Shown one piece after another: positions 1 through 64,000 of a DNA stretch of 64,000 nucleotides. The notes under the pieces are model-generated. The model did no database searches, had not been told where the DNA came from, and saw only the letters and a program-made list of their open reading frames with translations. The DNA lies in contig DF237420.1 in the NCBI GenBank assembly GCA_000708835.1, positions 1-64,000 of the forward strand. Direction: 5' to 3'. The stretch comes from Klebsormidium nitens. Its lineage: Eukaryota; Plantae; Klebsormidiophyceae. Every line of letters starts with the position of its first letter. Within the stretch, counting starts at the first letter, position 1. A program made the position numbers and the translations under genes.

Positions 1-1729
1 ATCCGCTAGCCTTCAGGTACTGGCATGGCTAACTAGTACAGTAGCTAGCGATGGCGTGTCAATGTCAGCTGGACTGCAGCTAGGAATCAGATCAAAACGA
101 GCCTGAACGCAGGACTGAACTAATTTCACCGTTCAGATTCCAGACGAAGAGAAGCCAACGCAGAGGGAGGAGCTACTTCCTATCGTCTTTTGAGGCCCTG
201 AGCTTTTAGGCACCTGCCCGAGGCTTGTGGGACTGAGTTGTTAAGTTGATATTACAGTTGCCTTCTAATCTTCATCTAGCTCAGTTTGCACTGCTGTGCG
301 AACTACAGCTCAACAGCTCAACAGCTCAACTGACTTGCAAAAGGCGATTGGATCACATAGCTGCCGCTTTTGCTCCACCATAATGCGGACCCTGTCCTGT
401 ACCCTTCAGCTTCTTCCCCTCAGAGTTCCAAGAAAGTCTTGACGAGACTCTTGTTGGTTCCAAACTTCTCAAACTTCAAGCTAAAACGGTAAGTGAGTTT
501 GCTTGATGGGATGTGGATGGGTGCAAGCTAAAGAGCTCCCAAAGGCTGATTAGTTTGTGAAGAATGCTGCTGTGTTCGCAGGAAGATCTGGGGGCATTTT
601 GTAACGTGGAGTGTGCGCTCAGTGAATGTTGATCCTATCAACTACTCTGCAGCCAATTCATTGCAGCTAGCAGTCAGCAAGGGCCCACCGGCAGCTCTTT
701 GGAAGGGCCCTTTCCAAGCTTGGGAACATCCTACAGGGACTGGTCTACAGAGCATCTAGGAGAAAGAATCATTCTGGAAGGGGCACTTTGAGAGGACCCT
801 TTGGCTTGAAGAACGCTCATGGACCAATTTGGACATCCTTCCAGAAACTGTGCGGTGACTGAGCACGTACGAATCATCGCTCGGTGTCTGATACGCCGTT
901 GTTTCTCCTTGCCAGGAGGAGCCTCTACCAGCTTCTTCAGCTTGGACAAAATCCAAGATCAGCCAACAGGTCAGCAATGACACTTGCAAAACAAAAGTAG
1001 AAGGGCAGTGATCTGCGTGACAGCTGGCAGTGGTTTGCACGACAGCTGGCTGGCCGCACCAAATCGTATACTGTACGCCACAGAACAGGAATGTACATGC
1101 TGTGGGTTTTTCTTTTCTTTTTATTCTACTGTTTCTGCTTGTGAGAGCGTTAGAACAAGGTTCTACAGTAGCTGTGCCTTGAGGAACTTCAGAGACTATC
1201 CAACAGTTCTAAGCTGCAGCCAAGGAGCATGCTGACTGAGGTGTTACAGAATCTTTCGAGACTAACCCACAATTTTGAGACACAGTCAAGGGTTTTGCGT
1301 CAGAAGAGAAGCTCTTGGAGATGCTGATGGCTGTGAAGCTGCAGGAGTTTGATTCCCACTCAATCATCACAGAGTTACCTTCCCTCAGAAGTCTGCAGCC
1401 TTTGTGCCTCTTTCACAAATATATACGAAGTGCCAAGTTGTTGCCGCTAAAGGTGCTCGATTTTGGGTGATCAGGTAAAGGTAGAGACGCAGGATGGGCT
1501 CGTCAGTGACCGCAGCCAGTCAATTGTGAGACATAGAGATACATTCCTTCAAACACTGCAGTTCTCCTTCCAAGTAAACGAATTCTAACTTTGGCAAATC
1601 ATCTCCGCCCGGGGGTGTGGCCTCAAACAAAAAGGAGAACGCGATTTCAAAACCTGCAAGTTATAGGATTGGTCGTCGACCATTGTTGGCCAGCCGTGTT
1701 TGAGACATTTATTTGCTTCTATTAGACCC

Positions 1730-2210
1730 TGCAGTTCCCTCCCAATCCAACGAAGCTGACAATGGCGTCAAAGTCGGTGTCGCCAAGGTGTTTGGCGCCC
1801 GACAAGAAGGAGAGCGCGATTTGAATGGCTGCAAAGATGCGAAGTTGGCTTTTAATCATCATTCTGCACTTCGCTCCTCAACTCAGCAATGCTTACAATG
1901 GCCTCAGAATCGTCGCCCCCAGGGGGTCTAGCGCCTGACGAAAACAGACCGTAACTCCAATGACTGCAACCACCTGAAGTTGGCTTTTCAAACAATCACG
2001 GCCCACCGCTCACAAGACACGATCATCGCACTCGAGTTCTCATTCAAAATTGACAATGTCGTCAAAGTCGTCGCCGCCAGGGGATTCGTCCCCCGACGAG
2101 GAGGAGACCGTACTCCAATAATTGCAAAGACCCGAAGTTGCCTTCTCAACAATCATGGAGTGGTTCTCAAGACACAATCATCTCACTTGAATCCTGCAGT
2201 TCTCAACAAC
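1730..2210 (+). repeat. Degenerate tandem copies (about 150-nt units) of the bestrophin A acceptor/start-codon region
   Basis: gacaatggcgtcaaagtcg..cgcc recurs at about 1758 and 2052 before the true copy at 2214. The segment ccccagggggtctagcgcctgacgaaaacagacc at about 1917 echoes 2238-2270. Confidence 0.75.
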
Positions 2211-2217
2211 GCTGACA

Positions 2218-5200
2218 ATGGCGTCAAAGTCGTCGCCGCCAGGGGGTCTAGTGCCTAACGAGAAGGAGACCGCAATCCCGATGCCGGCGAAGGCGCAAGG
2301 TGCGCAAGCGAGGAAGCATGAGGGCCTGATCGACTACAGTATGGTGGACGGAGCGAACCTGTTCAAGCCGCCAAATCCGAACAGCCCGCTCGTCGCGCCC
2401 CTGAGGGACCTCAAAAAAGCAGGACTGGTAAGTGGGTTTTCAGGCGTCGTGTTAGAGTGGGCGTCCTGGGACCTGGAACGCCTGATGTCACATAGCGACC
2501 TTCGATGCAAGGCTTCTGCTCTTCTGTCGCCACAAATGTTGGTGTTTATGATTGTGCCCCGAGCACTGGGCCCTGCAAACAGTAGCCGGGTCATGATATT
2601 GCGTAGACGTCCCCTTTCGAGTTGTGGAGTGAGCTTTGACGGAAAGCCCGTGGCGAGGAAGGGCGGTAGCTCTTCTTTTCACTACAATGGGGTCTGGATT
2701 TTGTGGCGAATTTCGGCTCCTCGTTCTCGAGAAGGAAAAAGAGAGGAAGCAGGCCATCACTCGTTTCGGCAGAACGCTAAGGTCACGTTTCTCCTGTATG
2801 CAGACTCCGCATGGCACGTCTAAATAAAAACTTCAAGAAGGCTAATCGGCCTCTCTTTCTCAGCAAGTAAATAGAGAGGAGACAGACTATATTCTCTACC
2901 GCAGACGTTGACTAAGGTCGTATGTCCTCCCCGTCTGCAGATCCCTCACGGCACGTATATATACGACGCCAACCACCCGATCCGGCTCCTCTTCCGGATG
3001 ACCGGAACCGCCGCCAAGATGGCGTTCCTCAGTTCCAGTTTCTGGCTAATCATATGCGCCCACGTGTTGCTCCTCATCTGCTACTACCAGACCGACCATA
3101 ATAAGATCCGCATCGATACGACACCTGGCAACACGCCGTGGCCGTTTCTGCGGTCGAGTACATATGCCGGCTTCCTGGGGACGCTGGTCTCGTTCGTGCT
3201 CGTGTTTCAGACGACGCAGAGTTATAATAGGTGAGCTAACGCCGGCACATGGCGCTTGCTGTGGAAAGTCAGCTCGTTTCTTCACCGGAATGACGAGTCG
3301 TTCTTTGTAAGGATAAACCGACACCTGTCGGACGTTTGGAAACGGATGAATCATAAAAGTTTGTCGTTCTTGGCTAGCCAAGGCGCGAATGATCTACAGG
3401 TGTTAGGACCAGAGCTTGGCGTAGAGTTTGGAAGGATGACGTTTAAGTCCGCGGAAGTACAACGCTGGGGCTCAATGCGAACTCCGTCTGGAGCGAGACG
3501 AGAAGAGACCCCAGTTTTGAAAAAACTGTTGCATGTAATAATCATGTTCGAAGGAACAGTACTCGTGAACCTGACTGGAGTTGTTTGAAGCTTGACTGCA
3601 AAGCAAAGCCCGTTTCAGGTCCGCAGTACAGCGAAACTTCCTCCTTCATCTCCATAAAGTATGACTGTCGGCTGTGACCCCAGACGCGTTAAGAAGGAAC
3701 CCATTTGCTTACTTTGCCCTGCGCCAGCATCTGAAACGCAGTCACGTAACTCATCAGTCCTAAACTTTTTCACCGGTGACCAATCGCACTCTGCCCCAGA
3801 GGCCATGTCGCCCCGCATGACTGACGAGCGCAAACCCGCCTACATCTGAACCGCAGTCTATAATTCATTTAGAAAGTGTGTTAGTCGGCGACCGAAGCGC
3901 ACTCTTTCCCAGGAGCCCGGTCGCCCGGCATGCCTGACGAGCGCAAATGTCGTGCAGGTTTTTCGTGCAGTACGACGCGTGCAACCTGGTCGCAAAAGCC
4001 GCGTGGCAGTTCACGACGGACCTGCGGACCCGCTTCGATGACGACCGCTTCCCAGGTGGGCCGCTCTGCCTTGTCAAAGTTTCAGGGTTGTAGGATGTCG
4101 GGCCTTCAGGGATTTTGGTTTTTTTGTTACGGTGAGATCACGTTTTTCCAGGGTTTCAAAGTTAGCAGCGCTCCAACAGATTAGTGTGGTGAGCAGTGCT
4201 TTGTACCAAACGCTCAACAGGCCTGGAGCAGATCCTACGTTGGTCCCTGATGATTCAAACCGGTTCGTTGCATCTAATGGTTCTGGTCTATCAACCCGGT
4301 TCAAGGTTGACAACTTGAGAAATGGAAACATACCCTGAACGCAACCCAAGCTAGACAAACCAGGTTTCAGATTCCCGGAGAAGTTATCGTCCGGCTTTGG
4401 TTTTGCCAGGAGCGGATATCGTCAGCAAGAAGCTTCTCAACATCATCGTATCGCGTGCTGCTACCTCAGTTTCGGCTGGCTCCCTCGCCACAAGAAAGCT
4501 AAGTGATCGGTTGACCAGCAACTTAAGCAGTGTGTTAACGCGCCCCTACTTTCTCTTGGCAGGCGCAACTGTCGTCCGCAAGAAACTGCTCAACTATTGC
4601 ATCGCCTGCTGCTACCTCGGCTTTGGCTGGCTCCCGCACTACAAGAAAAACGACCTCCACGTGTGGACACTAAAACGAGTGCACGACCGACAGCTGCTGA
4701 CGCCAGAGGAGGAGGCGCACATCTTGGCGCTGCCCGAAGGAGTGAAGCCCGTCTTTTCGGTAAGTTTTTTGAACGGAATATTGAAAAGGGCGCTGCAAAC
4801 CAAGGTCCCGTTTGCAACCATTCGTACGATTTTCTTTCAAAAGGAAAGACTGACTCTGCTTCCTTACTTTTTCCGAGTTCTTTTAGCTTGTTTTCGCACG
4901 ACAAGAAATCGTCCTTCACGTCGGGACGCTGATACGAGCACGACAGCCAGCACCGACGCCTGACGAGGAAGCGCACATACTGGCTTTGCCCGAAGGAGTG
5001 AAGCCCATTTTCTTGGATTAAACAGAGAGTTTGGAGTTCGTGTTGTGAACGAGTCTCTACGTGGATCTTTTCCGGTCTCAAAACTGGACAATTGAGACCA
5101 GTCGAGGGTTGCTGGTCAGACGAAATTCGCATGTGCTTATTGATCTCATGTGTGAGATCCGGTGGGCTTTTGGTTCATAGAGTCACGGAAGAGCGGAAAA

Positions 5201-8200
5201 CCCCCTCTGACTCCACCCGGTTGCCTCCCTTGTACGGTGTGCCTTGTCCTTCCGCTGATTATCCGACGCCTTCTTGGTTCCACTACAATGTCCGTCTTTC
5301 TGGTGAGGGGCTTTCAGGAGATCCATCCAGGGGCGGAAGCACTCCTGTATTTCCCCCTCTTTTTCCTCTTGTCTTTTTTCTTGTTCCAAACGAAAGAAGC
5401 ACTCGTCTAAACGCCCGGTTTTCTCCCCCGGCCAGGTCGTTAAAAGGACAATGTACCTGATCTTCCAGAGTGTTTCTGGCGGGGGCACATCACTGGCCGG
5501 CTCGTTAGAAAGTATACCTTCCAATCTATCAGTAGTAAGCTGCATCAACAACGAGGTCATGCGACGAAGCTGATAAAATCCAAAGCCCTAAGCGAATCCT
5601 CCACCTTCTCCGTACACAAACCCGCCCTACCCCCCGAGCCAACCCCTACTATCCACCGAGCTTGACGTCGTATCTACACGCTTCTTTAACTAGAAGAGAA
5701 TTTTCAGAGAGCTCGACCAAGAACGAAAGTACTCGTCTAATGCCGGTTGTTTCTGCCGGCCAGGTCGTCAAGTGGACGTTGTACCTCATCTTCCAAGAAG
5801 TTCGGGCGGGGCACATCACCGAGCGGACCACTCACTTTTTCTCCCTAATTTTCTTTTTTATCCGTTTCCCCCTGCCTCCCAATTCCGACCGCACTAATAA
5901 ATCAGTCCTCTGAACGCAAGCGCTTGTTTCTTTCTGCCAGGTCGTCATGCAAGTGGACGATGTATCTCATCTTCCAGGAATTTCTGGTGGGGGCACATCA
6001 CTATACCTCCCGACCTATGAACACGAAGCTGCATGAGAAATGGGGTCCTGCGACAAAGCTGATAAAACCCAAAACCCTGAACTGAACTCTCCTCGGCTTC
6101 CGACTCTCCTGCGCTAACCCTCGAGCCAACCCCATCCATGCACCGTGCTTAACATTCGTATCCATTTGCTTCTTTAACTGTAAGAACTCTCAAAGATAGC
6201 TCAGCCGTGAACGGAAGCACTTATCTAAGTCTCCGGCTGTTTCCAGGTTGTCAAGTGGACGATGTACCTGATCTTCCAGGAGTTTCGGGCGGGGCACATC
6301 ACCGAGCGGTCCCACGACATGCTGGCCACCGCCTTCCTCCGACTCTTCAACGGATTCAGTACGCTGTATGAGTATGCGGCTATGCCGGTGCGTTTCAAAG
6401 CCTTTCCTAAAAGGACAAGCGATATGGACTCTGTTTCGAAGCTAGCTGAAAGACCGCTTTTGTCACAATTCCTTTGCAGAATCAAGCCCTCTTGCCACGG
6501 GAATGCTTCAAGTCGCGATACCGTACGTTGTGCTTTTTGAACGTCGGACACGACAGCGTCGTGCAAGCGTTCGAAGCAGAACGCAAAGGAAATCCAATTG
6601 TTTCCCCAATCCCCGTAAAATTTCGTCGAGCAGGCAGGGCCGACGCATCCGCTTTTGTAGCAAGCATGATCTATGTTTTTATCCATTCGAAACCTAACGA
6701 AGTTGATGAGCATACCCCTCACAGAAAGATCAATCGGTGAATAATAGGGTCGAACATGTAAAAAGAGAGAGAGAGCTCCATCCACCAGTCCGGCCTGTAT
6801 GAGCATGAACATCCAAGTCGTTAAAAGGATTGGCGTTTTGCTCGTGATCAACGTGCCGGTAAAACCTCCTCGGCATCATGCAGAAAGCGGACAATTAGCG
6901 AAGCGTTTTTGAATATGGAAGGCGTTGCAACTATCGTTTCGCAGCTAGCATTCATGGAACCTGTTTATCCTTCATCATTCAGCGACCGATTCGTCCCTGT
7001 ACCTCGGGGCCTTTCAGGTCTCTGCACTCACAAAGGGTCCTCCCTATTGCTCTTGTTTTCTGCTGCACAGCAACTTCTCCTATGTGAGAAAAACATTTGA
7101 TCTTTTTCGTCAACAAGAATCGCCACAGACGTCCAACCGGCGCGGTCACAGAACATGACAAATGAAAGCTTTGGGAGTTTCTATGCAGGTACCCTTTGCG
7201 TTCTACCACCTTCTGAACGTGATGGCTATCGGGTACCTGCTGATTCTGGCCTACACTCAGGTATGCCCCTTCTTTTCAACTGCTCAAGTTCGCTCACGCC
7301 TAGCATCCACTTGTGTTCAAAACGGTGGGCATGAAAGTCCGTCGAACAAATGGCTCGTTTCCAGGTTCCAAGAGTAACCTAGAGATTGTCTTTGTTGGTG
7401 ACGGTCTGAGCGAGGCTTTCCGCCAGCGCCTCCGGCCGAGTTCTTCTGGGGACGGCATTTTGGATTGGTGTGCGGGTTCCTTTTTCCTATGAATTTGCAG
7501 AGTTATGATCGCTCTGATTTCGTACGAGGTGTTCTCTTTCAATTGGTGATCAGTTTTCTGGTGATCTGACCGATTTCCGTAGGCTGTACACTAAAAGATG
7601 TCAGTAGATGCCTGATCGGTCACTGGTCCTCGCTCCGCTCCCACTTTTCTTGTTTCCAGTTACTGATCCATTCTCCCGATTGATCTTGACCCCCCCCTTT
7701 TTGGTCCCTGGCATGATCTTCTTCCAGTCACTGCAGTGGTCCATTTCCCGATGCTTCTGACCGTCCTCTGCACGCCGGGCACTACAGATTCTCTGCAATA
7801 GCTACGAAGCCCCGGGCAGATACATTCAACCGGTTCCTTGCGCTGATCGTATAGCAGACCCACTCTCGCCTCTCTACTTTCCAGGTGTTTGCCTCCGGTT
7901 ACTGGTCCATCTTTCCGATAATCTTGACCGTCCTCTGCACGTTGGGCATCTGTGAGCTGTCCGAACGGGGTCGCTAGATCCTTTACCGGTCACTTGCCTG
8001 AAAGTGCACACTAAAACTCTTTTTTTCCGCTCCCAGGTGTTTTCATCCGGTTACTGGTCCATCTTTCCGATGGTCTTGACCGTCCTTTGCACGCTGGGGA
8101 TTCGTGAGCTGTCCAATGCGCTCGCGGACCCTTTCGGTTGCGACGAAACGGACATCCCCGTTCTGGACAGCGTCCTGCTGTGGGACTGGTTCTTCACCGA

Positions 8201-8252
8201 CTGTGCGATGGGGCACATCGAAAAGTTCAAGTACACGGTAGAGTCGGAGTAG
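2218..8252 (+). CDS. Bestrophin-like (RFP-TM/UPF0187-type) anion channel, copy A; 7 coding exons, 407 aa
   Basis: Exons 2218-2427, 2941-3230, 3958-4055, 4563-4759, 6247-6387, 7189-7260, 8037-8252, all GT-AG. They total 1224 nt in an unbroken frame. Motifs are VLVFQTTQSYNR (cf. bestrophin LLVFRTNxSYxR), PVPFAFYHLL and RELSNALADPFGCDETDIP (cf. ExPFGxDxxD), with several hydrophobic segments. Exon sizes are identical to copy B. Confidence 0.85.
5390..6000 (+). pseudogene. Three decayed partial copies of bestrophin A exon 5 with their acceptor sites, inside intron 4
   Basis: ccag|gtcgt.aa.(t)ggac..tgta(c/t)ct.atcttcca....ggggcacatcac occurs at about 5431, 5760 and 5938, versus the intact exon at 6247. 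The copies carry frameshifts or truncations. Confidence 0.8.
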
Positions 8253-9725
8253 CTTCGACGGGTCACGTCGAATCACTGTTTTGTTGTTGTAAGTTTGCTT
8301 GCCGCAAACAGAAATGCGTCGAGGCAAAGTTGCGTTGGCGAGTGCTTTTCACAGGGCCCCGGGGGGACCGAAAGGCTAACGAGAAGCAACGAAGCCGGTC
8401 TGTTCCAAGCAACGCGAGTTGTGGGATCTTAACATGTCATCTTGAGTTGCACCGCCTGCTAACTGATTAATCTTAGAATTGTCAATATTTGGAGCCCGCG
8501 CTTGAACTTGATTGCTAGCAAGAAGGGCCGGCTTCGGAAGTCGCTTCACATGGAACATCCAGGGAGATTTCAGAGTCAAACTAACCGTTTAGACCGAGAA
8601 TTCTTACACACTTTGCATTTGTTTACAAATTCCTGAGGCCTCGCATGACGGTAAAAAGGACAAATAAAGATACCGTACAAGTTTATAGCTAGGCTAGAGA
8701 GACATGCCAAACGGAAGAAGATCGATCGAAGAATCGGCAAAACATTACCATGTTGCTCAAGTCCAAATTTGGATCCGAACTCGGTACGTTGCAAGCTCGC
8801 ATGCATGTCCGATCTGTACCGTATACGGTTTAAATCAGCCCGAATCTGCGCGGCGGCCTTGCACTCAAGCATGCAGGAGTCCCTGCAGACTCACGATCCA
8901 GTGCGCAAGGAACATTCTCACTCAAAGAGCTCCGCCCGCGTTGATTATGGACGGTTGTAGTCTTGTGGGCTGGTTAAGACTGAAGTGGTCGTACACGTCC
9001 TATAACCGGATTGGGCGATAGAGCAAGCTTTAGAGAAGCTGGCAAGTCTATTGAACGCTTCATTGTACGTCGGCTAAACCTGTGGCTCGTGCAAGCCTGG
9101 CTGGCCGGCGAGCCTACAACATTGAAAGTAGATAGGTATTGGATAATCGGTCAATGACTCTGACGTCGACGGGCCCTGCCGGTGCAGACCCAGAATTGCA
9201 TCCAGGTTTAGCTGTTTCGATATGTTCCGCGCGGACAGTACTCGGTGGCCCTGACAACAGCGACGCATGCAATCAACTGATAACTGACGTACTAATACTT
9301 CTGTTCGTGTGCTTCAATCTGTTCGTACGTACCTAAAGACAAAACATCCGTTACCGTTGTACTGTACTCTATCGATTCGAAACAAGGCGTGTAACTGCTC
9401 GCAGGATCGAACTAGGCTATTATCTGACACTTGCGCTCTTCAACTTTGTTTCGAAAGTAGTATATGCGCAACTTGACAGCTGTGCATGCGTTCCGTCACA
9501 GCAGCCTCTCTATCCGTATATTACACGCTTTTCATAGGTTTCATAACCGGGCGGTAAGCACCTACCTTCCTATCTGTGACGACAACTGAGCCCGGTCTAT
9601 ATATTGGCGTTGTTGGATCTTTACTTGACGCTTCACGATCCTACTTTGCGCCAGCACGGCTGTAGCTCCAAAGGTTTCGGCTTGAATGTACTGAAATGAT
9701 AGTTATTTTGGTCGTTGATATTACA

Positions 9726-12700
9726 TCAAAGAAGAGGAACCTCGCGGTTGAAAATCCACGAGAACCGGGCACTCTGCCGGCCGGGCTTCTTCTTCGCTTT
9801 CGCCGCGAGCCGGTCGCCCAGGGCGCTCACCCGAGCAGGCAGTCGGCACAGGTAATCCTGCATAAAGGATTGGGTCGTACACGGTCATACGCCGTCTGTT
9901 CGCCTATACATACAGAAGGGATTCTGGAACGAGATTATAGGTAGTTTTGAGATCGTCTCTGTAGATTTGGCTGGAGCCTGAGGTTCTCGAGTCGTAGTCT
10001 ACACATGATTTGGCGTACTTGTCATATGTGTGAAGCAGGGAATATAGGCTCGATGCGAATGCATACGCATACTCCACAAAATCCCAAACGAGAGACGCTA
10101 ACACACATAACATGCGCTACGGCTACGGCCGGCCTATGATAAACGGGAAAGAAAAGGGTATGGAATGATCCGTACCTGCATGGCCTCTGCCTCGGGAGAG
10201 AGCCCCGAGCGCTCTTCCACCTTCCAGAACCTCACAAGGTGCTCGACGATGTCAGCATAGTCCCGCGCAGTGTAAACCCCGACCTTCTGAGCGACCTTCG
10301 AAGGACGGAACAAAACCAGGTTAGGTTCGTTCCTGATTGCCTTCACCCTCAATTCGCGCGGACCAATTGGACAAATGTTTTGGACACGAAAGAGACGAGT
10401 TGAGTAGGATCCGACGTTCAAAGGACGTGGAAAAGCCAAGGTTAGTTTCGTCAAGTCTGCCCTTCAAGTTTTTCTCCGCGCCAAACTCTGGGTCGAATTT
10501 TGCTGATTTGAATGAGACAAACGAAGTAAACTGTCGAAGGAGAAAGTGACCCAAGACAGCCCATTCAAAATATTGTAAGCTGAACGCCGCTGTCAGAAAC
10601 GAGGTAAGTTGACGCGTCTCGAAAAAGAAAGATGGAACAAACACGAGACGGAAGGAGTTCCTCGCAAACCATTCCCGGAACTGCACAGCGTTTCGTTTGA
10701 AACCGTCGGACCTTGATACGCTGGCAAAGACGTGAAGAAGGATGTCAATCAGAATAGTGAGTTGCTAAAAAGCCTGTACAACTTTGCAATCAGAAGAACC
10801 AGTGTTCCCAGGAACGGGGTTTCTCTCTGTGCCCCGGCATGAGAATAGAAAAATGAGAAGGTAGGTACGGGAGAGCAAATCTCACAGCTAAGATTGAGAG
10901 GAGTCACGGTGACCAGGTAAGTTGTGCAAAACCTTTTCGCTCGTCTGACTGATGCGTAACAGGTAGCGCAATGAAATTCACGAGACTGGTATAAGCAACC
11001 TCAGAAACTGGTGAACAATTTGGTTTCTCCAAAAAGACCCACCTCCGAAAAGTCCTTGAATAGCGTCTCGCTCTTCCCATCAAACATGTAATGCGCCGGC
11101 ATCGTAATCTGTTTCTGCATCATATCCCCAAAAGCCATAGTCGCCCCGTTTGGATCTAGATCGAAGCACTTTCCGATGATCTTCTTGTACGCCGTCTCGT
11201 GGCGCCGCTCGTCCGCCGCGATCGTTCCGCACAGCTTCGCGAGGACGGAATCCCCGGCGGAACGCGCGAGGCGCGCGGTCGCGCCGTGCGAGACGAACGT
11301 CGCGCGCTCTTGGAAGGAGGTGTAGATGAAGCCCAAGTACGGGTTATTCTCCGTTTTCGGGTCCTGAAAGATAACAAAAAAGCAACCGGTTGGCTACGGA
11401 CGTGGCGCTAAAAGTATCGAGAGAAAGAATGGTGATTAAGCGCAGACATAGTCCTGCCCGACGAAGATGATTGGAGACCTGTGAACGCCACAACCACGGA
11501 TGCGCTCTGAACAAGCTCGCCAACGATTTGGGGTTGTGTACGCGTACAGCACGAGTAGCTTTCAGTCCGGTTGTTTGAGAAAGAATATTGTTTCCTCACT
11601 CTGGTCTCAATTAGACGTAACGGAGTTTTTTATTTCAGAGTTCGGAATATTTTTTCGTGCCGGATCCTAGATCGTTAACACCCAATGACTGCGAGACTGC
11701 GCATCCTGTCAGGAAGTTTGAGACACCTGCAAGGAGTGAGCTCGTTGCTAAAGTACCGTCCTCTTTCGATGATGTCTAGTAACTGCATGACCAACATGTA
11801 GCAAACATCGCCTTTAAGCACGCAGTCTCTTGCGGAACAGTCCCTCAAGCATCGCCGCTTCGTGTGAATTGATCTGCAGAAGTAGATCCAACCTCTCACC
11901 ATTCCCGACCCAATAAGATACTGCGTCGTTCTCTGCACGGCTTGCATATCCACCCTTCCCGTCAGGTACAAATACTGCTGTAACGCGTCTCCGTGCCGGT
12001 TCTCTTCCGCAGCCCAACCCCGGCCCCAAACGGCCCACGGCGTTACGCTCGCCCCGCTTTCGTCCCGGGTCACATCGAGAGTGTTAAGCATCGTCAGGTA
12101 AGTCGGCAGGGCTTCCTCTGACACCATGTCGCCCACCAAGCAGACGAGGACGTCGTCCGGAATTCCGGCGGAACGCGCACGGAGGTCGGCGACGCGCGCG
12201 AGGAAGTCGTCGGAGGAGGGGTCCGGGAGAAAGTCCTGTAGTAGACAGTTCCCAAGTTCGATTGGCGATGTTGATTCCCAGGTTTGAGAAATCAAAATAT
12301 GGAACAGAGCCGGCTGCTTCGAAGCTTACGTGCAATGAAATGCTCCCAGCTGAAGGAAGAGTTTCAGCGTTTTCAAACCAGGCGCGCGCGGAGGTCAGGA
12401 GACACGGATCACGTCGTTCGAGTGTCAGGAGCAAAGTCCTGCGAGTCATTCGTGAAGAGAAGGGAGATAGGACAGGTGCCCGCAATGCAAGCAATTTTTT
12501 TTCATTTGTGTGGTGCGGATCTGCTTTTGGCCGATGGCGATTCAAGCAGTCCATAGCCTGGGAAAAAGCTGGAGGGGTCGTTAAAGGAAGGGTCCGGAAG
12601 AAAACGTTGCAAGAAGAAAGCGTCGACTCACTTAGCATCAGTGGTTATCTGCCGTGTAAACAGCATCTAACACTCCAAACTTTCTCTACTTTTATGTTAC

Positions 12701-15058
12701 AATGGGCTGGAAAAGTTTCTGGCCGTTGAATCTCGGAGCGGATTTCAAGGTCCTGCGAAATTCACGGTACAGAGTTTCGATGCAATTGAGGGCTAAGATG
12801 CCGTTGACTGGAGAGGAGGAGCACTCGGCCACACGCGGAAAGTCGCCTGGCAAGGTATCCAAAATGAGGTCCTGCAAAACTAGGATGAACCGGAACCGAA
12901 ATCTGAATCGGATGAGAGGAGCATAGTTGGCAGTCAGGACTCGAAGGCATCCGACGGCTGAGATGGGCATCGACTGGCCAAGGAAACTTGTTGAGAGTCG
13001 TTAGTCGCGCTCGGATCAAGCACAAACAGCGCGTCGTTTGTAAAACTCGTACTGGCATACCTAGTGAAAGGAGAAACGAGCAGAATGTACTGGGACTACA
13101 GGAACCTGGAAGGATTATGTGTGAATACGTCAAATGTTGAAAGCGAGGTACAGCACGCGTCTCAGATAGTCAGGGGCTGCTTGCATTCACAAGAATCCGT
13201 ACCAAAAGCGCACTGAAAAGGCTTGAGCGCTCAGGTCCTAATGTTCGGAGTCTGCCGCAAGATCTGTGGGAGGGTATATACATGGAACGGCCCACATCAC
13301 ACATACCAATCTTTGAATGTCTGCGCTCCAGTATGAATATCACTTGCCTGAAAGCGGCTACAGTTGGTGAGTCTTTCCGGCTCGAACGCAAATCGAGTCT
13401 CCTATAGCTTGTTTACACCTCTAAAATCACACAAGAACGCAGATGCACGGTGACCAGAAGGGAAAGGACCAGCTCTTCTGTCACCGAGAAGTTCTTCAGA
13501 ATCACATACAGAATCTGCTTCAGATAAGCTCACCGCGGGCTGCCAGTTTGTGCTAGGGTCTTTTAGCATCGGCACAATCTCCGCTTCCATCCAGTCCGTC
13601 AGTGACGCCACGACCTCCGCCCCGTTTTGTGTGAGACTGTGGGTCTTTCCCCACGAAGTTTGTCGGCGCTGTTTTGGATGCGTAGCGCTGGGTTTGGGGG
13701 GGGTTAAGACCGGAGTAGGCTCTTGGGCTGGGGGCAGTTGATTTGGGATTGCAACGGGCACTGCCCTGGAAGAACAAGACAGAACTTCGATTTCTGCAGA
13801 TTCTGAGAGTTGTGGAGGTTGGTGTGCTTGATCAGGTGCGAAGGCACGTTTGGAACTGATTCCTGAAGACGAGCACACTGCTCTTAAAGAAGTGGATGCC
13901 AATTCTGCTTTTGGTTCTGAGCATTGCGTCACTCATGTATGGAAACTTGACATCATGATAGACAACATCTTGAAATTGTGACGACCCTGAAAGAACGAGG
14001 CGACAACTCTTCTTTCTGCTGTGACTTTTTGTGGGTTCAAAGTGACCCCAAGCCTGTGCGACGGAGTATGCACTGGGAGTAACCTGAGCACTGATCTTGT
14101 ATAGGGAGTGACCTTTCACAGCTCTTTTCAACCAAACCCCTTACTTGAAAATTAAATGATAAATGATAAATGCAGGCTGGTCTAGTTGACACTAAGACTA
14201 GGAGGTTGGTCGGAAGGAGTTGTAGAAAGTGACCTTGTATGGAGTAATCTTCTGGTTATGACCAATCTCCTTGAAGACATATAACTCTGACAGGGCTTTG
14301 TAAACTTTTGACGTAAAAAGGTGAACGGGGCGAGTGCTTCCCGTTCCTTCTTGCAGGACTAGGGAGAAGGTGGACCGTACCGCCACGGCCTTTTCCTTGG
14401 CACAGCCCACTCATCACTTCCTTGTCTCTTTATATCTATCCATTGAGACCCACTTTGATAGTATGAGAGCACGTCCTGCTCAGTGGCACTATCCAGTTGC
14501 AGCATTGACCCTTCCAGTTATGAAAATGACCAAGATGAGAGCCGAAATCAGCATAGGCGTTTCATCACACATGGGACAAGCCTACTCCTATCTATGATCA
14601 GCAGTCAATCGAGTTAGCAATTAACCACTTCTCGAAGGGCCGCTAACCCCCACCATTGAGCATGAAAAACTATCGAGCACGAAATGTGGCCTAGCTCAAC
14701 CAGCACTGACAGCTGGTTCCAAGTCAACATGGGTCTGGGCCAGTCATGTTTCGATGCAAAAAGGCAACAAAGCCTACTTCCTATCAAAAGTATCAGCTCA
14801 TTTGGGGCTAAGTCACCTTGCAATGTCAGCAACCTGTGTCATTGAGCAAGCCACTCTGGGACGGCAGCCGATTATCGCAGGGTCAATTCCTCTCCCGCGT
14901 TTCAGCCCTCCGGTTCTGTATTGCCCCAGAAGCGAGCGCTGTAAAACCAGTTTGCTGGCCAACCATGTCTGCAAGGCACCCTGCTCTTGGGGAATCGTGC
15001 ATGAGAAACTAGACACTGGGCAGCGCGTGTCAACATGTGGCAAGACTGCCAAGGCCAT
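9726..15058 (-). CDS. SAD: Soluble plastid acyl-ACP desaturase (stearoyl-ACP desaturase family), copy 1; 6 coding exons, 460 aa
   Basis: Exons (minus) 15058-14817, 13765-13534, 12235-11900, 11363-11043, 10295-10176, 9857-9726 total 1383 nt with matching phases. Motifs are [55 protein letters not shown] and FSWIFNREV. All di-iron ligands are present. Exon 1 (MALAVLPH...RPRVACSM) looks like a transit peptide and is the least certain exon. Confidence 0.92.
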
Positions 15059-16154
15059 TGTGGTGTCAATTGTTTGGCTGGATGCCTGGTGCGCTGATCC
15101 AAATCCGTTAGAACACTGTCAGCAGCTGAAAGGCGAGCCCAGCTCAGATGTAACGCTGGGCAGTATTGGGCAGCTCAGGTAGAAGTTTGCTGCTCGTTCT
15201 TGTTTCTAAGTCTGGTTCTGCTGCTTTCAAGACCGAAATGCTAAGGAAGGACAGCTTACTAAACGGCGCGTGTCGGCATGAGGCCGTGTTTCCAAGGCTA
15301 CTAAGCTTGACCGATACTCGTGCGTGAATGGGCAGCTCGGATTGAATGCGGCTTTGATCTGCAAGGTGCTACACAGCTTTTGATCAGCCTTGTCAGCTCA
15401 AGCGGACCGGCAATACCTATATGTTGCATCGGATTAGCCCGCTTTGTTATCCAGGAGTCGTGAATTTGTCTGAATCAGAGATTGAGGTAGGTCTATTCTT
15501 TGCTTGTCAAGCTAGCGACATGCAGGAATGAGAAAACGTGGGACTAAAAGTTGAATGACCCTCAAGATTTCAAAGCCGCTGATTTGACTCGAGCTCCTCT
15601 GCAAAATCCTTCAGACACGTTTCCTGAATCTGCAAGCAGACCGTGTGGAATTGCAGCCCGAAAAGCCTCAGCTGGCTAGCTCCCAGTGCTGGATACATAT
15701 ACATGTAGAACAACTTAGCTTCTAGTACGTTTAGATCTACCGTATTCTGGATTGGAAGAAGCAACCTCACTCAGTCTTCTTCTACTAGTACAGAGCGGAC
15801 TCTTTAAATGTACCTACGGTATCGTGATCGACACGCGGACAACCTGGTACCCAGGACCGTACCTAATTGGTTAGCACGGCATTATGCGGGGAGAGCGTAT
15901 GATGTCGGATGATGGTACGGAACATCGCCTTTTCAGCGACTGTGAGCTCGAGGTCTCGGGCGTTCAGTCGCCTGGACTCACAAGTCACTTCAATGCCAAT
16001 TATCGTACGGCCCCGCCCCTCTCCGTGTTCACTCGGAAAAGGATGAACAATCTGAGGACACCACGCTCATCAGCTGGAGACGTGGGACTCCTATACCTGG
16101 CGATGGTCGCCGGAGCGCGGGTGCCAAACCGCACGGCGGCCCCTGGGAGGCGGC

Positions 16155-16506
16155 NNNNNNNNNNNNNNNNNNNNNNNNNNNNNNNNNNNNNNNNNNNNNN
16201 NNNNNNNNNNNNNNNNNNNNNNNNNNNNNNNNNNNNNNNNNNNNNNNNNNNNNNNNNNNNNNNNNNNNNNNNNNNNNNNNNNNNNNNNNNNNNNNNNNNN
16301 NNNNNNNNNNNNNNNNNNNNNNNNNNNNNNNNNNNNNNNNNNNNNNNNNNNNNNNNNNNNNNNNNNNNNNNNNNNNNNNNNNNNNNNNNNNNNNNNNNNN
16401 NNNNNNNNNNNNNNNNNNNNNNNNNNNNNNNNNNNNNNNNNNNNNNNNNNNNNNNNNNNNNNNNNNNNNNNNNNNNNNNNNNNNNNNNNNNNNNNNNNNN
16501 NNNNNN
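16155..16506. other. Assembly gap (352 N) in the SAD1/MATE divergent intergenic region
   Basis: Run of n characters. Confidence 0.99.
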
Positions 16507-17167
16507 CGCGCTACCCAATGCGTACAAGTTAGTGAGTTGGGGTCGGGGTGGGTTTTTGCATGTCGGTTTTTGTCAGCTGCAGTGCTCATTCTTATCAATT
16601 AAAAGCAGCTGCTGGAAACGCAAGTACGGTACCTACGGTAGCTCATGCTTCTGCATTATTTGCAGAACTGCATTTTGCACCTGTTCCTAGCCTCGTTTCT
16701 TATGCAGATCAGCTGGCAGATGTTCAATCCCCCTATCCTCAACAAAGCCAGGCTGTGCCTGGGTGCGGTGTCAAGATCTCATCTTCAGGGCACTGGCGCA
16801 AGCGTTGAAGCCAACACCCACAGCTCGGAAATTGCTAGTAGGGTCAGAAGGGCCGCTTTTTACACACTTTGGTTCCCTTCAAGTCATATGCCCATTGGAA
16901 CCAAATTTGCCAGCTTCACCTATAGTAAATTCTGATCAGATGGGCTTTCCAGTAAAGCACGCTCCTGGTTATTCGCAGCAAGCAGACTGGACCTGATGTC
17001 CCTGCGAATAGCTCAGCAACAGCTCACCGATCTAAGGCTCGTAGCGGAATACTTCCGCTCGACAGTGACCACTTTCTCCCACATCAACACTTTTGTTGAT
17101 TGAGCATCTGTGCAAGTTCAGCAAATCAGCCCGCTTACGACCCGCCGAAGACGCCCCGAAAATTTCA

Positions 17168-20100
17168 ATGGCTACCGGCACCCCCTCCCCTGCGCTACAG
17201 AAAACCGCCATGCGATCCCGGGACATCGAGGCTGATGACGAAAGCGCGCCCACTCCTGCGGCGCCACCTGGCGCTTTCCCAAGCCCCAGCACCTCGGCTG
17301 CACTCAATGCAGAAGCAGCGGAACTGCGTGACGGATCTGACGTGCCGTGGCACGTCTATTCCGCAGAGCTCAAGGCACTCTTTTCGCTGTGCGGGCCGCT
17401 CGCGCTGTCGGGGTTTCTGATGTACGCACGCCTGCTCATATCGCTGATGTTCCTGGGGCGGCTGGGCGCGGTGCCGCTAGCAGGTGAGCGATTGCTTGTT
17501 GGTGCACCTAGATAGCTTATTCGTCCTGTATCAGGAGCTCAAATGCAGCTCCATGTCCCGGCGGGGTCCAATGCTTCTGTGGATTCAGAGCTGAAGATTT
17601 GATGCGCGTGCATTTGCAAGCGAAGCGGTGGGCAGTGATGTTGCTAGCACGACGCCACCTGATCCCAACGCCAGCCTCAGCTAGCTGATTAACTTAGCAT
17701 CCAGTACAACCAACATTGTGCAGCTTGGGTGTGAGCCATGTTGGGCTGATACACAATCGCTGCATTCGCATACAGCTGCACATTCAATGGGTTGATGCTA
17801 AAATGTAGCCACTGCAGAAGGATTAGATCGTTTATGTACCAATTTTAGAAGTGCCCACTCAGAAAAGTTTTGGAGGGAAGCTTTGTGGCTGAGGTTCAGC
17901 TGTGCTTCTGTGCCCTTTTGACATGCCAGGCACAGTCTGCTAGCTGCTATAGTGGCAATGCCCGCTGTCTCAACTATGAAGCAACTTTTCTGCGCATGAG
18001 TCTGCGTCTTGTCAGTGCAGGTAAGACACGAGCCGCTGACAGGTTGGAGAAGCTTCTAAAAGGTCACCGCCCGATCTGATAACCACAATGCTGTGACAGT
18101 CCCACTTAAAGCGGCAACAAGTTTTCAGCTTTTTGAATCTTCAGATCCCTTGCGGCTTAAGCTTCTCCTTTTACTCATTTTCATATGAAAAGGTCAGGGA
18201 TTCTTGCGCGTTTGGGTTTTCAAGACCCAAGAATTGCAGCTCCACGAAACTCCGCCCTTTACCCAGAATAAGGCTGTATATTTATCCGGAACTTTGGCTC
18301 CATTGAGGCTGAAAGAAAATCAAAAGCTTCCACTGGAGTACCCCTGCTCTCGCTCCGTCATTCCCTTGCTAAACTGGCCTCCGAAAGAAATCCATGTCAG
18401 AACCCAAACCCAATCCCAGATTCTACGTCCAGGTGGCGCCCTCGCACTCACCGTCGTGAATGTGACGTCCTTCTCACCTCTTTTCGGTCTCACTTTGGCG
18501 CTCGAGCCCCTCTACGGACGGGCTTATGGGGCCAAAGACTTTCGTGCTATGGTAGGTCGCCACCTTTTCCCATTCCTTCTTCTCAAAGTTTCAACCGTGT
18601 CGCTCTGAGTTTCAAGACAGGATGGACTTACACCCCTTTCGGTTTAAACATTCTGGATTATGTCACGCCCAAACGTGCTAGCTGCCCTTTGCTGGAACAC
18701 ATTGTTCGGAGAAATGTGACCCTGCGAAAGACATCCGCATCTCCGAGCAACGCTAATTCGGGAGAGTTGAACAGCCTGATTGTATTTGCTGGTACGTGAT
18801 TCAAGCTGATCCAGTGTCTCAGCCGATGGTCATGTGGGCATCCTGGAAAAGCCCAGGCTACCAACCGACTGCCAGGCTGCTTTTACTTGGAAACACACAA
18901 AAGCGAACCGGCGAGTTGAGAAAGGAGACATTGGAGCAGAGGATCAGAGCCTTCGGCCATCTGCAGCGACGCATGGTGATTCGTGTTCTCACTTCACTTG
19001 CTGGGATGTTTTAAAACGTCCCCAAGACGCCAAGCGTTTCCTAGCCCGGTTTTTGACTTCCACAAGGGCGCCTAGTGGCTGCAGCGAGGCGCGGTCACTT
19101 TTCACCTCTTCACCTGCTTGCAAAAGTCACAGGTTGTTTGAGCGCCCCAATGCGCTAGGTGTGTAATTAATGAACTCTGTTTTATAAACCCGCTTTCTCC
19201 AAGGGCGCCTGGCAGCTGTAGTGAGGCGTGGTCTCTAACGAACCTTTTGACTCCCCGCTTTTGCAGCGTACCCTCGCTAAAAGCCCCGGCCACGTGACTA
19301 ATCCGGTTCCTTAACCCCGCTTTCGTACAGGGCGCCTGGCTGCAGCGAGGCGTGGTCACCCTCCGTCTCTTCCGGACCCTCTTACAAAACGTCCTTGTTT
19401 GTGCAGCGTATTCTCGATGAACGGCCTGTCCGAGTTACTAACCCGGTTCCTTAACCCCGCTTTCTTACAGGGCGCCTGGCTGCAGCGAGGCGTGGTTATT
19501 CTGTGGCTCTTCAGCGTCCCCATCTCGGCTCTCTGGTGGAACGCCGAGAAAATCCTCCTCTTGCTGCGCCAGTCCCCTGAAATCGCGGCGGCCGCGGGGC
19601 TTTACCTCCGATTCCTGTTGCCAGATGTCGTGCTCACGGCCACTGTCATGCCGGTCCGCATGTTCCTCCGGACGCAGGTACGTCAATACGCAGATTTAGG
19701 GATTGAGGGATGTTAGGTGTATGCGAGCATGTAAACAATTACGTTCACACGCATGCATACAGGTGCTCAGGTCTGCAATCATGTAGGTAGGTACGTGGTT
19801 TCTATAGGCTTTAAGCATCTGTGGTTACACGTACTCCAGTCCAAGAGGATCTGGATCCGCGCAGGTTCCCAGGATATACAGCGCCGTTTAGTGTTCCCAG
19901 CGGTCTCGTCATTCCGTCTGATGTGTAGGCGCAGGGCTGGACTCCTACAAGGTTTTTTCTCTCTGCAGGGCTATGCAAGCTACATCCTTTACGCAAACGT
20001 GTTCGCCTTCGCTCTCCAAGTCCCGCTCACCGTCCTCTTCATGGACTACGCGGGTTTGGGAATGGGGGGCGCCGCGATCGCCTCATTCTGCTACAACCTT

Positions 20101-23100
20101 GTGCTGCTCATTCTGTTGATTTCGGTCGGCCTCTGGCGGGGGCTCTTCGCACGCTGCTGGCCCGGCCTTTCGCCCCGCGTTTGGGCCAGCGACTGGAGCG
20201 TATTTTTGGGGTGAGGAANNNNNNNNNNNNNNNNNNNNNNNNNNNNNNNNNNNNNNNNNNNNNNNNNNNNNNNNNNNNNNNNNNNNNNNNNNNNNNNNNN
20301 NNNNNNNNNNNNNNNNNNNNNNNNNNNNNNNNNNNNNNNNNNNNNNNNNNNNNNNNNNNNNNNNNNNNNNNNNNNNNNNNNNNNNNNNNNNNNNNNNNNN
20401 NNNNNNNNNNNNNNNNNNNNNNNNNNNNNNNNNNNNNNNNNNNNNNNNNNNNNNNNNNNNNNNNNNNNNNNNNNNNNNNNNNNNNNNNNNNNNNNNNNNN
20501 NNNNNNNNNNNNNNNNNNNNNNNNNNNNNNNNNNNNNNNNNNNNNNNNNNNNNNNNNNNNNNNNNNNNNNNNNNNNNNNNNNNNNNNNNNNNNNNNNNNN
20601 NNNNNNNNNNNNNNNNNNNNNNNNNNNNNNNNNNNNNNNNNNNNNNNNNNNNNNNNNNNNNNNNNNNNNNNNNNNNNNNNNNNNNNNNNNNNNNNNNNNN
20701 NNNNNNNNNNNNNNNNNNNNNNNNNNNNNNNNNNNNNNNNNNNNNNNNNNNNNNNNNNNNNNNNNNNNNNNNNNNNNNNNNNNNNNNNNNNNNNNNNNNN
20801 NNNNNNNNNNTATTTTTGGGGTGAGGAAAATTAGACCCTGCTTAACCCCCTGCTTAACCCTGTTGAGTTTACGTTAACCCCTGTTCGGTCGGCCTCTGGG
20901 GGTGTCTCTTCGCGCGCTGCTGGCCCGGACTTCCGCCCCGGATTTGGGCCAGCGAGTGGAGCGTGTTTTTGGGGTGAGGAAACTCTGCTTGACCCCCTTC
21001 TTAACCATCTTACTTCACGTGAAACCCTGTTCGGTTGGTCTCTGGGGAGGGCTCTTCGCGCGCTGTTGGAGTTGAAGTGGTAGATGTAGTGCCGTCTGGG
21101 CCTACAGCCTGGAGTGTCGCCCCGGGTTTAGGTCAGCGAGTGGGTTAGAAAACCCTGCTTAGTTCCCTGCTTAATTCCGCTGAACCCCCTGACATCATCC
21201 TAAAAACACAATCCCCAAACCGTGGGTGTCCTTCTCCTGGGCTCTCCCGCATATCAGAGTAAAGTGACGATGATTTGGGGGCGAGAGAGCCCTGCTGGAT
21301 CTGACATCATCCACATCATCTTGATTGAAACAAGCAGTAAACCTGTGTCCCAGTTGAGAGCCTCAAGCTTGTGAGTGAACGGCCCTCGTATTTAGCGAGT
21401 CCAACCTGAGAACTGAGAGATTCAAGCGGAAGATCTGCCTGTTGGGCTTTGGATGCGGTTTTAGGCGAGCGATTATTCTTCCGTTGGTGGGGATTCAAAT
21501 GAAAACCATCAGTAGAACCCCCAAGCCCTAATCCTAGACTCAGCCCCCCTGCATGTCTGTTCCAAGTACTTGTGACCTCCATTCTGTGGCACTTGCACAG
21601 GCCTACCGTTTCCATGCAATAAGTTCACGTAAAAGACCACCTGGGCCTTAGGAGGAACAAAGCGATTGTGCTAATTAACTTGCATGGAGGTGCAGGAAAA
21701 GTGGCAAAACTCTCGACATGCTTCTCTCTCTCTGTGCAGCCTCGCCATTCCTAGTTGTTTCTCGCTGTGCCTCCAGTGGTGGGCGTACGAAACGGCGACC
21801 ATCATGGCGGGCTGGCTTCCGGTAGGTCGCCTTGTACCCACTGGCAGACACCTCCGGATCCCCTCGAGTTCGACAAAGGGCTTTGTTGGAGTACTCCATC
21901 CTTGTCAAACTCAACAGTACCGTTGTCTTCGAAACAGCCGCTCATTTCAGAACAGCTGATTGTCGGGCAGATTTGGTCATCTCCGGTGCAATCTTGTAAA
22001 GCTGAGATGTAATGCTTGCTCGCGTTGCTTGCTCGCGTTGCCCGAAATTCGTTAGCATCTCGTATCTATACACAAGGTTTCAATGAAAGCGATTTGAAGT
22101 TTTGAAGTCACGGAAGCGGAGCTGGAAGCTAAGCCGAGAGCTGCTCGCTAAGTCAAATATCGTTCCGTAGCTGCGAACGAATATCGAAAAGCTAGAGTGC
22201 GGCTTTGACTTATCAAGACAGGTGGTGACGTTATAGTCTGCACAGACACACCAACGCGTAACAGCTTATCTGGGAGCTGGAGAGCAGCTTCACATCTTAA
22301 AAGCTACGCCAACGTTTAACAACGAAGTAAAGGTTGCAGCACATATGTGAAACAAAAGCAGAGACTGGCAGATTGAGCAATCAGCTTCAGTGAAATCGCC
22401 TCCTTTTCGATCTGCCGCAGAAACCCGAGTACAACCTGTCGGCGCTCTCCATCTGCTTCAACATCAACGCGGCGCTCGCGGGGGTCAATTTCGCCACTGG
22501 TACCTCTTCGAGGTAGACCCCCCTTTCGGAATGTATTCCGTCTTGTGAAGCAGCTGATTGGGTTGAGATTCAAATCAAGGAGTTCGAACGAAACGGTCCG
22601 ACTGAAATCTATATATTACTGGGAAGATGGAAAAGTTTAGCTGGACAAGCAGAGGGTACAATGCGCAACAGTGGAGGTCAATTTAGACGTCTTGACCAGT
22701 GTGTGCTCAGCTCAAATTCCAACTTAGACTTATAAAATCGATGGACAATCAGTCGAACGAATGGGGCCGAAGTCCTAAGGACCCTTATGCCATCTGCTTT
22801 GAACGGCGTCGTTCGTTCTTAGACACCTTGGGTGCTGGTTGCCGCGCCATACATTAACCAGCTCTGAAGCGGGTCTGCTCTTTTAACATTGCAGAACCTA
22901 CGTAGCCCAGTGGCCGACAAAGTACTGTTAGAGTGTCCACTCGTACCTGCCAAATATATAGTCTTCCATTCAACAGTCACTTTACTGGCCTAACCTTTGT
23001 TGGAACGGTTGTTTGTTTGTTTGTTTTTTTTGTTGGCTTCCTTCAACCAATCAAAACCAGGTGCGAAGGTCGCGAGGGGTCCGAGCGGTTTACTCAAGGG

Positions 23101-23923
23101 GTCCGCTGGTCTAGTGCGACGAAGTAGTACATCTCTTCTAGTCTTGCCATTAATCAAAGCGTTTCAGGAAATTTAATCAAAGGCCCCCGTGATGTCCGTT
23201 TGAGTTCTCTGGTATTCGAGCTCAATCACAAAAGGCCGACTGGAAACATTAGAATCGGGACTCGCCGTTTGTTACAGCGCTCAGAACGAGCTCAAATCAC
23301 AACCTTCACTCGTCTTCCATTCCTCCGACCACTTTTTGACCCCGCTTCGGATCCTTGCTCTTTTCTAATGCAGCACGCGCATCGGAACGCTTATGGGCGC
23401 CAATCAGCCCCAGCTCGCGCGCGTAGCCTCGCGCGCTTTCATCTGGGTCGGGCTCGCGACCGGCCTCACCATCGGGGCCGTATACGCTATCTTCCGCGAC
23501 CATCTCGTATCCCTCTTCTCGGCCGAGCCGCACATCGTCCATTTGGGCGCGCAGCTCTTCGTCGTGTGCGCGTTTTACGCGATCGCAGACGGGCCCCAGA
23601 ATGTGCTCCAGGGCATCCTGCGCGGGAGTGCGCGGCACAAGGTCGTCGCGCTCTGCGTGCTCGCGGTGGAATACCCTATCGGCATCCCGGCCGCGTATAT
23701 GCTCGCGTTCTGGGCGAAGCTCGGCATACGCGGGCTGTGGATCGGGTCGCTTATATCGCTCTGCGTCCAGTTCGCGGTGCTATTCGTAATTTATCTGCGG
23801 ACGGATTGGGAGGAGCAGGCCGCGCGCGCGCAGAGGCAGGTCGCGGCCGCAAAGGCGGTCATGAAGAAGGCGGCCGTGGGGCCCGCCGCGGAGTCGGACG
23901 CTTCGACGCCCTTGTTGCAGTAG
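17168..23923 (+). CDS. MATE (DTX) family efflux transporter; 7 coding exons, about 535 aa
   Basis: Exons 17168-17483, 18433-18551, 19471-19677, 19969-20210, 21740-21821, 22421-22512, 23374-23923 total 1608 nt. The frame is continuous without needing an exon in the N gap. Motifs are MFLGRLGAVPLAGGALA, LEPLYGRAYGAK, LAIPSCFSLCLQWWAYE, STRIGTLMGANQP, DGPQNVLQGILRG and GIRGLWIG. The N-terminus resembles the plant DTX48-56-like group (from recall). Confidence 0.9.
18990..19470 (+). repeat. Three decayed copies of the MATE exon 3 acceptor plus exon start
   Basis: ag|ggcgcct(gg)..gc..cgaggcg.ggtc occurs at about 19065, 19202 and 19329 before the true exon at 19471. The nearest copy is the best conserved. 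Confidence 0.8.
20219..20810. other. Assembly gap (592 N) in MATE intron 4
   Basis: Run of n characters. The same 18-mer tatttttggggtgaggaa flanks both sides (20201-20218 and 20811-20828). Confidence 0.99.
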
Positions 23924-25516
23924 CGCCTGCATGTCACAACCGTCATTTATCGGCTATCCCGCTGCCTTATAGAACGTTGACGTATTCGCTTGTGGACTTC
24001 GGACGTCGGCGCTCAGATTTTAGCAGAAGGCAACGGGTGTACTTGTATGTCTTTTCACGCACACTTACTGGGACGGACCGACACTGCACGGATATCATAG
24101 CACTGGCAAAGTAGCAGTCAGTCCAGCCAAAAATGAGAAACAACCCAAACTTTGATTTGTTGTGACGCATACGTAGCGACAGTAGACTGAAGTACGGTAG
24201 CCCAGCTATCTTCCATTCTTAAAAGGCTGCGTATTAGTGACCGTTTCCGCTTCTCTATACTATGCGGCTGCCCCGGCGCGGCTAAGGCAGCCCGGCTGCG
24301 ATTGGACGGCTACCGTAGAGACCGACAATAAAATAAACTGCAGTACTGTGCCAACAATCTATATATAAGAACGTCTCGCCGTCATGATCCGGTCAATGAT
24401 TCACGTGCTCATGCCCAATGCCGGTTTGGCCAGCTCTTGACCGTTGCATTAAGCAACTATACATGAGTACGGTCTCCGACTTGCTAGAGCCTCGGAGCTA
24501 TACAAGTTGCGTGCGCCCGGCGTATAGTCTATAAGTCTGATATGCATATGATCGAGCGATATCGTTAGTACGCGTTTTGCGTCGCCGGAGCGGCGGCTGA
24601 GCAGATTGAGCGGATGACGGCCATAGTAGTATATGTGTAATCTTGGTTTTATTCGGAGATGCATGACTCACAGTCACTCCCACCCGGCGTGGTTTACGTT
24701 ACAATCTCGGATGTCCTCAAAACTGGACGTTGCTATGTGTTATACAGGACTATATATGTTGTCGGCGGACAATAAATACGCTAATTGGAAACAAGTAAAT
24801 CGGACGCGAATTCACGGCCGTCTGAGTCGAGTATTTGCAAATGTATTTTCGAGTATTCGCAAATACTTCTAACAGGGGCCGCGCGCGATCTGCATCATTG
24901 AAACCGTTGCCGGGAGCAGCGAAGGATGTGATTTTGATTGACCAGTGCTAATGCATGAGCCTTCTAGGATTCTATCCTTCGTAAACGTCAGGTTTAAGTA
25001 ACCATTCGTTGCGACCTGCACAACCTACGAGTCATCGTACAGTTCTGGCTTCAATGCTGCATGGACAGAAACTAGTTAGTACCGGCGTGGATGACTATTG
25101 CTTCCGAAAGCTCCTCGGAAACGTCACGCTTGCACGCCGGAGTCGTTGGAAAGAGCCCCGGGCCTAGCAAAGCCTAAAATTCCGGCCGAGTCTCAAAGGC
25201 AAACATTCGTGCCACGGTGCCTGTCAGGTCAGCTTTACCTGTTGTTACGTCATCCCGACGTTTTTCCTACCTCGAATCCTACTTTTGCGAACGGAGTGCA
25301 TTCCACGTACGTCGATGCTTATTAAGGGTAGTTTCTGTCAAGTGCGTAAGCAGTTTCCTTTTGGAGAACCAAAACAGGAGCCGGATCGAACGTTTTCCAT
25401 CAGTTTCTTGTAGCGGACGTTTCCGTTTTCAAGGCAATCAACACGTCACTATCATCGTGCGCCGCGCCGACTACCACAAATACAAAACGCACTTATTTTT
25501 CACAGTCGCGTCGAAA

Positions 25517-28500
25517 CTATGCTGACTCCACAGAGTATTTGAACTTTTCGATGTGGCCCATGGCGCAGTCGGTGAAAAACCAGTCCCAGATGAGGACGCT
25601 GTCCAAGACGGGGATGTCCGTTTCGTCACAGCCAAAAGGGTCCGCGAGCGCATTGGACAGCTCGCGAATGCCCAGCGTGCAGAGGACGGTCAGAAGCATC
25701 GGAAATATGGACCAGTAACCGGAGGAGAACACCTGAGAGCGGCACAGGGCGACAGTTATTAGATTGGCCCAGTGACCCCTTCAATAGACATTAAGGTCTG
25801 CTCAAACAGTTCGCGGATGCCCAGCAAGATCAGAATATTTGAGTAGGTGTTTTACGAGAAATGAAGCAGTAACCGGCCGGAGGAAAATTTTCGAGAGCGG
25901 ACACAGGAAAGTTTTCAGTATGCAGAGCCTGGCTGAGTAAACGGTTGAGGAGCTGCCGACGCCGTTCGTTTGAACTACTTTGAAGCGTGGGAGTGGGCGG
26001 TTAAAATCATCGATAAGATGGATCAATACCGGAGGAAATCAATTTTGCGCCGAGGAATGGAGGACTTACTGATGGGCTTCCACGCCCAGAGCCCAATTGA
26101 AATTCCACCGGCCCCGCAGAGACTCTCTCAAGTGCCGCAAAGCATGCATGCTTAGAAGTTTGGAAAAGTTTCGGAATACTGATGACGTTAGCGGGAAGAA
26201 GCCCCTGGGGGATGGGGACGTAGGGGAGCATCCGCTTTTGAAAATGCTATCGGGATCGACTGAATCCAATCGCGTCTGGGAGCGTGATATTCACAAACGG
26301 AAGACCAGATGTCACGGGATTTTCGCAAGCATGCTGCAGGAAGGATGAACTGATGATTACGAAGTAAACCCTATGAGCAAAGTAAACTCGGATCAGGGTC
26401 TTCAATACAAACGCGCTAAAGCTTTCAACGGTGACTGAAATAGTGGCGAATCTTTGAAGCATGGTTAAATGAAATAGGGAGTATAGTTGGCCGAGTAACA
26501 TCCTAGCTAGGAAAACTCATTGGGAGAGCCATCATGTGGGCTCACCTGAGTGTAAGCCAGTATCAATAGGTATCCGATCGCCATGACGTTCAAAAGGTGG
26601 TGAAACGCAAAGGGTACCTGCATCAATGGTTCAGGCGCGTGTTCAGTCTCAGTCTGCTCTAACTGCTGTGGAACAACCAGATGCAGCGACTTTTAATCCC
26701 TCCATTTTACTTGTTCAGATTTCTTGAATGAGAGGACCTGAAAGGCATAGCAAGAATCAAGAAACGGAAGCGTCTGTCTTTCAAGAAAAGCCCCAAAACA
26801 GGCCTGGTGCGTGACTGGTCGCGCAAAGGTGTCAGTATTGGAACTCAATGATGCACCGTTTGTATGTGGTGAACAAGTGTTCTTCAACTGCCAGCTATGG
26901 TTACGGGGCGATTTCTTCAAACTGAAGGAAACCTTGGGCCAAACCGGAGCCCAAGAGAAGAAAAAAAGAGAATCGTGGCGCGAAAAGTGCATGGTAAAAA
27001 GTCTTGCATCTCATTGACGTGAAAGCTTAGCTTAGGTTATCCCGTTGCTAAGCAGACGAGCCCGAAATGTTCAACATGGATCTCTCGAAAGAAGCATAAT
27101 AACCATTTTCCGCTTTTTTCCGCTCATTTCATAGAACCCTCACAGGTGCGTCTCGGCAATATGGCTACAAGTACTTTGTTTGAGCGTGACTGATCGACTC
27201 TGAAAGTCTGTAACCTCTTTTCACCAAAGGTTTGAAAAACTGCAACATGACATTGCTTTTGAGCCCAGGAGCGGTTTCCTTCGTACGATCGGGTCAGCGA
27301 ATGATTGGCACTTGACAACATTGCAAAAACGGTACGTACCGGCGTGGCGGCGTATTCGTAGAGAGTGCTGAACCCGTTGAAAAGGCGCAGGAAGGCGCCG
27401 GCAAGCGTGTCGTGGGTTCGCTCGGTGATATGCCCCGCCCGGAATTCCTGGAAGATCAGGTACATCGTCCACTTGACGACCTGCCCCGGAGAGACAACCG
27501 GGCGTTTAGGAGAGTGCTTCTTTCAACTGCCGTGGGGAATAAGGACAAAAGAAAAGAAAAATAAGCAGAAAAAGAGTGATCCTCCCGGTGATATGCCCCG
27601 CTCGGAATTCCTGGAAGATCAGGTACATCGTCCACTTTGACGACCTGGCCGGGGAGACAATACATGAGCGGTAGCTGCCTACATTCTTTTCTCCGCTTCT
27701 GATGATGCTGGGTTGTGGCTGATCTCAGGAACGTGGGACCTTTAAGATTTACTGGCGGTGGAATTCTTAGGCCAGAGCGATGCATATTCCCTGATACTGC
27801 ATGTTGCTCTCAGAATCGACGCAAGATGAAGAGCATGAAGAAAGTGCGATATATCCAAATCGAACATTGGGCTCATCATCTATAAAGAACTTTAAGAGAA
27901 AAATTCAAGCACTTGCCCCTCATAGGGCATCCGCCGGCGCCTCTCATCTTTGCGCTTCACGCTTCGCGCTTTTGCAATCCAGCTCAAGCCAGCCAGACAG
28001 CCACTCAGTTATCATTACCGATAACAGGTTCTGGATCTCTCAGTGAAACGTTTCCATTGAATGTTTCGTCAACAGGTGCAGAACGCCCTTCTTCGTCTTC
28101 TGCAGTCTGATTGTCGACTCACCGAGAACACGGGCTTCACCCCTTCCGGCAGTGCAAGGATTAAGGCCTCCTCCTCTAACGTCAGCAGCTGCCTGTCGTG
28201 CACTCTCTTGAGCGCCCACACGTGGAGGTCGTTCTTCTTGTAGTGGGGCAGCCAGGCGAAGCCGAGGTAGCAGCAGGCGATGCAGTAATTCAGCAGCTTT
28301 TGGCGGACGATGGACGCGCCTGCAGATATTAAGGAAAGGTGTAATCGTGTTTCCTGCGCTCTTGATTCTTTGATTCTACCGGGCTTCTCCTCTAGGGCTT
28401 CTCCTCTAAAGATGGACTTGTGTACTAAACTGAATACGTCCTTCTCCGTCCATGCGGATCAGGGGACAGAGGTCTGCTTACTCTACTCTCTTTGCGATTT

Positions 28501-30592
28501 GCAGTCTTCGTCTGCCTGTGTAAGGTCTTTTCCGGTTTTCGAGCTAGCTGGCAGGCACTCTCGTGATGTGCCGAGCCTTGCCAGTGCTTAGTCTGTCAAA
28601 AGTGAGGTGAAATAAATCCAACTCGTCGCACTTTTAAAGCGGCAAGAGCTGGGAGCAAGGCTGGGCACACGCGGGACTCGGACTTGCAGAACGGCAAGAG
28701 GACGTACTGCCTGAAAAGCAGAGATTTGTACCCACCCCTGTTTGTTGCTTACCGTATTGTGCTTGATTGGTGACGTTCTGCCCCAGCACCAGGAGTCGAT
28801 GGTGACGTCATCTAGAAAAACGGTCCGTTTCGGACGAGAATCGGACTTACCCGGGAAGCGGTCGTCGTCGAAGCGCGTCCGCAGGTCCGTCGTGAACTGC
28901 CACGCGGCCTTGGCTACCAGGTTGCACGCGTCGTACTGCACAAAGAACCTGTCGGGCAAACCGGTGATTAGTGATCTAGCAACGTTTCTCTGCTATAAAT
29001 CCCGCTCAACTGTGAGATTGCACTAGCAGTGAACGTGGAAATGGGCCCTGAACGTCCGTATCTTGTGATGAACCGGCCTCAAAGATCGAGAAGCTTTGCT
29101 GAGTGTTTGCGAAGTCGTGCTCTTCGAACGGATTTCAAAACCTTCCGCTCGTTTGCTTCCGCACCAAATGTGTAGCTGGATCGACGTCAGATGCAGATTT
29201 TGGACGGGATCCGACAACGGAAGTCATTTTTTCACCCACGGCCTCCCGCTCCAAGAAGAACAAGGTTAAGCTGCGTTTTATCCCTGGGCACCGTTCTTTG
29301 AGAGACTTGGCGAGCAGTTGTGCAGATGTATCGGCATACTAGTTTCATCAGCAGAAGGCTGCGTTGCAGGCGTCGCAAAAGGTCCTTGTCCGACTAGGTT
29401 GTTTTTCGCAGCCTTGATTTGTTTTGGCACTTGGATAATCCGTCTTGTTGCCAGGACCGGTGCAGACGGCGATACGAGCGGGCTTGAGAACCCTGCGCAC
29501 GTCGCCTAGCTTCTCCTCACCTGGCGTAACTCTGCGTCGTTTGGAACACGAGAACGAACGACACCAGCGTTCCCAGGAAGCCGGCATATGTGCTGGACCG
29601 CAGAAACGGCCAAGGCGTGTTGCCAGGTGTCGTGTCGATGCGGATCTTGTTGTGGTCGGTCTGGTAGTAGCAGATGAGGAGCAACACGTGGACGGATATG
29701 ATTAGCCAGAAGCTGGAGCTGAGGAGAGCCATCTTGGCGGCGGTGCCCGTGAGCCGGAAGAGCAGCCGGATCGGGTGATTGGCGTCGTATATATACGTGC
29801 CCTGCGGAATCTGCAGGGGGAGGGAATATGCGACTTTTACTTCAAAACGTTTTCAGTGCTATCTACCCGGCTTTGGCGGCCAACGCTGCCGCATTGGCTG
29901 GCTGCATGGTTTTTTTATGCAATACTAAAAGCTGAAGACGGAATGACTTGCGGACTTTGTTGCTTTCGCTTCCGTTTGTTCTTCAAGCTGCTCCGTTCTC
30001 GTGAGCTGTGTTCTTCATGAAGCGCGAAGACCTCCGAGTCATGCTATCTTGGGAAGTGCCTCAAAGATCAGCAAGCGACTGGCTTTTACTAGTCACTTGT
30101 TATTCCAGTGATACAGCATAAGGATGTCTGCCAGCTCGACTCGAACAGGACTCAGGTTTTGAGCCCGTCTCACTTCGTCATGAAGCGTTCTTACATTATC
30201 ACGCAAATATCTGAAAACACCCAACTGACTTAGAAGCCATCCAAGAAACAACCTTCCTGACCGTAAGCAGGTCGAGAACTGGACGGCCGAGAAACGAGCT
30301 CCTCGAAAAGTCGCAACAGGCCCATTTCGAAACCTGCCAAACCAAGTTTCTGTGAGCTTCTCATTTCAAGACTTCTTCTTACCAGTCCTGCTTTCTTCAA
30401 ACCCTTCAGGGGCGCCAACAGGGGGCTGTCGGGGTTGGCCGGTGCAAAGAGATTTGTCCCGTCCACCATACTGTAGTCAATCAGGCCCTCGTGTTTCTTG
30501 GCTTGTGCGCCCAGTGACACCTTTGTCGGCATCGGAATAACCGTTTCCTTTTCAGCTGCGGTACCCTCTGGAGGCGCTGATTTCGAAGCCAT
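25517..30592 (-). CDS. Bestrophin-like anion channel, copy B (paralog of copy A); 7 coding exons, 407 aa
   Basis: Exons (minus) 30592-30383, 29810-29521, 28948-28851, 28319-28123, 27480-27340, 26617-26546, 25732-25517. Sizes 210/290/98/197/141/72/216 are identical to copy A, with the same motifs (VLVFQTTQSYAR, ELSNALADPFGCDETDIP). Confidence 0.85.
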
Positions 30593-32468
30593 CTCTGGAA
30601 TGCTTATAACGTACGTCACTCAGAACACTGCAGAAATGGAATCCAGAGAGTTATCATAAGACTCTGAGAAGGGTCTGGCGGCCATCAATAGTTTAATTAG
30701 CGTGATGTCCTGTTTGGCTTGTCTTGAGCATCTCTAAAAGATGCAGAGTCTACTGTGGAACCGATGATCCTTCATTCTTCACAATGAAGGATTGTGGGTC
30801 AACGTACGCAGCATGGTAAGGAGCTGCTGAATGTTCCAGAAAAGATTCACGGCATCAGATGGCAATGGGTATTGATGGCCTGTGTTGAGGTGCAGCTGAA
30901 TGCACCTTGACAAGCGCTCCATGAGAAATATACCAAACACCACTCGAGGCAAAGACAATACAAATGGCACATGGAAAAAAAAATCTACATTCGCGGGTTC
31001 AATGCACATTCTGAACTTTTTGTGTGGCGTTAGAGAACGAATGTTGTCCTCCGGTGCACAGTTCAAGCTGGTTCTGCAGCCTGCCAGCTATGCTTGATTC
31101 CTGAGCCATGAAAGGGTCACCTTTCTTCACGAACTTACAGGATAGGCCTAGTGAAAGCCCAATAGGTGACAGCCCAATGTGACAAAACAGCATCTGAGGT
31201 CTGGCTGCTTACAAGTGGTTCGCTCTCCTGTATATTTTCAGCCTACATGAACAACATGTCGATCCATGGTGCTTCCAAAGGAATAGACAGTTTGATATTG
31301 CTTGAGCTTTCAAGGACACAAGTTCTTCAGCATCATATGTAATCAGGTAGATTGATTGAATCGTACTGTACTTGATTTTGATATCTCCAGATGTTTCTTC
31401 TTGTCAAGGAAGGCGTACAGCCTGGCTGTTATTGTCAAATCATTGGCTAAGACTTTACATTGTGTGCTGCTAGATTTGACCTTAAGAGTGCAAAACTATG
31501 TTTGCCACCTTTCTTCAATCGGTGAGCCAGCGTTCAGGATGCTAGTATCACATACACATTAGCGCTCAAAGACATTCTCACATTGCCAAACTTGTTGCCC
31601 TGCACTCACCTCGAAATTGCCAGTGGAGAGTTCCGGCGCTGACGCCAACGCCTACAAGACAAGAGACCTCTACCTGAAACCGAGTGACAAGTGACAAGGG
31701 GTCGAAGGCTGCACGCAGCTGAGCTAGATCCTGTAGGTTGTAATTGGAATTATAGTTGTGCTTCAAACGACAATTTTGATAAATATACGACAAGTGATAT
31801 GGGCGGACCCTCACAGCAACCCTCAAAGGTAGACTAAGTATTCATTGTTTTGAAGTTGTTTTGGACGTACAGCTCAGAGGACTAGGTCTGCTGTTTTGAA
31901 CAGTTCAGAGTGTCTGACTCGTGGCTATTGATCATGAATCGGACCAGTCTCAATGCTAGCTTGGACTGAGCAGCATCATATATGGGAAGGATGACATTGA
32001 CACAGACGATCAAAAGACCAAGTGACTCCGCAAGCGCGGTGGTATGTGTGTGAAAAAGCCGGCTCAGCTGCTTCGAGCTGCTCCAAAATTCCATTCAAGT
32101 GCATGACTTTGAAAGCTCAGCAGGGCCAATTTATAAGCGGCAGGCGACCGTGAGCTAGCAGGGCACATCTAGGATCTTTGTCGCCGGGGGTTAGCTCGAT
32201 GCTAACTCTAAAAGCTAAGTCACCGTAGCCGCCGCTCAATATCAAGCTCCCTGGCCGTCACCGCAATGCTCTGCTGCTGCTGCGTGCATCCGTATTAGGA
32301 ATGACGTGGGGGGGCACTCCTCCGTACGGTAAAGTACCCCGGCAAGAGTCGCAATTGAATTAAAGTCGAATGCGGCGGAGCGTACGCCATATACCGTACG
32401 GCATCCATGATAAGCTATGGACGCTCGCCCCTTGGTCCCGGAACGGTACCTAGCTGCGTCCGTACCAA

Positions 32469-33074
32469 GGCATGGTGTCAAAACACCTTTGTAGCGGTGC
32501 ACTGAACTCCGGTTTTTCGAAGTTTTGAGGGGTGCATGGAAGCCGGTTTTGAGTAAAGCCCGAATTTGTCCGAGTGGGTATGGAAGCCGGTTCTGCTTTG
32601 CGCTCACCAACTTCACTTTTGGGGCGGGGTTATGGAAGTTCGTTCAAGGCGTTGAAGTTTTTAGAGGGGGGCTATTACAAGAAGAGCGACGTTTCTGGGG
32701 TCGTTTTCTCCGGCAACGTAGACCCCCAACAAGAATCCTGTGTCTACGGCCCGTCAACGAAAACCAGAAATTCTTAGATCTACGAGGTTCTTTGAAGGTT
32801 TTAGGGCTATACGTATGTGTCTAGTTCTTGAAGACACCTGGTTCTAACCTGAGTTACAGTAAAACCTAAAGCGTTTTGCAAGCCAGATCAAAGGTGAGGG
32901 GGGGAAAGCGGTCAGTACAAATATTGTACTACTAGGGGTCAAAACATCGACTACAGAGGCCCCCCCCCTGGAGGTCGGTTTTAGATGCTCATGGGCCTTC
33001 AGTTGGACCCCCTGGAAGCCGGTTTTTAAACCGGAGTTCAGTGCACCACTGCAAAAGTGTATTGACACGATGCC
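32469..33074. mobile_element. MITE-like non-autonomous element with about 46-bp terminal inverted repeats
   Basis: Left arm ggcatggtgtcaaaacacctttgtagcggtgcactgaactccggttt (32469-32515) matches the reverse complement of 33028-33074, with a perfect core GGTGCACTGAACTCCGGTTT. The interior repeats gaagccggttt and has no credible ORF. No clear TSD was found. Confidence 0.6.
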
Positions 33075-34351
33075 CAAGTCCGTACCCAACGCGGGTACAT
33101 TACATGACACGTCATGCGATCGCAAGTCCGACCACGCTGAGTCTTGAGTCTTGACTCGGACCGACCGCTTCGCAAGGGCTACTAGTAGCTGTCGCAGTGT
33201 CGAAGCAGTGTAAGACTAGTAACTACCTTACGTTTAGTACAGTCTACGTACAGTCCCGACTTAATGCACGTTTATCGGCTCATCATTTGCCGGTCGATCA
33301 AATTACGAGGGCATGAATTGCGTCCGGAAACGGGCCGGAAACTTAGCTAAACGGTACGGTATCTCATCAACCATGCAGAGGCTCGGCCAATCACAGTACT
33401 CGGGGACTCCTGAGCACCCAGAACACAGGTGTCACAAATCACTGCCCAGTGCGGAGTGCTCACTACTCAGCTGGAATCATTTGCGGCGCCATTCGTGTGC
33501 CGGTATTTTACATCGTGCACACTGCAGACGTCATATGCATGTGACTTTCAACAGCGGTCTCTGCAGATGGGTACGGTCTAGTGGCGCCTACGTCATGAGT
33601 ATTAGGTAAACCACTTTCGTCACGGCAGCATCGAGAGTGCGAAACTGGGAGTCTGGGAGAATTGACCTGGAGCTAGAGGACTTCTTTCTTTTTCGTAGCA
33701 GGTAAGTACCAGGTAGCGCTTTCAAGGCAGCTCCGACCATGATCCCATGACAATGACGTGACGGCAACGAGATTGCCCTCCATGCGCGCGCGCCACCTTC
33801 AATGAGCCTCGCTCAGTGACTGCTACTCGAAGAGTCGAAGTTCAAGAGGGTTCTGGCTTTGCCTCTTTCAACCTCAAGTTGAAAAGGTCCCTGTGCAGTC
33901 CTTTCACACGGGCCCTAGTGCTGATCACAGCTGTCATGTGGAAGCTGACTGTGCGCACCAGCGCCTAGCCTGCTGATCAACGGCAAAACTTCTTTGCAGC
34001 AGGTGACTGAAAAGTCAGATTGGGTCTTTGTTATCATGTGAGCAAGATTTTAAGTATGCAGCTTGATTACAAACGCTGACGGGCGCGCCGTGGCCAGGAT
34101 AGAGGGACTTTTGAGGTGAGCCACTGTACTGGGCTGCACAGGAGTCTCTGACAGGAGACGAGGTCGATTCCAAAAGTGGAGATCGCTGCAGTATATCGAC
34201 GGACGGCGCAGCTAGGCCCACAGCAGTGGCCACATGCAATGTGGCTGTACGGAAGAGCTCCGATTTACATTTTTTTGGTTGGACTAACTAGAGCCTGAAG
34301 ACTTGCGGAAGAGACAACCTCACGTAGCTAGACATTGTGGATATAAGCAGT

Positions 34352-37300
34352 ATGGCTTCTCACCGGGTCGATGCTGAGCAGCCAGAAGCCGGCGTGTCAA
34401 CCTCTCAAGGGGCAAGTGGTGCCCCAGACTTTAACACCAGCATTGGTGAAGTCCGCCCACCAGCTTACAGCATTGATGACCTGGAGAGAGATGCCAAAGA
34501 AGGGGTGCAAGAGGTGCAGCGCAGAGTGCTCACAGCGATTCTGGCGCTTAATGAAAACACAGAATACCTACGCAGGTCAGTTGACCGGATGTCACTGCTT
34601 TCTGAGCTGGAACGTGTGCAACAAAACAACTGAAGCAGAGCCTGTGAGCCTTTGTTGGTGCCCGCTAAAAGATACTCTTGTGAGTTTGTTTGGTCTCTTC
34701 TGCTTCTTTTTCCTACCAGCTCATCTGGCTGTGACTCTTGTAATGGATCCCACGGACTGTTCCTACCTTTGCAGAGCTAGCAAGATAGCTAGTTTTCAGC
34801 TGTGTACAGGCATGTTTGATCTTTCCAGAACGAACCATATCTAAATTGACAAGGCGCAGCTGTCCTTATTTTGTGAGCAACGCGAACCAGCTGTATGCAG
34901 TGGATTGAGTCCGCGCAAGACTATAAATGCACAACCCGACAAGAGGCTAGCATTTTAGGGGACGTGCATGTATTCAACAACATAAAGCATTGACGTGCGC
35001 TGCGCTCTAGAGAGCTGCGCTTGGTTCCCTTCTTTGACTGCAAGATCCAAAATTCCTGAAGCTTGTCTGCCGTTGCTCTTTGACTGAAGCAAACGTCTCT
35101 TTGCGCTGTGCAGCTACGGGTTGGATCGATCGTCCAGCGTGGAAAGATTCAAAGCTGCGCATCCCCTGACCACTTACGGCCACTTCAAGCCCTGGGTGGA
35201 GCGAGAGGCATCCAACTTCCATACGGGAAGCGAACCGAAGATCCTCTGCGGAGAGAAGATTGCACACTTTCTGCTGACGTAAGCAATCAAATCCTTTTGC
35301 TTTGTCAGCATTGCAGATCAGGTGCTCCCTCACAAATCAACAATGCTTACGAGTGGAAGGTGTTAGACAAGGAGGATGGTGGTGTAACCATCCTTGATGG
35401 CGGAAATGCAGTTGTCTCGGAAACGGGCGCCTTTGTCGAATGAAGGCAGGCAGGAGATTAGCGCGTGAAACTTTGATTCTGGTGATTGCGACGTCTGCGC
35501 TTGAAGAGAATGTCAGATTAAGCACGGTCCGCTCAACAAGACCGGCCAACAATAACAGAGCCCGGACGCTGAGCTGGCAGAAGCTTCAGGAACAACAGAT
35601 GGCCTGTTACGCAAACTCACACCAACTCCATTCTTTCATTGTCTTTTATCGATTATCACAGAGAGTCTGTTTTTGAGAACTGTCTTCTTACGGTGTTCCT
35701 CCAGGTCTGGAAGCACCGACAGCCGGAAGCTGATCCCCGAGACGGAGGGCTCGTTGACCCGCGCCACGCGGTTGATTGTTCTGGCGGCCTCCATCTTTAC
35801 AAGGTACCGAAGTACTGATGAACTGCATTTCACCTGCCCTTGAGCGATTCGGTATGCTTTTCCATGGCGTGTTCTTGGCAACTTTCGTTTCCGTGCTGAA
35901 TGTTGGGTCGCTCGACTCAGGTTTGCGAGAGGGTTTCAGGATCCGGATTCCCACGAGCTTAACACGGTCGCCGTTACTTACTTGCCTGCTCATTCAGTCC
36001 ACAGAAACTTTTGAAAACAGCTAGACAATTGCTCGCGCAGTCAATCGTTGAGCGACGCTGCCAAGCCGGGCTTGTAAGTTTGTTTTCCGCCCGTCCCTTA
36101 CAGGAACGGCAAGTCGCGCTTTCCTGTGTCCGCAAGTCTTGATCTGTTTGGCAGAGACCACAAACGCTAGATTATCTCGAGTTCATGTTTCGGGCGGAAG
36201 CAGCTTAAGCAGAAACAGGGCCCAGTCCGCTGATCAGCAACTTCTGAAAACTCAAGAGTTACTGTATCCCGTCTCGATTCCAAGCAGAAGTCATCGGACC
36301 AGTCTCGTCGGACGGTCAGAACTAAACGGACTCCCAAACTTTGCGCCGGCCAGTCAGCCGAGCTCAGAAGAGATTCCGAACAAGCCAGGTTTTCCGCGAG
36401 TTGAAGAAGTAGCTTCATGCAATCTACCCATAATGTCGCTTTTCCTGGCAGCTTATCTAATTGGAGCTTAGTTTGCACGTGCTTAAGCCAGGCACACAGC
36501 CAATCAATCCACTCGTAGAGAAGATACTGACTTAATTGCCTGCTGAATTTGGATCTTCTCCGTGTACCCACCAGATTCGTGACCCAGCTCGGTTGACCCG
36601 CAGGTTCTTCGGCGCTGAGTCCAACGCCTACGCGCTGCGCCTGGTCAACATGACTCGGCCGCAGCCTCTTCCGGGCGGTCTTCAAGCCATGCATTTAGTT
36701 CCAGCTCTTACCCGGTTTGGCCTCGACAAGTTTCCCGACGCCGTGTCCCGCACCATGAGCAGCCCCGCGGAGGTATTCACACTGTTCGACGCGGAGCAAG
36801 CCGCGTACTGCCACATGCTCTGCGCGCTCGCCGGTGCGAAAAAGCTCACCCAGATGCGGACCTCGTTCGCCGCCAGCTTCGTCGCGGCTTTTCACACTCT
36901 GGAGCGGGACTGGCGGGGCCTGGTGGAGGACGTCCGGAGCGGCGGTGTGAATGCGGCCCGGGTCGGGTCGGAGGAAGTTCGGGCGGCGATCGCAACGAGA
37001 ATGGCGAGGGATTGCGAGGATTTGAAGAGTCTTGCGGACGAGCTCGAAGCGGAATTCCAGAAAGGGTTTGACGGGATCATCCCGAGAGTGTGGCCGAAGG
37101 TGAAGTTCGTGGAGTGCATTCTCACTGGGCCAATGGCACCCTATCTGGAGCCCCTCAGAAGGTGAGAACCGGCGCCCTTGGGCGAGTTTTGATCCACGCT
37201 TGTGAAGTGAGATTATTGAAGCGCTGCAGAATTTGTATCTTCCTTCGACTTGCTTCAAGCAGAACGATCTACACCGTTATCGTCGTCCCTTGAAAATGGA

Positions 37301-38695
37301 TCGCTTCTAGTTCCGTCCTGGACCTCAGGGGTTGCGTTCAGAGATCATCCATACTAAGGTGCTTTCATCAGCCACTTGCAAGCCATGAAGAGAAATTGAA
37401 AGCAAGTTTTTTATCTGCTTGCTCCGCCTTCCGTCAAGTTTCGTATATTCCGTCTATCATCGTTCGTCATCGTCTTCGTCGTTTCGGATTTTCCACTTGC
37501 ATCCGCATAGTTTGTGCCAGGGCTTCAATTCGAACAGGAAGTCGCGAGCTACCCGCAAATATTCTGACCGATTATCTTCTCTGCCCTCATCGCTAGAGTC
37601 GCCGGGACACGTCAATCCTCACCACTCTCACCGATGCTCCTCACTCTTCATGGGCTCTCGGCGCAATCTATCAGGCTGCCATTCGTCTCTCTGACTGTTT
37701 CGAAGCGCTATCGTTTCCGTTTCAACTCCAGTTTTTAGCAACCCTACTAGAGGTATCTCCGATGAAGGTAGCCGTTTCCGGTTTTAGATCTTTTCTTACT
37801 CGTAAAGTCTCTCCGAACTTTCCCTAGGTTTGCGGGCCCGTACCTTCCCCTGGTTACGCTAACCTACGGCTCCTCCGAAGCCTTCGTCGGCATCAATGTC
37901 GACCTCTCGAGTCCCGACCCCAGCACTGCCCGGTACACCGTTCTCCCGAGGGAGGCCTTCTGGGAATTCATCCCGGTGGAAGCGACCGGTAGCGAATCCC
38001 CGACCACTCTCGGCCTTCACGAGCTCGAAGTCGGCCGCTGCTACGAAGTGGTACTCACCAACTACGGCGGTCTGTACCGGTACCGACTGGAGGACATCGT
38101 CAAAGTGGAGGCGCACTTACACTCCCTGCCGCAGATCAGCTTCCAGTACCGCCGGGGCGTGCTCGCGATCCAGGGCGCGAGCGAGCACGTGACCGAGCGC
38201 GACCTCGCGGCCGCGGTCGCGGACGCGGCCGCGGCGCTCGCGCCACGCGCGCTGCGCCTGGTCGAGTACACGACCGCGATCGACATGGAGTGCCGGCCGC
38301 CGCGGTACACCGTCTTCTGGGAGGTAGAACCTCTACCGGGAAACGCGGCGGGAAGGGTTGAGCTCCCTGCGGAGAACCAGGAAGAGGCATCGGCCTCGCT
38401 CGACGTTGCGGAGTTGGCAGATGCGCTCGACAGAGCCGTTCAGGCGCAGAACGCGTCGTACGACATGTCCCGCTCGGTGAAGAAGGAGCTGTCGAAGCTG
38501 GAGCTGTGTGTCGTCCGGGCGGGAACATTCGACGAGCTGTTTCGATACAAGGTGGCCCAGGGGGCGCACGCCGGGCAGTACAAAGTGCCCCGGTGCCTCA
38601 AAACGGAGGACGTGCTTGGGATATTCCGGCGGAACGTTCAGCGGAGCTCCGCTCCGGACAGCCAGTGGGTGACCGGGGGGCAAGGCGGGAGTTGA
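34352..38695 (+). CDS. GH3: GH3 family acyl acid-amido synthetase (ANL adenylating enzyme); 5 coding exons, 637 aa
   Basis: Exons 34352-34575, 35114-35278, 35705-35803, 36604-37161, 37828-38695 total 1914 nt, with all introns in phase 2. Motifs are VQRRVLTAILALNENTEYL, FKAAHPLTTY, motif I TSGSTDSRKLIP, VWPKVKFVECILTG, motif II YGSSE, EFIP, YEVVLTNYGGLYRYRLEDIV (motif III) and the C-terminal QYKVPRC. Confidence 0.93.
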
Positions 38696-39799
38696 GTACA
38701 GCCAGCTTGTAATATTCGTTCCTCACGGGAATACAGAAGCGTCGTGTGCTTGCAGACTACGAAACTGTCCCGTTCAGAGTTACGTAGCGCGCCGTAGTGC
38801 CCCGAGTGTCGCGTTAACGAGAACGTACTAGCTACATTTCTCACGACGTCAGAAGATGCAGCATGACTGTCGGTTAGGTGGGTGTGTGTCACTCGTACGC
38901 TTTTGGAAGCTTAGGGAATCGTCAGAAACCACTTTTTTTGCTTCACGTCAATCGCACAGTCGACCTCAGCTTGAAATTGAGGTTGAGAACTTGCTTAGGC
39001 ACGGCATGTGAGTGGTATCTCATCTGGTCGAAAAACAGATTCTCATACAGAGTCACGGACTGTCGTTACACGGCTCCAAACTTCAGGATGCCGGCATAGA
39101 GAGCATACTTTCTTCCGTAGTCATTGAAAATTCACATGCAGTTTTATGCATGCAGATTAAGCTTTGAATATTTTCGCGGTAGTTCTAGTACTTATCACGT
39201 AATTCTACTCGTCTGTTCACTGTGCAATTCTCATCTTACATATCCGACTGTTTGAAAGGCCAATCATGACCATGTCTCCCTTGGATATGCGGCAAAAGAA
39301 GAGGCCCTTCAGTGCTCGAGTATATGAAACAAGATTCTCAAAACATGAATCGCGAACTGCAATCTGAACACCAGCTCAAATATTTTTCGAGGCAGCGCTG
39401 CCTGTCCGCCCCTTCTCCGGAGCGACGCGCCTGTATGTCACTGGCACTCCCGCGAACCGGCCACTTGACTCGGTCATTTGTCAAAGAACGAGTCGTATGA
39501 GATTTGAGTTGCAAGTCCAAACGGGCTGCGGGGCAAGTCATGCAACCACGCACCACTATATTGCATGTTTCGCGACTCAGGTCTGTGTGTCTGCCAGTGG
39601 TGTCTATTGAGGTTATAACGGATTCGCAAAGCCCGATGTGCGTTTCGAACTGCAAAGCGTCCTTAGCACAAAGATCGAGTCCGTCCTGAGATGTTTTTCC
39701 TTCCTTGGAATCGGGTTAACTAACACCTCCTGATGGCCGGAGGGCGATCGCCTTAGCTACATCAGGATCGCATCTCAGCCCGTGTTTGTGCGCCACGTG

Positions 39800-42700
39800 T
39801 CACATGGCCTTCTTCTTCTGTCCAACGGTGGGAGGCGCTTTGGCGGCAGACTTTTCGGCGCCCTTCAGAACGTCGGCAGGACGAGGGATCCCCCTGAAAG
39901 CTCAAACAAATCAAAAGCGTTAGCACGCTAACCAGCGTGCAACCGGGCCGGGTTGGGCGCCTACCTCCATCTGCCTTGAAAGATAAACGGCAGAACCGGA
40001 AATTAAGGCAGGGTCCTAAGGTTCAACCTGAAGGCTTATTCGAGAAAAATTCAGAACCGTTCTGCGTTTCATGTCTGTAGAAAGACACGCTCGTCGGCAG
40101 CTTCGAAAGGGAAAGGGATCCGATGTCATCCGCCAGGTCAGACGATCCACATCTTGCCCAGCAAGTAACCCCTTTTCTCGATGTTCGTCTCGACGCATCG
40201 TCTCGATTTGGAGCTGAACAAGAGAGGAAGAAAAGTGAGAACGACTTCTTACGTCACCACGTGGAAGACGTAGTCGATCGGGGCGGTGCAATCCAGGGGC
40301 AGTCCCGTGAACTCCGAAGCGAGCGCTTGGGCCACCTACATACGGAAGACGAAACCCTTCAAGAGATATGCATCTCTGATCTGGCAATTACAGCTCGTAC
40401 GTATGGCGGTTTTAAGAACGCCGCTGATCTTCCGGTTCCATTAGCTCACTCCCAAAAAACCATGGGTTAAGTCTCCCCGTTCACAACACGCAGATTGGTC
40501 TCGTGTCGCGGCTTGGGGCCAGCTTGATTATGATGGGCGTAAACAACTCCCTGTCCCACCGCCGTTACGCTGTTGACAATTACCCCTAGCTCGTCCTAAA
40601 TCTCGTAACAGAGCAACAATCACGCGTTTGTGGGTTCTATGCAGTGCCTCAGAATCGCGAACGTTCCTGGGCCCTTCTGAAACCATGTGAGTACAGTACG
40701 TTGAGGTGAGCCCTGCAACGACGACAACACGTGTTGGGCGGTGATGTCACAACCTGCTTATTCTGGGGCCCCTTAACCTCGCATCCAAGATGTTCTTTTC
40801 GAAGGAGCTCTTAGAAGGGGAGAGCGTATGGTATATCGTCGACTTCCGCAAACTTCGCACCTAAGGACTTGCAGACTGGCCGTGCAACATCTTGGGTGCG
40901 AGTTCAAGGTTCCCGAAATCAATAAAAACCTTTCACCTCAAAGAAGCTCACCAGGAAAGTGATGCCAAGGGCTTCGGCCACGTCTTGGGGCAGAATAGGG
41001 AGCCAGTGGACGGTCGAGAGGTACAGAAAGGCGATCACGAAAGACGACCACGTGTTCCTGTCAGAAAAAATCAGATTCCCTTTTTCGTGCGTCGGCCGCA
41101 GCGATTCAATAGAAGAAAAGCAATGGAACGTTTTCGGGACTGCCGGACTGATCGATAGGGATTGCCGAAGTGATCCAAAAGTCGCTTCAGGAATCAGTCG
41201 AATTATGGCAACTACCTCATCTCGACCTGCTGGGTCCATTTGAGTAAGTAAGTTCCGCTCGTTGGAGAACTCTGGGGACTATACCCTCACGGTAGATCAC
41301 CGCCTGCGACTTGCACTTCGAAGACAGAGCGGAACCCACACAGGAAGAAGCCGACGCTTGATTCCTCTCGTATATTACGTTAGGTTTCTTCACGAGGGGC
41401 TGAATTCACATTCTGCCACTGAGTTTTCTTTCATCCGAAAACGGCCGTCGCAGATCGGAAGCTCCCAGGGGAAAGAATCGCGCAAACGCGCTGGCATTCC
41501 GCTTGCGCGTAATCCGGCTCTTTGCGAAATGCACGATGAACACGCTGCATCTGGGACCTACGGCTGAATCGCAAACAGGTAGCGCCTGACGGCAGAGCTA
41601 TCCTTCTTCTGGATGCGTCACGTGCGGAAAGCTCTTACCAGGTCGGATAGGAGAACTCCATCGGCTTCCGTAAACCCATGTTATACAACACAATGTCCGT
41701 CAGATAAACGCCGCCGCAGCCCCCCAAAGTGCCCAGTAAGAGGGGCGAAACAACGACTCCTGGGGCGCAGACTTTGACGGCGTGAGTCACGCCGGCTGCG
41801 ATCGTGTGCGCTTTCAGGACGGACGAAGCGACACGGCAAGCGGCCTGCAGAGAGAAGGGGGCGACTGGAGGATATGCTATCGTGAGGTTATCGCGGAAAG
41901 GACTTGAGTAGGTGTGAAGCCAAGTCAGGAGATGCGGTTGGTCCTCGGAGATCTGAGGACATCAACTTAGGGCTTATTTCTCTCTTTCTTTTCTCTTTTA
42001 AGCTCTTTCTTTTTCCGTGGACGATACCAGCTGCATCGTAAGGGACTCAAGAACGGACAAAATCCTCAGCGCTGGACAGAACCCGGAGTCGAAGTTCCTT
42101 TCTGGCTTACGTTTCCAAATTCTGGTTAGAAGGTTCGAACAGAATTGGGGAACGAAGCTCCAAGTTGATTTTTGAGTCAAAACTTTGACATTGAACGTTA
42201 CCAAGCAGAGTCGGGTTCGGATAGGAACGGATCAGGCCAACAAGCGGCCGGAAGAGGAGAGAACGACAGGTTTGCCGCTCGAAAGCTGACTGGCTGCAAC
42301 ATAACTGGGCTGCTTGTTTTACATTAGGTTTTACAACCACACAATATCCTGCCAGGTTCTGCCTGTTCTTCGAAAGAAAGGTCCGTCTTAGCACGATTAT
42401 AAATCATGACGAAACTCCTGACATACAGGACCGCCTTCTTGCAGGAGGCAGTATCTGTCGAGTCTCAGGCAGCCATCACTCGAAACGCGCCCTGTCTTAA
42501 TATGGAAGAGCCCATTGACGTTCTCATGCAATCTCTGAGCTCAAAGGGCGTTTTAGAAAAAGACGTACCCTTGCTGGAAGGTTGTTGTAGAGCTTGAATA
42601 CGAGGTCCCCAGGGCAGTATATCATTAGGTACCAGCAGACCGAGAATATAACCAGAATGAAGTCATATTGAAGCCATACTGGGAGCTCCGCCAGAAAGAG

Positions 42701-43463
42701 ACTGGACAGAGTGCCCCCGCCAAAGCCGGCGCAGAATGCCATCCAATATCCGATGAGCCAGTACTGGTTGAAAGCCCCTCGGAAGAAGGAAGACACGAAG
42801 AGGGAGTGCATTGCGAGCATGTAGGGAAGGGGCACCCTGAAGAGAAGAAAGTTATGAGGTTGGTAAGAGCGGAATTCTTGGCCAAAGTTGATGGTACAAT
42901 TAGTGAAGGTTTGGACAAGCTTGAGCAAAGCTAGCTGTGTCAAAAGGGTAAGCAAAATTCCTGAGTGTTGTCTGCAGGAAGCTCATTTTCCAATTTATGA
43001 TTACTACCGGCGAAAAATACAGTGGTCTTCCAAAAGCTCACAAATTGGTCTGATTGCCAACGTGATGCTATCAGGGTTTGGACTCAGCTTCAAACTTCAA
43101 AGCAATGAGTTGCAATTTCTTGAGCTCCAGAATTTTCCTGTTTATATGACCAATCTGCAGAGGTGAGTGGATACCCGTCCCGGCATCCTGCGCACCACTT
43201 TACCGCCCTCTTCAAGTATTCATCAAAAAACTCACCATCACCGCATCTGCAAAAACGCAACCAATGAGCGCGCAACTCTAAACAGATAGTCGGCAGTGCA
43301 AAGATGCCAAGCGACTCTGCCCAATGCCAAGCACTCACATGCTGTATGATCGCCCAACTTTTCGAATCCCGTCATGATACGGCTCCAGGAGCTGCCTTGC
43401 TTGAGCTGCCAGCTCAGCGGTGGTGTTTGGATGCAGGAACGACCCGGTGAAAAGGGACGCCAT
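39800..43463 (-). CDS. TRIC/TMEM38-like trimeric intracellular cation channel; 6 coding exons, 293 aa
   Basis: Exons (minus) 43463-43339, 42836-42569, 41844-41639, 41057-40952, 40335-40253, 39893-39800 total 882 nt with matching phases. It has two glycine-rich repeats (AFCAGFGGGTLSSLFLAE and LGTLGGCGGVYL), WYLMIYCPGDL..KLYNNLPAR and EFSYPTW, which are typical of the TRIC family. It ends in a Lys-rich C-terminus (KKKAM). Confidence 0.8.
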
Positions 43464-45011
43464 GGAATGCCGCTATTGCAGTAAGTCGGTGCGATGAGTT
43501 TGTGTCAGTTAAACCGAGAGTAGACCCTCTTCTTGAGGAGGTTCTGATTGGAAGCTCGACTGTCTAAACCCTCCAACAAGAAGCTCGACGCACGCTCGAC
43601 GATTCTAGGATAGGCTGAAAGAGATCCGCCTAATTAGAATCAGATGATTGCATATATGGACATCTCCACAACTCCGAAGATTGAAGGATGTGACTACCAC
43701 TGGCAGTTTGCAAGGCACCTGAGTACGTACAAGTATGCTGACGGCATTGGACAAGTCTCTTCAAAGTTTCTCGGTGTTGACCGCAGCTGTGCAGGTTGAC
43801 AGCAGCTCGCCATGCCAATACTCAGTATACGCATAGCGGCTAAGTTTCAGTTAGTGGACCTTCTCAGCACTCGGGTTGAAACCAGCTTCTCTTGCCCTTC
43901 CTACTTCAATCATCTAAGAGGCGCCATATAGATGACAGCGAGCTAGAGAGCGAAGTTCATCGGATGGCTATGCGTTGATGTATAGTGGCAGAAGTAGCTA
44001 GTCTGTTAGCACAGTGAACAGACAGACTGTAACTATGAGCCGCGCCGTGTATAAACTTCCTTCCAGGTCTAGATTGCTAGCTGCCGTGACTGTGTCTCCC
44101 TTCTGTCCCTTCTCCCTTGCCGAACTGCGAAGCCATCAAGCGCCAGCTAACTGCAGCAATCAGTGCCGCCCTGCGTGCCTCATGCAGTGGGGCCACCTTC
44201 AAGTTGGCAGTGGTTTATATCGTATGCGAATACACAGTACCCATTCACGGGGGCGATTCCGGTACGAAAATGAATGATTACACGGCCGGTACACAACCGG
44301 TCGGCGGATATCGTGAGGTCAGTGATGTACGGTATCCGACGTCACCAATGATTCAACCGTTTCCCCGTATGCCCACGTAGTTAATGCTGGTCGTGACCGG
44401 ACGGACCGTTGTACCCAGATGCGCGCGGCTGGCCGCCCGCGCCGGCTGCTGAAGTTTACGAAAGTGTACCAGGTACACGTTACCCGAGCTCATGCTGTAC
44501 AGCTTTAACCCTCTGTGGCAACCTCTAATACCTACCGGTAGTTGCTCGCAGTCAGTCCCATCAACGTACCGTACCAGCGTTTAATTTCGTCAAATAATAA
44601 ATACATATATGGCCTGACGAATTTCGCTGGAAAGTTTTCTGGGCGGTAATGGACCGATAATGGTCTCCTTTGGCAGGTAACGCTAGGGATGCCGAAACCC
44701 GTAAACGTTTCATAATGAATTATGTGGCGTCGAACCTGACGAAATCAAACGCTGGTACGGTACCTTAATCCCATGCAAAGCAAGGCAGCTCAGATTCGCT
44801 ACATGACTGATGGCATCATGAGAGGCTAGCCGCTAGAGCTGAGGCTCCACTCAGAGCCGTCTTAGACTAATCAATCACTTGTATAGCCAGGCGCTGGTCT
44901 TTCTTTCACAATACCGGTAATTTCTCATTCGCTTTCCACGTATATACAAATCAGCAGTGTTCACCATGCAACCACTCCTAATTACAGGCCCGGGCTCTGT
45001 AGCAAAAGTTC

Positions 45012-45405
45012 CAGTGATCGTGGCGAAATTGTTTTCGGAAATGCGCAAACACTAATTGCTAAAGCGCAAATTCACCCTAATTGGCGAAATTGGCGAAATT
45101 CTCTGTATGCTTATGCGATTTCGGGCGCCCCAGCCTATGACTTGGTGCCAAAATGTGTGCTGGTCTGACGCTAACCCACCTATCAGCCGCCTCAAAGGTC
45201 GACTGCCCATACAAGGTCAGATGTAACTGCCATCTGAGCCCAGAATGTCATTGACACAGTTATTTTACGCCCACGCGCCTATGCGCGGCCGCGCGGCCGC
45301 GCTTAATTTCGCCAACCTGCGCAAACTGCTCCGTTTGCGCGAATATGCGCAAGCTAATGCGCAAACCTAATTGGCGAAATCAATTAGGTTTCGCCACGAA
45401 CACTG
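45012..45405. mobile_element. hAT-like non-autonomous MITE, 394 bp
   Basis: TIRs are CAGTGATCGTGGCGAAA (45012-45028) and TTTCGCCACGAACACTG (45389-45405), with 1 mismatch in 17. Subterminal repeats are TTGGCGAAAT and GCGCAAA. No perfect 8-bp TSD was found. Confidence 0.65.
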
Positions 45406-46065
45406 AGCAAAACTGTAGCAAGAAGCCTACTAAGAAAAGCAGTCTATGGACTATACGAGGCAGTCTTGACTAAGCCAGGATTGACCCGGAGTTGTATGAG
45501 CCACCAAAGCTCCGAGAGCTGGACGCAGTTTGTGGATCCAGCTTCCAAGCTTTGGTGCGGTGAACCGCAAAGAACTCCAGCGTCTTCATTGTATCTTCAG
45601 GCGGGCATGCACCAACACATATGCACCTAAGCTAAACGCCATTGGTTCTTCTACGCACCCGCGACAAACCAGGTGAGCTAAGCGCGTCCATTTGTCGAGT
45701 AGCGGGTGGAATCTGCTCTGACGCGCTGTTTCTCCAATCAGGGCGCACTTTAAGAGCTATCATTCATAGCAATTCGTTCACATTTGGAAAGATTTGAGGA
45801 TGAAAGAACGTCTAAAGGGTGGTGGATTCATATCTGGAGCTCCAGATATTCGTATCACTGTTTGGTGAGATCGCCACCCAGAAAGAACGTCCCACTAAAC
45901 GACCATATGATGGGGCACGGAGCGCATCCATATTAGGATTGCCCTCTTCTGCTTGGCTGGTGTCAACTGGCTGAAACAGAAGATATCACTCGTAATCTGT
46001 CCATGAACAATGCCGGAGCTGCTTCCACCATGATTTCCCTGTTCAGGTTCCAAAGGCGGCGCAAG

Positions 46066-49000
46066 ATGGCTGGCTTCCGACCCAATGGGAGCTTGCCAGC
46101 TGTCACGTTGGCGGTGGCGCTAGTGCTGTGCGCCAATGGGCCAACTTGGGTTGCTTCGGCAAGCCCAGCAACCAAACATGTCGAAGAAGCCCAGAAGGTG
46201 AGTGGAAACATTTTGCCTGATTTTTGGTTGCTCACTTCAAAGTGACCGTTTAAAGTTGCTGCGTTATGCCTGACCCATCAGCTCAGCTGTCACGTTTGAA
46301 TCATGCGCTCATCACGGAGGCTGGACCGTTAGTCAGAGGGAAGCTCATAAGCTTCGCAACCGGCCTACGTTTATGTTGAGGGTGACAAGCCAAGTCAGCT
46401 CAAATAGTAGAGGATATTGCATATAAAAGCAGCACGAGTTAAGGACACCTGGTTAGTCAAGCCAATAAGTTGTACTTGCCTTGCTTGCCCACCCTTAATT
46501 CAGTGGCCCAGCAGCGGTAGCGATCCGTGCTTTGATGTCCATGATCAGCCAGCCCAGTTTAGAGAGCCTGGCCAGAGTTCTACATTTTCAAAAGTCGGCC
46601 AACTCACTGGGAGATCATATCTGCCTTCATGGAGACTTCATCTTGCTCGATATGAACGATCCGAAGTGCCCACCGTATCTGCAGGACCTTACCGAGTGGA
46701 TCTCGAAGCTGTGGCGAGAGTTGCACCAATATCCGGAGCTCGCATACCAGGTACGGTGGGCATACCAGATCCGATCCACCTTCGATGCATTCGCACTTAT
46801 GTTGCAGTTTCGAACATGAAAGTCGGAGCACTCTTGTAGGGGTTAAAGATGAACAGCATGGCGCAAATGCCTCTCTGCAACCTCATGCAGACCGTTTCCA
46901 GGCCTGTACAAGTGGGTAAACTCTTTTGCAGATTCTTCTGTTTGTTTTCGGGAAGTGGCTCTTTTCCTGGTTTCTTCGAACTCGTCTCCGGGTACGCGCC
47001 TATGACCACCCGCACGCGTATCCCCTGACTTAAGGATAAAGCTCGTTGTTTTAACTTGACTTAATGACAGCCCACACGATTTGTAGGAGGAAAAGACAAG
47101 CCGCCTCGTCCGCACAACTCTCGACTCTCTGGGCATCTCCTATACGTACCCTCTCGCCACCACGGGGCTCGTCGCAACGATCGGACGGCCGGGAGGCCGC
47201 CACGTGGCAGTCCGCGCTGACATGGACGGTCTGGCGATCACCGAAGCGACGGATCTGCCGCACAAGAGCAAAGTCGAGGGAAAGATGCATGGATGCGGGC
47301 ACGACGCGCATACTGCTATGGTGCTGGGAGCTGCCAAGCTGCTCAAAGCAAAGGAAGCGGAGCTCCAGGGGCAGGTGTGGCTGGGTCAATCTCGATTATA
47401 GTATATACTCCCTTTCTAGTTCTATTTCCATGCTCTGCTCTTCTGTTTCTCAGACTAGTGCTTCAAAGGCTGTCTTGATCTGCGCTTTCGCAATTCCAGA
47501 CGCATGCTAAATCTTTGCTCGGAGGAAATGCTGAAGCGCAGAGACAAAACGAGTCTTGCAGACAATACAAGGGCCATTCGCTATGCCACGACTAGAAGTG
47601 CCTCGAACTTCCAGGTTCGGGGATACGGTCCTGCATTTGATTTGCAGAAGTGCGTTCGCATGGATACCGGACGGCATGGGAGCAGCCAAGGTGTATAAGC
47701 TCAAACCGGAGCCCGAGAATAATCTCACCTCTTTCGGCCTGACGCTAGGCGCTTTGATTGCAGACCAGCACCATACCGCTTCTGCGAAACTCAATCTAGG
47801 GTCCTTGAAGTCTCGGACGAATAAATGCGACCAATTTTCGTCGATCCAGCTCTTGCTCTCAGGTTTTTACCTGAGGATGACGTCAAGCTCCAAAAGAAGT
47901 GAGCAAACAAGGAAAAAAGAGCAACGCACTCCGAATTCTCTCTTCGATCAGGTGAGCTTCGTTTTCCAACCGGCGGAAGAGGCGGGCGCCGGTGCGTACC
48001 GCATGCTTGAGGACGGGCTCTTCAAAAACGACCACGTGGATGCCATCTTCGGCCTCCACGTGGACCCTTACATGTTCACCGGGCAGGCCTCGGTGTATGC
48101 GGGCACGGTTCTAGCAAGCGCAGGCAAGATTACAGATTCTTTGGATTTTTGATATGTCGGACTTCGCGTTCGTTTTTCCCGGAATCATGCTTCTATCTCT
48201 GGAACTTTGCTTTGCGGGAATCATGCATGGTCTCGATTAGGTCTGGCTTGCGTATCTCCGCGTTGGCCTCAGGAGATGGTGGATCAATTAACACCCTCGT
48301 CCAGCGCATGAAGATTTAGCTGCTAAGAGCTATTTTACGTCCACAGATTTCAAAGGTCCGGAGACGTTCAAGGTTCAAGATTTCTCGCGCGTCTCTTCCA
48401 GTAGACGCCAATTGAATTGCACTTCATTCGTCAGCTATCACTTCTACCTGGCTAAGGTTCCAACCTCGCATCTAGTCATTTCTTGGACCTTGAGAGCAAA
48501 TGAAGGTATTACTTAGGGGGTAATCAGGACTATTCGGAGGCGGCATGAGAAACATCATGAAGAGCCCGCCACCTTGGAAAGAGTGGGGTCATTTGGGGGG
48601 TTAGGGTGTGCTAGTACGAATGTTGAAAGGTTGAGTTGGGTTTGTAGTGTTCCAAAAGTCCTATCATACCTGAAGCTTACCATTCCTGAAGCTTATTAGT
48701 CCTCCTCATCATTGACGCAGGCACGTTTAAAGTGACGCTGACGGCAACCGGCGGCCACGGTGCGTGGCCGCATCTGACAGCAGACACAGTCGTAGCCGGG
48801 GCGTCGATTGTTCTCATGTGAGCCACGTGTAGAGAGCAGGAATGAGCTGGAAACGTGCTCGTAGATTTTTGATTTCTATTTCAAAGAGGGCGTCTAACCT
48901 TGAGGTTCCGCGGCGGGTTTTCGCAGAGAATCCTGTCCTTGTGTCGCCAAGAAATCAAGCGCGTGATACGGGGTTTAGCGACCCGGACGGGCATACGGAC

Positions 49001-52000
49001 TTTATGGTCGCAGGAGTCAGAGTACGACGCCCCCATAAAGAACCTCGCGCTCGCTCACTCAGGTTTCCTTCTCCTCTCAAATTGTGCGTCTGCTGTCCTC
49101 AAGTCCCAGTCTGCCCTTTAAGCTGCCTTCTTTGCGGATTTTGTCGCCTTTGGCATCTCGTTTCTCCGGCGTTTGAAGTGAGAGCTTGTTCTGATTTGGC
49201 GGATGGCCGCCTCAACTTCGGCCTCTGCTGATGATGCCATAGAGTGCGCGTATCTATTCTCGTGAAGTACCACTGCAATGCGTCGTCATTTCGGGGTAGC
49301 ATTCTGCACGGAAGATTCCTGAGTTACGCATGGTGCTAGCAAACCGGCCGCATCAGAGGACCTACAGATCAAAAATACCAGTGGGCCTCGAGCATCAACG
49401 CAAGCCAAAGACCCAAGAGCTGATGTGAGTGCCCTCAAAGTCCGCATTCGAATACAAGAGACTCAGAACTTGCAAGGGTTTCATCTCCTGCCACGTGTTG
49501 AGATCGTGCAGGCTTCAGACGCTCATCTCGCGGCGGCTGAGCGCTCAGGAGGCGGGCGTGGTGTCGGTTACGATGTTCCAGGGGGGGTCGGCGCTCAACG
49601 TGCTGCCTTCCGAGGTCGTCTTAGGTGATGCATCCCCGGGCTTTTGCACGCGCGCACAGGGCGCCTTGGAGCCGAACCAGGGCGGAACCGGAGCTTCCGT
49701 TCCGGAAAAGTGGCGGACGAACCGGCGGAGCTAGGCCCCGGTCCCAGGCTGCTGGTTTCCATTGAACATGAACCGGTTCATGAGAACCTGCTCCGAATTG
49801 CGGAAACCGGTTCGACGTGTTCACTGATAAGCGGGGTTGAACCGGGCCTAGCTCCGGTTCGTTCGTCACTTTTCCAGAGCGGAAGCTCAGGTTTGGTCCT
49901 TGTTCGGCTCTTGTTTAGAGGAAGGCGCCCTGGTTGCATATATCGGAGATTGCTGATTTCTTTCCAGCTTTCCAACGTCGTCCGCAATTTTCTTCGATCA
50001 GTTTGTCATGCCCTGTGAGACCCGGCCCTGACTGTCCTTCGTCACTGATTTGACCGGCCGAGAAAGCTTTCGCATGCATTCCATGTCGCTGCGGCCTTTC
50101 GCAACTGTAGTAAGCGGCGACAAAGATACTCGCAGGATCTGCTTTCTGGTCGCCCAACCTTGCCATGTGTCCCCGCACGGCGTCGTCAATCTGATTATTA
50201 TCGAACCGTTCGGAGTTCTGAAAGGGACCTAACCATTAGAAGCACTAGTACGGCCGAAGTACAGGAAAGCGAAGTGGGGAAGAATCTAAGGCCGCGGGAG
50301 AATCGGACTGATCCCGCCGTTACAAGATTGGTTCCAGATTCTGGAAACCAAGACGCTATCTCTTCTTGTTTGCTATGATCAATGCAAATTAGCCCACTAA
50401 CTACGATATCCTTTTTGAGACGCTAGGAAAATCACCTGTGAGCATTCACGACGTACTTAGCTGATGAAGAGCTGTAGATTTCACTGAAAGCTCGAGCGAG
50501 ATTGTTAGCGGAGACTCGTCCAATGGAGATGGGTCTGATAAAGCATGCCATCGTATGCGCTTGCAGGAGGCACGTGGCGCTCGCTCAGCGTGGAAGGAAA
50601 CAAGAACCTCAAGGAGTGGATCCGTCAGATGATTCTGCAACAAGTGGGCACCTTTTCTTTTAAAACCCTTATTCTAGTCTGATAGCCTTCTTGCTTGTCG
50701 CGAATCCTGACATAGTCCAGCTATGTTGGAGGCGTTGGGCACAACCCAAGTGTTTCTCTAACAATTGCTTATAAGCATTTTAGTTTCATAGGTACGTCTT
50801 TGTTTCTCCAATTGATTATGTTACAGAAGAATACTCCCATCCTTCATCCTCTTTCAACAGACGCCTTCCCAGAACCAGAAGGTTAACGTTCTGTCCGCAC
50901 CGATGCATGCTAAGTCGATTCAGCGCTCAGCAAAGCGCTCTCTTCAGACGAATCCAATTTGTTTTCCTTATTCAACAAATTCATTTACTGGTAAGCATCT
51001 CCCTAGGACCTGAACGTCCCCAGGCGTACTCCCCAATCAGATTCTCACACCGTCAAACTAGGCTGAGCACAAAACTGCTTTCTGCAGGCCACGGTGATGG
51101 GCGTTAACGCGACGATCGATTTCTTCGACGACAAGCACCCGACGTATCCCCCGACCGTCAACGATCCCCGGGTGGCCAACTTTGCGCGGGGCGTCATTGA
51201 GAAGTGAGAGCGCCGACTACAGAATATTAGGCCGCTGTAATCGAACAAGATCAAAGCCCGATGTTTTGGCGTTCTTTTTGATATAGTGATTTGTAAGCCG
51301 GCCAGTTAACGGTAAGCATTCTGGGGTTCTCTAAAACCCTAACCCAAACATCACCGCACCCGTACCCATCCTAACCCCCTAAATAATCGTACCCGTTCCC
51401 GTCACCCTTCACTGCCTATTACTGTTCGCTACCTCGATTTGAGTTCTTATTGTCCCTTAATCCGAGCCTCGAATTCAGTAATTATTAGCCTCCTTGGCAG
51501 GCAAATTTTTCTGTGTGACACTACCCCATTGTCAATGTACGCTCATCTCTTCCTCTCTACAGAGTCCTCTCTTTCTCTCTACAGAGTCCTCGGTCCGGAA
51601 AACACCAAGGAGGGCTATCCGCAAATGGGTGCGGAAGACTTCGCCTTTTACACCGAGCGAATCCCGGCGTGCTTCTTTCTTCTGGGAGTCAGGCATGAGG
51701 ACACCGTGACACCGGGGCCGCTTCACACTCCCAGGGTGAGCGGTTCTGATCCCGACTGTTGTGAATTATACGGCGTTAACAATGGCGCGGATCGAAATCA
51801 GAAGTTGGCATCCGCCCATCACGTTTGGATGCAACTGTCAACCGAAAAGCGCTTGAAGCTTCAGCCTCAGTTTGGTACATGAAGGTACACTACATGCACT
51901 TTGTTGACTAGTACAACCTCTGTTCATTCCGTTCTGGAACGCATGACGGGTTAGAGCTCTCTTATCGCTTTTGAGGACCACAAAGGGTTGAGCTCTCGTG

Positions 52001-52182
52001 CATATTGGTGGGCAGTGCAAACCTAACGAATCGGCTTCGAATTTCACTACGTGCAGTTTTCTTTGGACGAAGCTGCTCTTCCCATTGGCGCGGCCATCCA
52101 CGCCAATCTGGTTCTAGACTTCTTGAACGAGGGAAGCGGGGAAGATGGCAAGGAAACCGGGGCCGTGAAGGAAGAGCTGTAA
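46066..52182 (+). CDS. M20D amidohydrolase of the ILR1/IAR3/ILL hormone-amino acid conjugate hydrolase family; 10 coding exons, 445 aa; signal peptide and C-terminal KEEL
   Basis: Exons 46066-46197, 46685-46750, 47087-47374, 47952-48123, 48721-48817, 49512-49624, 50567-50643, 51088-51203, 51585-51735, 52057-52182 total 1338 nt. Motifs are RELHQYPEL, VRADMD, MHGCGHDAH, FQPAEE, IFGLH, GGHGAWPH, YPPTVND, MGAEDFAFY and LHTP. The hydrophobic N-terminus is LAVALVLCA and the protein ends VKEEL*. Intron 4 needs a GC donor. Confidence 0.92.
49669..49910. repeat. Intronic inverted repeat / foldback with arms of about 75 bp in amidohydrolase intron 6
   Basis: Left arm gagccgaaccagggcggaaccggagcttccgttccggaaaagtggcggacgaaccgg..gagctaggccccgg matches the reverse complement of 49840-49910 (ccgggcctagctccggttcgttcgtcacttttccagagcggaagctcaggtttggtccttgttcggctc). 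The loop contains two aaccggttc palindromes. Confidence 0.75.
51331..51470 (+). repeat. Short dispersed intronic repeat containing telobox-like aaccctaaccc; other copies at about 55435-55505 and 59790-59915 (minus)
   Basis: aaaccctaacccaaacatcaccgcacccgtacccatcctaacc aligns by eye with the reverse complement of 59860-59910 (aaccctaacccggaaacatgcatgctccgcacccatacccaccctaaccacc) and of 55435-55505. Confidence 0.5.
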
Positions 52183-54007
52183 ATTAACATAAAGATAACA
52201 TCAAGTAGCTTGTGAAAACCACAACGTAGCTTTTGCTGCATAAATAGTTGGCCCAGAGTCTCCGCTACTAGTGTCAAACGTCGAGATCGTTGTGGAACAA
52301 AAAGCAGTACGCATGTGATTGGCTCTCTCGTAGGATTTGAAAGCGTCACCTAATCAATTACAGAAGCGTCAGGCCCTTTTGTGGGTTGTTTTGACAGGTC
52401 TGTCCATTCGTACGTGGTTTATCTCTTGCATTTCCCGCAGACGTGCTGGCGCGAAGCAATACTTGGAGGCAAATACACTCTCCAGGATCCATTTGCATTC
52501 AGCCCAAGCAAGCACTCCGACTTCAGGATTTTCAGCTCAGCTTGGCTCCTTCACTGCATGTTAGTGCAGTTTCGCTTCTTCTGTCGAGTTGCTTGTACAG
52601 CGGCGGCTCTCTGGCAGTGACACTCACATGCATAACCATGTTCACGTCAACCGCCTGCCGTGACATGGTTTATCGCGGGACTACGTCAAACGTTCCAGAC
52701 CAACTCCGCACACGGCGCATGAGAGCCGGCTCGAACAAATTCACATACCGCCGCGAGGCATTTGCGAGGGGCTCAAATGGGCTGGTAACTGAACGCACTT
52801 GCTGCAATCATAATACAATATTGCCGAAAACGCATTTGATCATTTGAGATATGAGATTGCAAGTCAGTCTCTGAGTCAGTGGCAGCTGGTGGCGCCCAGT
52901 ATGCAGTGAGGGGCCCACCCGGCGCCATTTTAACCTTTGTATGGCCGATACAGCCGCGCAGTGACACAATCGCGAATCAAGCTGAGCACCAACGAAAGGG
53001 GCGGCTAGTCGACCTGCCCGGCCACATCATAAGGCCGTTGCCCGGGCCGCGGCCAAGCACACTAACAAGTGTGTGACACTGACTGATATTAAGTACGAGT
53101 GACTCTATCAACGGCCGCCGTACAGTTGTCGGCATACTTTAATCGTACAACAATTCATGTCAAATCATTTCAATGCTACTGCATGGCTGTCGGACAGTGA
53201 GCTAGAGGCCCCGCCTGCAGTGATGAGTGACCGTCATGGGAACCAGACGGGACTCGTGACTTAAAATTACGCTTCCCAATGTTTATCAATGTTACACAGA
53301 CGATGTGACATACAGTGATCGGACTGTTTGAGACAAAGTAGATAAGTATTATTTTTGAATGCCAATCTAAGCACATCGGGTCGTGCTTAGAGAATGATAT
53401 CTTGTTCAACTGCCTGATCGAAAGCTTAGTGAGTTTGCGTCCTCCACTGACAAACGCTGGGCTGAATCACACTGACTACTTATTGACGGCCGTCGGCCTA
53501 CGAGTTGATACGGTACGAGGAGGCTTGCAACTGGAGTTTCTTGCGCCATCTTGCCAAGCTGATCAGGGTCCATTGTGTCTCTTTATATGTTCGGTTGTGG
53601 ACTGCACCTTCAGTCTCCACTTACGAAATTAATAGATGAGCACCACTAAAATGGACTCGTCCCGTCATATCAGTGCTAGGTGTGCCCAAATGTTACACGA
53701 CAACGGCTATACACTATACAACCCTTGACAATCTTTGCAGGCAAGTGCTTCTTGATTCAGAAATCCACTCTTTCTCAAACCGGGGTACTTTAGACCCAGA
53801 ACGACCGACATCAGTCGCACTTTCCCTTTTCCTCCCGTCAATCAAGAGACACAACGCGTAGACGGTAACTAAATCGATCAAACCCACGTTGGCCTCCCCC
53901 ACTGTCTGTCGAAAACATCCCTCAACCAGATACGTATCAGATGAGCATGGATATAGAAGCTCTCTAACCCAGCACGCTTACCGAAAAACCCGCGCGAAGT
54001 TCAGTTC

Positions 54008-57000
54008 TCACAGAAGCGCCACCTCGCGGTTGAACACCCAGCTGAACTTGCCCACACGTGCGGGGGATCCTTTCTTCGCCCTGCCGAGCGTTCTTTCCGC
54101 GAGGCGACGGACGCGGTCGGGCAGTTTGCAGAGGTACTGCTGCGCGGCTTCGGCCTCGGGGCTCAAACCCCTTCGCTCGCGCACCTTCCAGTAGCGCACC
54201 AGATGCTCGACGATGTCGGCGTAGTTGAAGGAGGTGTAGACGCCGCACCGCTGGGCGACCTGGAAGGGTAAGGGAAACGGGTTACGGGTTAACCCCGCTG
54301 CCTGGCCATTCAAGGCTGTTAGAATGGGTTACAATTCGTTGAGCTTAACCTCTTTTGCTCGCGCACCTTCCAGTAGCGCACCAGATGCTCGACGATGTCA
54401 GCGTAGTCGAAGGAAGTGTAGACGCCGCACCGCTGGGCGACCTGAAGGTTATGGAACGGGTTAAGGTTCAACCCCGCTGCCTGAAACGGTGATAGGAATC
54501 CGTTACGATTCGCTCTGCTTGACCCGGCTGTTGGCGCACTCTTCTTCTAGCCCTACCGACGCTGAAATGTGGTGGAGACACCGCACCGCTGGAACAATAA
54601 GAGAACCGGGTTACGATTTGCTCAGCTTAATCCCGCTGCTTGGGCGAACTCGAGGGGTACTAGAATTGGGTTGAGACTGGCTCGGCTGAACCCCACGGTT
54701 CTTACGCTCTTCGTGTATCCCAGATGCTATCCAATGTCTGCTTACCGACACTTTGAACGGTGCACTCGAGAAGCGTCTCCTGACAGACCCACTTCGTCGA
54801 GGTCCGAAAACAAGGGACTCTTGCCGTGCTTTGCGTATCAGATCAGGACACGAACAGGTAAAACGGAGGGCAGAAACGAGAGCTTCGTAAGAGCCCCACT
54901 CCGCAGATGTCCTGAAAACTCGTGCAGCTCTCGCAGTTCTCATTGTCCACTGCGAGAACACGCAAAACAGTACGTAGGCGGGAAATCTGCATCGTCTCAA
55001 TAAAGCACATTTGTGCAAAGCCATGCGCAACAACGAGCTGCCAGAGACAGTCTTGGGAGCCGTGAGGCCTTACACGCTTCGAGCCGACGCCAGCACTACG
55101 GCCTCCGGACGCTTTACCGATTCTCCATCCTAGGAGATCTGCGCGTTGACGCCAGCAGAGCTTCTCAACAAAACGACTGTGCACTACGTCTTTACAAACC
55201 GCACCACCTCGGACTGTTCTTGATTTATTTTTGGGGGGTAGGTAATCCTTTTTTTTTCCGGTGGAGACGCGCGGACTCAAAGCGGGAGCATCATGCGGGA
55301 ACAGTCCACGAACAGTCCACGAACAGCGTTGGACTCTCCCCGTCCTTACCGTCCAGCTTTCGGGGCACGGGTGACTCTGGGACTTAAAGGCGTGTGACTT
55401 AAAGCGTGTTACTTAAGATAGGTGCCCAGGAGACGGGTGGGGTTGGCAGGGTGGTTAGCCTGGGTTCGCGTGCGGAGCGCGTGCTATAGTTGTGTTAGGG
55501 GTTCAGTTTACGTGTCCGGGTAAAATGAATGTTAGGTCACATGCCAAGGTAAGGCGAGAGTTATCAGTATGCACGGGTGGGGTTAGGCAAAGGCTTATGG
55601 TGGTGCGGGTGCGGAGAGCGTAGAATTTTGGTTTAGCCCTTCATCTAGGTCAAGGGCTTCTAGTTCAGAGGGCTTATTGACGACCGAAGCGAGAAGTAGA
55701 AGATACTCATGAGCGCCCACCTCGGAGTAGTCCATGAACAGAGTCGGGCTCTCGCCGTCCTGCATCATGTGAGCAGGCATCACCATCTGCTTCTTCATCA
55801 TGTCGGCGAAGGCCAGGATCGTGCCGTCCGGATCCAGGTCCATCAGTTTCGTGACGATACTGCAGACAGGTAGGGGATCTCTTTGTCGCATCTGTCAGGT
55901 CAATGATTTTCGTACTTGCAGCAGATTTGCCGACTGGGAAATAGCTCTCGACGTTCGTGGTGTGAGATTTCCGTTACGCCCTCCCGCTTGAAGAAAAAAC
56001 TTCCGCCAGGTTGAAGTAACGTTGAACTACGTCGACCTCCTGCGAGGCAAGCTCGCGGACAGCTTGGTTAGGTTGAGACGGCATCGTAACCAGAAGCTTT
56101 TTTGATAGGCTGGAGTACCGCCGAACGGTTAGGAACCAGTCATTCCAATTGTAACAGTATGCAATGGCGTTGACTCGAACCCAAGGGTCTGCTTTACTGT
56201 GTCGGGAAAGAGCGACTTCTGACTTCTATCTGTCACATTCCTAAGAAGCTAGTCATGACTGCGGCAACCTTTACCTTAAGGGGAATAAGGAGAGTCGGTA
56301 CTTCACCAGGCTACAGTAATCTGGCCTTCTTGTGAAAAAGGATAATCCTACTCTGGGATTCTCTAGGTCTTCCGACCTTCCCTCCTCAAGCCGTTAAACC
56401 TAGCTTTTTGGTGATCGAACAAGGAATAGCCAGAGTGACATCACTAGAAGAGAACCAATAGGCGTTATGCTTTTTGGGAAAACAACCCAAGGCTTGTTCG
56501 TGCTCCCTCCGGAACGTCTTCGAACAAAAATACACTGAAAGGAGATCGGAAGGTGAAGATAAGTACCTGCCATACGCTATCTCGTGCCGCTTCTCGTCGC
56601 CGGCGACCACGCCGCAGATCTTGGCCAGCCGATGGTCGCCAAGCTCCTGCGCGCGCGCAGCCATGACGCGGTGCGAGAGAAACGTCGCACGCTCCACGAA
56701 GGTTGCGTAGACGAAGCCCAAGTAGGGATTGTTCTCCGTCTTGGGGTCCTGGAAATAAAGGTGGAACGACGAAATTTGCAGAACTGATCGTAGAAGCAAG
56801 ATTGAAAGCGTCACGAAGGCGTCCAAGTAATGCTTAGTCCCCGTCTTGAGGTGACTGCGAATGGGTGCACAACTCTGATTGCAAGAGGGAGAATCGTATC
56901 CGTAACGGAAGTTCCTTAGGATCTTCTGTATGCGGACCTGTCGATCTGCATCGCGTGAAAAAAATCAACGGCATGTGTGTCTCTTGGGCCGAGGAGAGGG

Positions 57001-60000
57001 TTTCGTCGCCCCAATTTATGGCAGCGCCCCTAAGATCTCTCCTCAAGGTCTTTCTTGGGCAGCAAAGACTTTTCCCCTCCCGCAGAGATGACGAGGAGGT
57101 TACTGAAGGGCGAAGCCTCAAGAGCGCTTCAAGTCAAGCAAGATTCTCAGATCAACGGCTACATCTCCGTTCCTGACGTCACTTGGATGGACGGCCACGC
57201 CATCATGCCGGTAGGTACCAAAGCCTGGGGCCGAACGTCATCTGGTACATACCTGCCTGACCTGGGGCCGACTCGAGCCGCGCCGACGGAGCGCGAGTTC
57301 CTCAAAGGCTGCCAATCTAGTGATTGTTGGGAGGACTCGTCGTTGTATCGAAACACGAATCCAAGATTCAGGTGCAAAGCGGCTGCAAGTCAGGGCTCAC
57401 CATTCCGGAGTTGACGAGGTACTGCGACGTCTTTTCAAGCGCGTGCATGTTGACTTGACCGCTCAGGTAAAGGTATTGGTGAAGCACTTTGCCGTGGCGG
57501 CTCTCTTCTCCGGTCCAGGCGCGGGTCCATCTGCAAACGGAACGCCATGGCCTATCAGCGGAAACAGAACGGAAGATGCTGTGACCGGAATTGGAGCGGC
57601 CGGCAGCCAACAAGGACGGTAACGGAACGGGAGAGAAACCGAGCGGAAGTCACCATAAGCGGAGATAGAGCGGAAGCCACAATTGACGGAAACAGCGCCG
57701 ACGGAAAGAGAGCGGAAACTATTGTGAACAAGAAGAGAGCCGGAGCCACAAGAAAAGAAAGCGAAGACCATGAGCGGATTCAAGACGGAAGCCACGATGA
57801 TTGGAAACAGAGCAGAGATACAGCGGGAAGGTCTGCAACGGAAGCAGAAGGAAGCCATCCATATATACGAAGTGGAGGCCACTAGGGAACGGAAAGAGAC
57901 CGGAACCGCCATGATTGAAACCACAGCGGAGACGCTAGTTTCATCGATAACGGAGCCGAAGCGGCATAATGGACAGAAGCAGAGCGAAGGGGCCATTGTG
58001 AACGGAAATGAAGTGAGAGTTGCTGTGAATGGAAGCAGCGCGGAAGCCACAGCGATTGGGAACAGAGCGGAAAAGGCTGCGGACGGAAAATAGAGCGGAA
58101 GCCACCCTGTCGGAACGAATCCGGAAGCTACTAGGAAGGATGCAGAGCGGACGGGCGAGATTTGGCAAGCTGGAATCGGTCCAGATAAGTTCCTGTATGG
58201 GGGCCTCGTCATCTGCCCGGTTTCATCCCCTTAGGCTAACGGCAGCTTGGCGTGCTAGATGTCAAAGATTTAAACAGTCCACAATCGTTGGTTTACAGGC
58301 AACATGTCTCTCCGAACGTCTGATTCTCATCATCTGAAGGTTTTCCTACAGCAGAAGTATGCAGAAACATGGAACGGGACAAAAGAAAAGGGTCAAAGTC
58401 GAGGCGGCTGTTCTTCAACCTCACCTGGCCCAGGGGGTCATATTCGCCCCGGTACTGACCCCCAAGCAAGCTAGCCTGCTGGCATCTAGGCATACTCGCA
58501 TTCATATTCTCTCAACAAGAATTCTAACATCCTGAGAAACCACCAAAAGATCGACAACCTCGCAGCTGACACTCTCGGCACTCTCACCTGGCCCAGGGGG
58601 TCATATCCGCCCCTGAATCGTCCCGGGTGCCGTCGAGCGTGTTGAGCATGATGGAGGAATTAGGGAGGCCTTCTTCGGACACCGTGTTCCCCGCCAGGCA
58701 CACCCAAAAGTCGTCCGGAAGTTCTGCGGACCGCGTGCGTAGGTCCGTCACTTGCTGGACGAAGTCCTCCGCCGAGGAGCTCGGAAGCAGGTCCTGCCAT
58801 AGGAGATGAGTGGTGAGCATCAGAAGCGATGAGGAACAATGATTCACGAAACGTGTTTCAAGGATGATCAACAAAGTCCTCAGCTGACGAGATTGGAAGA
58901 AGACCCTGGCGTAAGGATGCAGATGAGCAACGTTTTACTTAAGGTTTGCTATTGCGCATGAGGGCCCCTCGATTGCTAGACAAAGTCCTCCGCCGAGGAG
59001 CTCGGAAGCAGGTCCTGCATTAGGAGATGAGTGGTGAGCATCATAAGCGATGAGAAACAATTGGATTAGAGGTTCACGGAACGTGTTTTGAAGGACCGTC
59101 AGGTGATCAACAAAGTCCTCTGCTGAGGAGCTTGACAATAGGTCCTGGCGTAAGGGAGGCAGAATGGAGTGAGATGAGCACCGGCTTCTTGAGGTTTGCG
59201 CACTGTGCGCGCAGGTTTGTCGTGTGCTGGACAAAGATCTCCACCGAAGGAGTTCGGAAGCAGGTCTTGCCATAAGAGATAAGTAGTGCGAATAAGGAGA
59301 CGAGGACCGACGGCTTGTTCAAGGTCTACTTGAGTACTCGCTAAGATACTGGACGAAGTCGTCAATGGAGAACTTCAAAAGCTGGTTCTGCGGTCAGGAG
59401 ATAAACGGATCTGGAGCCACAAAGACGAGCGTGTTAAAAGAAACGTGAACAAACCAAGCGTCATCAGGACAAGAAGGATTGAAAGGACGTGTCCAATTTT
59501 GGCATGACACGGATTGAATCGCCGCTGTCAGCCTTATTGGCAGCTGCTACTCGCTCCTAAGACTCTATGCATAGTGAAACACGGACTTAGAGCACAGAGT
59601 CACGACGTGATTTTGAAGCGTCCCTTCAAAAGAGTTGAAATTAAGATAGTTTTTCTGGTTTCACCACTCCTTGCAGTCTGACGAAACTCTTTGTGCGTCG
59701 AGTCTGCCAAGAAAGCAAGGTAAAAGGGTCTACCAAGACGAGTTGTTCCAAAAATGAGATCCACTCTTGGACAAAGGTAGCAAGCTGACCCGATCCTCGA
59801 GAAGATCACAATAAGCCGAGATAATAATGAGTTAACCGCAATGAAGACGGGGTGGGGGTAGTTTGGTGGTTAGGGTGGGTATGGGTGCGGAGCATGCATG
59901 TTTCCGGGTTAGGGTTCCAGTGTTAATCGGAGCTTATATTTTCTTGGCTTATTATCAGCTTTCTCGAGTTTTATTGATCCAACCTCACCGAAGGCTGCCA

Positions 60001-61172
60001 GTTGAACTCAACCCGGTGCTCGTATCTTCCCAGCAATTCCTCCTCCACCCAACAGTCCATTGACCGAATGACCTCCATTTGCTTGGCGGTCGTCGTGTGT
60101 GCAGGAGACGCGGCTTTAGGGGGCCGCTTCAGGCTGGGAGTACCGCTGGTACTAGCAGGATCGCTTTCTTGCTTGGGGCTGATCTCCCTGCAAAGAGACG
60201 GGGAGCCTAGTCACCTTCTGCTGAGGCTTTCTCTGCTCCAATCGACTCCGACGTTTGTTCCCGACTGTTTCCTTCTGGCAGTGGGGCGTTACAAGCTGGG
60301 AGCGTTGCTGGCGGAAATTCCTCAAATTGTCTCCCTGCAGATAGACGGAGGTCTTTAAACTTGACCAGGATTGAGATTGACATGGCTCCAGATTGACCCC
60401 GGATTTCTGATCAGGCGTGACTGTTTCCTTCTTTGTGGGCATTCTTCCCTGTCGGCAAAGAAGCAGAGCTTAGTGAGCTTTTCAGCTGAGGCTTTCCGGA
60501 CTCTGGTTTAACCCAACGCCTTTTCCATGCCCAACGTCTCCTTCTTGTGGTGCACGCTGGCAGAGTCGCTTTCTTATCTGGGACTGACCTCCCTGCAAAT
60601 AATAGGACTGCTCAGTAAGCTTCGACTCGAGCTTTCTACGCTCTATAACGCTCCTTGACGCTCCGCTTGACAACAGATCTCGCCTCTCACTCACCAGAAG
60701 TGCATTACGACATGCCCACCGGACCCCTGACTTTGCACTCCACCTTTCAAAGGAGGAACAATCCAACCCAATGAAAGCAGTCCACCTCCAAAGAAGATCA
60801 GGACCTATCCCTTGGCCATCATTTGCACGTTGCTTTTAAGTCACACCCAAAGCAGCGCTGAGCTTCCCCAGTAGATATCATCTGAGAGATGACTAGAGAT
60901 TTAGTATCCCAGCTCAGAGATTCAGAACCCAACTAATGTTCTCATGCAAGGAGCCCAAAAAGAAGGAAACTATCGACGCACCGGGCAGGGGCTGTTATCG
61001 CAGTCACCGTAGCAGAGACATGCGGGCGGTGTCTCGTTCGCAGTGGGGCTGCCTGACAACCAGCGCCGGATGGAACCTTTCTGGAGCAGAAGACAAGATC
61101 CGCTGACTGAGCCGCAAGCTGCAGCAGGGTCCTTGGCAGGTGTGCTCGGCACGCACTCGTAGCTGACTCCAT
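54008..61172 (-). CDS. SAD: Divergent soluble acyl-ACP desaturase, copy 2; 7 coding exons, 432 aa
   Basis: Exons (minus) 61172-60982, 60187-59989, 58793-58588, 57530-57401, 56748-56567, 55859-55721, 54259-54008 total 1299 nt with matching phases. Motifs are [48 protein letters not shown] and FSWVFNREV. Exon 1 is transit-peptide-like ([11 protein letters not shown]...HVSATVTA). Confidence 0.88.
54350..54441 (-). pseudogene. Near-perfect 92-nt duplicate of the 5' part of the SAD2 last exon, with its own AG acceptor
   Basis: It translates [30 protein letters not shown], versus [30 protein letters not shown] in the full exon at 54259-54008. Confidence 0.8.
57540..58130. repeat. Degenerate tandem/low-complexity array of (aga)gcggaagcc-type units inside SAD2 intron 3
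   Basis: gagcggaagcc, gcggaaac and acggaagc recur about every 30-60 nt. The array produces the spurious 249-aa low-complexity ORF 57463-58212. Confidence 0.6.
58860..59290 (-). repeat. Four decayed copies of the SAD2 exon 3 acceptor plus exon start
   Basis: caaagtcctc..c.ga.gag..cggaagcaggtcct-like units occur at about 58872, 58981, 59111 and 59232, versus the true exon boundary at 58793. Confidence 0.8.
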
Positions 61173-63197
61173 AGTGGGTGTGAATAGGCTCCCTTGCTAA
61201 TTGGGAATGGCAGGTTTTACTGCTCGGGAAGGTTTTAACACCGAGATCTTTGGGGGTGGGGCTCAGCAGCAATCCCAACTATCTCTAAGCAAATCTTCCA
61301 ACGGTTATTGTGAACCTATGAATTGCTTTGGAACCAGCTCAGATTAGGGGGATCCCCGCAGCACGAACCTGCAAAAAAGGGCGTTGTTTCAAGTTCTGAA
61401 TTCCATTTCAAGCTGAATCGCATTCATCACTCAAGTGCCTCTTAGGCTGCCGGCTCATTATGTTGAGGGAAATCGGTGCAAAGTCAGCTGAAAAAAGGTG
61501 CAAGGACCGGCCGTATTTGAGCCACTGCCATATATCCTTGATGTTGAGAAATCAGAACGCGTATCAATGTACGAAGATTGTCAGGTGTTGGGGCAATCAG
61601 GCTTTGAATCTGGAGCAAAAATGCCGGAATCAACTTGTATTCAGAAAGTTGCCTAGCTCCGGCCAATTTGGAGAAGACATCTTCTTTCACACCATAGCTG
61701 CCTGCATAGGCCACCTGCTTTTGTTCCAAAAGCAAAATTTCTGAGAGCACCTGAACAACGCTGTGATCGCTCGTCGATTGGTTTTTATTTGGTGTGCAGC
61801 TCTCATGCAAGAGAACCCAGATAGCCTAGCAAACCTGCATTGGAACATCCTCCGGGCTTGTCAATTCACCACAAAATCAGCATTGATTGGTTGATATCAA
61901 AATAACTGACCTCACTTCTTGCAACATCAACATAGCAATTCCAGTATATTGGTGGGGTGCATTTTTCTTTGTTCTCTCAAGACTTTCTGAAAAGGGAGTG
62001 TAGCAGCGCACGCAAAGTGTCAGCCCAGAGGATGAGGGCCTGAGACACCTCACCACTTTGGCAGGAACTCTTGCTCGGTGCCGTCAATATCCAACCTCGC
62101 TGGTCCAATGGGTGGTTGGCTGCAAAACCAATGCGGCACATACCTACAGCTGTGCAGAGGTTATTCCAATGTGTTACAAGTCAATAGCTCTGTTTCACGT
62201 TCTCTTTGTCCGGAAATGGCTGTTTCTTGCGAGAGTCTGATCATAAATGGCTGGAGAGGGCTTGAGAAAGCGGCAGTTGCGGCCAAACCCTGGAAAATGG
62301 AGGTATTGAAAGACCATCCGCCAGTGATGCATCATGGGGGCAGGAATCAGGATGCATAGAAAGAAAATCTTCCGAGCTGGTACGTACTCCAGCAGTGGAA
62401 TGCGCGAAACCCGTGTACCGGTCGGTACGTATTTGCCCTGTATTCGATGGGTTTAGCGATTGGGGTTTGCGTAAACGGAGATGGACATCCATAGCTTATG
62501 TCGGAGGATCGAGTACCCGGCCTCGAATATTGACAGCCAGAACCGGGAAGAACATATAGCGTATGGATCAGGGTCTGCCCCTGCATGTTGACATCACCAT
62601 TGACGGACTGAACGGCCCAAGCGGTACCTAGTTCAATCATCAATGACATAGGTAGGTACGGCGGAACATCCAATCAATTTGCAGACGCAGACGCAGAACT
62701 CTATGACGTACGGTACCTATTTATTCGTGATGTGATTGGTCGTATGTTTGGCCGAGGCGCCTTTCGGCCGCGGAACCATGGCCCATGGCGTCAGCAGACT
62801 CACAGCACTGACGACGTTCGCTTGTGATTGCACAATGCATCCAGTCACCAATGTGAAAGCGCCGGCCTATACTGCTGCGGCGCAACTTAAATACTGCAAG
62901 CGGACCAGCTGCAGGAAGGTTGATTTCTTTGCCGCCTCATAATACCTAAGTTGATAGTCACTCACGCTGAGGCGGACAGCTGGAAAGCAACCTTCCGATT
63001 TGATCAACTTGCGAGGAATAGGACTCAAGTTTCTACACCTTACTTGGTCTCGTGCAAGACGCAGCATCCTGGGTGTCCTGTTTCTGATCATATTGCAACA
63101 GTGCAATATCTTGATACCGGTGTCGTTTATCTTCGCCGCTCTTTCCCCTGAAGCTCAGCATTGGTCCAATCAAATCGGTGCACCGGGCAAACCCCAA

Positions 63198-63543
63198 ATG
63201 GATCAGGCTACGATGTCGATGCGCTTCCCTCACAGCTTGTCGCGCTACGATCTTCTTCACAGCTCCTCATGGAGCCCTACAGCAGACCAAGTTATCTCAG
63301 CCATCCGCTCCCATTGGCTGAGCTTCTCCTTTCTCGCCACTCTAGTTGCGCTGCTTCTCCATGCGTATCTCACCTTCTTTCACCGTCCGCTGCGCCTGAT
63401 CAGACACTTTCAGAAGCAGGGGATACGGGGACCACCCTTTCGGCCAATATTGGGGCACATGCCGGAAGTGCTGGCTGGAATCAAAGAGACGGCGCAGACG
63501 GGGGTGGTGTTTCCCAACCTGCTCAAGTGGCGGGAGATGTATG
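63198..63543 (+). CDS. Cytochrome P450, CYP72-clan-like; first coding exon only, gene continues beyond the window
   Basis: An N-terminal membrane anchor (WLSFSFLATLVALLLHAYLTFF) is followed by a basic cluster, then QGIRGPPFRPILGH (the CYP72-clan-type QGIxGP hinge) and LLKWREMY-G with a gtgagt donor at 63544. The start codon is uncertain (63198 or 63213). Heme motifs are not inside the window. Confidence 0.7.
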
Positions 63544-64000
63544 GTGAGTCTTGCAGCTGATTGATAGTGTTTGAATGAAGCAGCTGCACTTGTTTCTGTA
63601 GCTGGCTTATAGTTTGTTCCTCATCAGTATCAGAGGCAGAGGCCCAAGACGGCAGGACATACACCCCTATGCGAGGAGTTGCCTTTTGCCTCTAAGCCAG
63701 AAGGCAGCTGAGATCTGAGCAACATGGCATCCCAGAAAATGCACGAAAGCGACTCCGAGGATTTCCGTTATATTGAACATACATCAGTCACAGAGAGTGG
63801 TGGGATTTCTATAGTAAGAGCTCATTTCAGCAGAGTTTTAGTTCAGTACACCAAGCGCTGATGTAGGCCACTGCAAATTGCTTGGAGTGACAGGGGCAGC
63901 TAGCAAGGGACTTTTCCAGTTGGGGAGGACGTTTGCCCCTTTGGCTGGCTGCCAATCGATACGAGGAACAAGTCTGCAAGCACTCAGCAGACTTGTCTAC

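Follow-up and report, generated by a model that had tools for sequence, protein, structure and literature searches.

The window, that is the whole stretch of 64,000 nt that was analysed, carries nine genes of seven families in the order BestA (+), SAD1 (-), MATE (+), BestB (-), GH3 (+), TRIC (-), M20 (+), SAD2 (-) and P450 (+), and appears to be a gene-dense, structurally unstable nuclear stretch of a Klebsormidium-like streptophyte alga which, to judge from its GH3, is a species other than K. nitens. Pfam scans of 536 stop-free ORF pieces and a second gene search based on codon usage, for which the confirmed exons served as training set, detected no further gene between the nine, bearing out the absence of unrelated intervening genes reported in the initial annotation. 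The gene order listed there differs from the actual order along the window. The nine-gene run itself stood in part: all nine genes are present and seven of the nine calls were confirmed with scores above threshold, but the P450 is represented by its first exon only and the bestrophin family match is below threshold. No tRNA or Rfam matches were found in the window.

The strands of the nine genes alternate strictly, an arrangement with a probability of about 1 in 256 by chance (a post hoc estimate), and the four divergent gene pairs that result could be co-regulated. This alternation, with its four divergent pairs, is a regularity that runs counter to plain rearrangement. A segment of 29 kb contains GH3, M20, SAD2 and P450, with SAD1 20 kb farther to the left; at least three non-homologous enzyme genes are therefore physically adjacent, one of the features by which plant-type metabolic gene clusters are recognised. 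Small tandem duplications of exon fragments in BestA, BestB, MATE and SAD2 are signs of instability.

Transporter and channel genes

The MATE transporter gene (17168..23923, + strand) matched the MatE family PF01554 with E values of 1.6e-18 and 6e-11 (67 and 43 bits against a cut-off of 24.9) and the NCBIfam model matE TIGR00797 (E 1e-18), and is supported by codon usage. Its coding blocks include ~17168-17479, part of 18189-18605, 19411-19677, 19963-20211, a block at ~21.8 kb, 22400-22495 and 23381-23920. One of two assembly gaps (20219..20810) falls in this gene. Its flanks are identical 18-mers, and the repeat at 20121-20218 is 90% identical to that at 20884-20981; since the gap is embedded in tandem repeats of a MATE exon 3' end and its GT donor, it was assigned to an intron. 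The exon before the gap ends at 20211 with its donor intact, the protein resumes at ~21.8 kb, and no loss of a MATE exon at the gap was evident.

The gene for a TRIC-type cation channel (40922..42853, - strand, gene ends not defined) was detected by PF05197 (E 6.8e-9, 36 bits against a cut-off of 25.9), by a collinear second exon (E 5.7e-4) and by codon usage, with coding blocks at 42581-42853, 41653-41820 and 40922-41041.

Bestrophin-like gene A (BestA, 2218..8252, + strand) was called from conservation with its paralogue and a sub-threshold Bestrophin_2 match. It has seven exon blocks (2218-2430, ~2926-3231, 3956-4057, 4559-4765, 6244-6393, 7183-7269 and 8028-8252), which are 83-92% identical in nucleotides to those of its inverted paralogue, bestrophin-like gene B (BestB, 25517..30592, - strand), except for the first block (72%). 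Bestrophin_2 was matched by the last exon only (19.4 bits, E 8e-4, in BestA and 19.6 bits in BestB; cut-off 27); the remaining exons gave no Pfam match, and PDB and NCBIfam gave none. The bestrophin call is otherwise based on motif resemblance, and BestA has codon-usage support. The MATE, TRIC and both bestrophin-like proteins are likely to move solutes or ions across membranes, and no connection was found between the bestrophins or TRIC and the conjugate chemistry that had been proposed for the locus.

Acyl-ACP desaturases

SAD1 (9726..13814, - strand) was identified as a canonical soluble stearoyl-ACP desaturase gene with coding blocks at 9729-9866, 10158-10298, ~11034-11381, ~11891-12244 and ~13519-13814, the start codon not being located. 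Its three FA_desaturase_2 matches (Pfam, E 4.5e-48, 1.2e-46 and 9e-13) are collinear on the profile. The core exon is ~70% identical to the castor delta-9 stearoyl-ACP desaturase (1AFR, 1OQ4), with the EENRHG motif intact, and the core exons are 92-95% identical in amino acids to the orthologue in a related alga (Rel-2, see below). These two values give SAD1 a housekeeping profile, and it is likely to encode the housekeeping plastid stearoyl-ACP delta-9 desaturase. The initial annotation had drawn on the ability of variant acyl-ACP desaturases to make unusual fatty acids, a premise with which the canonical appearance of SAD1 does not agree.

SAD2 (54008..58808, - strand), with coding blocks at 54011-54268, 55715-55858, 56542-56766, ~57398-57530 and 58590-58808, also matched FA_desaturase_2 (Pfam, E 3e-19 and 4e-21) and is accompanied by degenerate duplicated exon fragments (54343-54524 and 58913-59029). 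Its identity to SAD1 is 57-66% in most conserved blocks and drops to 46% in the gapped block at 57.4-57.6 kb. It is ~64% identical to the castor enzyme, from which it has diverged, and it has more introns than SAD1 in a different pattern of its own. SAD2 is likely to be an old, diverged paralogue of SAD1. The di-iron EXXH ligand motifs of the castor enzyme are kept in both proteins. In the alignment both also match castor at positions 114-118, 179, 181, 188 and 189, taken here as the putative determinants of delta-9/18:0 specificity, a match that serves as a lead only.

A conserved non-coding element (14749..15103) lies ~1 kb upstream of SAD1. It is 68-71% identical in nucleotides to the contigs of Rel-2 and Rel-3 (see below), lineages whose introns no longer align. 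The indels in this alignment are not multiples of three, a third-position pattern is absent, and the element gave no Pfam or Rfam match.

Enzymes of conjugate synthesis, hydrolysis and oxidation

The gene for a GH3 acyl-acid amido synthetase (34352..38695, + strand) comprises five exon blocks mapped with homologues (34352-~34576, ~35115-35279, 35706-~35804, ~36602-37162 and 37829-38695), which encode the GH3 N, M and C domains (PF03321, PF23571 and PF23572; E 9e-34, 2e-23 and 1e-25, respectively, well above the cut-offs). The translation contains TSGSTDSRK (at the exon 2/3 junction), YGSSE and YRYRLED, which we take to be adenylation motifs 1 to 3. The presence of at least four introns argues against a recent bacterial origin of this copy. 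Among homologues in the PDB, GH3 scored about equally against JAR1, GH3.8, GH3.12 and GH3.5, with similar values for all three land-plant subgroups. In the tree it fell into a separate algal clade, X, and not inside land-plant subgroup I (JAR1), II (IAA) or III (benzoate); clade X is sister to the clade of a K. nitens GH3 (P0187, ~43% identical to the window GH3), and both lie outside the sampled land-plant GH3 proteins. This placement agrees with the literature, in which the K. nitens GH3 is described as not assignable to a subgroup (PMC10015382). By its family, the window gene is likely to encode a cytosolic, ATP-dependent amido synthetase for acyl acids that belongs to the algal GH3 clade. 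The locus shows no sequence sign of a fatty-acyl substrate and no sign of an auxin substrate.

An ILR1-like M20D amidohydrolase gene (46535..52182, + strand) lies 7.8 kb from GH3. It is split into small exons (46535-46771, 47129-47383, one within 47652-48113 with the Pfam stretch at ~47950-48090, ~49516-49605, 51073-51204, 51577-51708 and 52030-52182), which the codon-usage scan supports. The Peptidase_M20 matches had E values of 3.7e-14 and 1.3e-8 (53.6 bits against a cut-off of 24.6), the best solved homologue was Arabidopsis ILL2 (1XMB), and the metal-binding Cys/His motif MHGCGHDAH is conserved. One exon was 55-61% identical to land-plant ILR1-like fragments and up to 62% identical to metagenomic bacterial M20D aminoacylase loci. 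The protein probably hydrolyses amides in the manner of ILR1, and its C-terminus, KEEL, resembles an ER-retention signal. The addition of this family in the window, the one that reverses GH3 chemistry, is another observation that does not sit easily with plain rearrangement.

The first exon of a CYP72-clan-like P450 gene (63198..63543, + strand) was found at the right end of the window, with a membrane anchor, a QKQGIRGPPF motif and a GT donor at 63544; the remainder lies past the window end. By itself this exon gave no Pfam or PDB match, and a heme-cysteine motif is absent from the whole window. It is, however, 64% and 87% identical in amino acids to first exons in the related algae Rel-2 and Rel-3, respectively, and the later exons of the Rel-2 orthologue give PF00067 matches and carry the heme-cysteine motif FGIGLRGCIG, indicating that the call in the window is real. 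The CYP72-clan reading is tentative and based on the QKQGIRGPP-type N-terminal motif, together with FFFAGHETT and ESLRLFPP in the Rel-2 orthologue. For the C-terminal exon the nearest solved relatives were the fatty-acid hydroxylase P450 BM3, a non-specific likeness that any P450 of this lineage would be expected to show. The gene is likely to encode an ER-anchored CYP72-clan-like mono-oxygenase. In the window P450 is head-to-head with SAD2 and 24.5 kb from GH3, with the M20 hydrolase gene in between, so that GH3 and P450 are neither adjacent nor divergent.

Gene neighbourhoods in related algae

The window was compared with three related algal contigs (Rel-1, Rel-2 and Rel-3). Rel-1 is the closest relative, its GH3 being 89% identical in amino acids and its introns aligning at 77-83% nucleotide identity. 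Homology to the window was found only at 33959-39540 (GH3) and at 25158-26149, where the last exon and 3' region of BestB are syntenic with the Rel-1 contig. Apart from this BestB remnant, none of the other window genes occurs in the ~43 kb around GH3 in Rel-1, and P450, M20 and BAHD genes are absent within 16 kb upstream and 27 kb downstream of GH3; the other neighbours there are PLAC8-like, SMP/C2 and LCM genes.

In Rel-2 the order is LTR retrotransposon, SAD1, conserved element, BAHD acyltransferase, P450 and GH3. The GH3 and P450 genes are head-to-head with ~0.85 kb between their start codons, BAHD is tail-to-tail with P450, and the ~49 kb explored there are without M20, MATE, TRIC, SAD2 or bestrophin genes. 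P450 and BAHD are a typical combination in plant metabolic gene clusters, and the divergent promoter region of ~0.85 kb shared by GH3 and P450, with BAHD alongside, resembles a cluster of specialised metabolism, a feature counter to plain rearrangement. In Rel-3 SAD1 is followed by the conserved element and then by P450, with SAD1 and P450 head-to-head. P450 thus faces a desaturase gene both in Rel-3 (SAD1) and in the window (SAD2), which also runs against a plain rearrangement.

MATE, TRIC, M20, SAD2 and the two intact bestrophins, six of the nine genes, are missing from those GH3 or P450 neighbourhoods that were explored in the three relatives, and proximity of GH3 and M20 was not seen at the GH3 loci of Rel-1 and Rel-2. 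The linkage of SAD1, P450 and GH3 is retained in Rel-2 and that of SAD1 and P450 in Rel-3; neither is retained in the ~43 kb explored in Rel-1. The full arrangement of nine genes is peculiar to this lineage, and the only neighbours kept across the three related contigs are those of an old SAD1-P450-GH3 linkage. The initial annotation had held that scattered orthologues in related genomes would speak against a cluster: the six genes are indeed not kept linked, but SAD1, P450 and GH3 are kept together in Rel-2, and SAD1 and P450 in Rel-3. The three genes retained amid heavy turnover of neighbours all encode enzymes, which plain rearrangement would not lead one to expect.

Homology to Rel-2 and Rel-3 stops at 15103, the right edge of the conserved element, and this synteny breakpoint coincides with the other assembly gap (16155..16506), which falls between genes, with the upstream region of SAD1 on one side and the start of MATE on the other. 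BestA and SAD1 are therefore joined to the rest of the window by scaffolding alone. The left 16 kb (BestA and SAD1) could have been wrongly scaffolded beside MATE, in which case the true neighbour of SAD1 would be P450, as in the relatives. Such a misjoin would fit the homology to Rel-2 and Rel-3, which spans SAD1 and its upstream element and ends ~1 kb before the gap, as well as the identity of the next gene in both relatives, which is P450, or BAHD and then P450, and not MATE. On the other hand, 43 kb of gap-free sequence runs from the MATE intron to the P450 exon, whose neighbour is SAD2 and not SAD1, and the seven-gene run from MATE to P450 would remain in any case. We regard a misjoin as very unlikely.

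Discussion

The locus is probably a rearrangement-prone neighbourhood in which each gene serves the usual role of its family, and a dedicated nine-gene pathway for fatty-acyl amino acids is not supported. A common ancestral neighbourhood with local rearrangement suffices to explain the SAD1-P450-GH3 linkage. The initial annotation had instead interpreted the nine genes as one cluster by which an unusual fatty-acyl amino-acid conjugate, unsaturated or oxidised, is made, tuned and exported. The uninterrupted presence of all nine genes, the head-to-head position of the diverged SAD2 and P450 and the non-specific likeness of the P450 C-terminal exon to P450 BM3 would agree with such a cluster. However, the relatives keep only GH3, P450 and SAD1 together, six of the nine genes being missing from their explored loci, SAD1 is canonical and strongly conserved, SAD2 keeps the residues taken to set delta-9/18:0 specificity (a lead only), the proposed chemistry offers no role for ion channels, and BestA and SAD1 are attached only across a run of N. 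We regard the nine-gene cluster as extremely unlikely, and a fatty-acyl amino-acid pathway as speculation.

Any functional module at the locus would consist of GH3 and P450, by which a carboxylic acid may be joined to an amino acid and the conjugate then oxidised; the M20 hydrolase, which would cleave the conjugate, would have been added in this lineage only. This scheme would resemble the turnover of JA-Ile or of IAA conjugates in land plants. A GH3-P450 module that conjugates and oxidises is a plausible candidate. That the GH3 and CYP72-clan-like P450 genes are co-adapted and co-regulated, and linked by selection and not just by ancestry, with partners specific to each lineage, is a tentative alternative towards which we do not lean. 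It is suggested by the head-to-head GH3 and P450 of Rel-2 with BAHD adjoining, by the position of M20 between GH3 and P450, 24.5 kb apart, in the window, and by the membrane anchor of P450 and the KEEL terminus of M20, which suggest that both are ER proteins, like CYP94 and IAR3/ILL6 in JA-Ile turnover. Against it stand the lack of P450, M20 and BAHD around GH3 in Rel-1 and the fact that GH3 and P450 are neither adjacent nor divergent in the window; the linkage shared by the window and Rel-2 may moreover be ancestral synteny. The partners proposed for such a module are the ILR1-like hydrolase and the MATE exporter in the window and the BAHD acyltransferase in Rel-2.

A bolder form, in which GH3-P450 would be an ancient, selectively maintained module of klebsormidiophyte-type algae with partners that vary by lineage, a gene-gain hotspot between SAD1 and P450, and a pre-land-plant cluster for an acyl-amino-acid signal or defence compound, seems to us unlikely. 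Its partners would be the ILR1-like hydrolase, MATE and the diverged desaturase in the window, and the BAHD acyltransferase elsewhere. The reading of a rearrangement-prone neighbourhood remains the one that we favour.

The comparison with JAR1, CYP94 and IAR3 made in the initial annotation is reasonable for GH3, P450 and M20 as enzyme types, but the window GH3 lies outside the JAR1 subgroup. The same three types of enzyme act in Arabidopsis JA-Ile turnover (JAR1/GH3.11, CYP94B3/CYP94C1 and IAR3/ILL6); an M20 hydrolase with an ER-retention-like end is common to both systems, and the solved homologues of the window proteins include JAR1 and ILL2. In contrast, CYP94 belongs to the CYP86 clan, whereas the window P450 is CYP72-clan-like (a reading of its N-terminal motif only), and the land-plant genes are unlinked, whereas those of the window are physically close. 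Marchantia provides an example of unlinked genes, with MpGH3A at Mp6g07600 and MpILR at Mp1g20090 (PMC11663715). Enzymes of conjugate synthesis and hydrolysis are likewise combined in the IAA cycle of land plants (group II GH3 and ILR1/ILL amidohydrolases), but the M20 exon of the window is equally similar to bacterial M20D aminoacylases (up to 62%). As in the operon-like clusters of plants (avenacin, thalianol, DIMBOA), non-homologous enzyme genes are close together (GH3, P450, hydrolase and desaturase, with BAHD in Rel-2); in the window, however, most members are not conserved neighbours, SAD1 is a gene of primary metabolism and the pathway is a candidate only.

The literature searched contained no account of a GH3-P450 cluster from streptophyte algae, and the conjugation of hormone-like acids in these algae and the role of algal GH3 are unresolved questions (PMC10015382). 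The locus and its relatives provide concrete candidates, a GH3 gene paired with a P450 gene in one alga and near an ILR1-like hydrolase gene in another. If these enzymes work independently of each other, the locus is still a clear case of rapid neighbourhood reshuffling in these genomes and a caution against inferring pathways from adjacency alone. If they work together, the synthesis, oxidation and hydrolysis of conjugates would predate land plants, and the locus would be a rare instance of a metabolic gene cluster from an alga.

Gene organization of the window

The window (64,000 bases, G+C 51%) contains two runs of N, at 16155-16506 (gap 1) and 20219-20810 (gap 2), and its open reading frames are short and interrupted, in keeping with an intron-rich eukaryote. 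Genes were mapped by a Pfam scan of 536 stop-free (stop-to-stop) ORF pieces, followed by scans of selected pieces singly, and by a codon-usage score trained on confirmed exons and applied to all window ORFs of at least 40 codons; family and clan assignments rest on single exons. The map begins with a bestrophin-like gene, BestA (2218-8252, plus strand), recognized by paralogue conservation, followed by the acyl-ACP desaturase gene SAD1 (about 9.73-13.8 kb, minus strand), with two FA_desaturase_2 matches collinear on the profile (E 4.5e-48 and 1.2e-46), and a MATE transporter gene (about 17.17-23.92 kb, plus) found by the Pfam scan and matching NCBIfam matE. BestB (30592-25517, minus) is an inverted paralogue of BestA with seven conserved exon blocks. 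The GH3 acyl-acid amido synthetase gene (34352-38695, plus) carries all three Pfam GH3 domains, its exons being mapped from homologues and the N-terminal ones read directly. Beyond it lie a TRIC channel gene (about 40.9-42.85 kb, minus; 36 bits, over the cut-off), an ILR1-like M20 amidohydrolase gene (46.5-52.18 kb, plus) identified from Pfam, protein, codon-usage and solved-homologue evidence, a second desaturase gene, SAD2 (54.0-58.8 kb, minus), identified by Pfam and by comparison with the castor enzyme and SAD1, and the first exon of a P450 gene (63198-63543, plus), read in the window.

The intergenic stretches revealed no further Pfam family and no ORF with a convincing coding score in the codon-usage scan, and neither tRNA or Rfam matches nor transposon domains were found in the window. 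Extra genes at ORFs 1279-1467, 14625-15179 and 59978-60355 were ruled out by weak codon scores and lack of Pfam support. The initial annotation had described nine consecutive genes with no unrelated housekeeping gene between them, and both scans bear this out; its observation is mostly right, while its interpretation of the genes as one cluster that makes, tunes and exports a fatty-acyl amino-acid conjugate overreaches.

The strands of the nine genes alternate strictly (+ - + - + - + - +), and all neighbouring pairs are head-to-head (SAD1/MATE, BestB/GH3, TRIC/M20 and SAD2/P450) or tail-to-tail. Eight strand switches in succession have a chance of about 1 in 256, assessed post hoc.

Many small tandem duplications copy exon fragments (1748-2283; 5392-6312 and 27423-27660; 20121-21069; 54161-54524; 58725-59299). 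Among the copied fragments are the beginning of BestA, the 5' portion of bestrophin exon 5 (repeated several times in A and twice in B), around gap 2 the end of the MATE exon together with its donor, the start of the SAD2 last exon and a degenerate, stop-containing copy of a SAD2 exon. Gap 2 itself has identical 18-mers on both flanks and lies inside a tandem array repeating the last ~100 bases of the MATE exon plus the GT donor. The exon preceding the gap runs to 20211 and keeps an intact donor, and the protein segment expected next is found at about 21.8 kb; gap 2 is therefore intronic and no exon has apparently been lost.

The two bestrophin calls stand with less certainty than first proposed. 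The genes form an inverted paralogue pair that resembles the UPF0187/bestrophin family in a motif of the last exon and at the beginning of exon 2, but the sole family match, to Bestrophin_2 on the last exon of each copy, is below threshold (cut-off 27 bits, scores 19.4 and 19.6). Relaxed per-exon Pfam searches of the other exons, NCBIfam and PDB gave no family match. Both genes are likely bestrophins, as judged from these resemblances.

Conserved linkage of SAD1, P450 and GH3 in related contigs

The large GH3 exon was searched against 1.84 billion representative proteins, which returned exon-sized ORFs from JGI metagenome contigs and Logan assemblies; a second search with a GH3 piece (P0002) of one of these contigs, Rel-2, gave further exon-sized ORFs. 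Three contigs were compared with the window: Rel-1 (JGI contig Ga0590115_0001523, 77 kb; loci L001, L004, L005 and L008), Rel-2 (contig Ga0590115_0001597, 75.5 kb; loci L006, L007, L011 and L012) and Rel-3 (L009, a Logan contig of 10 kb, covered over its whole length). Judged by the identity of SAD1 and P450, roughly equal distances separate the window, Rel-2 and Rel-3 from one another. Rel-1 stands much nearer to the window and is its closest relative, with 89% identity in the GH3 piece and introns that still align (77-83%). The Rel-2 GH3 piece is 56-61% identical to the window GH3.

Homology of Rel-1 to the window is limited to 33959-39540 (GH3 and short flanks) and 25158-26149 (the BestB last exon and 3' region), with the BestB exon at the same distance from GH3 and in the same orientation as in the window. 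Where the window has BestB exons 1-6 and the intergenic region, Rel-1 carries about 8 kb of unrelated DNA nearly equal in length (L005 9209-17162 versus window 26149-33959). The 27 kb downstream of Rel-1 GH3 hold a PLAC8-like gene, an unknown gene, an SMP/C2 gene and an LCM gene, and no other window genes were found in the approximately 43 kb of Rel-1 explored around GH3. At a more distant GH3 locus of the K. nitens-like clade (L003), the flanks are mitochondrial-carrier and pyridoxal-decarboxylase genes.

In Rel-2 the order is an LTR retrotransposon (L012 1-3975; RVT_1, RNase H and integrase) just past the SAD1 3' end, SAD1 (minus), a conserved non-coding element, a BAHD acyltransferase gene (plus), P450 (minus) and GH3 (plus). 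GH3 and P450 are head-to-head, with start codons about 0.85 kb apart, and the 10 kb past GH3 contain nothing common to the window. Rel-3 carries a SAD1 orthologue (exons 89-94% identical at the nucleotide level) with the same upstream element and, 2.2 kb past that element, the P450 first exon (80% nucleotide identity), head-to-head with SAD1. The first exon and upstream element in Rel-3 are SAD1's own, which ruled out a recombination deletion between SAD1 and SAD2 as the source of this gene order.

These contigs also bear on the identity of the P450 and desaturase genes. The heme-cysteine motif of the P450 is absent from all six frames of the whole window because the gene runs off the window end, and the first exon, which encodes a membrane anchor, had no Pfam or PDB match on its own. 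Full-exon BLASTP aligns this exon at 59-79% identity with ORFs of exon size in related contigs, and in Rel-2 the exons downstream match PF00067 and end in a standard heme-binding motif. The proposed CYP72-clan-like P450 would thus be a real gene, its identity secured indirectly through this orthologue, although the window holds its first exon only; the clan label, drawn from motif resemblance, is putative.

The core exon of SAD1 is about 70% identical to the castor delta-9 stearoyl-ACP desaturase, and its protein is 92-95% identical to the orthologue in Rel-2, a lineage whose introns can no longer be aligned. Both desaturases proposed initially are present, but with these identities SAD1 appears to be no variant enzyme. 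SAD2 mostly shares 57-66% identity with SAD1 in each conserved block, has extra introns and intact iron-ligand motifs, and is an old, diverged SAD1 paralogue. In the SAD1 N-terminal coding block (13405-13932, minus strand) no ATG lies in frame, and an additional exon farther upstream probably supplies the start codon and the first part of the transit peptide. An intron lies between the last two SAD1 coding blocks of the window (9735-9863 and 10175-10302), which in Rel-2 form one uninterrupted stretch (L012 6178-6427); an intron was gained or lost between the lineages.

The conserved element measures about 350 bp (window 14749-15103; L012 10895-11186; L009 4452-4776) and lies roughly 1 kb from SAD1 on its upstream side; it is 68-71% conserved in two lineages with unalignable introns. 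It has no Pfam or Rfam match, and a small coding gene was ruled out by indels that are not multiples of three and an in-frame stop in Rel-2. The block probably serves as a regulatory region or encodes a non-coding RNA that is unannotated. Homology to Rel-2 and Rel-3 stops at 15103, about 1 kb before gap 1, which is intergenic, with the SAD1 upstream region on one side and the MATE start on the other. BestA and SAD1 are therefore tied to the other seven genes by the scaffold alone; no N occurs between the MATE intron and the P450. That the join is a scaffolding artefact is improbable in our estimate, and would be compatible with any of the other readings.

SAD1, P450 and GH3 recur within about 20 kb in Rel-2 and within 55 kb in the window, and SAD1 and P450 within about 3 kb in Rel-3. 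On scattering of the orthologues the picture is mixed: these linkages persist, but none of the relatives examined has any of six of the nine genes (MATE, TRIC, M20, SAD2 and both intact bestrophins) in the neighbourhood of GH3 or P450, and the nine-gene set is therefore lineage-specific. This makes a full nine-gene fatty-acyl amino-acid pathway, proposed from the consecutive genes, very improbable. The interval from the SAD1 upstream element to the P450 holds no gene in Rel-3, one in Rel-2 and six in the window, and behaves as a hotspot.

Because GH3 and P450 are linked in the window and Rel-2 but not in Rel-1, the window's sister, the simplest history is an ancestral neighbourhood that was repeatedly rearranged; in the Rel-1 lineage the BestB-GH3 block may have moved out, or its flanks may have been replaced. 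Ancestral linkage is enough to explain the GH3-P450 association without selection, with which it is also compatible. A real GH3-P450 module with lineage-specific partners is a possible but doubtful alternative. It draws on Rel-2, where the BAHD gene (L011 12416-17469; three collinear PF02458 exon matches and an LGWG version of the DFGWG motif) lies tail-to-tail with P450 beside the divergent GH3/P450 pair, the one arrangement resembling a specialised-metabolism cluster; no BAHD gene was found in the window. We consider it probable that the locus is an ordinary, fast-rearranging neighbourhood whose sole conserved feature is the inherited SAD1-P450-GH3 linkage.

GH3 and the M20 hydrolase

The window GH3 has the three adenylation motifs and scores about equally against JAR1, GH3.8, GH3.12, GH3.5 and GH3.6; its sequence gives no sign of a fatty-acyl substrate. 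A maximum-likelihood tree places it with Rel-1 and Rel-2 in an algal clade (clade X, support 99/98), sister to the clade that contains the GH3 of K. nitens (43% identity to the window protein). These two clades and a long-branch JGI sequence (P0005) are jointly sister to the sampled land-plant GH3 proteins. This placement agrees with the literature, in which the algal (K. nitens) GH3 is unassignable to a substrate subgroup (PMC10015382).

The best solved homologue of the M20 hydrolase is Arabidopsis ILL2, with the metal-binding motif conserved. The last four residues encoded by its last exon (52030-52182) are KEEL, a variant ER-retention signal of the KDEL type; several ILR1-like hydrolases of land plants are known to reside in the ER, and this ending would agree with such a location. 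A protein search with the M20 exon returned plant fragments and no close algal orthologue. Its matches to metagenome contigs reached 62% identity at most, none from the JGI samples holding the relatives, and we take them as bacterial M20D loci; the TRIC exon found no relative among metagenome contigs.

JA-Ile turnover in Arabidopsis combines a cytosolic GH3, an ER P450 and an ER hydrolase. The window GH3, P450 and M20 would have the same layout, a likeness in how they might work and not one of membership. In Marchantia, GH3 and ILR genes are on different chromosomes (PMC11663715), so that the proximity of GH3 and M20 in the window would be unusual if functional. A literature search gave no description of a GH3-P450 cluster in streptophyte algae. 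The locus gives testable candidates for the question of algal GH3 function, and a modest follow-up is worthwhile.
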